Below are positions 1 to 64,000 of a DNA stretch of 64,000 nt, one piece after another. Every line of letters begins with the position of its first letter. Positions within the stretch are counted from its first letter, which is position 1. The position numbers and the translations under genes are program-made. The notes under the pieces were generated by a model. The model searched no databases. It worked only from the letters and a program-made list of their open reading frames with translations, and was not told the origin of the DNA. Source of the DNA: Macrostomum hystrix (lineage: Eukaryota; Animalia; Platyhelminthes); NCBI GenBank assembly GCA_950097015.1, contig CATNEN010000001.1, positions 16,864,001 through 16,928,000 on the forward strand, written 5' to 3'.

Positions 1-235
1 TGCTTCCATGTTGATATAGCCGCACGGTTACTGTTGCTGAGCTGCTATCTCGATGGCAAACTAAATACTCGTAAAATAAATGCCCGAGGAGAAGAACAAC
101 AGCAAAAGGCGCTGCCCACATTGCAGCTGGCAAAACAGCTCTAGGAGTCTCGTTGGGGACGCGGCAGCGCAGAATAGAATCGAGAAGGACACAGCGATAG
201 CCTGACGAGACAGTTGGTTTGTCTCCTATTTGAAA

Positions 236-1893
236 ATGAAACACGTTGCGTTAGCCCTGAGCAGCACAACAGCTCATGGATTGCCCAGAGTAGTGGCAGA
301 GAAGCCCAAGTACGTTCGCCTCGCCTGGTTGCTTCTTTATATGTGCATGCTCGGCTTGTTCTTGAAAAACTTCAGCGAGTTTGTTGTCAGGCTGCAGTCC
401 AGCAAAGTGACCAGCTCCATTGCGTCGGAGGGTGAGCCTCTACAGTTTCCGGATGTATACATGTGCCTTGAGAACCCCATATCAGGCAGCTACTCAAAGA
501 ACATCGACGCTAGCACTGTGGCAGCAGTTCACGCGAATTTCAATGTTACAATTGAGCGGATGTTAAACTGGCTTGCTAAAAGAAATGTCAGTGAAGAACG
601 GCATCGTGAGCTAATGCAAAATAACAAAATATTGCAGCTATGGACTGCCCTACAAGCTGTTTTTCGAGGCTCTGGCTCACAGAAGCGAGCAGAGCATCAT
701 CTCAAGCAGCGTCATTTACATTGAGGACTCCGGACAACCAACCTCTACTGCACTGGAACCTGTCGAATTTTACCATCCTGTCTTCCTGCGCTGTCTGCAG
801 TGGGCCGTCAACGACACCTGGAAGTCAAAGATTATCGCAGAGGAGTCGTGGGCTGGACTAACGATCACGATACTGTTGGATACAAACCCTTCTTTCATTG
901 AGTCTAGAGGTTCTTCTATTGAAAAGAAGATCTACATTGCAGATGGCATTGTGATCAATCCGTCGGACTGGTCTCTGTCATTGAATCACTTCACAAGCGC
1001 TGATCGAGTGGCCGGGGTGAAGCTGTTTCTGAGTCCACCCGGAGAATACCCGTCAGAGTTTGTGACAACATTCACTTTGGGTCCGGGAAAGTACCACTCG
1101 GTGGGCATGAAAATGACAAAGTATGTGTCAGCAGTGAGCTCTTCGAACTGTATCGAAAATGAGCCAGACGTCCAATTCTGGAATCCGTACGACGGCTCTC
1201 CGTACACCCACGCGTACAGTTATTCGTACTGTTACTTCTATGAGTATCACGAACAGTTTCAAAGACTTTTAAACGTATCGGGTGGAATCAGCCCACTACC
1301 ATGGCCTTTGAGGAACCGAAATTTCATTTACAACTTGACAGTTATTCCGAACTATCTCTCGGTTCAGCACAATCAGTCGGTTTGGGATGAAGTGAAAAAA
1401 TTCACAGAAAATGTTCGTTCGGCTTGTAAGAGAAGGCGACCGTGCAGCACGATAGTTTACAGCGAGAGCATATCGAGTGCTGACTGGCCCACCAGCAGTT
1501 CACTCGAACCATTCCTCAACAGCTCTGTGAAGAAGGCGTGGATGAGGGCCAAGGCCAAGAACTTAAGCGTTCCAGCACTGGACTTTTTGATGACTGGAAA
1601 TGCGTCCAGTGTGGCATCTTACGTGCGCGACAACCTGCAGCTGAGTGCACCTGAGGCTGACCGGTGCTGCTGGAGATCGAATCATATTCTCTGTCGAGTA
1701 CGGCTTCTCAAACTTCATATCGGAGGTTGGCGGCATCATGGGAATCTACCTGGGCATGTCGCTGCTGACTTTGTGCGAACTGCTGGAACTGTTGCACAAC
1801 TTGGTGATGTCCCGCTGGTCAGAGATGGCAAAGGTGGATGGAAATGCTGTGCAATCAATCTCGACTGTGGCCTCTGAACCAGTTAAGAAATGA
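236..1893 (+). CDS. DEG/ENaC (ASIC/FaNaC superfamily) sodium channel, intronless, with two +1 frameshifts (about 660 and about 1640): pseudogene or assembly indels
   Basis: N-terminal STTAHGLPRV (HG motif), TM1, FPDVYMC, YHPVFLRC, Cys-rich thumb, and C-terminal FISEVGGIMGIYLGMSLLTLCE (TM2, GxS filter). Removing one T from the run at 660-664 and one base near 1640 joins three frames into about 551 aa. Confidence 0.85.
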
Positions 1894-2881
1894 ACGTCGT
1901 GGAAAATTGCTAGTTCAGGATTTTAATAGAATCATTCAATCAAAATAATAGTTAGCTGTCTTCAGGAAACTATGAGCACTTGCAAAAAATTTATTAAGTT
2001 TGTGAATTTAGGTTCAAAGCATTTAGTTATGGAGTTGCTTTTTGTTTAAACAATCATTAAAATATCATTAATTATTCGACAAAGAAGAGTGCTCCACCAA
2101 CTTGAGTTATTGAATCTGTTTTTTCAGCTGAAAAAAATACGCACTAGAAATATGCGACCAAAAGTTGAGACACACTTAGCTAGCTTGTGAATTCATTATT
2201 GATTAAATATTGTACAGTAATAACTAAATAGAAGTTGAACGTTTACTATAATGATTGTTTAAGCGCGTTTGGTACGACTATAGATTTAATACCTGTCCCG
2301 AACGTTTGAAATGTGCCGAAATCTATATGATCATAATGTCGCTACTAACTCGGTGTGACCTTTTAGTGTACACCTCAGTGTATACTCTGGTGGTGTTTCT
2401 ACGAAAGCTTTTTTTAATTACGTTTATCTGAAAGCATGTAAACTAAAAAATGTTTACGACCATTCTTTTTTTGCTATAGCGTGACGAAAATCCATCCGAA
2501 ATGACCACAATCAGTTTTTTTTCAGAAAGCGTCCACAGAGCAAACAGAAATTAAATCCGCTTTCAATATTGACCAATAATTTTTCATTTTTTCCGAGGAA
2601 GTCAAGATACATAGTTTCTATTTTCTGCTTGCATGAGCAAATACCTTTGCAACTACTGCTAGTAGCATAATCCGGAGAAAGTGTCATTTTCATCAGAAAC
2701 ACGCGCTTTTAACAGAACAGCAGCAGCTCATGGCCTGCTTCGATTGACCCTATTTGGATACGCAGTAAACAAAAATTTTTTCGTATTATTTGAAAGACTT
2801 GAAAAGCATAGTGCTGATTTTTGATTGGCTGTCCAGTTTTAAATTGATTTCTCTGGCGTCGCAGCTTCGCCTTCACTTAGG

Positions 2882-4344
2882 CTAGTGTTGCTTTTTTTTG
2901 GAGTAGCAGCGGCTGATGTGGGCGCGCATGCAATCGATGACAGTGTCGGGAATGACCAAGCAGAAGCTCTCCTTTGGCAGCTTCGCCAGGCGCACCTTGG
3001 CGACTGCTTTGCAGGTGGCTGCCCGGCCTTCGTCCAGTACCAGAGCTCGCTCGCCAAAGAATTCATTCTTGCCCATTCGCCTCACATGCTTCGAATTGAT
3101 GAAAACGTCCACTTCGCCTTCCATGATGAAGTACATGGCATCGCCTTTGTCGCCCTGAGCAGCATGTGACCAAAGTTTAACTCTGCTTCGTAAACAGCCA
3201 TTGCTAGTAAATTTTAAACAAGCATGGCCGTTGCGGACCATTTATTTACAGAACTATTTAGACAACTGTTTCGCCTCACCTGTCGACAGATTTCATCGTC
3301 GGCACTCAGTGTGACAACCTCGATCGCGTCAATCAGTTTGTTGGTGAGCGACGGGTCAAGATTGTCTCGAAACAATGGTATTGCTTTGATGACCTGTTCA
3401 AAGCGATCTGCATTGCTGATGGCTCGCTGCTTGCGCAGCCAGGCGTTACGCAATGCATCAAGCACCCACACGACACCATCGGTCACAGCGACGATGTTTG
3501 CAGCGCGAGGGGTATGATTTATAAGGGCCAGCTCGCCTGCCATGGAAAAAAGTATGTTTGCTAAGCAATCATAAATCATAAAAAATTTCAACTTTGGTAC
3601 AAAGCAGGTGCTATCATTTTAAAGAGATAACATTAACTCTCGACCCACCAAAGTAGCCATCACCGTCATAGTGGCGCATTGTCAGTTGAGAGCCGTTACT
3701 TGTTGGCACGGTGCACTTAAACTGGCCGCTGCTCACAACATAGAACGCATCTCCCGGACCTCCAAACTCGATCACTACTTCGCCAGCAACCACATTTTTA
3801 GTGTACATGTAGTTGGCAACCAGCTGAAATTTCGTTATTGCAAAAACTATTTTCTATTCAAAGTATCTAAGCTTACCTCGTGACTGTCTCTGATATAAAA
3901 GGTTCCACTATGACATAAAAATCCTCATCATTCGGTTCTCACCTCCAGCTCCTCAACATCATAGCCCTCGAACAGGACCACATTCCTTATATTCCGAACA
4001 ATCTTTGCAATATCCTCGGGACTTTTCGTAAAGTCTTTGTCAGCGTCGGCAAAGTCGTTCTCATTCAGCTCTTCCATGTCTATGGCCGAGATCACGCTGC
4101 GTCGGCTCGCGCCCATGTCGTATGTCGCTTCATTGGCCGGTGGAAAAGCGGGGTCGTTCTCAATAATATTGAAGTTGCCCGTTTGACTGTCTTGCTCACT
4201 TTGGCTATCAGCAGCATCCTTACTGTTGTAGTTGAAAATCGGACTGTCTATATAATCGTCTTCGACATTTGAGGGTCCATCTGACTCGGCAGTTTCAGGG
4301 GCAGAGTTAGGCGCTGACGGAGATTCGAGAATTGATGATTTCAT
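2882..4344 (-). CDS. cAMP-dependent protein kinase regulatory subunit-like protein (two cyclic-nucleotide-binding domains), 4 visible exons
   Basis: Exons 4344-3943, 3823-3649, 3536-3280 and 3154-2882 join in frame through GT-AG introns. PBC motifs YFGELALINHTPRAANIVA and FFGERALVLDEGRAATCKA; linker RRSVISA. The start is uncertain (an upstream exon is possible). Confidence 0.8.
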
Positions 4345-4542
4345 GACTGGTTGTTGCACTTTGAAAATCTATTTAACTGTGGTTTTGAGCACTCGGTAAA
4401 GAACTTGCTTGAGAGCAGTTTATTTCTAAATTTTGACTTGAAAAATCAGACTCAAAACTTGTGTAGAAATGCAATAATGTTTTGTCTATGGAACAATGGT
4501 AGATTTATGCCAGGCTTCCTAGTGCATTGATTTATGACCAAG

Positions 4543-5337
4543 TGATCGAGTTTCATTCGATTTCCAAAAAATTGAATAAAGTAAATACGAGCCAACACTT
4601 TTGCGCATGTGTGTGCGCAAGACCAGCTCCTTCGGCCCATAGACAATACCCGTCTGGGATTTACTGCATAGTAGCTCAGAAGAGGGATGGCACGGAGATC
4701 AAGTGGGGCAGCAAGTTGACTTGAGATGGTGTGGCAAACAACCCGCCTAATAGATTTGTCTAAGCTTCCTGGCGGCGTAATTACCGGCATGAAGGCAAGT
4801 GAGATTGAATCTCACTTAGACTGGCAGTCTGTGGTGTCGATAGTGGACGAAATCTGCCAAAGCGACCTGGCAACCGTGCTACCTGATGGTATGGAGAGGG
4901 TGTTTGACATGGTTCCGGGCACTACAGGTCCAAGTGAGGAAGAAGTCGCTGTAATGCAACTTGACGACAATCTAAAGGAGCTAGAGAAGGAAGTCGAGGT
5001 GCGTGGGACGAAGAGACAAGAAGAATTGTACGTCGGTATGTTTCGCCATTTTCTTGATGATTATCCGGCAATCGGAGTAAGTGAAGATTTGTGCACCAAG
5101 GAGACTCTGAACTATGCTCTGCGCTACTTCTATGGGACACGAAAGCGCCGGGACGGAAATCCTTACTCTCCAGCAACGCTAGTGTGTATACGTGCTGCCC
5201 TGTTCCGCCACTTCATGCGGCTGCGCACTTTCAATATTATTGACATATAACACTTGGTTATATGTCAAATGATCGAGTTTCATTCGATTTCCAAAAAATT
5301 GAATAAAGTAAATACGAGCCAACACTTTTGAGCATGT
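4543..5337 (+). mobile_element. Crypton/DUF3504-like (tyrosine-recombinase-derived) ORF fragment 4726-5250 between 68-bp direct repeats
   Basis: LNYALRYFYGTRKRRDGNPYSPATLVCIRAALFRHF resembles the region preceding DUF3504 in Crypton/ZMYM/QRICH1 proteins. Direct repeats at 4543-4610 and 5270-5337 differ at one base. Confidence 0.55.
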
Positions 5338-5871
5338 TCCAAAAACAGAAGAGCTCTACTTCGATAAAAAAACACTTTCATTACTTGTAATCTCGAAAAT
5401 GTCGAATCAATCCGAGTAATGTTACACCACTGAATACAGAGCTTTAATCCAGAACGAACCTGGGAAAGTCTCGAACAATTACAGCCAGAAAAAATTCATC
5501 TTCATGAAAACTGACATCGAAATTGACAAAATGTTTTCATGTTGTGTGGCCACACCCATCATCTTGACCATGAAAAAAAGTTTCGATAACATAGTTTCGG
5601 AGACAAGCATGCCATTGTGCCACAGAGAAATTTTTACGAGCGACATATTTACAATGGAATTAAAATACAATATAAAATTGTGGCTTCAAGGCATACTTTT
5701 CGTATGTCTTGAGAAGGCGGAAAGCCGTATTAATTTCCAAGCCAAATAAATTGAACGGCTGTGAAAGCTCCCAAAGCTAATAGCCCAATCACAACTTCTT
5801 TATCAGTAAGACTACCAATCCATTTTGCCACCCCATTTTATACCAAAAGAGGTAGTAGCCTAGTAAGACAT

Positions 5872-6169
5872 TGTAGCTTAGTGGTTAGGGCGTCGGACTC
5901 ACGACTTGAAGGTCGGGGGTTCGATTCCCGACTGCACTGAAACAATTTGTGTCCTTTAGCAAGACACTTAACTCTGCATTGCTTCAGTTCACCCAGCTGT
6001 TAAATGGGTACCAGCATTAGCTGGGATAATTGAAGGTGGGTGTGGCGTCCCCCAGTCCATGGACTGAACAGCTGTACGCAGCGTTCAGATGGGCCTCGCA
6101 ATAGCTGCGGCTGTGCTGTCGGCTGCACATCTGGCCCGATTGGGGCAGGTGTAATCAGTTATTATTATT
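5872..6169 (+). mobile_element. tRNA-derived SINE (family 1) with CORE-like central domain
   Basis: A-box gtagcttagtggttaggg, B-box ggttcgattcc, central gtgtcctttagcaagacacttaactct...ctgttaaatggg, (TTA)n tail. Confidence 0.75.
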
Positions 6170-7827
6170 AGTATGAGGGGGCAAAAAATCCCACAATGAT
6201 AATGGCAGCACCCGAATGCAAACAGCCTTGGGTGGTGACTGATTGGTTGACAGACTTGGCGAGGTTGTCCTGTGGTTGAGCTGCGCCTAATATTTCGGCT
6301 TGATCAGTGAAATTGGAGAAATTCGCGTCAGGGTGTCCATAGTGGCCTAGTTCCACCTGTTGTAGCCCTTAAAGGTTCAGCAGTCCGTCTAGATAAAGGT
6401 AGGTGACCACCGAAGACGGAGATATTAAAGGCACATTCGGGTGACATGCTGATACATTTTGAAGGCCTGGCAAGGTCGCACTAAGGCGCAGTGCTAATTC
6501 GTGTATAGGGGTGTATAAATACACTAGCGCTTATGGGAGAGATCTGACCTTCAGTCAGAACCATTGAATATCTCGATTGCCCAAAGAGCTGGTGCCTTAA
6601 TTATTGTTTCAGTAGATGCGCATCTACTGAAAGTTCTCCGTTCGGGTGCAACACAAGAATAGTCAGGGGGCCCTTGGATCAGTTCGACTCTTAACAACTG
6701 AAAACGAAGCTTTTCATTGATTGGATTCGGATTCGATTCAGGAGTCTCTCGGATAAGCATAATCTAACAATAACCAGATGAAGTCTCGGCCATAAATTTA
6801 TTTTACTTTCAAATACTTTACCTACTGTCGATTTTTTAATATCTTGAGATACTTTAAGACAATCGCCTTCCCCTGAAATATATCATTGCTCTCGCTATCA
6901 GAGCAGACGTAAAACTCAGACAGACCGACTCAAGACTGAAAGGCACAATGCCAATGGCCCCCCGTACTGTGTCCACTCGCTAAAATTTATGACGAAACTA
7001 TTGAAATTAGTCAATTGACAATGGGATTCCAACACGCCAACTCGTGCGTCAATGGCAAAGGCGAAGCGCACTCCCAAGACTGGTGGACTATGGAGCTGAG
7101 TGAGAGAGTTCTAAATATTAATAATTCTATTTTTTTCTCCGTATTTTGCGAATCCGCATAAAAGCGACACCGCTGGACGCTGAGAGACCTCTTCAAGCAC
7201 GTATAGAACAGGTATTGCACAGCACGGATTGTGACAGTCGATCCGCATTCAATCAATGAGGAATTTCTTCCCATTCCGCTGACTGCTAAAAGCACACGCG
7301 CACAGACACTGTACACAGGCACAAATTCAGCGGTTTAAAGTAGATCTGTCGGGCTCATTCAGTTTTTTCATTGTCGTTGTTGCTGTTGTTCCATTTTCAT
7401 TGTTTACAGAGGAGCCTCCAAAAACGTCTCTCAGGGTCAGGAACACTACTACAGCCATCCTGTGAGCATTAGCAAAAATTGCATGTTATCTTCAACTCTT
7501 GTTTCCAACTGACATATTCCGGATTTTTTAATCACTATATGATTAACATGAAGCCAATAGAAAGAGTGAACAAATATAAAAATTATTTGATGTTACTTTT
7601 ATATACTTGACTTGTAGGTTCCTGCTAGTTACAGAAATTCGTTTATTGATCAGTTTTCTCCTGACAAAAGTGCACTGTTGAAAAGAACCCGTACAGTACT
7701 AAACAGTAACTTCTAAATTCAATAAATTTATACATTTGAGCGATGTACAATAGAGTTCATTGAGCGAGCGAGTCGAGGGCGCAGTCCGGTCAGTAACCAG
7801 GTGTCAGAAACGAGACTCGCAGCGGCT

Positions 7828-8097
7828 CTACTTGCCGGGGCGCAGGGAGCGGTAGATCCTGTACATCCTGCTAGCGATGCGGTACACGCGCCTCCACCTG
7901 ATGCGGATGCGGCGCAGACGCAGCCACTTCTTCTCCAGCTCCATGGCCTTCTCCTCCGTCATGTTGGGCTCGTCCAAGTCGGCCAGAGCCTCCAGAGCCT
8001 GCAGCGACTCCGCGTCCTCTTCCGACATCTCCTGGCTGGGTCTGGCGGCTGCGAGAGCTGCGCAGAGCAGAAGACCGAGAGCGAACTGCCACCTCAT
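7828..8097 (-). CDS. Secreted cationic prepropeptide copy 1 (89 aa; mature WLRLRRIRIRWRRVYRIASRMYRIYRSLRP-GK), putative antimicrobial peptide
   Basis: ATG at 8097 in ACAATCATG context, hydrophobic signal peptide, acidic propiece, KK site, Arg-rich C-terminus, GK-stop. Confidence 0.85.
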   Translation of the reverse strand: MRWQFALGLLLCAALAAARPSQEMSEEDAESLQALEALADLDEPNMTEEKAMELEKKWLRLRRIRIRWRRVYRIASRMYRIYRSLRPGK

Positions 8098-9862
8098 GAT
8101 TGTGATGCTGCTGCTGTAGCTTGATGAAGCTGGTAGAGAAGCTGAGATCGAGTGTTTGGCTTGGAGAGGTCTCTCAGCGTCCAGCGGTGTTGCTTTTATG
8201 CACTCGAAATCGGCACGTTTTTCCGGTAGTTTCAATGCGTGGATGTGGGTCGTGTTTTTTCCTCGAATATTTTTTTCTTGGTACTTCAATGCAGTGTTGC
8301 TTATAGAAGCTGGATAGAAGCCGTCTCATTGTCTGCTATTGACGGTCAAGACCAAGCAGTATGAGCTTCGTCTCTATTGTGCCCGCGGTGAAGACTTTTT
8401 GTTATTTATTTTTTTGCCACCGAGTTCTTATTTTTAGCTCGGTTGAATGGCCCCCTTATTGCCATTGGCATTGTGCCTTTCAGTCATGAGTCGGTCTGTC
8501 TGAGTTTTACGTCTGCTCTGATAGCGAGAGCAATGATATATTTCAGGGGAAGGCGATTGTCTTAAAGTATCTCAAGATATTAAAAAAAGATGGAAACCAA
8601 AATGCAGAGAGTCTCATCTGGTTATGTCAAGCTAATCCGAGAGGCAAAAACGGATGTAACTCGTAAATAGAATCTTGCATGGCCAAATAATGAAATGACC
8701 TGTCTGTCAGTTGTTAGCAGTAGAAAAATCATGCTTTCCCCCAGGGGAGAGACCACGGGGCATTTCAAATACCCAGCGCCTACTTCACAAATTGCTCCTC
8801 AACCAAATGACGGATTTTGTGAAAGTCCACCATCTGAATCAACAGTTGCCGCCTTTTACGCTGAACTAACTGTCGATGCCGTACGTATCATTGAGATATT
8901 AGAGATTGTTGTCGAAGACCCTGGTGACAAGAACAAAGACCACATTGCTCTGAATTAGCCTCTATGGCGAATTGATTTCGGTTTAAAAGTTTATAAATTA
9001 ACAATATGATCAATACGATATATTTAACAATGATACTTGACTTGATAAAATTGTGTAAACAGAAAATATTTGCATATTTTGCGGAAATTTTCACTGACAT
9101 CTCGACGAGAATCGGTGAATATCTCGACGTTGTCGATGTTTTGTGATTCGGGAAGTTGTTTCATCGGATAGAGCAGAAAAATGTAGCCTGTTTTGGATTT
9201 TCATGGCGATCGGTTGAATAATTTAGGAGACACAGAAAAGATAAATATTAAGTGTATTTGAATTACCCTTATGGTATTTCTGGTGTCAAGCTCGAAAAAG
9301 AAGCTGAGATCGAGCTTGATTTTCAACTTATTGTTCAGAACGATAATAAGCTTATCCTCTTCCTTATCATGATCTCAGAGGCCGTACCAGACGCTAGCAT
9401 GCGATGTGTCGGCATTCTCAACACCCTCGTGTTGAGATAGATAACATTCTATGTCAACATTCATTCTACAGCACTACACCAACGTTTTCTTCTTGTCAAG
9501 TGGACTGACGTTAATACTGTTATTTCGACAAAGATACTCTGAGCAGACTTTTTCTAAATCGAGTCAGTTAACTTGCCGAAGGCTTGAGCAATCGCAGCTA
9601 AAAGAGAAAATGGCTGCGAACCCGAAAGAAGTTCAATGTTAATTAGTCTCAATATCTTGACCATGAAAAACAAGTTTCATTAAAAAAAGTTTCGCAGACA
9701 ACTATGCCATTGTCTCTAAGAAGAAGTGTCTAAGCAGTGACTTGTTTACTACGAAGAGCACAATACCACTGGGCATTGTGGCTTCAATTTATTACTTTGC
9801 CGCCCTTTAGAATGGCAGCTAAAAATAAGGAGGCCACAAGGCAACGCGGAAAACAATATCAG

Positions 9863-9900
9863 TGGAAAAACGTGCCGATTTCGAGTGCATAAAAGCGACA
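9863..9900 (+). promoter_or_regulatory. Putative core promoter of the peptide genes (GGAAAAACGTGCCGATTTCGAGTGCATAAAAGC, TATA-like CATAAAA)
   Basis: Conserved about 100 bp upstream of the ATG in all six intact copies; homology among different flank types starts at this block. Confidence 0.5.
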
Positions 9901-9990
9901 CCGCTGGACGCTGAGAGACCTCTCCAAGCCAAAAACTCGATCTCAGCTTCTCTACCAGCTTCATCAAGCTACAGCAGCAGCAACACAATC

Positions 9991-10263
9991 ATGAGGTGGC
10001 AGTTCGCTCTCGGTCTTCTGCTCTGCGCAGCTCTGGCAGCCGCCAGACCCAGCCAGGAGATGTCGGAAGAGGACGCAGAGTCGCTGCAGGCTCTGGAGGC
10101 TCTGGCCGACTTGGACGAGCCCAACATGACGGAGGAGAAGGCCATGGAGCTGGAGAAGAAGTGGCTGCGTCTGCGCCGCATCCGCATCAGGTGGAGGCGC
10201 GTGTACCGCATCGCTACTAGGGTGTACAGGATCTACCGCTCCCTGCCGTTCCCCGGCAAGTAG
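9991..10263 (+). CDS. Secreted cationic prepropeptide copy 2 (90 aa; mature WLRLRRIRIRWRRVYRIATRVYRIYRSLPFP-GK)
   Basis: Same architecture as copy 1; divergently oriented from it. Confidence 0.85.
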   Translation: MRWQFALGLLLCAALAAARPSQEMSEEDAESLQALEALADLDEPNMTEEKAMELEKKWLRLRRIRIRWRRVYRIATRVYRIYRSLPFPGK

Positions 10264-11659
10264 AGCCGCTGCGGGTCTCGCCTCTGACACCTGGTTACTG
10301 ACCGGACTGCGCCCTCGACTCGCTCGCTCAATGAACTCTATTGTACATCGCTCAAATTTATTAATTTATTGAATTTAGAAGTTACTGATCGGTACAGTAT
10401 GGGTTCCTTTCAAAAGTGCACTTTCGTTAAGAGAAAATTTTTAATAAACAATTTGCAGTAACATGACGGAACTTACAAGTCAAGTATACATTTTTTCTAA
10501 AGGTACTTCACCGCATTTTTATTCTATTTACTATTTCCATTGGCTTTTGTTGCGCCTGACGGAATGGCCGGGAGTTCGAAGCTAAAGCCCAGTGAAATGC
10601 GCAGAGTTAGTTCCCCGTAGCAAGACACAAAACTGCATGTGAAGCTTTGCTAATCTGTCACTAGCACATGGTGACGGGTATGTCTCTGTACTTTAAATCA
10701 AGCTGAAGTTTTTAGAAGTTTAGAGGCTTTTTAGTATTAGTGTTGCCACGACTTTTAACTTTCAAGATAATCATTTTTAACTTCTACACTTGACAAGTGT
10801 TCAATGTTAAAGAGAGAAATTAACGAAGGAAGAATATTATTAAGACAAAAATGTATGTAACGCGATGAAACAAGCGGGACATTTCCAGATTTTTTAGGGC
10901 AATTAGCGTTTGTTTTTTGGCTCGAGGCCTTAACGTAGATGTGTCCTTGTCATCTTAAGCCATTCAGTCGTTTAGATTTTTCATGGCAGTCCTTTGATTT
11001 TGCAGTTGATTTTGAAAAGTGAAGTGTTTCTTTGCTACGAGTAACATTTATTTATTGAAACGGTGTTGCAATATCCATTCCAACCACGCTTAAATGAGAA
11101 GTAGACCCCGATTTGGCTACACCACAGCTGTTTCTCGAGCCTCTGTCATCTGTGCAATGTAATTTGCCAGTAACTCTTTCGATTCTCAGTCTTTTTGAAC
11201 CATGCAGCGAGTGCCTGTCGATACTCTGTAGCGATACCCTGACTGAGATGACTGAGAAAAGTTCATTCTGCTAGTTTGAGAAGAAGGCGAGCAAAATTCA
11301 ATATTTCAGTGTGCGATAATTAATAGCGAGATATTATATAGCGATCAGGGGAGAGTGGTGGAAGGTGACACACAGGTAGACAAAGAGTATTAGAGAAAAT
11401 GAGTATGTACTTGCAGTGGAATAAAATAAGTGAGAACAAAAATATGGTAAACAAATTCTGATGCAAAATAAGTCTGACAACTCAAATTCACTTAAGTTCA
11501 TCGAGTCACTTAGATGAGCTACAGCAAAACGCCGCCTCACACCCCATGCTTCGGATGCGTATAACAAAATGCTGTCAATCGTGGCTGTGAATTAGGAAGA
11601 CAACTACTGTTACATGGTATTCAAAAAAGAAATATAAAACTTGCTAACATATTAACCTC

Positions 11660-11840
11660 AGAGATGAGACACAGGAGAGATGAGACACAGGAGAGATGAG
11701 ACACAGGAGAGATGAGACACAGGAGGAATGAGACACGGGAGAGATGAGACACAAGAGACACGCGACACGGGAGAAATGAGACACAAGACACGGGAGAGAT
11801 GAGACAAAGGAGGGATGAGACACAGGACAGATGAGACAGC
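11660..11840. repeat. About 16-bp minisatellite (gagatgagacacagga)
   Basis: Imperfect tandem units; reverse complement of the core of the 43.2 kb repeat. Confidence 0.8.
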
Positions 11841-12224
11841 GGGCTAGAGAGAGAACCTAAAAGACGATAGCGGGCCGCATTGACTTTAGAAATGTGAAAT
11901 AGGGGAAAGATGAGACAGGATCCTTTAGGTGTCGGAAGGGGCAACGGGCCGGGTTCGGGTGCTTCGAGGGTCGCATCTGGCCGACCCCTGCCTTAGAGCA
12001 ACAACGCCACTGACTTCAGGCCATCGTCTAATTTTATTATATTTGGAATCATCCATTTCTCATTAACGTTGGAGTCCTCGTTGCTCTACGGAACTCACGT
12101 TCCCTATAGCAATGCTTCACAAGCGAAGTTATGGCTTCCTAGTCTAACGAGGATAGAGTACGTCTCAACTCTAGGTTGCAGATTTCTTGCAAACGCGAGT
12201 GTCTTTAGGATAAATAGTAGACGT

Positions 12225-12361
12225 TGGCTCTCAAGGACGTAAATGGCACAACAAGCCTTCTCTCCAAGGCGGCGCCCAATTAAATGTAGTCTTAACGGGA
12301 AATCGAGCTCAGGAACATTAGCCAGAGAGGCAAACGTGTTAACCGCTCTGCCACTGACCCT
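12225..12361 (-). mobile_element. Degenerate tRNA-derived SINE (family 2) head
   Basis: Reverse complement resembles the 5' part of the SINE at 28944 (gggtcagtggcagagcggttaacacgtttgcctctc...ctcgatt). Confidence 0.6.
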
Positions 12362-12803
12362 CTAGTCCTTAGAATACTAAGACATTAGATTTGTAGCGAT
12401 TATTTCTATCCCAGCTGATGCTGAAGCAATGCAGTTTTGTGTCTTGCTACGGGGAACTAACTCTGCGCATTTCACTGGGCTTTAGTTTCGAACTCCCGGC
12501 CATTCCGTCAGGCGCAACAAAAGCCAACGGAAATAGTAAATAGAATCAAAATGCTGTGAAGTACCTTTAGAAAACATGTATACTTGACTTGTAAGTTCCG
12601 TCATGTTACTGCAAATTGTTTATTAAAAATGTTCTCTTAACGAAAGTGCACTTTTGAAAGGAACCCATACTGTACCGATCAGTAACTTCTAAATTCAATA
12701 AATTAATAAATTTGAGCGATGTACAATAGAGTTCATTGAGCGAGCGAGTCGAGGGCGCAGTCCGGTCAGTAACCAGGTGTCAGAGGCGAGACCCGCAGCG
12801 GCT

Positions 12804-13076
12804 CTACTTGCCGGGGAACGGCAGGGAGCGGTAGATCCTGTACACCCTAGTAGCGATGCGGTACACGCGCCTCCACCTGATGCGGATGCGGCGCAGACGC
12901 AGCCACTTCTTCTCCAGCTCCATGGCCTTCTCCTCCGTCATGTTGGGCTCGTCCAAGTCGGCCAGAGCCTCCAGAGCCTGCAGCGACTCCGCGTCCTCTT
13001 CCGACATCTCCTGGCTGGGTCTGGCGGCTGCCAGAGCTGCGCAGAGCAGAAGACCGAGAGCGAACTGCCACCTCAT
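12804..13076 (-). CDS. Secreted cationic prepropeptide copy 3 (90 aa, PFP-GK type)
   Basis: Protein identical to copy 2; its mirror partner in the palindrome. Confidence 0.85.
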   Translation of the reverse strand: MRWQFALGLLLCAALAAARPSQEMSEEDAESLQALEALADLDEPNMTEEKAMELEKKWLRLRRIRIRWRRVYRIATRVYRIYRSLPFPGK

Positions 13077-14979
13077 GATTGTGTTGCTGCTGCTGTAGCT
13101 TGATGAAGCTAGTAGAGAAGCTGAGATCGAGTTTTTGGCTTGGAGAGGTCTCTCAGCGTCCAGCGGTGTTGCTTTTATGCACTCGAAATCGGCACGTTTT
13201 TCCACTGACTTTGTTTTCCGCGTTGCCTTGTGGCCTCCTTATTTTTAGCTGCCATTCTAAAGGGCGGCAAAGTAATAAATTGAAGCCACAATGCCCAGTG
13301 GTATTGTGTTCTTCGTAGTAAACAAGTCACTGCTTAGACACTTCTTCTTCTTAGAGACAATGGCATACTCGTAGTTGTCTGCGAAACTTTTATTTAATGA
13401 AACTTGTTTTTCATGTTCAAGATATTGAGACTAATTAACATTGAACTTCTTTCGGGTTCGCAGCCATTTTCTCTTTTAGCTGCGATTGCTCAAGCCTTCG
13501 GCAAGTTAACTGACTCGATTTAGAAAAAGTCTGCTCAGAGTATCTTTGTCGAAATAACAGTATTAACGTCAGTCCACTTGACAAGAAGAAAACGTTGGTG
13601 TAGTGCTGTAGAATGAATGTTGACATAGAATGTTATCTATCTCAACACGAGGGTGTTGAGAATGCCGACACATCGCATGCTCGCGTCTGGTACGGCCTCT
13701 GAGATCATGATAAGGAAGAGGATAAGCTTGTTATCGTTCTGAACAATAAGTTGAAAATCAAGCTCGATCTCAGCTTCTTTTTCGAGCTTGACACCAGAAA
13801 TACCATAAGGGTAATTCAAATACACTTAATATTTATCTTTTCTGTGTCTCCTAAATTATTCAACCGATCGCCATGAAAATCCAAAACAGGCTACATTTTT
13901 CTGCTCTATCCGATGAAACAACTTCCCGAATCACAAAACATCGACAACGTCGAGATATTCACCGATTCTCGTCGAGATGTCAATGAAAATTTCCGCAAAA
14001 TATGCAAACATTTTCTGTTTACACAATTTTATCAAGTCAAGTATCATTGTTAAATATATCGTATTGATCATATTGTTAATTTATAAACTTTTAAACCGAA
14101 ATCAATTCGCCATAGAGGCTAATTCAGAGCAATGTGGTCTTTGTTCTTGTCACCAGGGTCTTCGACAACAATCTCTAATATCTCAATGATACGTACGGCA
14201 TCGACAGTTAGTTCAGCGTAAAAGGCGGCAACTGTTGATTCAGATGGTGGACTTTCACAAAATCCGTCATTTGGTTGAGGAGCAATTTGTGAAGTAGGCG
14301 CTGGGTATTTGAAATGCCCCGTGGTCTCTCCCCTGGGGGAAAGCATGCTTTTTCTACTGCTAACAACTGACAGACAGGTCATTTCATTATTTGGCCATGC
14401 AAGATTCTATTTACGAGTTACATCCGTTTTTGCCTCTCGGATTAGCTTGCCATAACCAGATGAGACTCTCTGCATTTTGGTTTCCATCTTTTTTAATATC
14501 TTGAGATACTTTAAAACAATCGCCTTCCCCTGAAATATATCATTGCTCTCGCTATCAGAGCAGACGTAAAACTCAGACAGACCGACTCATGACTGAAAGG
14601 CACAATGCCAATGGCAATAAGGGGGCCATACAACCGAGCTAAAAATAAGAACTCGGTGGCAAAAAAAATAAATAACAAAAAGTCTTCACCGCGGGCACAA
14701 TAGAGACGAAGCTCATACTGCTTGGTCTTGACCGTCAATAGCAGACAATGAGACGGTTTCTATCCAGCTTCTATAAGCAACACTGCATTGAAGTACCAAG
14801 AAAAAAATATTCGAGGAAAAAACACGACCCACATCCACGCATTGAAACTACCGGAAAAACGTGCCGATTTCGAGTGCATAAAAGCGACACCGCTGGACGC
14901 TGAGAGACCTCTCCAAGCCAAAAACTCGATCTCAGCTTCTCTACCAGCTTCATCAAGCTACAGCAGCAGCAACACAATC

Positions 14980-15249
14980 ATGAGGTGGCAGTTCGCTCTC
15001 GGTCTTCTGCTCTGCGCAGCTCTGGCAGCCGCCAGACCCAGCCAGGAGATGTCGGAAGAGGACGCGGAGTCGCTGCAGGCGCTGGAGGCTCTGGCCGACT
15101 TGGACGAGCCCAACATGACGGAGGAGAAGGCCATGGAGCTGGAGAAGAAGTGGCTGCGTCTGCGCCGCATCCGCATCAGGTGGAGGCGCGTGTACCGCAT
15201 CGCTAGCAGGATGTACAGGATCTACCGCTCCCTGCGCCCCGGCAAGTAG
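14980..15249 (+). CDS. Secreted cationic prepropeptide copy 4 (89 aa, LRP-GK type)
   Basis: Protein identical to copy 1; its mirror partner in the palindrome. Confidence 0.85.
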   Translation: MRWQFALGLLLCAALAAARPSQEMSEEDAESLQALEALADLDEPNMTEEKAMELEKKWLRLRRIRIRWRRVYRIASRMYRIYRSLRPGK

Positions 15250-15704
15250 AGCCGCTGCGAGTCTCGTTTCTGACACCTGGTTACTGACCGGACTGCGCCC
15301 TCGACTCGCTCGCTCAATGAACTCTATTGTACACTTCTAGCATAGTTATCGTGTAAATTAGTTTATTATCAGATAATAACTTAAGTGCACTGGTGCTAAC
15401 TCTTCTGGTACTGAATTCCTTAATACAAATTCATAAGATATGAAACAACACTTTTAATTAAATAAATGTTTCTTACGACCAAAATTAAGCTTTTGTACGG
15501 TTTTTTCTGGTCATATTTGTACTTTAACTTCTGTGTGATGGGCTAAAATAGTTGCATCGGGCACTAAATCTATCATGGGTATCAAAGTTCTGAAGACTTT
15601 CAGAGGCCGGACGTGTTTCTTATACGGAAAAAGATGTATGACTGCTATCACAAAAGAAGAGGCTAAATTATGGTATTCGACTAGGAGAAGAAAAAATTGC
15701 AAGT

Positions 15705-15885
15705 CAAGCCAAACACTCGATCTCAGCTTCTCTACCAGCTTCATCAAGCTACAGCAGCAGCATCACAATCATGAGGTGGCAGTTCGCTCTCGGTCTTCTG
15801 CTCTGTTCAGCTCTGGCAGACGCCAGACCCAGCCAGGAGATGTCGGAAGAGGACGCGGAGTCGCTGGAGGCTCTGGCCGACTTGG
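15705..15885 (+). pseudogene. Truncated prepropeptide copy 5 (5' UTR, signal and part of the propiece only)
   Basis: ATG at 15771, MRWQFALGLLLCSALADARPSQEMSEEDAESLEALADL, then unrelated sequence. Lacks the promoter block, has a 9-bp deletion and an A>D change near the signal cleavage site. Confidence 0.8.
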
Positions 15886-18350
15886 TCAACGGTTATTCAA
15901 CCGAGATATTCAACGGTTATGGCCAAAGGTCAAATTTTTCAAAAAATGTAATTTCATACCCCCCTCTACACGCCTCAGAGCGGCCTTGTCAGGGCTTGAA
16001 ACTTAATCAGCACGTCACCCGATGCGCCTGCATCATCTTCGACTTCGATGGTCACTGACCTTCATCTAGACTTTCAGCTACCCGAAAAAGATTTACTATA
16101 GCGAATCAACAGTCAGCGTAACGGGGGGTCCCAGGGTGTGCCCTGGAAGGGGTAAGGGCCAACAGAACAGGCCTATCTCTCTACAAGCTGCCAAGGCGGC
16201 CCTCAGACGAGCAAGAGCCGCCCGTGACCTTAAGGTGCTGGCGACCAACGCCCCGACACCTCAGCCGGGCCGAGACGGTTGCAGCCAAAAAGCTAAGGGC
16301 GGCGTGCTCGATGCTGGCAAACTCCACCAGGCACCGCCTCGGCCTCACTGCGACCCGCTCTGCCGCTCTTCGACGGGGGTCCCGGAGGATTTCCGCCGGT
16401 TTGGGGTCTGGGACAGTCACTACACGATAGGCCCCGAAACAACATCAGGAAATTCGTTGCAAGACAGTCGGAGGTTTTCTATTTTGTTAGTCGTTGTTCA
16501 TTCGTTCATCCCACATACGATGACTAAAGTATTTAGTTACTATTACTTTAGTAGGCGATGTTTGGAAGGTTTCGAAGCGTGGACTGCTAAAGAGCATTGG
16601 GCGACTCAGTTTTCTCCAGTATTTTATTTTTAGATCTCAATTTCGCCGAATTAAGTACCATGGTTCTTTGTTCCCATGGCTTTCATTTGACCGCAACTAG
16701 CACGTCATAGATTCTGTATTCTGTAAAAACAACGCATTTCGAAGTTGCCACAGCTTTTATCTTGGAAATTACGAAACTAAAAAAGCTTTTTGGTGAACAA
16801 TTTTCTCAGAGCAGAAATATTATCGAGACTTGGTTTCTTCATGGTTTATTGTTTTTCCGTTTCTTCTGCAATTGAATCGTTAGCTTGTACTGTCAATTCA
16901 AGTTAGCCGTTTTTATCTTATAATACTTCCCTTAAGCTCGAGTGCCTGCTAGGCGAAATACGCAGAGTGAAGAGTGCCCTTTCTGCCCCTCCATGGTAGA
17001 GAATTCAAAGCATCTCGTTTGCGACTGTTCCGCCTTTATTTAAGACGGGCTCACCTACCTCGGCCCAAACCCGGACTCTTCACTATGTTTTCAGGCATGA
17101 GAATATCTGCCAGCTCGATGGATACCTAAGAGCTAAAGGACGAGCAACTCTCCACTAGCTGGGCTTTGATTGAAATTAAGCCAGCGCCGTGGACACTTTC
17201 ATCACCAAATCCCCCTGAGCGACACCGCAGCTCTAGTTGCCCGTGGTCGCTAGGGGCTAGCGAAATGGGCGACGACGCCTCCCCGCTGATTTCGGGTGAT
17301 GCAACCGCAGCTAGCCATGACAATGCTAGCCTTGGAGATTTTAAACCCAATGCAATGATTTACAAAAATTTGCTTAACTGTTAAACGATTTTAAACTGAT
17401 TTTAAACTGAACTGAATCTGTTAATAGCAGCCAGAGCCGTGTTAAAAAGACTCAACAAAAATAGACAGACTCGGAGAACATTTACCACGCGTTTGATCCC
17501 TTTAACAGTAGAACTACCAAGGGGGGGTAGAACTTCCCCCTTACCATTTTTGCTACACCCGAACAGAACAATCCATGCACACGAAACTCAAGAACACGGG
17601 CAAACAATGCCACAGGCCACAATGGACACCCTGAAGCGAATTTCTCCAATTATCGCTTATCGAGCCTAAAAATTAGGCGCAGCTCAACCACAGGGCACCC
17701 TCGCCTAGTCAGTCACCACCCAAAGCTGTTAGCATTCAGGCGCTGCTAAATACATTTTCAGGGGGGGACATTCCCCCTCGGAATAAAAACGGGTGGCAAA
17801 ATGGCTTGTTGTCCTACTGTCAACCGCGACTAACTTAACTTTAAACAACGCGACGACTTGCAATTTTTCTATTTCTTTAAATCGATCTCAGAAAACCCAT
17901 ATGTGATTAGCTCAGAGTATCGACGCGACGAAAATCCGCTGTAGGGCATTCACAAAAATAACTTTAAAAAGCAACGCGCATCACCCTAGAAAATGTAAGC
18001 ACAATTTGCCTGAGACTCATTGTTAGTGCTTTCGCACCCTCGTGTTGACACAATGACAAGCAATAGCAAGCTACAGTTTAGCATATAAGGTAAAAAAGGG
18101 ACTTGTTTTCGTGCTATTGTTGCGATGAAAATTTATTCGTCTACTAAGTGGTTTCGAAAGTTCTTGAACTTGAGAAAAAAAAATTGGACAATGATGTTTG
18201 TGAAAAAGCAAAACAAATTAGCGGAAAAAACGTGCCGATTTCGACTGCATAAAAGCGACACCGCTGGACGCTGAGAGACCTCTCCAAGCCAAACACTCGA
18301 TCTCAGCTTCTCTACCAGCTTCATCAAGCTACAGCAGCAGCAACACAATC

Positions 18351-18599
18351 ATGAGGTGGCAGTTCGCTCTCGGTCTTCTGCTCTGCGCAGCTCTGGCAGC
18401 CGCCAGACCCAGCCAGGAGATGTCGGACGAGGACGCGGAGTCGCTGCAGGCGCTGGAAGCTCTGGCCGACTTGGACGAGCCTGAAATGGCTGAGAAGGCC
18501 ACGGAGCTGCAGAAGAAGTTATATTCGGGCTTCCGTTTGAGGCGTGTGTTACGCATGGCTCTCAGGGTCTACAGGATGTACGGGATCCCCGGCAAGTAG
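18351..18599 (+). CDS. Secreted cationic prepropeptide copy 6, divergent paralogue (82 aa; mature LYSGFRLRRVLRMALRVYRMYGIP-GK)
   Basis: Identical signal peptide, near-identical start of propiece, KK site and PGK-stop, but a different mature peptide. Confidence 0.85.
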   Translation: MRWQFALGLLLCAALAAARPSQEMSDEDAESLQALEALADLDEPEMAEKATELQKKLYSGFRLRRVLRMALRVYRMYGIPGK

Positions 18600-19312
18600 A
18601 GCTGTGCGGGTATCGTTTCTGACACCTGGTTACTGACCGGACTCCGGCCTCGACTCGCTCGCCCAATGAACACTAATTGTATACTAAAATTATTGTTTAG
18701 ACATGACAAAACGCGCGTATTTAATCTTACTTAAAGTATTCGATTGAAGGAAATCGGGGAAATATTGAAGGTTTTTAATCACTTGTGAAATGGAAAGTGC
18801 ACTGCTGATTTGTAAAGTTAATATATAGTACAGTACAGTCCTAAGTAGAGTAACTTTTATTAAAAAAATATGACTGGCTTTTATTCTTTTCAATTTACTT
18901 CCAAAGGCTGTGTACATCTAGTTGTTCAGTCCATGGACTGTAGAGGCCGCCACAGGTACCTAAATTTATACGTGAGCAAATTCAAATTCACAGCAGTGTG
19001 AACTGAGACACTAACAGCTTATACTGACAGTAAATGCTGTGGATGATGACAGTTAAAGGGTGGTTGATGACAGTTGTCGTTGAGACAATTATCTTAGGTT
19101 AGCTTGTTGAGGATAGAAAAAGAAGATTAATATAGCATTTTGCAAGCTATTGCAGACTACGAGCAAGCAATTTAATCCCAGAGAGCAAAAACACACGCAT
19201 TTCGAGCCTCGATGCTAACTGTCTATGGTAAAAAGTGTGTCAAACCGGCAGGCTTAAGCACTGAAGCCCACAAACAGCGCTGTCTATGACGTTCCTCTCT
19301 CCGTTTTTCATC

Positions 19313-20280
19313 ATGTCAGACGAAAGTGACTAAGCCAGCACCATTTTTGAAGACATCGACGGAATCGCTGCCGAAGATGACGGAGCGCCACCTGTGCAAT
19401 ATGCAAAGAGTAGCGACGAAAATTGATAATCGAACGCTATCGACAGAGGCGATAACAACAGAAGCATTGCGCGATGGCTAAATGTAAAGGCCAAGACCGT
19501 TGCTAGCATTCGAAGACGGTACGAAATTACTGGCCGCAGTGAACGGCTGCGACGTGGCGGTGACCATTCGTCGAAGATGGCATTGGAACATATCCAGGCG
19601 CTGCTGATAGCACTGGACCAGAATCCTCTCTTGACTTTGAAAGATATGCAGCGTATTTTACTGGATCAGTTTCCTGGAGTGCAAGTGAGTGAAGCAACCG
19701 TGAGTCGTTCTCTGGACAAGCAGCTGATTACGTCAAAGTGCCTCGGTCTCGATGCTGATGTCCCGGAAGCAAGAAACAATCCAGCCAACATAGCACGCAG
19801 GCAAGAATTCGCACAGTGGTTAACAGGCCTACCGATAGATTGCCAGCTGGTGTATGTGGACGAAACGGGATTCAACATTTGGACCCGTCGGTCGTTTGGA
19901 CGCAGCAGACGAGGTCAGCGAGTTCGCCGAGTTCTACACACACAGCGAGGTGTGCAAGTAAATGTAATCCAAGCTACTTCTTCTGACATGGGCCTGGTCC
20001 ATGTCAGAAGAACGTCATAAAATATCGCTCAGACACTGACTGGCCAAGTGTTCCAGACATTTATAGAAGAATTGTTTCTTGCTGTTACCAACCACAACAA
20101 TGGAATCATCGATGGGCAGTGGTTCATCGTGATGGACGGAGCCCGGTTCCACAATGCGGCCAGAATTCCGGCCCAGTTCGCGGCAAACTGGCACATCGTG
20201 GTTTTGCCTCCCTATTCACCATTATTGAATCCTGTAGAATGCGCGCATTCTTGCCTGAAGGCAGCCATCAAGAGGCTGCC
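19313..20280 (+). mobile_element. Degenerate Tc1/mariner (IS630-like) transposase
   Basis: HTH region, YVDETGFN, VMDGARFH and LPPYSPLLNPVE motifs, interrupted by stops. No terminal inverted repeats were identified. Confidence 0.85.
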
Positions 20281-20633
20281 TTCTTACATAGTATTACAAT
20301 GGTACTATATAATTTTCTATATAATTACTATATATTATTTATATCTAATTTTTAGTAAGCCACTTCGGCTGGGGTTTGGCCTGTCTAAACTATCATAGAT
20401 ACAATATTTTAAAATTGAGTTAGGACTACCACATTTTCCCATTCAATTTAAACACACCCGATGTTTAATTTAGACAATATACCAATATTGATAGGCTGCA
20501 GATGGCTGAAACGAGGTAAAACGTTGAGGCGCGTGGCACCGAGGCGTTTCACCTCGTTTCAGCCCAAGAAGCCTTTCCATATTTGTACGAGGTAGTTAGC
20601 CTACGCGTGTACAAAAGTTGTAGTTAGCCTAGC

Positions 20634-20766
20634 GTGTTGAAACGAGGTTGAAACTAACGGCAGCCCGCTGTGCATATACGAGATGTGCACATACGCTCGT
20701 TTATGAAATTCGACCATAGACAACAGCGGAGGGCGGGCTGCCGTTAGTTTCAACCTCGTTTCAACA
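20634..20766. mobile_element. Small foldback element / MITE with about 35-bp terminal inverted repeats
   Basis: gtgttgaaacgaggttgaaactaacggcagcccgc ... gcgggctgccgttagttttcaacctcgtttcaaca. Confidence 0.6.
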
Positions 20767-21420
20767 ATACAATACAATACAATAAATACAATGGCCACCG
20801 GCCACAAGTGGTCAGGAAAGGGGGACATTGTCAAAAAGCACGCTTAGCTGCGCAGTCTCTGCGACGAACCTCCGGGTCCGCGCCTGCCCCCGCCGGAACC
20901 GGCCCTGCTGCGTGTACAGCAAGACCTCCTGCAGCGGCTCCGGGCAGTAGGACTCGGCGCGAATGACGTGGCCCGCCAGCTTCAGGCGGCGCTGTCGCAG
21001 GGTCACGCTGGGAGGGCTCAGCTTGGCCCGCTGGTAGAGAGCCTGGTTGGTGACGTGTTCGGCGTGACGGTGCACGCTGAAGGCAGCGCGCAGCAGGCTG
21101 GAGTGCGCCGCGTCCAGCTGGCGCTCCAGCACATCCGTCATGGTCCAGGTCTCGGCGTTGTAGAAGAGCACCGTTTCCACCACCGCCTGGAACAGTCGGG
21201 TTCTCAGCTGGTCTGGCAGGGCGTCGCTTTGGAGCACGATGCGCACTGAGCGGAAAGCCGCCCACGCAAGCCCTCTGCGACGCCGCAGGTCCTCCTGGAC
21301 GCTGGGCACGAGACCACAAAGGTACCGGAACTGCTCACATCGGGGGAGCGGTGCTGCGGCGCTGTCCATGCTGGGAAGGCGGATGACCGCTGGCAGATCG
21401 GCTGGCACAGTCAGCACAGT
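20767..21420 (-). mobile_element. 5'-truncated RTE-like non-LTR retrotransposon (RT C-terminal region)
   Basis: FRYLCG, RLFQAVVETVLFYNAETW and RRLKLAGHVIR; (TTGTA)n 3' tail; 12-bp TSD ctcgtttcaaca at 20755-20766 and 21421-21432. Confidence 0.85.
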
Positions 21421-22123
21421 CTCGTTTCAACACAACTCAATATACCAATTTACCAATAGCACAGTGGGCTGCAGAGGGCTGAAACGAGCTAAAACGTTGA
21501 GGCACGTAGCGCCGAGGCATTTCACCTCGTTTCAGCCCGAGCAGCCTATCCATATTAGTGTTGTAATGGGTGTCCCAAAAAGGGTAGCACTGTGCGCTCA
21601 CTGTGAGTGAGCAGTTAGGCCTATAGCCTAGTAATTTAACAGGTCTACAGTAAACATTTATAAGTTTTTCCCACAAAAATTTGGTTACGAAAAATTGCTC
21701 TAGAGGCGAGTTACTGAGCAGAGAAGTGTACGCCAAAGATTATAAATACCCGTATTTATAATCTTTGCTCGCGATTTAAACAAACAACCCTAAAAGCCAT
21801 GCTTTATCTTCTCCTTAAACACTGCTTATTATATTTATAAACTTCCTCGTCTTGTGGTTTCTGTCTATGGTAAAATCTCCAGTTTTGACGCAAAAAAGAC
21901 AGCCACCATTCATTTTAGACTAGCTTTAACATTAAAACTCTGTGTTTATATGTAGCAAGGACTTCTATATAATAGCATCTAGGATGCTATAATAGGATGC
22001 TATTAGGGAGTCTTGACTTACTTGACTTAGCTGCAGGGTGGTCCATGGACGCAGCGGGGAGGCGAGGGTCGCCCATACCGCTAACCCCTGTAGGCCCGCA
22101 GACAGGCAAGGGCGCGGGGCCGG

Positions 22124-25100
22124 TCAGGGTGGTCCGCCGGTCCGTCCTGCAGCGTTGTCTTCCGTGGGGAAGAAAGTGGCTCGTCTTGTTGCACGAAGGA
22201 ACTGGACGAGCCGTGGAATGCTGTCGGGCTGGCAGATCTCGTCCATGGACGGGTTGGGCCCGAGGTAGCGAAGCCGGTCTCTGTTAAAGAAAGGGCAGTG
22301 ACACACAAAGTGCTCAGCATCTTCGGTGTCATACTCACAGAATGGGCAGAGTTCACTCTCAAGGTCACCCCGGAGGAAACAGTGCCTAGCGAGGTAGCCG
22401 TGGCCCGTGAGGGTCATGGCGAGGGCGCGGATATCCTTCCGGTTTTGGTTCAAAAGGATGCTCCTGAGCCTGCGAGACGGGCGCGGAACTGCGGCACGGG
22501 ATTGCCGACAGTTCTGGGTGCCCGCCCATCTGTCCCTGTGCAGGGATTCAGCCCAGTCATCAATAAGGCGATTGATGACCGTGATGGGGATCGGGACCAG
22601 GGGAGCAGGTCCCAGGAGAGAGCCTGAGCCACCTTGCTTGGCAAGGGTATCCGCAAGCTCGTTCCCTGGGAAGCCCGCATGCCCTGGGATCCAGCTCAGC
22701 TTGACCGTGTTGTTACTGGCCAGGAGGTTGAGTTGCCGGGCACAGTCAGCGACTGTCCGGGAGCACGTGGTGGTGCGGCAAAGGGCTTGTAAGGCCGCTT
22801 GGCTGTCAGAGTGGATGATGATGGTCTCTCCTCTCGTATTCCTGGCATTCAGCTCTGCGGCACAAGAGCTGATGGCAAGGATCTCATTCTGGAAGACCGT
22901 GGAGAGTCTCCCAGTATGTTGGGCATGCGTGGCGACGACGCGGCCGTTGATCAGGATGCAGACCCCAAAGCCGGCAAGGCCGTCTTTTAGGGATCCGTCC
23001 GTGTAGCAGTGGACCTCCTGGTGGTTCCAGTGGTCGTTAGCGTCATCCCTCGAGGGAATGATGATTTTGTAGCGCTGGGTGAGATTGAGAGTGCGTGGTT
23101 CGCCGTCAGATAAGACGTGGAGTCCGCCGCCATCTTTCAAGTCACGAAGGCACAGATCGGTGTGAGGCAGAAGTTTGCGTTTTGCCATTGCTCTTTGCGG
23201 CGTGAAGCGGACGCCGGCGTCAATGAGCCGACGCGCTGTTTTGGCGGCTTCCCTGCGGACAAAAATGTCCAGCGGGGTAGCGTCGAGGAAGGCATTGAGG
23301 CCGTCGTAAGGAGCAGACGGTGGGGCACTCATGGTCATGCGACAAGCGCGCCCTTGCGTTTTCCTAAGTGCCTCCAGGCAGGTCTTCATCTGCAGGGCAC
23401 TGGCCCAGATCAAGCTGCCGTACGAGACAGCTGGCCTGACCATTGCAGTATAGATCCACCAGAGGCGCTTGGGGGTGAGCCCCCAGGTGGTGCCAACGGC
23501 CCTCCGCAGCTGCGCGAGGATCGCGAGGGCCCTCTTGGTTTTGGTTTGAACATGGGGAGACCAGTTCAGCCTATGGTCCAAGGTGATCCCTACGCATTTG
23601 GTTTGCTTACAGAAGGAAATTTCCTTACCGTAAAGCCTAAGCGGCTGTATCTGCCACTTGTTTCTGCTGGTGAACATGATCACTGCAGTCTTGGTCTCGG
23701 AGAGCTTCAGACCACAGCGACCCGCCCATTGTTCAGCAGAGTGGATGAAATTCTGAAGGAGGTCCCTGAGAGTGTCAGGGGATGGGCCAGACGCCACAGC
23801 AGTGACATCGTCCGCATACCCCACCTTCAGGATTGGGTCAGGACGGTCGTCACGGAGGAGCTCGTCAATGACCATGTTCCAGAGAATAGGAGAGAGGACC
23901 CCTCCCTGCGCGCTCCCTTTGCGGACGGGGACCGTCCGTTGGTGGCCCAGCAGGTTGGCAGTGACCGTGCGATGACTGATCATATACATGATCCATCTGG
24001 TGAGGGACGAGTGAGTGTGCCTCTCGTAAAGGGCTTTGCGGAACGCTTCGAAGAGGACGTTGTCAAAGGCACCGTCAATGTCTAGGAAGACGCTTAAGGC
24101 GAAGCCGGTGCCAAGCACAGCTTTCTCCAATTTGTCGACCAGAACGTGCAGCGCGCTTTCGGTGGAGCGACCCGCCCGAAAAGCATGCTGGTTGTCGCTG
24201 AGCGGCGCGTTCTTCAGTTCCACTGAGAGAAGGCGCCACAGCACTAGTCTCTCCATCAGCTTGACCAGGAAGGTGGTTAGGCTGATTGGTCTGAAGGATT
24301 TTATAGACTGGTAGTCCGGGCGGCCTGGCTTCGGGATAAAAATCACCTTCGCCTCGGTCCATGCCTGCGGGACGTACCCGAGCGTGATGCAGGCTCGATA
24401 GAGGTTGCAAAGAGAGCGCAGGAAACCTGGGCATTTAACCGCCTCTCTAAGAAAGGCAGGTACGATGCCATCAGGCCCTGGAGCCTTGAAAGGCTTGAAG
24501 GAGGTGGCCGCTTTAACGATGCGGTCCTCCGTGATGATAGAGGCAGCCAGCATCTGGCCTCCCTCAGTGTGGTCTGAGGTGGTCAGGTTGGTTGGTTCGT
24601 TGGGGAAGAAGGCAGAGAGCATGACCTCAAGCGTTTCTCCTGGGTTGTCAGTTGACGTGCCGTCGGTTCGCTTAACCGAGGAGAGCTTGGACATTTTGTC
24701 TAGCGTAAGTGCTTTGACAATTCTGGAGGTGGGGCGTGAGCCCTCTAGCTCCTCGCAGTATTGGCGCCACTTCTGGGCCTTGGCAGTCCTGATCTCCCTC
24801 TTGAACTCATGGATGGCTTCAAGGTAGGCGGTCTGGTCTGCAGGGCTCCTGGTTTTGTTCGCTCTGCGGTGTAATCTCTTCGCTCTGCGACGGAGGTCGC
24901 CGAGCTGAGGATTCCACCACGGCGCAGATGTCTTCCCTTTGTAGGCTTTTAGGGGACAGGCAGCCTCGAAGGCGGCGGTTAGCGTTTCTGTTAAAACAGT
25001 CGCGCACTCGTCCGCCTCTCGGCACGTCGAAATAGTGGGTGGTTGGCCCGAAGACCGATGGGTCGTCTCCAAGGCATGCCTGAAGGCTTCCCAATCAGTA

Positions 25101-25829
25101 TTTCTGGCGTTCCGTCTCCACGTGATGTGGTTTAGGCTGCGAGCGCTCGCCACACGAAAGTGAATGAACTTATGGTCAGAGAGGGACGGCACCGGGAGCA
25201 CGCGCCACACCCCAATACTCTGAAAGAGCTTGGGTGAAGCGAGCGTGGCGTCAATCACCTCTGACCAGCGTCCATTGTCGAAAGTAGGCGTAGACCCAGA
25301 GTTACAGAACTCCAGGGTCGTAGAGGTAACATAGGACAGGAGGTCTTCGCCTCTCTGGTTTATCCCTGTGCTGCCCCAGTGGGTATGGTGGGCGTTGATG
25401 TCGCCGGCGACCATCAGCTCATAATTCCTGGCAGAGCAGAGTTCGACCAGGGTGGTGAGCGTCCGGGGGGACGACCGCTACGTCACCTGGTAGGTAAACC
25501 GAGGCAACGAGGGTGGTTCTCCCAGGCAGCAGATCCTCAGATTGAATGACGCAGATATCCCCGTTAGACAGGTCGGGTCTGAGCCAAGCACCGAGGGTTT
25601 TGGCCCCGAAGATACAGGCTCTAGGTGGCCGGTTCGCCTCGCGGGGGCTAACGCAGAAGCAGTTGTACCCAGAAGGCACGTTTTGGGGCTTACCTTTGGA
25701 GGTCCACGGCTCCTGGACTAGGATGAGACCCGGCTTGTCGAGCTCGGCTTGACGCATCAGGTTAGCCGAAGCTGCGACGCTGTGTTGCAGATTAATCTGC
25801 AGGCAGCTAATTCCTGGACTGCTGATCAT
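22124..25829 (-). CDS. Retrotransposon ORF2: AP endonuclease - reverse transcriptase - RNase H - CCHC finger (one frameshift near 25465)
   Basis: LQINLQH, LVQEPW, GDINAHH, SDH; KAPGPDG, FRPISL, QGGVLSP, YADD; YTDGS, HSDSQAAL, WIPGH, GNELAD; CPFC...HFVCHC. Confidence 0.92.
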
Positions 25830-27386
25830 GGCCGCGCAGTCGGGAGTCGCGTAGCAATTCCTCCTCTTCCTTTTCGGAGATGGAAGGCTCGCAAAGCTCC
25901 ATGGGAATCTCGGCGTCCCCGGCAGTCAGGGTGGCTGAGGAGCCCTCAGCGGGCATTTGCCCAGCAAGAGTGTCTCCCTCGCCGTCCCTTTGCGTCGTGA
26001 CGCCGATACTGCCCAGGCTCGCCTCGTCGGTCAGGTCAACGTGGATGGCGCGATCCGCCTGGTGAGTGCTAGCCTCAAACCAGTCAGTCGGCGCCTCTCC
26101 TCGTCGCTCCTGCCCCACTGGCTGCTTCGGTGGAGCGTTCGATGTGTGGGCCCGCTCAAGGTGCGCCCTGAGAGTCCTGGCTTGTTCCAGCGCACGCTGG
26201 ACCAGCCCAGATCTCCGGGTGGACCTGGCAGGCCTGCGGTCGCGAGGTCCGGATTCGGCAGCGCGGGCTGCTTTACCGGGGTGGGGATCCACCGTTTGCC
26301 TCTGCTTCTTCGCCGGAGGAGCTTGCGCCCCGGATCCGGACTCAGGAGCTTTGGCTTTTTTGGCTTCGCCAGCTTTCCTCTCCTCGCAGCGGAGGATGGT
26401 CAGCTGAGTTAGACCAAGGTGAATGATGGACTTTGGCGGCAAGCGCTTCGTCCACGCATCCGAGAGCCCCAGGATCACCGTGAACCCGTCTCCTTGCGGG
26501 AGGAGGCATGGTGGAGGAGCCCGTTGGCCTCAAGGTCGGGGTGCAGCTTCAGCAGAATCTGCCTAAGCTGATCCCCAGATTTGATGGCACTGCCATTCGG
26601 AATCCAAACGCGGAAGCGTTCGGTTTTAATGCGTTGGCCTTCGCTGGCGAAGGTGAGTTTGCCGAGCTTCTTGGGCCATTTTAGCTGTGGCAGAAGCTCG
26701 CGTAGAGCTCGGCTGCTTTCCTCGGAGTTGCACCAGATGAAGATGCAGCCGTCCGTTTTGGCCGATTTGACCACGCTCACCGGGCGGCCTGCCAGGAGCT
26801 GGTCAATGAGCGCAGCGTCGATGATGCGCCATACACTGTCGAGCTGCTCGGCCGTGAGGTCTTGCTCTTCCCCAAAAACGATGACCGCGGGTTGGAGCAT
26901 GGCACTGGCCTTGGAGGCGTAGGACTCCTTGGCCTTGGTAGATGGTTGGCTGGCCGGGGCCTCGCTCGCCATCGTTGCATGTGTGGCGGCTCCAGATGGC
27001 CCAGCCACGTTGCCGGTGTTTGAGTTGCTGGTGGGCTCAGCGGGTGGTGACCCCGCGGAGGCGGTTTCCCGAGGGGCTGAGGTGGCGGTGGCTCCTTTCG
27101 GCCCAACCGCTCCTACGCCCACTTGAGGCACCACCTCCGCGGATTGCCGAACCGCGGCCTCCCTCTCTCGCTGTCGCCGACGCCGTTCGTTGCGGCGTTG
27201 GTTGCGGCCTTGACGGGCTTCCTTGGACCGGATGCCTGGGGGTCCGGGGACAGGTCCACCGTCAGGCAGGGCGGAAGCGGGTCCGGTAGCCTCCGGTGGG
27301 GCGACGTTGGCGCTGTTGGAAGCGGCCGGAGCAACTGGGGGGTTTCCAGTTTCACTATCTTTAAAAGATTGAGCAGAAGAAGCCAT
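25807..27386 (-). CDS. Retrotransposon ORF1 (gag-like), apparently split by a frameshift near 26480
   Basis: Abutting ORFs 26475-27491 and 25807-26478 lie upstream of and overlap ORF2; low-complexity basic N-terminus. Confidence 0.7.
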
Positions 27387-27554
27387 TGCTGAAAGCGGGA
27401 GGAGGGTGAGAGGTGACTCACAAGAAAAGAGAGAGAATAAAAAGAAACCGCTAAAGACCGGACTACTCCCCGGCCAAGCGCCCTTCGGCACGGCGAGACC
27501 TTGGGCCTTAGAGGGCGGCAGAAAGCAGCGCCAGACCCGCAGTTAACCTGCGTA

Positions 27555-28385
27555 CCCTGTTAAGGTCGAAGGGTGACACCTTTCCCTCAGAGCCGTAGCC
27601 AGAGGTACCTGATCACACACAGGTGCACGAACGCTGCGGACTGGCCGCATACCCTGTTAAGGTCGAAGGGTGACACCTTTCCCTCAGAGCCGTAGCCAGA
27701 GGTACCTGATCACGCACAGGTGCACGAACGCTGCGGACTGGCCGCATACCCTGTTAAGGTCGAAGGGTGACACCTTTCCCTCAGAGCCGTAGCCAGAGGT
27801 ACCTGATCACGCACAGGTGCACGAACGCTGCGGACTGGCCGCATACCCTGTTAAGGTCGAAGGGTGACACCTTTCCCTCAGAGCCGTAGCCAGAGGTACC
27901 TGATCACGCACAGGTGCACGAACGCTGCGGACTGGCCGCATACCCTGTTAAGGTCGAAGGGTGACACCTTTCCCTCAGAGCCGTAGCCAGAGGTACCTGA
28001 TCACGCACAGGTGCACGAACGCTGCGGACTGGCCGCATACCCTGTTAAGGTCAAAGGGTGACACCTTTCCCTCAGAGCCGTAGCCAGAGGTACCTGATCA
28101 CGCACAGGTGCACGAACGCTGCGGACTGGCCGCATACCCTGTTAAGGTCGAGGGGTGACACCTTTCCCTCAGAGCCGTAGCCAGAGGTACCTGATCACGC
28201 ACAGGTGCACGAACGCTGCGGACTGGCCGCATACCCTGTTAAGGTCGAGGGGTGACACCTTTCCCTCAGAGCCGTAGCCAGAGGTACCTGATCACGCACA
28301 GGTGCACGAACGCTGCGGACTGGCCGCATACCCTGTTAAGGTCGAAGGGTGACACCTTTCCCTCCAGCCGGGGCTAGAGGTACCC
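27555..28385. repeat. 97-bp tandem array (8 full units plus a partial unit) in the retrotransposon 5' UTR
   Basis: Units start at 27555, 27652, 27749, 27846, 27943, 28040, 28137, 28234 and 28331 and are nearly identical. Confidence 0.95.
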
Positions 28386-28943
28386 AGTTTGGCCAGAGGC
28401 CCTGGATGGGTCATCCAGCGCTGTTGCCCATTCTGTCCGGCAGCCCTAGGGTCAGCCTTGAACACTCGCGGGACGTGTACCCATGGGTCAGCTGACGGGA
28501 CAGCGTGGAGGGATTCCTGCACCCGAAGGCACAGGGCTCCCTCCTGCCAGGCCTGCTCAAAAAGCGACTGCAGGTGTGAGGCATCGCAGACCTTAGCCCG
28601 TGGGCCTGGTCTGACTCATACCTCACAGGCGCTGTGTCCCGCCGGTGCGAGCGCTATTAGGGAGACTCGGTCAGGGAGATTTGGAGTTGGAGTGAAAATG
28701 TGCATTCTGTTTGGCGGGTGGGCCTCACGCCATTTAGTCTATGGGGGAACTTAATGACTTTGCAGACTGTATGAAAAGCGTTTTGGTTTTCAAATAGAGT
28801 TAGTTGTACGAAAATATCTTCCCGAATATGTTCGGTGCTTTAGCGTTTTCATGCGTTTTCATAGCGAAATCTTTGATCTAAAAAAAGAAGGCGCCGCAGT
28901 ATGGTATCGCCAAGCGACCGGCACCAGTGGATACGGGCATCCA

Positions 28944-29320
28944 TGGGGGTCGGTGGCAGAGCGGTTACCGCGCTTGCCTCTCGCACCACGGTCCCTAAGT
29001 TCGATTCCACGGCGAGGCCACATTTCGTATTTGGGGCGCAGCCGCGGAGAGAAGGCTTGGGGGCTTGTCGTGCAATTTACGCCCTTAAGGGCCAACCTCC
29101 TAGGCACAGTGAAAGTGTGCACTGCCTGACGATGAGAAAGTCAGGGCAGATGTACACACCTGTGTGAGCGTATGCCTGGGTACAGTATCTGTGTGCGTGT
29201 GTGCTCAGGAGTCAGCGAAATGGGCAGAATTGCCTTCTCGCTGGCTGAGGATCTAGTGTCATCAAAATGATGTGCCATTGCCCGCAGCCCTCCTGCAATT
29301 ATTGTTATTATTATTCTTCT
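28944..29320 (+). mobile_element. Full-length tRNA-derived SINE (family 2) with 44-bp flanking direct repeat
   Basis: A-box ggtggcagagcgg, B-box agttcgattcc, (TTA)n tail; duplication at 28900-28943 and 29321-29364. Related copies at 12225, 47400, 51754 and 59366. Confidence 0.85.
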
Positions 29321-31294
29321 TATGGTATCGACAAGCGACCGGCACCAGTGGATACGGGCATCCAAGGCCTACAATACTTGGAGTACATGTTTTTAATTGT
29401 CCCTAATCTTCTGTGTCATTTTCGCAAAAGAACTGGTTTTCAAAACCCGAAAAATCAGATTTTTCCTTAATTTGAAATTAAGATGAGCAGCTCTGAGCAG
29501 CTCGATTGACAATGGGACACCTGGGGTTAACATTTTAGCGGACTTTAATTTCCTATCGTCGACTTTTACTGTAAAATTACACCTATACTTTACCGGTACA
29601 TGATTAATGATATGCTATTCGAAATCATTTTTTAGGTATAAAAGTACGTTTTTTGGCCGATTCGACGTGTCAACACGTCCAACTGGGTTTCTAGATAAAT
29701 TTTGACATGGAAAGTTAAGCTCGACACAGCTTTGTTTTAGCGCAGTAGGCGCCTAAACCCGGAAAACGTGATTTTGGCCATTTTCGCTCATTTTCACCGT
29801 ACATAGGTCCAAAAATTTACGAGTTTTGATTTTCTCGCAGATTGGCGAGCACGATCATGGCAGCGGAGTGTACTCCTTGCTCGTGAAAATGGAGAATGAG
29901 GAGCCGTCTAAAACGGAAGAAGAAGAGGATACAGAGCGGCATGGTTCATAGCAGCAATGGCCATGCGTGATCCTAGGCGACTGACGCCGTCCTTATCGAG
30001 GTACAGGGCAAGCTGCGGGACGACCTGACAGTTTTCTGGCTTGCGTGAAGAAAGAGCTGCAATCGTGTCCGTGTGTTGTCGCGGTTGGGTATGTTTGACT
30101 CATAACAGGAGGGCTTTGTCCCGTTCATTAGCATCAGGAGTGCTGGTGGCCTTGACGCGTGTGGCAAATCGAATTACATAAGTCATGAAACCAAAAAATT
30201 TGCTAAGGTGGCTAAATCGTTGGATGTCGATGTCGCCGGGCGCTGATGCCGTTTCTCGTGCGGAGACGACAAGAGAGGTGACTTCAGAACTCTTCAGAGG
30301 AGCAGTGTCTTTAACGGCGCTATAGCTATAGTTGGCGGCTTCCAGTGGAACGGCTGACGCAGGAACTTAGGACCAGTATATGAAGTTAAGTAACTGGAAC
30401 ATTCGCACAGGCTTCGTGCAGTGATCGGCCGGATTTTCTGAACGTACGGAACATATTTTCCGCAACATACCGGTGGTCCTCGGTAAATGGAGAATCTATA
30501 ATTTCTTGGATGCGATATTTCGTGTATTGGTAGATGTATATGGCGGCCCGCTAAGCTTTAGAAGAGCCATCACTGAACACAACAAGGCGACAGGGTTCAA
30601 GCCGGTCCGTAATGCATCTTCGGTGCATGACGCTCTGTTCAATATTCTCAAAGTCCTCTCGAAGATCATTCCATTCGTCTATGGTAGTTTTATCTGCCGG
30701 TTTGTCCTACTTATCTCCTGCGGTGAACGACTTGTTATAGAGAAGGCGGCCAGCTAGTAGGATCGGTGCTGCGTATACGAATGGGTGGTAGGGCTTTGCA
30801 ATGTTGCTAAGGAGGCTCGCCCGTGTGTCAGAACGTGACTTATCATGTAACACGGCTTTGCGAGTCTGACAGTGTCTTGACCTGTGTCGCAAACGATACC
30901 GAGGTTTTTTTACAACTGCGTCGGCGATTCCACCGCATGTGGCAGATCTTAGAGGGTCCTCAAGTCGTTGGAGGCAAATTCTCGCAGGTGAGAGCATGCC
31001 GATTTGAAGAGATTGCGAAGACCAGCGATGATACGAGGGCCATCACTTGCTTGGCCGTAGCCTTGAACCAGATTGTCCATGTTCAGACCAACAAATCGAT
31101 GCATCGAAAGGAATGCATGAATGAAAGTTTAAGTGAATTTCTGGCTCAATCTTAACGATAGAGAAAACATTGAGGGGCATGTGTCTGCCATCCGATGTGG
31201 CTAGCTCAAGTTAAACTAACTCGGCACTGATAACACGACGAGCTGTGGCTTGGCTCTTGTAAGGCGCCAGTTTGACAGGCGTCCAGTCCGGCGA

Positions 31295-31460
31295 GCCTCC
31301 TGAGAGCAAACCACGCAGAGCTTCAAATTTGTCGACCTCCGAGTAGCCGACTTGGTTGATTCTGTGGTTGAACGAGTTCCAGAAAGCACGGGAGCTCGCG
31401 ATATCCTCTCCATCAAACGACTGCAGATGCACCTTTTTAAGCACAGTGTCGGGTAGGTTG
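31295..31460 (-). mobile_element. BEL/Pao LTR-retrotransposon gag (DUF1759-like) fragment
   Basis: LQSFDGED...FWNSFNHRI...SEVDKFEALRGLLSG matches the pattern of Pao gag. Confidence 0.6.
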
Positions 31461-31683
31461 ATGACAGACAATGCGGTGGTTGATGACAGTAAAAGCGGTT
31501 GTTGATGACAGTAAAAGCGGTGGTTGATGACAGTAAAAGCGGTTGTTGATGACAGTAAAAGCGGTGGTTGATGACAGTAAAAGCGGTGGTTGATGACAGT
31601 AAAATCGGTGGTTGATGACAGTAAAAGCGGTTGTTGATGACAGTAAAAGAGGTGGTTGATGACAGTAAAAGCGGTGGTTGATG
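31456..31683. repeat. 22-bp tandem repeat (gttgatgacagtaaaagcggtg)
   Basis: About 10 tandem units. Confidence 0.9.
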
Positions 31684-32431
31684 AAGGTAGATCAGTGGAT
31701 GATGATGATAGTGAAAGCTCGCTAAGAGCATTCGTTGAACATTTTGCACGACTCTGCCCTCTATAGTCGATTGCGCAATGAGCTAGCTTGTATACTGCTC
31801 AAACTTATAAGGTCAAGCCCGTTATTCTGAAGACTTTAATAGAGTACAATCATCGACTGTCAAATCAATGCAAAACACAAACACGTCCGAAGTATCATGT
31901 CTGAACTCAGCGTTGACCATAAGATCCAATACTTAGTTATTTGGACAAACGATATTCTGAGCAGAATTTTTCTTAATCGAGTCAGTGAACCTGGCGAAGG
32001 CTTGAATAATCGCAGCTAAAAGAGAAAATTAAAAAATTCATCTAAAAATGGCTGCGAACCCGAAAGAAGTTCAATGTTAATTAGTCTCAACATCTTGACC
32101 ATGAAAAACAAGTTTCATTAAAAAAAGTTTCGCAGACAACTTTGCCATTGTGTCTAAGAAGAAGAAGTGTCTAAGCAGTGACTTGTTTACTACGAAGAAC
32201 ACAATACCACTGGGCATTGTGGCTTCAATTTATTACTTTGCCGCCCTTTAGAATGGCAGCTAAAAATAAGGAGGCCACAAGGCAACGCGGAAAACAAAGT
32301 CAGTGGAAAAACGTGCCGATTTCGAGTGCATAAAAGCGACACCGCTGGACGCTGAGAGACCTCTCCAAGCCAAAAACTCGATCTCAGCTTCTCTACCAGC
32401 TTCATCAAGCTACAGCAGCAGCAACACAATC

Positions 32432-32701
32432 ATGAGTTGGCAGTTCGCTCTCGGTCTTCTGCTCTGCGCAGCTCTGGCAGCCGCCAGACCCAGCCAGGAG
32501 ATGTCGGAAGAGGACGCGGAGTCGCTGCAGGCTCTGGAGGCTCTGGCCGACTTGGACGAGCCCAACATGACGGAGGAGAAGGCCATGGAGCTGGAGAAGA
32601 AGTGGCTGCGTCTGCGCCGCATCCGCATCAGGTGGAGGCGCGTGTACCGCATCGCTAGCAGGATGTACAGGATCTACCGCTCCCTGCGCCCCGGCAAGTA
32701 G
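32432..32701 (+). CDS. Secreted cationic prepropeptide copy 7 (89 aa, LRP-GK type, R2S)
   Basis: Intact ORF MSWQFALG...SLRPGK with the promoter block and conserved 3' UTR. Confidence 0.85.
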   Translation: MSWQFALGLLLCAALAAARPSQEMSEEDAESLQALEALADLDEPNMTEEKAMELEKKWLRLRRIRIRWRRVYRIASRMYRIYRSLRPGK

Positions 32702-33152
32702 AGCTGCTGCGGGTCTCGTTTCTGACACCTGGTTACTGACCGGACTGCACCCTCGACTCGCTCGCACAATTAACACTATTGTACACGCTCAAATGTGCAC
32801 TTTTCTCGAAGTTCAAGCCGAGTTTAGTTAAACAAGGATTCATATATCAAGTTTTCATGTTTTTTACTATGCAGAATTAGTGTCACCCAGAATGTTAACT
32901 CCGTGCTCGGTCCTTGATGAAAAATACATTGTGGTTCAGCCCTTCGAGCAATCAGTTTGACTGACAAAAATATCACTACATGTAGAAAAAAACTAATTAA
33001 TTAATTTTCATATTGGCTTGAAAATAGCTCTGACATTGGTTCTATTATTGCTGGTCGGTAGAAATTCGGGCGACTATGCGGAATCCTGATTCCGCGGACT
33101 GAAAAACAGGAACAGTGGTGTGCTGGCTTTGAAATCGCGGCTCAATCACTGC

Positions 33153-33430
33153 GGCTGTGCCACCGGCTGTGCCACTGGCTGTGCCACTGGCTGTGCCACT
33201 GGCTGTGCCACTGGCTGTGCCACTGGCTGTGCCACTGGCTGTGCCACTGGCTGTGCCACTGGCTGTGCCACTGGCTGTGCCACTGGCTGTGCCACTGGCT
33301 GTGCCACTGGCTGTGCCACTGGCTGTGCCACTGGCTGTGCCACTGGCTGTGCCACCGGCTGTGCCACTGGCTGTGCCACTGGCTGTGCCACTGGCTGTGC
33401 CACTGGCTGTGACACTGGCTGTGCCACTGG
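33153..33430. repeat. 12-bp tandem repeat (ggctgtgccact)
   Basis: About 23 near-perfect units. Confidence 0.95.
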
Positions 33431-33825
33431 ATGCGCAAGGCTAAATATCTTTTTATCTCTTAATTTGCTTTACCTATTGATAATACGAGCGTATCACTCA
33501 TCTTGTCGGAAATAATAATTAAATGTGATTAAATGTGAGAGAGGAATATTAAAGAGTATGTAGCTGCCAGTAGTTCTAAAGCAACCCCTGATCGAATTCG
33601 TCTTAATAAATTTGCGTCTTAGCCTACTACATTATTTGCGTACAAACTGAGTCGACGCATACAGAAACAAGCAGCTGATGTAGCAGTAACAGCATTTATG
33701 AGTGGCTTTTCGCTCTCGGACTACTTCTCTGGGGGCACTGGGCCAGTCCCGCAGGAAGCTATGTCAAGTATGTTATTTTCCCTAAAAAAATCTTCATAGA
33801 TTTGCCGCAAATTATCGATGCGCAA

Positions 33826-34112
33826 CAGTGGCGGCGCAGGACCTCCAGCTGGGGGGGGGGCGGTGGTTGGGTGGTCACCCCCCTGGCTGGGTGGTCACCC
33901 CCAGAAAAAAATCTAAAAAAAATCAAAATATAATCAAAATCAAAATATCAAAAAAGGTCTCAGGTGACCACCCCCATGCCCCATGGGGTGACCACACTTT
34001 AGAAAAAATATGGTAAAGTACCAATTTTTTTAAGTGGGTGGTCACCCCCTGAGGGTGGTGAGGGGTGGTCACCCGGGGGCAGCCCGCCCCCCGCCCCCCT
34101 GCGCCGCCACTG
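33826..34112. mobile_element. MITE with 15-bp TIRs (cagtggcggcgcagg), hAT-like ends
   Basis: Perfect terminal inverted repeats and internal ggtggtcaccc repeats; no TSD evident. Confidence 0.6.
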
Positions 34113-36660
34113 TGATTTGCGAGCATTTTGTGGGTTTCATTTTCTTGTTGTTTGCAGCAGTATATACGTAATTTGCGATCGATTTTTCGAATATACTATT
34201 TTCCTAGAAATCTATTTCAAGCGGGATCGGAACAGTAGTTTTTCGATGCTTGACTTAGTAAAGTAAAGCTAAAATTGTAAAGTTGTTATTCAGCGAAGCA
34301 GGGCTGACGTAGTTTTAACTGTCTGTTTAATGAAGTCAAAGCGTTTTGATGTGTTTGATGACATCATTTGTGACTATAATTTATTACATTAAAAAAATAA
34401 GATTGATAAGATTATTGAATATTGATTATGAATTTGTTCATGATCTTATACTCGTTAGTCGTATATGCATATCACATGTGATAAGTATATTGCTATATAA
34501 CTGTTGTATATTTACTAGAACTAGAAGTACCTGTATTTGAATTTTTGTGCAATGTGCTTTTTTTATAAATGTTTGACAATTAATAATACAATTATCGGCA
34601 TACTGCCATATCAAAAATGGAATTAATAAATGCAAGCAACTGGTTGATAATGACTAATTATTTAAGCAGTATTTCCTGAAGCGTGAATGTACATTTTTAC
34701 TATTTGTATAAATTGTAGCTACTTTTGCTAGTACGTGAACAAGCCCTATAAACTTAAAAATTATTTCATTTTTTACTATTATTATTGGTCTAGACCTGAT
34801 TTGGTATCCATGTCTGTCTATTTTGATGTTGGCAAAAATTTTTGGCAGCAAAGATTAAAGAAAAAAGAGAAGTAATTTAATAGGAAATTATATTTGATTT
34901 TATTATAGAAGTTTTAACAACTTTTTATGGTTACAATATATAAAAATGACAAAAACATGTGCAACTGGCTGTACCACTGGATGCACAAGGCTAAATGTCT
35001 GTAATAGTACTGTACTCAGAATCCTCAGATGGGATTGTAGTATGCTACTGAGAAAATATTTAGCTGAAGGTAACAAGGCAAGAATGAAATAATATTTGTA
35101 TCTTAGACCTTATGACCCTTTCATTTCTCTCGTTCTCTTAGGTTTAGGCCATAGACATAGCCATACACTGCCATGTCATTTGAAGAGTCACAAATGTTTA
35201 AGTATTTACTTGCAGTTGCTAAGCAACTTGTTATCTTATGTAAAGTTATTAAATAGCAAAACTAGCAGGATTGCAGAAAATGCACTTAGGCAAGTTTAAT
35301 ATAGTTCAGTATGCAGCTATTCTGGTCAGAGTTGAATCTAACAAATAGTCTTTTTGTGCTATACTACATATAGACTCTCTGATTTTCATAAAACAATGCT
35401 TGCCATGTCCAAATATATCCAAACTGCATGTAAAATGATTGGAATCAAGTATATAAAGTGTATTCTATAAACTTTATAAATATAAAGTGCTCCTGCTATC
35501 TTTTTGTAAGTAATCCATTTTACTGCACTTTGATATATATTGTCCATTGGCATCTAGGTTTTATATGAAGCTAGCTACTTCATTACATTTTACTGTCCTA
35601 GGGCTAATTAATCCTACTGCTGTTACCAAAGTTGCTGTAGTAGGCCTACTATCTTCTTTACTAAACTCTTAATTCTAATAAGGCCACCAAAGTTGTTGCA
35701 TGGTTATTTTACAATAGGTAATATCTTACTGAATATCACCAATTGAATGTCTTTTATTATTCGCTTTATGTACTTCTTATTTCAATTCAAATTGGTAGCA
35801 TTTATGTATTTTAATCTGGTAGCATTATATGTTCAATATGGCTGATATTTATCTTCTATGTTCACTTCTATTTATAACCTTACTGTATTATTTCTATAAG
35901 TACTCTTTATCAGTCTTTATCCATCTTTATCAGTCTTTTATCACTCTTTATCCGTCTTTATCAGTCTTTATCACTCTTCAATTACTCTTTAATCTTATCT
36001 TCAATTCAATTGTCAGTCTGTCTTGGGCTTTACCAGTGGATCTAGATTTACAGCTCTCCCTTAGGCCTACTCTGTTTACTTCTCTTTCGCAATGTCTCTT
36101 TCAAATAACTTCAACACGAACACTTCAAGATTCAAGCTTTCTTTATTTTGAACTCTGTCTCAAACAAGGGTTATTTCTTGTCTCTTTTGCTCGTGTGTAT
36201 TTATACTCAAACTTCTCCTCCTCCTCACCTCTGAGACTTCATTAAAACCTTTTATTTTCAGTGCGATTAAACAAATTGGTGCATTCAAACAAATTTTACA
36301 AAAAGTTTAACAAAATACTAAATTTTCATCGGAAATGGTTTCAAGGAATTGTACAAACGTGGGCCCTATCTCATTACATGAAACTTTATAACCACTTTTA
36401 CTTAATTTTTACTTGCATTTTGAAATCCAATTGAAAAAACTTTCCCTAAAATGTAGCTTGAGTGACCTGTCACTGAAATGGGTGTTGCCAAAAATGGTTT
36501 GTCACTGAAAATGGCTCGATTAGGCCTATCTTCTTAATTGGCAAAAGTGCAGTTCCATTCAGTATTTTTTTTTAAAATTGCACTTTAAGAACTATTTAAC
36601 AAAGAGTTTGATAAAAACAACAAGTATTAGCTTATTTATTAATTATGCAAGTTAATTATA

Positions 36661-39119
36661 CTAGCTTTTTTTTGCCCGTTGTTTTTGGGGCAGAAATTTA
36701 AAGCAAAGCAGTAAGCAATTCACGTCTCTGTATTAACTTTATAGTGAAGGTCACCATTTATTTATTTACTGCATTAATGAAAAGTGAAGAGTTTGTTTAA
36801 GTGCGTTTTAAGTAAAAAATAAGTGAAAAGTTTGTCCAAACAGCCCCCTCTTGATTACTTCTTTAGAAACATGTCTCTTAGCCACTCCTCTATACAGTCA
36901 GTGGCAGATCCAGGAAGCTTCCTTCTCGGACCATTAGCCTAAAGGCATAGAAGTCCATTGCTGACACATTCTTTGTCGCCGATGGGTTTCCAGTGCGAAT
37001 GTCAATTTGCCTGATGTTGATGTGGTACCCATCCTCTCCATCCCAGAAAATAAGCGGATACTGCAATGTATCATAGGCTTTGTGCAGCTCAGAAATCCTT
37101 TGCAACTGATTGCTTCGCAGCTGCAGAACAATGTCTCGCTTCTCAAATTCCTGCCCAACAATTTGAATTGCGACATCATTAACAACTGGTGCGTTATATC
37201 TCCTCTCATGCTGGCCTGCAGGCCGTTTATCAGCACGAATGACTACTCTGTGCTCCTCTGTGTCCCGTGGCAACCTCTCCATGGCAGTTTTAAATTGACG
37301 AACATAATTATTTTTCTCGTGCAGGACTTCCTGTAACTCAAATACAATGTTGGCACGCACTCCTGGAGCGATTCTACATCGGCGCTCAACCTGCTCTTGA
37401 TGATCTCCCATGAAGTAGATCTGCTGGAACTTTGGCTCCTCTCCAGGCAGTGGTAGCAATGATCCTGTCATGGTACACCTGACCTTGGACTTTGAATGCA
37501 GGCATGAACCCTGGCTCACGGACAATACTTTTAGCTCCAAAAGAAGTCATTTGAAAGCAGCTGTTGTAGCACCGGATATTAGACAGAAAGTGCTCAGATT
37601 CTTCTGTCTCACCCAGCAACAGATGCCGAAGGCATGGTGGCAGGTTCTCGTTCAAAGGTTCAAGTATGACCTTTCCGTTGGAACAGCACATGCCTGGAGT
37701 TTCGTTGGCCCATCTTAATGCATTGCAGCGTGCGCATTTGACCAACATTCTCGCCATCGCAAGTTTAGGATGGACACCATAGACAACAGTGGGATCATAA
37801 CTCAGAGCCGCATTCAGTGCCCAAGGACGTGGGCCAGCTGGCTGATCAGGTTCGTCAACGTTGGGGTTTGTTGGGGCCGGGGGTGGTCCAACAAATTGGA
37901 AGGTCTCAGCGCATTCCCTATGCCGCTCTCGATCATCCTGCCGACGCACTTCAGCCTGGTTGGCTGTTTCATTGCGACGGGCCTCGGCAGTCCGGTCTCT
38001 GTTCTGTTCTTGGCGCTGCTGTGTCTGGACTGCAGTCTCATTGCGATGGGCCTCGGCAGTCCGGTCTCTGTTCTGTTCTTGGCGCTGCTGTGTCTGGACT
38101 GCAGTCTCATTGCGACGGGCCTCGGCAGTTCGCTCTCTGTTAAGCTCTCGTCGCCTATCTACGTCTCTGCCGTGACTGGCTGTAGAACTTATTGCAGCTC
38201 CAGCACTGCTTCCACTGGTGCCTGATGTCTGTGCTCTTGTCCGAGGTCGAAGGTTATAGGGCTGGACTGGCTCAGCTTCATTTTCACTTGAAGCTGCTTG
38301 TGGCTGTGCTGAGGTGCTTGGTCTAGGTACTGCTGTTGTTGCGCCGTCTTCTACTGCATCGTTTGGCCTTGCTGTTGCTCGTCGAGCTGCTTTAGTCAAG
38401 CGACTTAAAAAACTTTTCTTAGGTGGCATCTGAAAGTTAGAAGTAGTCCGAATGACAGGGGACCTGTGTTGAAAAATCTTTCTCTTATCTTCAGTGGGAA
38501 AGGCTAAGCCTCTATTTTAGCAAAGCACTGTACGCCAGTGCTTTCTTTCTTTCTTCTATCCCAGGCTGGCTGTAGAGAAATATCGACTGGAGAGACAGTC
38601 TAGGGGTTTGGGCTGTGTACATTCACGGCTTGAAATACAATGTACAGTCTGGGGCTTCGGCGCCCGGGGAAGGGAGGGGGTGGCTGTAATAAAATTTGGC
38701 CCGCAGAGTGGCGGAGGGGAGTTGGGGTGGCTGTCCTCGGAAAACAAAAAGTGACTCACTTTGAGATGATGCAGCTTTGCTCTGGATTGAGTAGAGATGT
38801 TCAAAATTGACAGCATTGTTGGAAAACATGTAAAGTGTAAGTGGATCAAACTTGGAGAAAATCTGACAAAGTGGGGCGACGATATGTCGAATTGAGTGAT
38901 TTTTTGACGATTTTTGAGCAGTTTTTTGCACTTTTGAGCAGGAAGGAAATGACTTTTTGGGAATTTGAGTAGCCTATTGCACTCAGCGTAGGTGGTTTTA
39001 GGTATGTGCAAAGTTTGGTGCGATTTAGTTGAGCGGTTTCGGCGTCTATAAAGACAAAAGGTTGCACACACACACACACACACACAGACAGACAGAGTTT
39101 TCACTTTTATATATATAGA
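36661..39119 (-). mobile_element. Internally deleted Helitron retaining the N-terminal part of RepHel
   Basis: 5' A|TCTATATATATAAAA at 39119; 3' gccc..gggc hairpin then CTAG|T at 36661. ORFs contain CARCNALRWANETPGMCCSNGK, YNSCFQMTSFG, FKVQGQVYH, HERRYNAP and YDTLQYPLIFWDGEDGY. The Rep catalytic and helicase parts are absent. Confidence 0.9.
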
Positions 39120-39225
39120 TTAGTTTATCTACAGTATTAATCAGCATTTGGTTGAATAATTTGTTTAACATTTTAAAACTATATATATTCTAACTAACTT
39201 AGTCATGTAATTATTGTCACTCTCC

Positions 39226-41523
39226 AGTCACTCTCCACTCCACCCACTGAGAGTCACTCTCCACTCCACCCACTGAGAGTCACTCTCCACTCCACCCATT
39301 GAGAGTCACTCTCCACTCCACCCATTGAGAAACACTCTCCACTCCACCCATTGAGAGCCACTCTCCACTCCACCCATTGAGAGTCACTCTCCACTCCACC
39401 CATTGAGAGCCACTCTCCACTCCACCCATTGAGAGTCACTCTCCACTCCACCCACTGAGAGTCACTCTCCACTCCACCCACTGAGAGTCACTCTCCACTC
39501 CACCTACTGAGAGTCACTCTCCACTCCACCCATTGAGAGTCACTCTCCACTCCACCTACTGAGAGTCACTCTCCACTCCACCCACTGAGAGCCACTCTCC
39601 ACTGCACCCACTGAGAGTCACTCTCCACTCCACCTACTGAGAGTCACTCTCCACTCCACCCACTGAGAGTCACTCTCCACTCCACCCATTGAGAGTCACT
39701 CTCCACTCCACCTACTGAGAGTCACTCTCCACTCCACCCATTGAGAGTCACTCTCCACTCCACCCATTGAGAGTCACTCTCCACTCCACCTACTGAGAGT
39801 CACTCTCCACTCCACCCATTGAGAGTCACTCTCCACTCTACCGACTGAGAGTCACTCTCCACTCCACCCACTGAGAGTCACTCTCCACTCCACCCACTGA
39901 GAGTCACTCTCCACTCCACCCATTGAGAGTCACTCTCCACTCCACCTACTGAGAGTCACTCTCCACTCCACCTACTGAGAGTCACTCTCCACTCCACCCA
40001 CTGAGAGTCACTCTCCACTCCACCCATTGAGAGTCACTCTCCACTCCACCTACTGAGAGTCACTCTCCACTCCACCCATTGAGAGTCACTCTCCACTCCA
40101 CCTACTGAGAGTCACTCTCCACTCCACCCATTGAGAGTCACTCTCCACTCTACCGACTGAGAGTCACTCTCCACTCCACCCACTGAGAGTCACTCTCCAC
40201 TCCACCCACTGAGAGTCACTCTCCACTCCACCCACTGAGAGTCACTCTCCACTCCACCCACTGAGAGCCACTCTCCACTGCACCCACTGAGAGTCACTCT
40301 CCACTCCACCCACTGAGAGTCACTCTCCACTCCACCCATTGAGAGTCACTCTCCACTCCACCTACTGAGAGTCACTCTCCACTCCACCTACTGAGAGTCA
40401 CTCTCCACTCCACCCACTGAGAGTCACTCTCCACTCCACCCATTGAGAGTCACTCTCCACTCCACCTACTGAGAGTCACTCTCCACTCCACCCATTGAGA
40501 GTCACTCTCCACTCCACCTACTGAGAGTCACTCTCCACTCCACCCATTGAGAGTCACTCTCCACTCTACCGACTGAGAGTCACTCTCCACTCCACCCACT
40601 GAGAGTCACTCTCCACTCCACCCACTGAGAGTCACTCTCCACTCCACCCACTGAGAGTCACTCTCCACTCCACCCACTGAGAGCCACTCTCCACTGCACC
40701 CACTGAGAGTCACTCTCCACTCCACCCATTGAGAGTCACTCTCCACTCCACCCATTGAGAGTCACTCTCCACTCCACCTACTGAGAGTCACTCTCCACTC
40801 CACCCATTGAGAGTCACTCTCCACTCTACCGACTGAGAGTCACTCTCCACTCCACCCACTGAGAGTCACTCTCCACTCCACCCACTGAGAGTCACTCTCC
40901 ACTCCACCCACTGAGAGTCACTCTCCACTCCACCTACTGAGAGTCACTCTCCACTCCACCCATTGAGAGTCACTCTCCACTCCACCCATTGAGAGTCACT
41001 CTCCACTCCACCTACTGAGAGTCACTCTCCACTCCACCCATTGAGAGTCACTCTCCACTCTACCGACTGAGAGTCACTCTCCACTCCACCCACTGAGAGT
41101 CACTCTCCACTCCACCCACTGAGAGTCACTCTCCACTCCACCCATTGAGAGTCACTCTCCACTCCACCTACTGAGAGTCACTCTCCACTCCACCTACTGA
41201 GAGTCACTCTCCACTCCACCCACTGAGAGTCACTCTCCACTCCACCCACTGAGAGTCACTCTCCACTCCACCCACTGAGAGCCACTCTCCACTGCACCCA
41301 CTGAGAGTCACTCTCCACTCCACCCATTGAGAGTCACTCTCCACTCCACCCATTGAGAGTCACTCTCCACTCCACCTACTGAGAGTCACTCTCCACTCCA
41401 CCCATTGAGAGTCACTCTCCACTCTACCGACTGAGAGTCACTCTCCACTCCACCCACTGAGAGTCACTCTCCACTCCACCCACTGAGAGTCACTCTCCAC
41501 TCCACCCACTGAGAGTCACTCTC
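39226..41523. repeat. 26-bp minisatellite (tcactctccactccacccactgagag)
   Basis: About 88 tandem units with recurring variant order. Confidence 0.95.
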
Positions 41524-41892
41524 TTCACTTTAAAATCTGAGAATCAGTCTTATCTATACTCGACCCTCTGAGAGTGACTTCTCCCTACTCTTAGACATGA
41601 GCTCCAGTTAGGCAGGAAGTATGATATTCAATCAGACTTACGTAAATTTTTGTCTCTACTAACTAAAAAACCTGGCTAGCTGAATGTTAAGCTGCTACTT
41701 CCGGACTGTTGCAGCTCTCTGAAGAGTCAACACGAAATTAATAAAAAGAAGAGAAGGGAATCCTAGGAAAGAGAGACGGAAAAGGGATCTTAAAAAGGGA
41801 TCTGAATATTTTAAGACGTCATTCTGGCTCGCCAAGGACGAAAACACGATCGAGCTAACCCAGCGACCTATTCAAAGCGATCGAAATTAATC

Positions 41893-43788
41893 ATGGCGGC
41901 TTCTACTGGACTGGCCAGTCTCATACTGATTATCCTGCTGAGCAGTCTATGGTCCAGCTCCATGCTTGTCGCTGTTAGCGGATGTCCAGACGTGAACACT
42001 TATCAGAGTCCTCAGCTACTTGAGGTTTCTCAAATGAGACTGTTGCGTAATCTGTCTACAAGAGAACGACTAATTCAACTGGCTCAACCCTTGTTAGTGG
42101 AACGACCCGTCGGCTCGAAGAATCACGACTCTGTGCGAGACTATCTGGCGAATAAGATGCGCCAACTGGGCTGGACTGTCAGTCTTGACAGTTTTCAACA
42201 GGACACGGTTGACGGGTTGCACCGGTTTGACAACATCATAGCCACACTGCGGCCTGATGCGCCTAGAAAGCTCATACTGGCTGCTCACTACGAGTCTAAA
42301 AAGATGCCCGGCTTCATCGGAGCAGTAGATTCTGCGGTGCCCTGCGCTATGTTGCTGCAGCTGGCCGAGGCTTTGACACCTCAGCTTCGTCGCAATGATT
42401 CTAGAGTATCCAAGGAGCTCAGCCTCCAGATTGTGTTCTTCGATGGCGAAGAGGCGTTTGACACTTGGACTAGTACGGATTCGCTCTATGGGGCCCGGCA
42501 CTTGGCTGCCAGGTCTGCAACACTACTTGCTTTGGGACAAAGGGAGAGAGAGGTAGATAGACAGGGACGGGGAGAGATTAGACACAGAGGAGTTGAGACA
42601 ACAGGGAATAGATGAAGCAATGTAGGCCAATAAAGACGTGAGGCTTATCGTAATCGTAATATCATCGTAACGACAGTTCGCAACAGACGTGAATTAAACA
42701 TTATCCGAATAACCCAGATGGTCCACCGAAACTGGCACATCGCCTAGCTGCACTGTGCTCAAAGAGATCGACTCGCTGGTTCTGCTCGATCTGATTGGCT
42801 ACAAAAATCCTAGATTCGCTTATCTATCGCATGGCAGCAGCAACGATGCCCTCGTGGCCAAGGAGAAGGCCATGTTCTCAGGCCTGGTGTCGGCTGAGAC
42901 TCGCTTGAGAAACGCCGGCCAATTGGCCGACTCGCGCGGGGCCGCCTTCTTTCAGTCGACGATTTTATACGGCCAGATTGAAGACGATCACATTCCATTC
43001 AGGCAGCGCAGCGTGCCGATTGTACACCTCATTGCTACCCCCTTTCCGCCTGTGTGGCACAACCTGCAGGACAATGCCGACAATATTGATTGGGAACAGA
43101 CTGGTGAGAACTGTGGGATGTGATTCATTTATAATCTGTCTTATCTCTCCTCTAGGAGTCATCTCTCCCATGTCTCCCCTATATTATCTTTCTTCTGTCT
43201 CATCCCTCGCCTAAGTCGCATCACTCCCGTGTTTCATCTCTCCCCTGTCTCATCTCTCCTGTGTCTCCCACTAACTCATCTCTCCCGTGTCTCATCCCAC
43301 TCTCAAGTCCCATCTCTCCCGTGTCTAATCCTACTCTCAAGTCCCATCTCTCCCGTGTCTCATCCCACTCTCAAGTCCCATCTCTCCCGTGTCTCATCCC
43401 ACTCTCAAGTCCCATCTCTCCCGTGTCTAATCCTACTCTCAAGTCCCATCTCTCCCGTGTCTTATCCCACTCTCAAGTCCCATCTCTACCGTGTCTCATC
43501 CTACTCTCAAGTCCCATCTCTCCCGTGTCTCATCCCACTCTCAAGTCCCATCTCTTCCGTGTCTCATCCGACTCTTAAGTCTGATCTCTCGAGTCCTCGA
43601 ATATTTAGTTTCTCCTCAAATGAGTCATGTCACTCACAAAGTACAATTTCATGCAGCACAGTTGCTACTTTACAATGAGCTGTTCTCTCTTCACTTGAGG
43701 TGCCATCGGTGCTGTTGTGCAATTGTGGACAGCTGAACTGCTGGGAGTGAACCCGGTGTCCGGTGGTTCTGGCGGCGCTGAATTGTGA
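41893..43788 (+). CDS. QPCT: Glutaminyl-peptide cyclotransferase (M28 family), 3 exons, about 364 aa
   Basis: Exons 41893-42512, 42718-43103 and 43700-43788. Signal peptide, ERPVGS, LAAHYESK, FIGAVDSAVPCAML, FFDGEEAF, DSLYGARHLA, LLDLIG, IEDDHIPF, PFPPVWH. The exon 3 acceptor (GAG) is less certain. Confidence 0.9.
43235..43575. repeat. 34-bp intronic tandem repeat (catctctcccgtgtctcatcccactctcaagtcc)
   Basis: Tandem units within intron 2 of the glutaminyl cyclase gene. Confidence 0.9.
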
Positions 43789-44619
43789 CTAGAGGCCACC
43801 AGTAGCCTGCCAGTTGTCGATAATCCGGCTGAGACTAAGTCCGCTCAGCCGAGTGCTTTGAAACTGCTGCCAAAACTGGTTGAGCCAGCTGTGGCTGTGC
43901 TGCTGGATGCCCTGATTAGAGCTATTGTTGCTCATTAAAACTTTGTTGACTGACTCGCCAAGTTAAATAAATGTAAAATTTGCCGGATTTTATTTTTGTT
44001 TTAGTTTTTTTAATTATATAAACAAATCTAAATTGCAATTGTTGTATACAGATTCTGTAGGGTAGGGTCAGTGTTGTAAAGTATACGCTAAATGTGGTAG
44101 AATTCCATGTTTTGGCAAGCGGAAGTTAAGAAGAAAAATCTGAATTAAATCAGCGTGTGAATTGCCAATCTGCATATATCTTGGTGCCCATACGAGGGCA
44201 GATAAAACTGTGTATATTGTTCTGCAGCTTTTAGTTTTGAGTAACTATTTAAGTGCAAGGCATGCAAAATTGACTTGTACTCGTACGAGTAGAAACTAGA
44301 CTACTAGAACTTTAAATAGGTAAATCTGTATTTCTGAGTTTTTTAGCTGAACTCGAGTATCTTTTAAAATTTCATTTATCGCCGGCTTTTGTCGTAAACA
44401 TCATTGTCGTTACACATTTTAGATAGGCCTATTTTATCTGAGGCTTTTACTGACTTCTTTACACTTCTGTGTCTGTGTCATATCAAATGTCGCATACTTG
44501 AATCGACATAGAGTTTATAGAGTTTGCCTTTTTCACTGACACAATCAGATTAAAAACAATCCCATTGATGCAATTTCAGAATGTAAATACCCTATATGTG
44601 ATATTTGGAAAATCAAAAT

Positions 44620-46965
44620 AAGATTTTAAGAAGCCATCCCATGGGGAAGATTTTGAAAAGCCATCCCATGGGGAAGATTTTGAAAAGCCATCCCATGGGG
44701 AAGATTTTGAAAAGCCATCCCATGGGGAAGATTTTGAAAAGCCATCCCATGGGGAAGATTTTGAGAAGCTATCCCATGGGGAAGATTTTGAGAAGCCATC
44801 CCATTGGGGAAGATTTTGAAAAGCCATCCCATGGGGAAGATTTTGAAAAGCCATCCCATGGGGAAGATTTTGAAAAGCCATCCCATGGGGAAGATTTTGA
44901 AAAGCCATCCCATGGGGAAGATTTTGAAAAGCCATCCCATGGGGAAGATTTTGAAAAGCCATCCCATTGGGGAAGATTTTGAGAAGCCATCCCATGGGGA
45001 AGATTTTGAAAAGCCATCCCATAGGGAAGATTTTGAAAAGCCATCCCATGGGGAAGATTTTAAGAAGCCATCCCATGGGGGAGATTTTGAGAAGCCATCC
45101 CATGGGGGAGATTTTGAGAAGCCATCCCATGGGTAAGATTTTAAGAAGCCATCCCATGGGGGAGATTTTGAGAAGCCATCCCATGGGGAAGATTTTGAGA
45201 AGCTATCCCATGGGGAAGATTTTGAAAAGCCATCCCATAGGGAAGATTTTGAAAAGCCATCCCATAGGGAAGATTTTGAAAAGCTATCCCATGGGGAAGA
45301 TTTTGAAAAGCCATCCCATGGGGGAGATTTTGAGAAGCCATCCCATGGGGAAGATTTTAAGAAGCCATCCCATGGGGAAGATTTTAAGAAGCCATCCCAT
45401 GGGGAAGATTTTGAAAAGCTATCCCATGGGGAAGATTTTGAAAAGCTATCCCATGGGGAAGATTTTGAAAGGCCATCCCATGGGGGAGATTTTGAAAAGC
45501 CATCCCATGGGGGAGATTTTGAAAAGCCATCCCATGGGGAAGATTTTGAAAAGCCATCCCATGGGGAAGATTTTGAAAAGCCATCCCATGGGGAAGATTT
45601 TGAAAAGCTATCCCATGGGGAAGATTTTGAAAAGCCATCCCATAGGGAAGATTTTGAAAAGCCATCCCATGGGGAAGATTTTAAGAAGCCATCCCATGGG
45701 GGAGATTTTGAGAAGCCATCCCATGGGGGAGATTTTGAGAAGCCATCCCATGGGTAAGATTTTAAGAAGCCATCCCATGGGGGAGATTTTGAGAAGCCAT
45801 CCCATGGGGAAGATTTTGAGAAGCTATCCCATGGGGAAGATTTTGAAAAGCCATCCCATAGGGAAGATTTTGAAAAGCCATCCCATAGGGAAGATTTTGA
45901 AAAGCCATCCCATGGGGAAGATTTTAAGAAGCCATCCCATGGGGAAGATTTTAAGAAGCCATCCCATGGGGAAGATTTTGAAAAGCTATCCCATGGGGAA
46001 GATTTTGAAAAGCTATCCCATGGGGAAGATTTTGAAAGGCCATCCCATGGGGGAGATTTTGAAAAGCCATCCCATGGGGGAGATTTTGAAAAGCCATCCC
46101 ATAGGGAAGATTTTGAAAAGCCATCCCATAGGGAAGATTTTGAAAAGCCATCCCATGGGGAAGATTTTAAGAAGCCATCCCATGGGGGAGATTTTAAGAA
46201 GCCATCCCATGGGGAAGATTTTGAGAAGCCATCCCATTGGGGAAGATTTTGAAAAGCCATCCCATGGGGGAGATTTTGAAAAGCTATCCCATGGGGAAGA
46301 TTTTGAAAGGCCATCCCATGGGGGAGATTTTGAAAAGCCATCCCATGGGGGAGATTTTGAAAAGCTATCCCATGGGGAAGATTTTGAAAGGCCATCCCAT
46401 GGGGGAGATTTTGAAAAGCCATCCCATGGGGGAGATTTTGAAAGGCCATCCCATGGGGGAGATTTTGAAAAGCCATCCCATGGGGGAGATTTTGAAAAGC
46501 TATCCCATGGGGAAGATTTTGAAAAGCCATCCCATGGGGGAGATTTTGAAAAGCCATCCCATAGGGAAGATTTTGAAAAGCCATCCCATAGGGAAGATTT
46601 TGAAAAGCCATCCCATGGGGGAGATTTTGAGAAGCCATCCCATGGGGGAGATTTTGAGAAGCCATCCCATGGGGAAGATTTTGAAAAGCCATCCCTTGGG
46701 GGGGAGATTTTGAGACGCTATCTTATGGGGGAGATTTTGAGACGCTATCTTATGGGGGAGATTTTGAGACGCTATCTTATGGGGGAGATTTTGAGTGGCA
46801 AGTGAGATTTCGAAAAGATTTTGAGAAGCAATTCGATGGGGAAGATTTTGAGAACCCATCCTACGGCGGGAGATTTTGAGAATTTATTAGGTGGGTGAGA
46901 TTTTGAGAATCAATTCGATGGGGAAGATTTTGAGAATTTATTAGGTGGGTGAGATTTTGAGAAGC
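44620..46965. repeat. 27-bp minisatellite (atggggaagattttgaaaagccatccc)
   Basis: Long array that degenerates at its right end; it explains the 9-aa-periodic ORFs. Confidence 0.95.
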
Positions 46966-47399
46966 TATAACTTAAAGATATTTGAGACCCAATGTCAAAA
47001 TATTTGGTCACATACTACACGCAAAGTTCTTACCCTTTTTGTATTTATTAGAAATACAAGTTTTTGTGTAACATTTTTACAAGTCGCCAAGGGTGCTTTA
47101 TGCACTTTAAATTCACACATACGCAGTAAAAATTAGTAAACAGTTTATAATCTAATTTGCCTATGTACGCTTCTGCTTTTATTGACATATTTAATTGGTT
47201 ATTTAGTTTCTTTGTTTTTTACAGATTTTGGAGATGTTTTCAATATGAAAATACAAGTTCTAACTAATAGTAACTGTAACAGATTTCATTTATATCAATG
47301 ATATAATATAACTTATAACTTATAACTTATTTCACTTATATCAATGCTTGGCTGATTTTCTAGTCACTTGCCGCGATCCAACGCTCGTTCTTTGGAGAA

Positions 47400-47632
47400 A
47401 CGTAGTTAACACGTTTGCCTCTCGTACCAAGGTCCCTGAGCTCGATTCCGCAACGAAGCACAGGCATTTGGGGTATGCTGTGTACAGCATTTACACCCTT
47501 GAGGGCCCAATTCCTCACTTTGAGTACACAGTGAGAGAGTAAACTGCGTGAGAAAGTCAGGGCCAGATGTACAAACCTGTTCACGGTATCTGTGTGCGTG
47601 TGTGCTCAGGAGTCAACGGAATGGGCAGAATT
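47400..47632 (+). mobile_element. Degenerate SINE family 2 copy
   Basis: Matches the 28944 SINE (gagaaagtcagggc-agatgtac, gtgtgtgctcaggagtca). Confidence 0.7.
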
Positions 47633-47663
47633 TAGCTATTCTAGCTAAATTCTAGCTAGATGC

Positions 47664-50600
47664 TAGCTATGGTTCTTTGCTGCGATTCTAGCTATGGCTC
47701 TTTGCTGCGATTCTAGCTATGGTTCTTTGCTGCGATTCTAGCTATGGCTCTTTGCTGCGATTCTAGCTATGGTTCTTTGCTGCGATTCTAGCTATGGTTC
47801 TTTGCTGCGATTCTAGCTATGGTTCTTTGCTGCGATTCTAGCTATGGCTATTTGCTGCGATTCTAGCTATGGCACGCGATTCTAGCTATGGCTATTTGCT
47901 GTGATTCTAGCTATGGCACGCGATTCTAGCTATGGCTATTTGCTTCGATTCTAGCTATGGCACGCGATTCTAGCTATGGCTATTTGCTGCGATTCTAGCT
48001 ATGGCTATTTGCTTCGATTCTAGCTATGGCACGCGATTCTAGCTATGGCACGCGATTCTAGCTATGGTTCTTGGCTGCGATGCTAGCTATTGTTCTTTGC
48101 TGCGATTCTAGCTATGGTTCTTTGCTGCGATTCTAGCTATGGCTATTTGCTTCGATTCTAGCTATGGCACGCGATTCTAGCTATGGCTATTTGCTGCGAT
48201 TCTAGCTATGGCTATTTGCTTCGATTCTAGCTATGGCACGCGATTCTAGCTATGGCTATTTGCTGCGATTCTAGCTATGGCTATTTGCTTCGATTCTAGC
48301 TATGGCACGCGATTCTAGCTATGGCACGCGATTCTAGCTATGGTTCTTGGCTGCGATGCTAGCTATTGTTCTTTGCTGCGATTCTAGCTATGGTTCTTTG
48401 CTGCGATTCTAGCTATGGCTATTTGCTGTGATTCTAGCTATGGTTCTTTGCTGCGATTCTAGCTATGGTTCTTTGCTGCGATTCTAGCTATGGTTCTTTG
48501 CTGCGATTCTAGCTATGGTTCTTTGCTGCGATTCTAGCTATGGTTCTTTGCTGCGATTCTAGCTATGGTTCTTTGCTGCGATTCTAGCTATGGTTCTTTG
48601 CTGTGATTCTAGCTATGGTTCTTTGCTGCGATTCTAGCTATGGTTCTTTGCTGCGATTCTAGCTATGGCACGCGATTCTAGCTATGGCTATTTGCTGCGA
48701 TTCTAGCTATGGTTCTTGGCTGCGATGCTAGCTATTGTTCTTTGCTGCGATTCTAGCTATGGTTCTTTGCTGCGATTCTAGCTATGGCTATTTGCTTCGA
48801 TTCTAGCTATGGCACGCGATTCTAGCTATGGTTCTTGGCTGCGATGCTAGCTATTGTTCTTTGCTGCGATTCTAGCTATGGTTCTTTGCTGCGATTCTAG
48901 CTATGGCTATTTGCTGTGATTCTAGCTATGGTTCTTTGCTGCGATTCTAGCTATGGTTCTTTGCTGCGATTCTAGCTATGGTTCTTTGCTGCGATTCTAG
49001 CTATGGTTCTTTGCTGCGATTCTAGCTATGGTTCTTTGCTGCGATTCTAGCTATGGTTCTTTGCTGCGATTCTAGCTATGGTTATTTGCTTCGAGTCTAG
49101 CTATGGTTCTTTGCTGCGATTCTAGCTATGGCACGCGATTCTAGCTATGGCTATTTGCTGCGATTCTAGCTATGGTTCTTGGCTGCGATGCTAGCTATTG
49201 TTCTTTGCTGCGATTCTAGCTATGGTTCTTTGCTGCGATTCTAGCTATGGCTATTTGCTGTGATTCTAGCTATGGTTCTTTGCTGCGATTCTAGCTATGG
49301 TTCTTTGCTGCGATTCTAGCTATGGTTCTTTGCTGCGATTCTAGCTATGGTTCTTTGCTGCGATTCTAGCTATGGTTCTTTGCTGCGATTCTAGCTATGG
49401 TTATTTGCTTCGATTCTAGCTATGGTTCTTTGCTGCGATTCTAGCTATGGTTCTTTGCTGCGATTCTAGCTATGGCACGCGATTCTAGCTATGGCTATTT
49501 GCTGCGATTCTAGCTATGGCACGCGATTCTAGCTATGGTTCTTTGCTGCGATTCTAGCTATGGCTCTTTGCTGCGATTCTAGCTATGGTTCTTTGCTGCG
49601 ATTCTAGCTATGGTTCTTTGCTGCGATGCTAGCTATGGTTCTTTGCTGCGATTCTAGCTATGGTTCTTTGCTGCGATTCTAGCTATGGTTCTTTGCTGCG
49701 ATTCTAGCTATGGTTCTTTGCTGCGATTCTAGCTATGGTTCTTTGCTGCGATTCTAGCTATGGTTATTTGCTTCGATTCTAGCTATGGTTCTTTGCTTCG
49801 ATTCTAGCTATGGCTATTTGCTGCGATTCTAGCTATGGCACGCGATTCTAGCTATGGTTCTTTGCTGCGATTCTAGCTATGGCTATTTGCTGCGATTCTA
49901 GCTATGGTTCTTTGCTGCGATTCTAGCTATGGTTCTTTGCTGCGATTCTAGCTATGGTTCTTGGCTGCCATTCTAGCTATGGTTCTTTGCTGCGATGCTA
50001 GCTATGGTTATTTGCTGCGATTCTAGCTATGGTTCTGTGCTGCGATTCTAGCTATGGTTCTTTGCTGCGATTCTAGCTATGGTTCTTTGCTGCGATTCTA
50101 GCTATGGTTCTTTGCTGCGATTCTAGCTATGGTTATTTGCTTCGATTCTAGCTATGGTTCTTTGCTTCGATTCTAGCTATGGCTATTTGCTGCGATTCTA
50201 GCTATGGCACGCGATTCTAGCTATGGTTCTTTGCTGCGATTCTAGCTATGGCTATTTGCTGCGATTCTAGCTATGGTTCTTTGCTGCGATTCTAGCTATG
50301 GTTCTTTGCTGCGATTCTAGCTATGGTTCTTTGCTGCGATTCTAGCTATGGTTCTTTGCTGCGATTCTAGCTATGGTTATTTGCTTCGATTCTAGCTATG
50401 GTTCTTTGCTTCGATTCTAGCTATGGTTCTTTGCTGCGATTCTAGCTATGGTTCTTTGCTGCGATTCTAGCTATGGCTCTTTGCTGCGATTCTAGCTATG
50501 GTTCTTTGCTGCGATTCTAGCTATGGCTCTTTGCTGCGATTCTAGCTATGGTTCTTTGCTGCGATTCTAGCTATGGTTCTTTGCTGCGATTCTAGCTATG

Positions 50601-51086
50601 GTTCTTTGCTGCGATTCTAGCTATGGTTCTTTGCTGCGATTCTAGCTATGGTTCTTTGCTGCGATTCTAGCTATGGCTATTTGCTGCGATTCTAGCTATG
50701 GTTCTTTGCTGCGATTCTAGCTATGGTTCTTTGCTGCGATTCTAGCTATGGTTCTTTGCTGCGATTCTAGCTATGGTTCTTTGCTGCGATTCTAGCTATG
50801 GTTCTTTGCTGCGATTCTAGCTATGGTTCTTTGCCGCGATTCTAGCTATGGTTCTTTGCTGCGATTCTAGCTATGGTTCTTTGCTGCGATTCTAGCTATG
50901 GCTCTTTGCTGCGATTCTAGCTATGGTTCTTTGCTGCGATTCTAGCTATGGCTCTTTGCTGCGATTCTAGCTATGGTTCTTTGCCGCGATTCTAGCTATG
51001 GTTCTTTGCTGCGATTCTAGCTATGGTTCTTTGCTGCGATTCTAGCTATGGCTATTTGCTGCGATTCTAGCTATGGTTCTTTGCTA
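47664..51086. repeat. 25-bp minisatellite (tagctatggttctttgctgcgattc) with interspersed 19-bp variant
   Basis: 3.4 kb array; short variant tagctatggcacgcgattc. Confidence 0.95.
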
Positions 51087-51753
51087 TGATAGTACATATA
51101 ATTCTTTACAATTAATTCTATAAAGTCTTTAAAAATGAATTCAGGAATATTTGCCATACTTTTAAAAAAGCTTGTTGTATCAAGCCAGTATTCTCCGTGG
51201 CTAAAAATTGTATTTCTAAATCACTAGGCACTCAAGCACATATCATGCTATGAGGATCAATCATAATTTTATTTTTAACTGGTGCTGATGAAAACAAACA
51301 AAACAATCATAGAGTAGATTTCAACAATTACCAGCGCAATTTAAAACGCCATGTATAATAGTTGATACAAATAGTGATAAAAACCAAGCTATATCTATCT
51401 CAAGCAAATAGTTCATTTTTATAGCATTCGAAACAAAAAAACAAGTTCAGTTGCAAGTACTAATAACAGATAAGAAGATATTTATTAGACGTGGAAGATT
51501 AGAAGACCTCGATCGAAAGGTCATGGGTAGAAAAGGCCAGTAGAAGGATTATGAGTGATATTTTAAATGCCCACAATTACCATTGTTCTGTATCTGCTAA
51601 AATATTAAACAAATCGTCATAGAGGTTTATACAAAGCAATTTTAGTTGACCTTGTCATCAGGGTCTTCTACAGGAATCATTAAATACCTCAGAGATTTTG
51701 ATTCACATGTTGGACCTTCTCGAAAATCGGTAATTCGGTTTGGGAGCGATCAG

Positions 51754-52100
51754 AGGGTCGGTTGCAGAGCGGTCAACGCGTTTGCCTCTCGCACCACGGT
51801 CCTTAAGTTCGATTCCATGGCGAGGCCACATTCATTTGGGGCAGAGCCGCGGAGAGAAGGCTTTGGGGGGCTTGTTGTGCAATTTACGCCCTAGAGGGCC
51901 AACCTCCAAGGCACAGTAAAATCTACACTGCCTGACGATGAGAAAGTCAGGGCAGATGTACACATCTGTGTGAGCGCATGCCTTCGTACAGTATCTGTGC
52001 GTGTGTGCTCAGGAGTCAGCGAAATGTCTCCTCGCTGGCTGCGGCTCTAGTGTCACCAAATGATGCGCCATTGCCCGCCGCCCTTCTGAAATTCTAAAAA
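51754..52100 (+). mobile_element. SINE family 2 copy
   Basis: Colinear with the 28944 SINE from head to tail. Confidence 0.8.
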
Positions 52101-52215
52101 AAAACTGGGAGCCATCGTTAAGTAGGAAGTTAAGTTAAGTGGGAATTTGAAATACCCCGTTGTCTTTCCGCAGGGGGGAAATTGCGTGGACTTTCTACTG
52201 TTAAACGTGCCGCGC

Positions 52216-53544
52216 TCACATATTCTCTGGCTTCAAGTAGATATGCCCAGTCAGAGTGTTCTTCTCAACTACTGGTGTCTGGTTGACAAGATTGTTCGCT
52301 ACCTCTACACGCCTGTCCTGCAGTTTCCTGGTGACTGTCATGCGAAGGCACTCCAAGTCCATGCGAACCGGGCCTTCCAGCACGTCGCACAATGTTTGAA
52401 TGAACCAGGAGCCTCTTTGCTCCTCGCGTATCGCGGCAAAGCCTTGAAATGTTGAATGGCAAACATACAGATCACGATGGTCTTGCTGACTGACTTGAGG
52501 TCTATCAATGGCGACTGGACCATCAAACTGCAATGGCAGTTGTGCCTCCTGAAGAAGTTCCCCTCGGCAGCATTGGAAGAAAAATATCTTCGGTCGACCT
52601 CGCAAACAGCCATCAAGGAATGGCTTAACAATATCCTGCCAATAATGCAGCCGATCCTGATTTGTCAGCTCAATGTAGTCATCATGGCCGTGCGCCATGA
52701 CAAAAACGACAAGGCAATCAAAGTTATTGAACATCTTAAACATTTTTTGCATTTCCTGAATTTTTTTCAAAACATCTTCACGACTCGGATCTAGCAACTT
52801 AAAAATGATGTACCCAAAACCATTAAACAAATCCTGTAATCTACGAACATCAATTTCCGAACCAGCTCGGTTTCTTTGTACATTGATGATGACGCAGACA
52901 GGAAACTTCATTGGATAAACTTGAACAGGACTAGCTGGGTCCAAGGTCACACTAGCAACAGCAGCAGCAGCATTTGATGCAGCAGTAGTACTAGCTTCGG
53001 CAGCACGCTCGGAGTTTGCACTATAATTTTGTGCATAGATTTCAATTAAATTGCTTACAACAGGTGACAAATCACTCAGACGACGCAACGCTTGGATGTT
53101 CCTGTCCCACACAATGGACTTTGTAAGCAGCCGTGCCATAATGTCAATAGCGTCACTTTGATTAGCATCTCCATCATCACTAAAAGCAGAGTTCAGCAGC
53201 TCCCTCACTCTAGGAACATCAGCATCGGGAAATTGGACAGCGATGTTAAACAACAATCTACGCAGTGGTGAAATGCAGTCAGGTGATGATGCCGCCACTT
53301 CAGGCAGATTGTTGAGAATGCAGCAGCCAATCAGAGACATGTTGGCAGCCAACAATGCTTGATAAATAGCAGATGGTGCTGAGTTGCCATACCAGATGCC
53401 TACATTTGCAAGTAACTGGTGAGCATTGCAAATTTTTTTCGCCTGCTGAGAATTTTTAGATAAAAGAAAAACAAGATCTTTGATATCGCTCTCGGTTAAG
53501 AATGCCAAGAATTTGAGAATTATTCTAGATTTGTCATCAGACAT
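52216..53544 (-). CDS. Initiator-type caspase with a tandem DED-like prodomain (caspase-8/10-like)
   Basis: RAGSEIDV, VMAHG, GRPKIFFFQCCRG, GSWFIQ and QTP motifs; two N-terminal helical repeats (LTESDIKDLVFLL; LRRLLFNIA...). First ATG at 53544, with a splice acceptor just upstream at 53589. Confidence 0.85.
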   Translation of the reverse strand: MSDDKSRIILKFLAFLTESDIKDLVFLLSKNSQQAKKICNAHQLLANVGIWYGNSAPSAIYQALLAANMSLIGCCILNNLPEVAASSPDCISPLRRLLFNIAVQFPDADVPRVRELLNSAFSDDGDANQSDAIDIMARLLTKSIVWDRNIQALRRLSDLSPVVSNLIEIYAQNYSANSERAAEASTTAASNAAAAVASVTLDPASPVQVYPMKFPVCVIINVQRNRAGSEIDVRRLQDLFNGFGYIIFKLLDPSREDVLKKIQEMQKMFKMFNNFDCLVVFVMAHGHDDYIELTNQDRLHYWQDIVKPFLDGCLRGRPKIFFFQCCRGELLQEAQLPLQFDGPVAIDRPQVSQQDHRDLYVCHSTFQGFAAIREEQRGSWFIQTLCDVLEGPVRMDLECLRMTVTRKLQDRRVEVANNLVNQTPVVEKNTLTGHIYLKPENM

Positions 53545-53805
53545 GCTGCAGCTATCAACTTGGATTTCACTTGGAGTCACTTCAATTTCTGGAAGGAAAT
53601 ATTTATGATTGATTATAAAGATCAAAGGTAAAAAAGTGCAACAGGAACCATTAATGCAAAAAGTTATTGGTACTTAAAGACATTAAATGTAATAGAAATA
53701 CAGTTATTATACTTTTTTGGGCCTAGGCCTTAACTTTGTTCCGTTTTTAGCTCCGTTTTTATTCCAATTTATTGCATAGGTTAAGCCTCTCTGTGTACCT
53801 ATGTG

Positions 53806-53986
53806 CAGGGGCGTAGCCAGGATTTTTGGTGGGATTGGTTTTAGGTTCTGTCCAGCATAATTTGCTAACTTGGATTAAAAAAGTAATTAATTCTTTTAAA
53901 GAATCTGAATGTAAAAAAAAATACCAAAATTTTGGGGGTATCACTGTATCGGCCAATACACCAATATCCCACTGGCTATGCCACTG
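53806..53986. mobile_element. hAT-type MITE
   Basis: Imperfect TIRs caggggcgtagccag / ctggctatgccactg; 8-bp TSD cctatgtg / cctgtgtg. Confidence 0.65.
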
Positions 53987-54385
53987 CCTGTGTGCTTAGG
54001 AGTTACCAAAATGGGTAGAAATGCCTCCTGACTGGCTATAGGTCAAGTGCAACCAATTGTGTGCTGTTTGCCTGTCAGCTCTCTTGCAATTATTGTGTTT
54101 GCATAGATACTTTCTGTAACTATTTCTACTTACAACAACAGTTCTTAATTTCAAATACCAAAAGATATAGCTAATATACATATTTATGGGTATATGTCCT
54201 TGGGTCCTTATCTGAGATGATTCTCTACTTTGCAAGGGCATCCTCATATTTATTATATTAGTAATATCCTGAAAGCAATTTTCTCATTGCAGATATTTGT
54301 CAAAAGTCACATTGAGACATTTTTGTAGCATTTAGAAGTGACAATTATTTTCTTTTCAATTATGTTAACAACAACAGTTGACATG

Positions 54386-54827
54386 TAGAGATGCTAATAC
54401 CGGGATCCCGGTTTCAAAAAATACCGGTTTTGGGCCATTTTTGGTACTACCAATACCGGTATTAGGGTCAGGTATTGCTCTGGTATTGCTCGGGTATTGG
54501 TCCGGTATTGGTCTAAAATTATCATAATTCATGCATACAGTATTATAGGCCTAATGTATAATTTTTGTCATTAATGAATATGAATGTTCAGCTTATATTA
54601 GTACTAAGTATAGTAGGTAGCATATAAATAGCATCTAATATGTAAGTATAGTTATTAGTCATGCAGAATGTTGCCTATAGGTAGAGATGCTAATACTGGG
54701 ATCCCGGTTTCGAAAAATACCAGTTTTGGGTCATTTTTGGTATTATTTGGTATTTTGGTATTGGCAAATTCCGGTATTGCATACTGGGATCCCAGTTTTG
54801 GGCAAGTCTGGTATTTTAGCATCCTTA
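54386..54827. mobile_element. Probable MITE with duplicated left end
   Basis: tagagatgctaatac-gggatcccggtttc at about 54386 and 54682; inverted end ggtattttagcatcctta near 54810. Confidence 0.45.
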
Positions 54828-57399
54828 TTGACATGCAATTGATATTTCATAAGATATGTTCATTTACAAAGCCAAAGATCTAAAATCTGCATATTAAGAA
54901 GCAGAAAATACAATCCTAAACTTCCCCTATCAAGACAATGCTAGACCTTATCCAGAAAGCCATTTAATAAATAAGTGTGCTAAAAGTAGTTGGGCAAATG
55001 GCCTATCTTTGCTGAGTGTCTAAGTCCTACTTTACAATCTGCTTTGTGTAATATATTAGCCTAGCACAAAGATTTTATATAGAATATATTCTAAATTATA
55101 ACCCAGGGGAGTTTTTTAAGAATTGCTAAAGGGAACAAAGAGGCTAAAGCTTGTGCAGAACTGGAAACTTTTGACCTTGTAGACACTGTTCCATTATGCT
55201 GTCTTACTTGGCCTAAACCAAAAAAGCTAAGAAGAAGCAATTGGGAGCATCATTGGCTGAACCACAACTCTACAAGCCTAGGCTACAGCCTCTATGCAAA
55301 CTATTTCAAAGATTGTCTAAGAGCAGCAGCAGCAGTATCAACAGCAACATTACAGGCATCTCAGAGTTAGAGTTAGACTTAAGCATAGAAATTTGATAAA
55401 AAATAATATTTCACTTTCCAACAGTATTTGCTATCCAGTTACAACTTGATTAAGGTCTGCCACAGAAATTACAAATTTTGCCTAGCCTTTGAGCCTTATA
55501 AACAGGCTTTCTAATGGTCTATTTAGCAGTCTTGCTAGTCTTGCATTTTGCCAAAAGTTTAAGTCTACATCTTTGCCTTTAAAAAGTTGCTAATTGCTAC
55601 TAGATAAAAATCAAACTGACTGGCCTTAAATTCTACTACAAATTACCTTATCCATGTAAATTTTAGGCCTTTTACTATTCCACTATAGTTTTAAATATGT
55701 TATACAATACAAGTATTTTACTCTTACCTTCTTTTTGTGCACTACAATCAATACTAATTAATATCTTATTTTTAGGCTATAAAACATTTTTGTGGTGCTA
55801 AAGTTTTTTTAACTGATAGAGATACTTTTGCCATTCTCTGTGTGTTCTTCACTTGTTAATTTAGTTTATTTTTTTGTGTGCAAAGCCAGCCGCTATAATA
55901 ATTTCATACTAGGCCTATATAATTATTTTTAACTGTGTTTTAGGTTTTTTTAATGCTTCGACACAAATTTCATAAGAAATACATTCAGAGTAAATTAAAT
56001 AATAACTTAATAATTTATTTGTTTCAACATATTTTAAATGACTTAAGGGCATTAAGGGCACAAGGGTGTCAGGCTGTAATAGGTCTCCTAATAGTAATAG
56101 TAATAAATACATTAACATTCGCCAAAACTTGTTACAACTCATATAATATAATATATCTTATCACAAATGTCATAATGTCATACTGTACTCAAATAAATAG
56201 ACCGTTTTATTAGCAAAAATCCCAAAATTTGGGTTTCGTAACAAACAAACATTGAGGGTATACTGGACCACCAGTGCAGTGGCGCTCTTCCGCACCGCGT
56301 TTTTTACAGTGGTTTTTGGGCTTGCCCCCGCTGATCAGCCCCTAACCGGGGCTCTGCCACGTTAAAGCTGAATTCCAAGACACGAGGCCTTTCGACAGCG
56401 TCAGACAGGTTGATAGTAAATAATCGATAACTGTACATTGAAAGATCATCTAGAAAGTATTTTTTGCCATAAATCTTTATACTTTTGCAAGTAAGTTGTA
56501 TTAGTTTGTTTAAACGTTTAAAATGGCTTGATATAGAGACGCGCATTTTCAGTTTCATCGAAACAGAGGAATTTGACCACTATCTGACATCAGGCTCTTC
56601 GATTGCTCTATCAAACCTATTTAGCTATTTGTTAAATAAGGTAAGGAATAGATAAAATTCGAAAAGAGAAAATCATTTTACTTTCGTTCGCAATTCATAT
56701 CTATAACACTCGTTTGTAAATCTGCTACCATTTTACTACATTAATTTCCTTTTTGTAAATATTTGAGCGTCTAACACGTACTCACGAACTAATATACTGT
56801 TATTCATATGCTACAGTAACTACACTAACTTTCTAATATACTACACCTATAAATTCTACACCTATAAAGGTGCATTTCATATTTAATTATTTGTGTAGTA
56901 CAAGCAACATATTTTTTATCTATGTTTTCGCTTATAAGTGTCATTTACATTTTTGCACTATTCGTCGTAATTCCTAAATTAATCAACTCCGAATTGCAGC
57001 TGCTGCAAATCGTAAAAAATAAAAATTTAACCCAATAAAAATTAAAAAAAAACTTTTATTAGCAGAACCAAAAGTATATTATAGTAAAATGTATTACTGT
57101 CATGTTCTCTGATTAACAGTTTACTTCTACTAGACTACTTGCCTTAAATTGTTCAATAAAATAAATTTCAAAAGTCCCAAAGATCCGTGTTTCTCCATTT
57201 CATTATATATTTTTTATGAACGGAAACTTAGTCAATAGTATCACAATATAATATAGGCCCACAGAGCTTACATTAAATAATTTATGTTGCTAGATCCTAG
57301 ATCTGTGCATATAATTATAACTTTTAGACGCACAGTAATCCTAAGAAGGCCTAGATTCGTCATTTCTTTAACTTCAGCAGCAGCAACAACAGCAGCAGC

Positions 57400-60300
57400 A
57401 TGTCAACCGCCGGGTCAGTCCATGCAGCGGACAGCGCTAGAGCTGCCCCGTCAACCGCGGGTCGAAAGCCTTCAATGGCGACCTCCGCTGACAGCCTGAG
57501 CGCCCGGGTCATGTCCGAGATTAGCGTGATTGGCAGTCTCACCTTGAGCAGCGTTGTGTGAGCAACTGTTCTGACATGTTTGGTTTGTGGAGGTGCATTG
57601 ACTTAGAGGACTTATTGAAGACAGATAGAGGACAATTAGAGGGGCATTGTAGAGGACAGGTAGAGGTCAGATTGAGTACAGGTAGAAAGCTGAGCACACT
57701 GTACAGGTGTAGGACACGTCGATGGTCTTGCAGAGAGAACTCTTACCATAGACTATAATTGGTCTCGCGCTAAATTGAACACACTGCCAGGGAATTCCCA
57801 GATGAGGAGTGTATGATTGTTCGAGTATCTCACGACAAGGCCCTGTGGGCTGTGGGCCTCACCTCCGGCCGCATACAATTCTTCACCACGGAGACTTGCA
57901 CCCTGGTGTATTCGCTGGATCCGCCGGATCGTCGCGAGAATGAGACGGTCACCGGCCTGGTCTTTGTTCCTCCGGATTCCAGGTCGCAGAGGTCCGAGAG
58001 GCAGCACCTCTTACTCGCCTGCTACGCAACTGGCCAAATTCGTCTATGGCACTATACGGGCGTTGCTAACCCGTTGCTATGGACTGTAGTCGCGGAATCG
58101 CTGCCTCAGGAGGGTGAAACACAGCAGCAACAGCAGCAGCAGCAGCAGCAGCAGAAGCAAAATGAGCGATCTAAGCAACGCGGAAATGAGAAGTCTAACA
58201 ACCAGCAGCTGCTCTGCCTGGCCTGCTCTCCTGACTCGCAGCGCTTCATTGTCGGATGCGTCGACGGTTCGATTCGAGTCTACGACCTGCGCCGTCACAG
58301 CATGATCAACGTCTGCCAGTCCAGCTACTCTGTCAACCGAGTGGACGGTCACCGGAACCGGGTGTGCGCCGTGGTCTACCACCCGCTGGGGAAGCAGATG
58401 CCGGCAGACTACGGCCACGTGTTCGTCTCAGGCGGCTGGGACAACACAGTGCAAATCTGGGACGACAGGCGAGGCCACAGCCTGTGGGTGTACTTCGGAC
58501 CCCACGTGTGCGGCACGGACGCTTTGGACATTGACCCGCTGCAGAATCACATCCTGACTAGCAGTTGGGAGAGGCACCGGGCACTGCTCCAGGTGAGAGC
58601 GCTGTTTAAGGATTGAAAATATGGCTTTTAAAATACCCACTTCCTCATCTATGACCCACTTCCTCAGCTATGACCCACTTCCTCAGCTATGACCCACTTC
58701 CTCATCTATGACCCACTTCCTCAGCTATGACCCACTTCCTCATCTATGACCCACTTCCTCAGCTATGACCCACTTCCTTATCTATGACCCACTTCCTCAG
58801 CTATGACCCACTTCATCAGCTATGACCCACTTCATCAGCTATGACCCACTTCATCAGCTATGACCCACTACAATAACTATGACCTATGTAACCCATAATT
58901 TTCATAAAATTTCTTTAAAATAATATCCATCAATGAATAATTCATCAATTACCGATTCATAAATGACCAATTCATCAATGACCAATCCATCAATGACCAA
59001 TCTGTCAATGACCAATCTGTCAATGACCAATCTGTCAATGACCAATCTGTCAAAGACCAATCTGTCAATGACCAAAACCACAAACAGGTGTGGAAATTTC
59101 CCGACGAAGCGGCCAAAGGTCGCGTTGACTTTGACGAGCCAGGAGTCCAGGAGGACATGCTGAAAAGTCGGCCTCTAGGCGAGCTGCAGCAGGACCCAAT
59201 GTCCGCACCGTCCATGGGCTACGTGGCGCAATGGCTTGGCGACCAGTACATGCTGTTCGCTGGCAGCAATGCGAACCTGCTCAAGATTGTTGACAGGGGC
59301 ACTTTAAATGTGAGTCGCGTTAAGTCTTATCATCTTTAGCTGTTGTGTCATCTTGTTCTGTGAGTGCCAGAGCGGTGCCTCTCGCACCAAGGTCCCTGAG
59401 CTCGATTCCGCTGTGAGGCCAAATTCATTTGGGGCGCAGCCGCTGAGAGAAGGCTTTGGGGACTAGTTTTACAATTTACGCACTTGAGAGCCAACCAGAC
59501 AACTACCTGTCTTGACTGGTTGGTTCGATACCGGTTTTGACTAGTTCGATACCTGTTTTGACTGGTTCGATACCGGTTTTCACTGGTTCGATACCTATTT
59601 TAACTGATTCGATACCAGTTCTGGTTGGTTCGATTCCTGTTTCGACTGGTTCGATACCTGTCTTCACTTGTTCGATGCTTGTTATGACTTGTTCGATACC
59701 TGTCTTCACTAGTTCGATGCTTGTATGACTGGTTCGATACCTGTTTTGACTAGTTCGATACCTGTTTTGACTGGTTCGATACCGGTTTTCACTGGTTCGA
59801 TTCCTGTTTTGACTAGTTCGATACCTGTTTTGACTGGTTAGATACCTGTTTTGACTAGTTCGATACCTGTTTTGACTGGTTCGATACCGGTTTTCACTGG
59901 TTCGATACCTGTTTTAACTGATTCGATACCAGTTCTGGTTGGTTCGATTCCTGTTTCGACTGGTTCGATACCTGTCTTCACTTGTTCGATGCTTGTTATG
60001 ACTGGTTCGATACCTGTCTTCACTTGTTCGATGCTTGTTATGACTGGTTCGATACCTGTCTTCACTAGTTCGATGCGTGTATGACTGGTTCGATACCTGT
60101 TTTGACTGGTTCGATACCTGTTTTGACTTGTTCGATACCTGTTTTGACTGGTTCGATACCTGTCTTCACTTGTTTGATGCCTGTATGACTGGTTAGATAC
60201 CGGTTTTGACTGGTTCGATACCTGTCTTCACTAGTTCGATGCGCGTATGACTGGTTCGATACCTGTCTTCACTTGTTCGATGCTTGTTATGACTGGTTCG

Positions 60301-62801
60301 ATACCTGTCTTCACTAGTTCGATGCGCGTATGACTGGTTCGATACCTGTTTTGACTGGTTCGATACCTGTTTTGACTTGTTCGATACCTGTTTTGACTGG
60401 TTCGATACCTGTCTTCACTTGTTTGATGCCTGTATGACTGGTTAGATACCGGTTTTGACTGGTTCGATACCTGTCTTCACTTGTTCGATGCCTGTATGAC
60501 TGGTTCGATACCGGTTTTGACTAGCTCGATACCGCTTTTGACTGCCAGCTATTATTAGTTACCTTCATTTAATAATCTTCGATTGATCTTACAATATTTT
60601 ATAGATTTTAAAGAAACTCAAATATTTAAATATTTTATATCAAAATATATTTCATTGAGCAGCGTAATTCATTACTTACGAAAGCTTTCATCTGGATGCA
60701 TATATCACAGGATTAAACAAGCAAAGTCATAAACAATACACAAGCAATGTTCTTATTATTTATTTATCCAATAAAAAATACATAACGGTGTCACCTACAC
60801 ACAAGACTGTAGCAGTAGCTAAACCTAGCCAAGTGGCTTCAAGTGGCTTAATACTTATTGTTGGCACAATTTATATGATAGAATATAGAAATTTTACCCA
60901 CAATTTGTGTAGGGTCAGTTTTTGCCTAGCAAACCTTATATTTGTAGCTGTTGTTGCTGAATGCTTCTATTCATTTGCTAGAAAGTTTTTAATTAAAAAT
61001 AATTTTTGCTAGGTTCTTCTATCCTTAAAAATGCTTAGCTTAGAGAAAAATAGTTTTGAAGGCCAGTTAAGCTTCTAATGCCTGTCTAGAGAGACCAAAA
61101 AATACTGTTGACTGGTTCGATACTTAGTTTGACTGGTTCGATACCAGTTTAACTAGTTCGATACCTAGTTTGACTGGTTCGATACCTAGTTTGACTGGCT
61201 CGATACTTAGTTTGACTGGTTCGATACTTAGTTTTACTGGTTCGATACCAATTTTACTAGTTCGATACCAGTTTTACTAGTTCGATACCTAGTTTGACTA
61301 GTTCGATACCTAGTTTGACTGGTTCGATACTTAGTTTGACTGGTTCGATACTTTGTTTGACTGGTTCGATACTTAGTTTGACTGGTTCGATACTTAGTTT
61401 GACTGGTTCGATACTTAGTTTGACTGGTTCAATACCTAGTTTGACTAGTTCGATACCTAGTTTGACTGGTTCGATACCAGTTTGACTAGTTCGATACCTA
61501 GTTTGACTGGTTCGATACCAGTTTGACTGGTTCGATACTTTGTTTGACTGGTTCGATACTTAGTTTGACTGGTTCGATACTTTGTTTGACTGGTTCGATA
61601 CTTAGTTTGACTGGTTCAATACCTAGTTTGACTAGTTCGATACCTAGTTTGACTGGTTCGATACCAGTTTGACTAGTTCGATACCTAGTTTGACTGGTTC
61701 GATACCAGTTTGACTGGTTCGATACTTTGTTTGACTGGTTCGATACTTAGTTTGACTGGTTCGATACTTAGTTTGACTGTTTCGATACTTAGTTTGACTG
61801 GTTCAATACCTAGTTTGACTGGGTCGATACCAGTTTGACTAGTTCGATACCTAGTTTGACTGGTAAGATACTTTGTTTGACTGGTTCGATACTTAGTTTG
61901 ACTGGTTCGATACTTAGTTTGACTGGTTCGATACTTAGTTTGACTGGTTCAATACCTAGTTTGACTGGTTCGATACCAGTTTGACTAGTTCGATACCTAG
62001 TTTGACTGGTTCGATACCTAGTTTGACTGGCTCGATACTTAGTTTTACTGGTTCGATACCAGTTTGACTAGTTCGATACCTAGTTTGACTGGCTCGATAC
62101 TTAGTTTTACTGGTTCGATACCAGTTTGACTGGTTCGATTCCTGTTTGACTGGTTCGATTCTTTTTTTCACTGGTTCGATACCTGTTTTGACTGGTTCGA
62201 TTCCTTTTTTCACTGGTTCGATACCTGTTTTGACTGGTTCGATTCCTGTTTTGACTGGTTCGATTCCTGTTTTACTGGTTCGATACCTCTTTTAACTGGT
62301 TCGATTCCTTTTTTCACTGGTTAGATACCTGTTTTGACTGGCTCGATTCCTGTTTTACTGGTTCGATACCTCTTTTAACTGGTTCGATTCCTTTTTTCAC
62401 TGGTTAGATACCTGTTTTGACTGGCTCGATTCCTGTTTTGACTGGTTCGATTCCTTTTTTCACTGGTTCGATTCCTGTTTTGACTGGTTCGATTCCTGTT
62501 TTGACTGGTTCGATTCCTGTTTTGACTGGTTCGATTCCTGTTTTGACTGGTTCGATTCCTGTTTTGACTGGTTCGATTCCTTTTTTACTGGTTCGATACC
62601 TGTTTAGATTGTTTCGATTCCCAGAAACCTGAAAACGTTCGCTACCGCTAATTTCAGGTTGTGGCGAGTGTGTCGGACCTGCACAAAGGTGTGTACTCGG
62701 TGGCTCCACTGCTGCCAGAGAGTGCGGACTCGCGCAGGCCGGCAAAAATATCCGTCTGCTCAGGTGCCAGGTTGTACACCTTCAGATTTGAGAGGAAATA
62801 A
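57400..62801 (+). CDS. WD40-repeat protein, 4 exons, about 441 aa, with a polyQ insert
   Basis: Exons 57400-57557, 57791-58592, 59088-59309 and 62658-62801 splice in frame with GT-AG sites. Motifs GHRNRVCAV...VSGGWDNTVQIWD and GCVDGSIRVYD. Confidence 0.82.
58636..59075. repeat. Intronic 19-bp (tatgacccacttcctcagc) and 15-bp (atgaccaatctgtca) tandem repeats
   Basis: Two adjacent arrays filling WD40 intron 2. Confidence 0.9.
59366..59496 (+). mobile_element. Truncated SINE family 2 head
   Basis: cagagcggtgcctctcgcaccaaggtccctgagctcgattcc...gagaaggctttggg. Confidence 0.7.
59505..60545. repeat. 21-bp minisatellite (actggttcgatacctgttttg)
   Basis: Tandem array in WD40 intron 3. Confidence 0.93.
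61108..62602. repeat. 20/21-bp minisatellite (actggttcgatacttagtttg and variants)
   Basis: Second array of the same family in WD40 intron 3. Confidence 0.93.
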
Positions 62802-63034
62802 GCTAGCGAAAGATTTTCGATTAACTTAGTAGTTGTTATTAGATTGTCTTATTTGCATACTTTTTCCTGATCACATATGTCAACTGTAGCTGCTAATTAT
62901 GTACGGGCTAAGCTTTTGTTTGCAATTAATCTATCAGAAAAAAACTTCTTTAAAATTTTAAGGTCATTTTTCGGTCACTCTTAATTATTTTTTTGGGGGT
63001 TCAGTTAATTTAAAGAGGTCATGATTAGATGCTA

Positions 63035-63747
63035 GAAGGTCATGATGGTCATAATGAGATACTGGAAGGTCATAATGAGATACTGGAAGGTCATAATGAG
63101 ATACTGGAAGGTCATAATGAGATACTGGAAGGTCATAATGAGATACTGGAAGGTCATAATGAGATACTGGAAGGTCATAATGAGATACTGGAAGGTCATA
63201 ATGAGATACTGGAAGGTCATAATGAGATACTGGAAGGTCATAATGAGATACTGGAAGGTCATAATGAGATACTGGAAGGTCATAATGAGATACTGGAAGG
63301 TCATAATGAGATACTGGAAGGTCATAATGAGATACTGGAAGGTCATAATGAGATACTGGAAGGTCATAATGAGATACTGGAAGGTCATAATGAGATACTG
63401 GAAGGTCATAATGAGATACTGGAAGGTCATAATGAGATACTGGAAGGTCATAATGAGATACTGGAAGGTCATAATAAGATACTGGAAGGTCATAATGAGA
63501 TACTGGAAGGTCATGATGAGATACTGGAAGGTCAAATTGGTCATGATCGGATCCTGGAAGGTCATAGAGGTCATGATGGGATACTGGAAGGTCAAATTGG
63601 TCATGATCGGATCCTGGAAGGTCATAGAGGTCATGATGAGATACTGGAAGGTCAAATTGGTCATGATCGGATCCTGGAAGGTCATAGAGGTCATGATGAG
63701 ATACTGGAAGGTCATAGAGGTCATGATGGGATACTGGAAGGTCATAG
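63035..63747. repeat. 21-bp minisatellite (ggtcataatgagatactggaa) grading into 30-bp units
   Basis: Perfect 21-mers followed by alternating 30-bp variants. Confidence 0.93.
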
Positions 63748-64000
63748 TGGTCCACAGATTCTTTTTGCTTGGCTGTACTATATTTTAAGTAAAATTAGTA
63801 CAACATAAGGCTGTGATTGTTTATTGTTTGATTTATTGTACTACAATGTTCAACTTACCTAGATTTTTTTCGTCTTGCAAACATTTTTTTCATTATTTTG
63901 GTAACTAAAATTCGAGTGCCATTTTTTGACAAAGAAAACTCCTCATTTGTTTGAATTTGTTAATATTTTGGTATAAGCTTGTTGAAATTATTGCTCGTAT

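Follow-up and report, generated by a model that had tools for sequence, protein, structure and literature searches.

Candidate host-defence peptide precursors with conserved prepro regions and diverse cationic cargoes in Macrostomum

Introduction

The window examined here, a 64,000-nt stretch of Macrostomum hystrix genomic DNA, contains several closely similar small genes. A preliminary description, made from the sequence, read these as precursors of secreted, amidated, cationic peptides and proposed a role in host defence. The questions raised by this locus are whether the genes constitute a genuine, transcribed peptide family, how far that family extends, and what purpose its products are likely to serve.

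Results

Gene copies and their arrangement

The features of the locus are listed in Table 1. It is apparent that the six single-exon ORFs first reported are intact and translate as described, c1 and c3 from the minus strand and the others from the plus strand, and that the one truncated copy is present as well. The latter contains a 9-nt deletion, its similarity to the intact copies is confined to the interval shown, and its reading frame continues to 16058 through unrelated DNA. The six intact ORFs encode only three distinct mature peptides; c2 and c4 differ by two synonymous codons in the prepro region, yet their mature sequences differ. The region containing c6 (31928–32794) is 93% like 9513–10357, and c6, which begins with MSW rather than MRW, is likely a recombinant, to judge from its sequence.

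The 105 ORFs of 55–130 aa in the window were screened for a hydrophobic N-terminus, an acidic spacer, a dibasic site, an acid-free basic tail and a Gly end. Six displayed this layout, all of them the genes described here, compared with 0 of 9,298 ORFs from 100 block-shuffled windows. Also encoded in the window are a DEG/ENaC-family gene (236–1893) and a caspase that is 50% identical to its only match.

Table 1. Coordinates of the peptide genes and associated features (positions within the window)
Feature	Position	Strand	Description
c1	7828..8097	-	89-aa prepropeptide, 30-residue mature type
c2	9991..10263	+	90-aa prepropeptide, 31-residue mature type
c2 layout			signal codons 1-18; propiece and KK 19-57; mature 10162-10254; Gly-Lys-stop 10255-10263
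c3	12804..13076	-	protein identical to c2; one synonymous change
c4	14980..15249	+	protein as c1
Broken copy	15705..15885	+	5′ leader, signal and half propiece; ATG at 15771; lacks TATA-like box and mature part
c5	18351..18599	+	82-aa divergent copy, 24-residue helical-type mature peptide
c6	32432..32701	+	c1/c4-type mature peptide behind c2/c3-type upstream region
Shared cassette (c2 example)	9864..10347	+	conserved upstream block, CATAAAA, leader, ORF, downstream AATGAA/AATTAA
Left palindrome arm	7744..10638	.	divergent pair c1/c2; 98.7% identity between arms
Right palindrome arm	12429..15333	.	divergent pair c3/c4; 1.8-kb spacer separates arms

Each intact copy is situated in a cassette of approximately 480 nt that includes a TATA-like box. 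The sequence CATAAAA (at 9888 in c2) lies at −103 from the ATG in all six, and AATGAA or AATTAA was found at +67 past the stop codon in each of the five flanks checked. Copies c1–c4 are carried by a 2.9-kb inverted duplication, and tandem duplication is seen as well. An assembly artefact was rejected: 27 mismatches and 12 gap letters separate the two arms, which flank the spacer, and the flanks peculiar to c2, c4 and c6 were recovered in independent contigs. Antisense ORFs of 75–80 aa overlie each copy and were rejected as candidate genes: they are devoid of a signal peptide, the TATA-like box is oppositely directed, and 5 of 10 contig variants are synonymous in their frame compared with 8 of 10 in the sense frame (the frames share third positions and the contigs are strandless).

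Features of the precursors

The composition first reported for the precursors was reproduced in nearly every particular. Where 12–13 acidic residues had been claimed for the propiece, 13 were counted (12 in c5); the KK site, the Cys-free mature part without Asp or Glu and the PGK-stop end were all seen; and the mature lengths of 30, 31 and 24 residues, with 12, 11 and 6 Arg, respectively, agreed. The description of the peptides as Trp-rich was overstated, the long peptides having two Trp each and the 24-mer none. Prediction of a signal peptide is based on a hydrophobic core (9-residue Kyte–Doolittle maximum of 2.77) and on A-A-A at residues 16–18; core values ranged from 2.5 to 3.5 across 26 sequences. 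The sequences support the layout of a putative precursor, with signal, acidic propiece, basic site and amidated cationic peptide.

Extent of the family and diversity of its cargoes

A homology search of 1.84 billion representatives produced 12 matches, and 7,994 scored candidates yielded 31. With the exception of one Logan protein, the matches from both derive from M. lignano, and no amphibian sequence was among them. The family comprises 66 usable records, 62 of them from M. lignano, with 30 distinct predicted mature peptides; the conserved signal and acidic propiece of the window genes recur in 63 further usable records, and published orthogroups add three more Macrostomum species. The closest full-length homologue, P0001, is 69% identical to c2. 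The genes are multi-copy and clustered, with a conserved prepro region and a variable cargo, clustering in M. lignano being judged solely from records that are numbered consecutively and lie on contigs of equal size.

The family had not been recognised at the outset, and no match to a named Pfam or PDB family was obtained here. A Pfam search with 21 members (E≤0.1) returned no dermaseptin-type or neuropeptide family, and matches to HCMV_UL124, Lock_Gag1-like and DUF4576 were discarded as weak and compositional; the PDB search gave only three matches, with E values of 0.37 to 3.1. Three source names, 'SERPIN domain' (P0005), 'Sushi domain' (P0019) and 'Neur_chan_LBD' (P0054), appear to reflect mis-joined or mis-named gene models, and P0019 is unmatched in the window at E≤1e–3. 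A literature search found neither a publication naming the family nor a description of effector peptides for M. lignano. On the strength of the sequences, the window holds only a minor share of an extensive Macrostomum superfamily, whose predicted cargoes vary greatly.

A C-terminal Gly(+basic) amidation signal is present in 24 of the 30 distinct mature peptides. KK or KKK precedes 24 and a single Lys the other six; Cys occurs in one of the 30 and an acidic residue in four. The cargoes include 30-residue Arg-rich strand-plus-helix, short alternating hydrophobic/basic, His-rich and Pro-Arg types. Twelve predicted M. lignano cargoes are amides of 6–10 residues with 5–9 alternating hydrophobic and Arg/His residues, and strands of alternating hydrophobic/basic or His residues make up 12 of the 14 short cargoes. 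Membrane killing is hard to ascribe to the near-neutral His-rich 6–7-mers, which account for 24 of the 66 records. The cargoes of P0046 and P0069 are rich in Arg, His and Tyr, and Arg-Val-Arg-Leu-Pro is repeated in the Logan protein, P0016.

Propiece and peptide charge are correlated (Spearman −0.88, n=30, confounded with length). Independent contrasts weakened this relationship (r −0.23, p 0.22, or −0.44, p 0.015, when unit branches were used; signs 13:6 and 11:8). A matching of propiece to cargo charge was set aside as not robust.

Transcription of the window genes

Transcription is supported by RNA-like contigs, showing neither strand nor level, that match at least three copies (c2, c4 and c6). 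For c2, contigs with no differences were found over 10187–10312, together with the c2-specific 3′ flank (10313–10700). In RNA run X2, a contig of 327 nt bears the set of differences characteristic of c4, and loose contig ends in X1 and X12 correspond to the 3′ flanks of c4 and c6, respectively. Contigs of four runs, three of them only guessed or unrecorded as RNA, were aligned to c2; there was no cover upstream of 9951 and depth dropped after approximately 10347, and confinement to this interval is as expected of a transcript. Among the contig variants, 8 of 10 prepro substitutions were synonymous compared with 22% expected (p=2e–4, the variants not being mutually independent), an excess suggesting that the prepro region is constrained while the cargo varies.

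Expression of M. lignano relatives

Of 18 M. lignano gene ids queried, 14 had rows, 21 transcript rows in all. Eleven of the 21 rows (8 of the 14 gene ids) were up in worms kept in octets compared with isolated worms and none was down, against a background of approximately 6% of non-specific transcripts; the rows are not independent, because paralogues share reads. The octet rise is equally compatible with mating. Twenty of the 21 rows were not gonad- or tail-region specific, although the 'Non-Specific' label is weak because that class holds 47,371 of 58,668 transcripts. None of the 21 was annotated as testis-region, ovary-region or germline, and no neoblast or germline entry was found among the family transcripts. 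The label 'Tail' was attached to two orthogroup or family rows (Mlig001660.g2 and Mlig040010.g1); with 1 of the 21 family rows so labelled, expression limited to the tail or prostate, as in the Macrostomum prostate (Mlig-pro) genes, was not found.

A published in situ record for RNA815_1838.3, which was mapped to Mlig001477.g4 (P0001), reads 'gonads'. The forward primer reads ATQLNQ, which matches P0001 just upstream of the second Met; the coding part was therefore likely covered by the probe. In one species, one orthogroup was 'down' in adults relative to both hatchlings and regenerants (direction taken from the column name), and the orthogroup nearest the window was labelled 'mixed'. Six gene ids had no match in the supplements of PMC5730564 and PMC5816591, while that of PMC12896417 contains one row, for the Mlig025003g1 product, with a log2 change of −0.71 between ploidy lines.

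Discussion

Probable function of the peptides

Taken together, the data suggest that these genes probably represent a lineage-restricted superfamily of host-defence peptides, constructed like those of frog skin and Hydra but not homologous to them. In support of this, the genus-restricted, clustered paralogues of bipartite charge resemble the Hydra AMPs, and the constrained prepro region with its variable cargo resembles the pattern in frogs. The octet rise in the M. lignano relatives and the antimicrobial activity of designed alternating peptides also count in favour; the 'gonads' record, the two 'Tail' rows and the near-neutral His-rich cargoes count against. By analogy with those systems, the window peptides may be antimicrobial, as first proposed.

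The precursors are predicted to be secreted, cut after Lys-Lys and amidated at the C-terminal Gly; prohormone convertase cleaves at dibasic sites, carboxypeptidase trims the Lys and PAM converts Gly to the amide. Until processing, the acidic propiece (net −10 to −11) might mask the peptide (+6 to +12). Once released, the Arg-rich peptides would likely attach to the anionic membranes of microbes and disrupt them, and so protect the worm. In the long window peptides, an N-terminal stretch of alternating Arg and hydrophobic residues would be joined to an amphipathic helix, and their short M. lignano relatives may be the alternating stretch by itself. The helical amphipathic moment is approximately 1.0; relative to shuffled sequences, the c2 and c4 values are not individually higher (p 0.10–0.14), the joint post hoc p is 0.005–0.012, and the c5 helix gives p 0.014. 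An AlphaFold2 model (pTM 0.31) draws the entire mature part as helix, which counts against the strand reading.

A more extensive proposal is possible, though rather doubtful: that Macrostomum has evolved a peptide-defence platform of its own, with several unrelated cargo designs produced from a single prepro cassette. Among these would be natural, gene-encoded, Cys-free amidated β-strand 8–10-mers of the alternating cationic/hydrophobic type, otherwise known mainly as synthetic designs, and long strand-plus-helix hybrids such as those of the window; crowding or mating would raise expression of the family as prophylaxis, and the family would shape the microbiome of the worm.

Other functions were considered. 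It is unlikely that the peptides are a structural gland secretion, self-assembling into the fibres or gels of mucus, rhabdites or egg cement, with the acidic propiece holding them in solution inside the granule. Adhesion in Macrostomum reportedly relies on cationic secreted protein, which counts towards such a role. The alternating pattern of 12 of the 14 short cargoes does self-assemble into amyloid-like fibrils (PMC8757834), and contig cover in X12, which is not a measure of level, is very deep. With one short peptide to each precursor, amidation and a cargo that is hypervariable, however, the family would fit a bioactive effector better than bulk material; 20 of the 21 rows were not assigned to the tail region, where adhesive and cement glands sit, and a literature search on arginine in rhabdites gave nothing related.

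Somewhat less likely still is a membrane-active feeding or anti-predator secretion, in which the same chemistry would be directed at food diatoms in the pharynx or gut, or at predators. The layout is that of frog skin, whose defensive arsenals combine AMPs with anti-predator peptides (PMC3731216), and the 'Non-Specific' class includes head-region glands; no tissue data point to pharyngeal glands, however, and a rise on group housing would be unexpected of a feeding enzyme-like role. Similarly low probability attaches to a reproductive secretion: a peptide of the seminal fluid or gonad, or one that provisions the egg, and it might be a maternal antimicrobial of the Hydra periculin kind. Such a role would accommodate the 'gonads' record for P0001, the octet rise, the two 'Tail' rows and the fast evolution, but not readily the region and germline annotations or the 'mixed' orthogroup, and the orthogroup that is 'down' in adults is ill-suited to an adult sex product. 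Neuropeptide or hormone precursors, giving amidated ligands of receptors or peptide-gated channels, are very improbable: a dibasic site and Gly amidation are neuropeptide grammar too, two short cargoes end in RF-amide and the window holds the DEG/ENaC-family gene, but charges reach +12, cargoes of 30–46 residues and dozens of clustered copies occur, no C-terminal motif is conserved across the 30 peptides, and the Pfam search matched no such family.

Significance

RNAi and transgenesis are established in M. lignano. Its microbiome has been described and germ-free rearing is possible (PMC10024726); the available part of that paper does not mention peptides or defence effectors. With dozens of RNAi-targetable genes and easily synthesised products of 6–32 residues, flatworm innate defence and control of the microbiome become directly testable. 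Peptides rich in Arg and taken from a saline habitat offer candidate leads that tolerate salt. Should the short alternating amides prove active, nature would have arrived at a design that chemists have made de novo. As a prepro region with a hypervariable cationic cargo is already known, this is a new family and not a new principle.

Comparison with known systems

Arminins are amidated cationic C-terminal peptides, and the dermaseptin superfamily comprises frog skin peptide precursors. The likeness to both that had been noted for the window genes holds for the layout; it does not extend to sequence homology, no homologue having been detected in the searches. Hydra AMPs (arminins and periculins) share with the present family a signal peptide, a negative/positive bipartite charge and clustered, tandem-duplicated, genus-restricted paralogues (PMC10945409). 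They differ in having no detectable homology to it and in being mostly Cys-patterned, whereas 29 of the 30 cargoes here are Cys-free.

Frog skin precursors likewise have 60–105 aa, a conserved signal and cleavage site, hypervariable cargo and C-terminal amidation; related precursors give structurally different peptides, and purifying selection acts on the signal and cleavage sites while the cargo diversifies (PMC3731216). In contrast to the single-exon genes, KK site, Arg-rich composition and many alternating-strand cargoes of Macrostomum, frogs have multi-exon genes, mostly Lys-rich helices and KR/RXXR sites, and homology was not found. Histatins and clavanins are His-rich peptides, and Bac and PR-39 are Pro-Arg peptides; the likeness of P0046/P0069 to the former and of P0016 to the latter is compositional only, sequence tests being negative.

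Linear β-stranded AMPs are uncommon in nature, but designed alternating cationic/hydrophobic 8–10-mers are antimicrobial, those containing Val less so, and the review concerned found no study of RV peptides (PMC8757834). Unlike these synthetic [XZ]n peptides ([IR]4, [IRIK]2 and [RW]n; PMC8757834), the cargoes here are predicted natural products, and RV is their commonest pattern. The same alternation is nevertheless seen in twelve M. lignano cargoes and, in the window peptides, in the stretch at the N-terminal start.

Precursor genes and their genomic setting

Translation of the six stated intervals yielded the intact ORFs of the preliminary description, which encode 82–90 aa, and a tblastn search recovered the truncated copy reported there, with no family copy in the window beyond these. 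The six ORFs give three mature types, and all of them show the layout claimed for the precursors: a hydrophobic N-terminus closing with A-A-A, a propiece with 12–13 acidic residues, KK, and a basic tail free of Cys and acidic residues that ends in PGK-stop. This layout was present in 6 of the 105 window ORFs of 55–130 aa and in 0 of 9,298 ORFs from shuffled windows.

Positions of the peptide gene copies (c1 to c6) and other features in the window
Feature	Position	Strand	Remarks
DEG/ENaC (PF00858) gene pieces	236-1893	+	Pfam; ~6 kb from peptide cluster
c1	7828-8097	-	30-aa mature type
c2	9991-10263	+	31-aa mature type
c3	12804-13076	-	31-aa mature type
c4	14980-15249	+	30-aa mature type
Broken copy	15771 (ATG)		
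c5	18351-18599	+	24-aa mature type
DDE transposase fragment	19.6-20.4 kb		between c5 and c6
LINE-type non-LTR retrotransposon, largely intact	~22100-27400	-	endonuclease, RT, RNase H, upstream ORF1-like frame; between c5 and c6
Tandem array, 97 bp x 8.6	27553-28384		after non-LTR retrotransposon
c6	32432-32701	+	30-aa mature type
Two ORFs without Pfam match, 69-bp tandem repeat	36890-38429	-	presumably Helitron-like
Minisatellite array, 26-bp units	39226-41523		
Peptidase M28 gene	41893-43123	+	Pfam; signal-like start
Minisatellite array, 27-bp units	44620-46933		
Minisatellite array, 25-bp units	47659-51085		
Caspase ORF (PF00656), 442 aa, uninterrupted	52216-53544	-	faint death-effector-domain signal
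WD40-repeat gene pieces	57813-59339	+	Pfam
Minisatellite array, 21-bp units	59521-63752		

Every intact copy sits in a ~480-nt cassette common to all six; it starts at a conserved block ~127 nt 5' of the ATG and runs to ~84 nt past the stop codon, with CATAAAA at -103 (a putative TATA box) and AATGAA or AATTAA at +67 (a putative poly(A) signal). The cassette opens with the conserved GGAAAAACGT block (9861-9871 and equivalents), which in c2, c3 and c6 presumably fits an NFAT5/TonE-like consensus and is short enough for a chance match. The divergent pairs c1/c2 and c3/c4 each occupy one arm of a 2.9-kb inverted duplication (arms 98.7% identical, spacer 1.8 kb). In c6, a c2-type upstream region is joined to a c4-type cargo (the basic peptide after KK). 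The broken copy begins near the predicted transcript start, and its homology ends mid-propiece.

Some DEG/ENaC channels are gated by amidated peptides; the adjacency of the DEG/ENaC gene to the peptide cluster is probably due to chance. The M28 gene presumably resembles glutaminyl cyclase, but no link to it is claimed, since no family cargo begins with Gln. The caspase had a single match at E<=1e-30, from M. lignano (50% identical). Proteins of the window itself were absent from the collection searched; this and the modest caspase identity make a Macrostomum species other than M. lignano the likely source of the window. The long ORFs within the minisatellite arrays are spurious products of those arrays.

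Relatives and family size

A single-sequence search gave 11 matches among 26 candidates, all hypothetical proteins of M. lignano (57–77% identity, local alignment). A profile search of 1.84 billion representatives gave 12, of which 11 came from M. lignano and the twelfth was an unnamed Logan protein, and a wider profile search gave 31 among 7,994 scored candidates, 30 from M. lignano. Addition of cluster members brought the family set to 70 protein records. Three records lacking a signal start (P0003, P0019, P0071) and four defective ones (P0005, P0011, P0038, P0054) were left out; with the three window types, the final set held 66 records (62 M. lignano, some homeologues). Pfam and PDB searches with family members returned no meaningful match, in keeping with the earlier statement that the family was unrecognised.

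The 66 records gave 30 distinct predicted cargoes, with cleavage sites assigned by our own rule. A Gly amidation signal was found in 24/30, and KK/KKK preceded 24/30; Cys occurred in one and acidic residues in four. Fourteen cargoes were short (<=12 aa), 12 of them 6–10-mers with 5–9 alternating hydrophobic and Arg/His residues. Others were long and Arg-rich, as in the window, Arg/His/Tyr-rich 37–46-mers, or, in one case, a Pro-Arg repeat.

Among the M. lignano models P0018, P0027, P0033, P0001 and P0038, some start like an antisense translation of the family prepro region (signal plus propiece) and others with a repeated signal or propiece. These odd starts suggest either that copies adjoin one another in inverted or tandem arrangement or that fold-back has produced artefacts.

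Orthogroup membership was taken from rows of the supplement to Brand et al. 2020 (PMC7336406). In these rows, OG0005584 (which includes P0004) has M. hystrix and M. spirale members, OG0005357 holds family ids and all four species including M. pusillum, and OG0004590 holds family ids and M. hystrix.

Evidence for transcription of the window copies

The c2 region is partly represented in 15 public runs from six studies. Contigs of four runs were aligned to this region plus 450 nt upstream; X2 is recorded as RNA, X1 and X4 can only tentatively be classed as RNA, and X12 has no record. The ORF was covered, cover dropped steeply after 10347, and it was zero upstream of 9951 within the 450 nt compared. 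One X2 contig, across 9964-10293, shows the combination of differences typical of c4. Loose ends correspond to the flanks of c4 (X1) and c6 (X12), and an X12 contig has the c2-specific flank; copy-specific matches thus cover c2, c4 and c6 among the window copies. Other loose ends and variants reveal more paralogues outside the window. Eight of ten prepro substitutions listed among the contig variants were synonymous, versus 22% expected (p=2e-4). Transcription of the ORF strand had been proposed as a check: RNA-like cover across the ORF was found, and contig cover gives neither strand nor level.

Proposed function and alternatives

Cutting by a convertase after KK and the trimming and amidation that follow are established enzymology. 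It is reasonably likely that the precursors are secreted, processed and amidated, and that the candidate peptides bind and disrupt microbial membranes. After secretion, a convertase would cut after KK, C-terminal trimming and then amidation would follow, and the released peptide would bind microbial membranes electrostatically, leading to their disruption. In the long peptides, the first third is strand-periodic (moment 1.02) and the middle helix-periodic (1.00), neither alone beyond shuffles; AlphaFold2 gave helix throughout the mature part at low global confidence. Within the family, the acidity of the propiece followed the charge of the cargo (rho -0.88), a correlation not robust once kinship is allowed for, and for this reason we only infer that the propiece may mask the cationic cargo.

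Expression of the M. lignano relatives was taken from the same supplement (PMC7336406), in which 14 of 18 gene ids queried had rows (21 in total). Twenty rows were classed 'Non-Specific' and one 'Tail', and none as testis, ovary, neoblast or germline; 81% of all transcripts are non-specific. In octets versus isolated worms, 11 of the 21 rows were up and none down, two of the 11 also versus pairs, against a background of 10.5% of transcripts changing and 5.6–6.0% of the non-specific class rising in either direction. This is a large enrichment (binomial p 4e-9 when rows are counted and 4e-7 when ids are), but paralogues have reads in common, and some g-suffixes are unlike those of the protein records. 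Mlig013080.g1 and Mlig030183.g2, both among the closest ids to the window, were up in octets; Mlig001477.g4 and Mlig025003.g1, likewise close, were not. A table row in PMC7336406 gives 'gonads' for an in situ probe of Ramm et al. 2019 that maps to Mlig001477.g4, and another OG0005584 member is 'Tail'; both records count against a host-defence reading.

Of the other roles that such cationic products might have, self-assembling gland material is unlikely, though it stands first; a secretion used in feeding or against predators is slightly less probable, and a reproductive secretion, with the 'gonads' record beside the lack of any germline class in the 21 rows, equally so. A neuropeptide is very improbable. 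Taken together, the data describe a real, transcribed-looking and apparently unnamed Macrostomum peptide superfamily, the function of which we infer.

Comparison with known systems

Full-text literature searches, which covered neither subscription papers, AMP databases nor bioRxiv supplements, returned no description of the family, nor was one found in passages of PMC12435804, PMC12732829, PMC5977470, PMC10786194, PMC11688501 and PMC10024726. Eleven gene ids had no match in these full-text searches (the PMC5946080 supplements and the large PMC7336406 differential-expression tables lay outside their scope). In its proposed mode of action the family resembles Hydra AMP families (PMC10945409) and frog skin arsenals (PMC3731216); homology to either was tested and not found, and the window family is a member of neither. 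According to a review (PMC8757834), natural examples of linear beta-stranded AMPs are uncommon, designed [XZ]n peptides of 8–10 residues can be active and selective, and Val-containing ones are weaker. It is the pattern of these designed peptides that the short cargoes of the family match.
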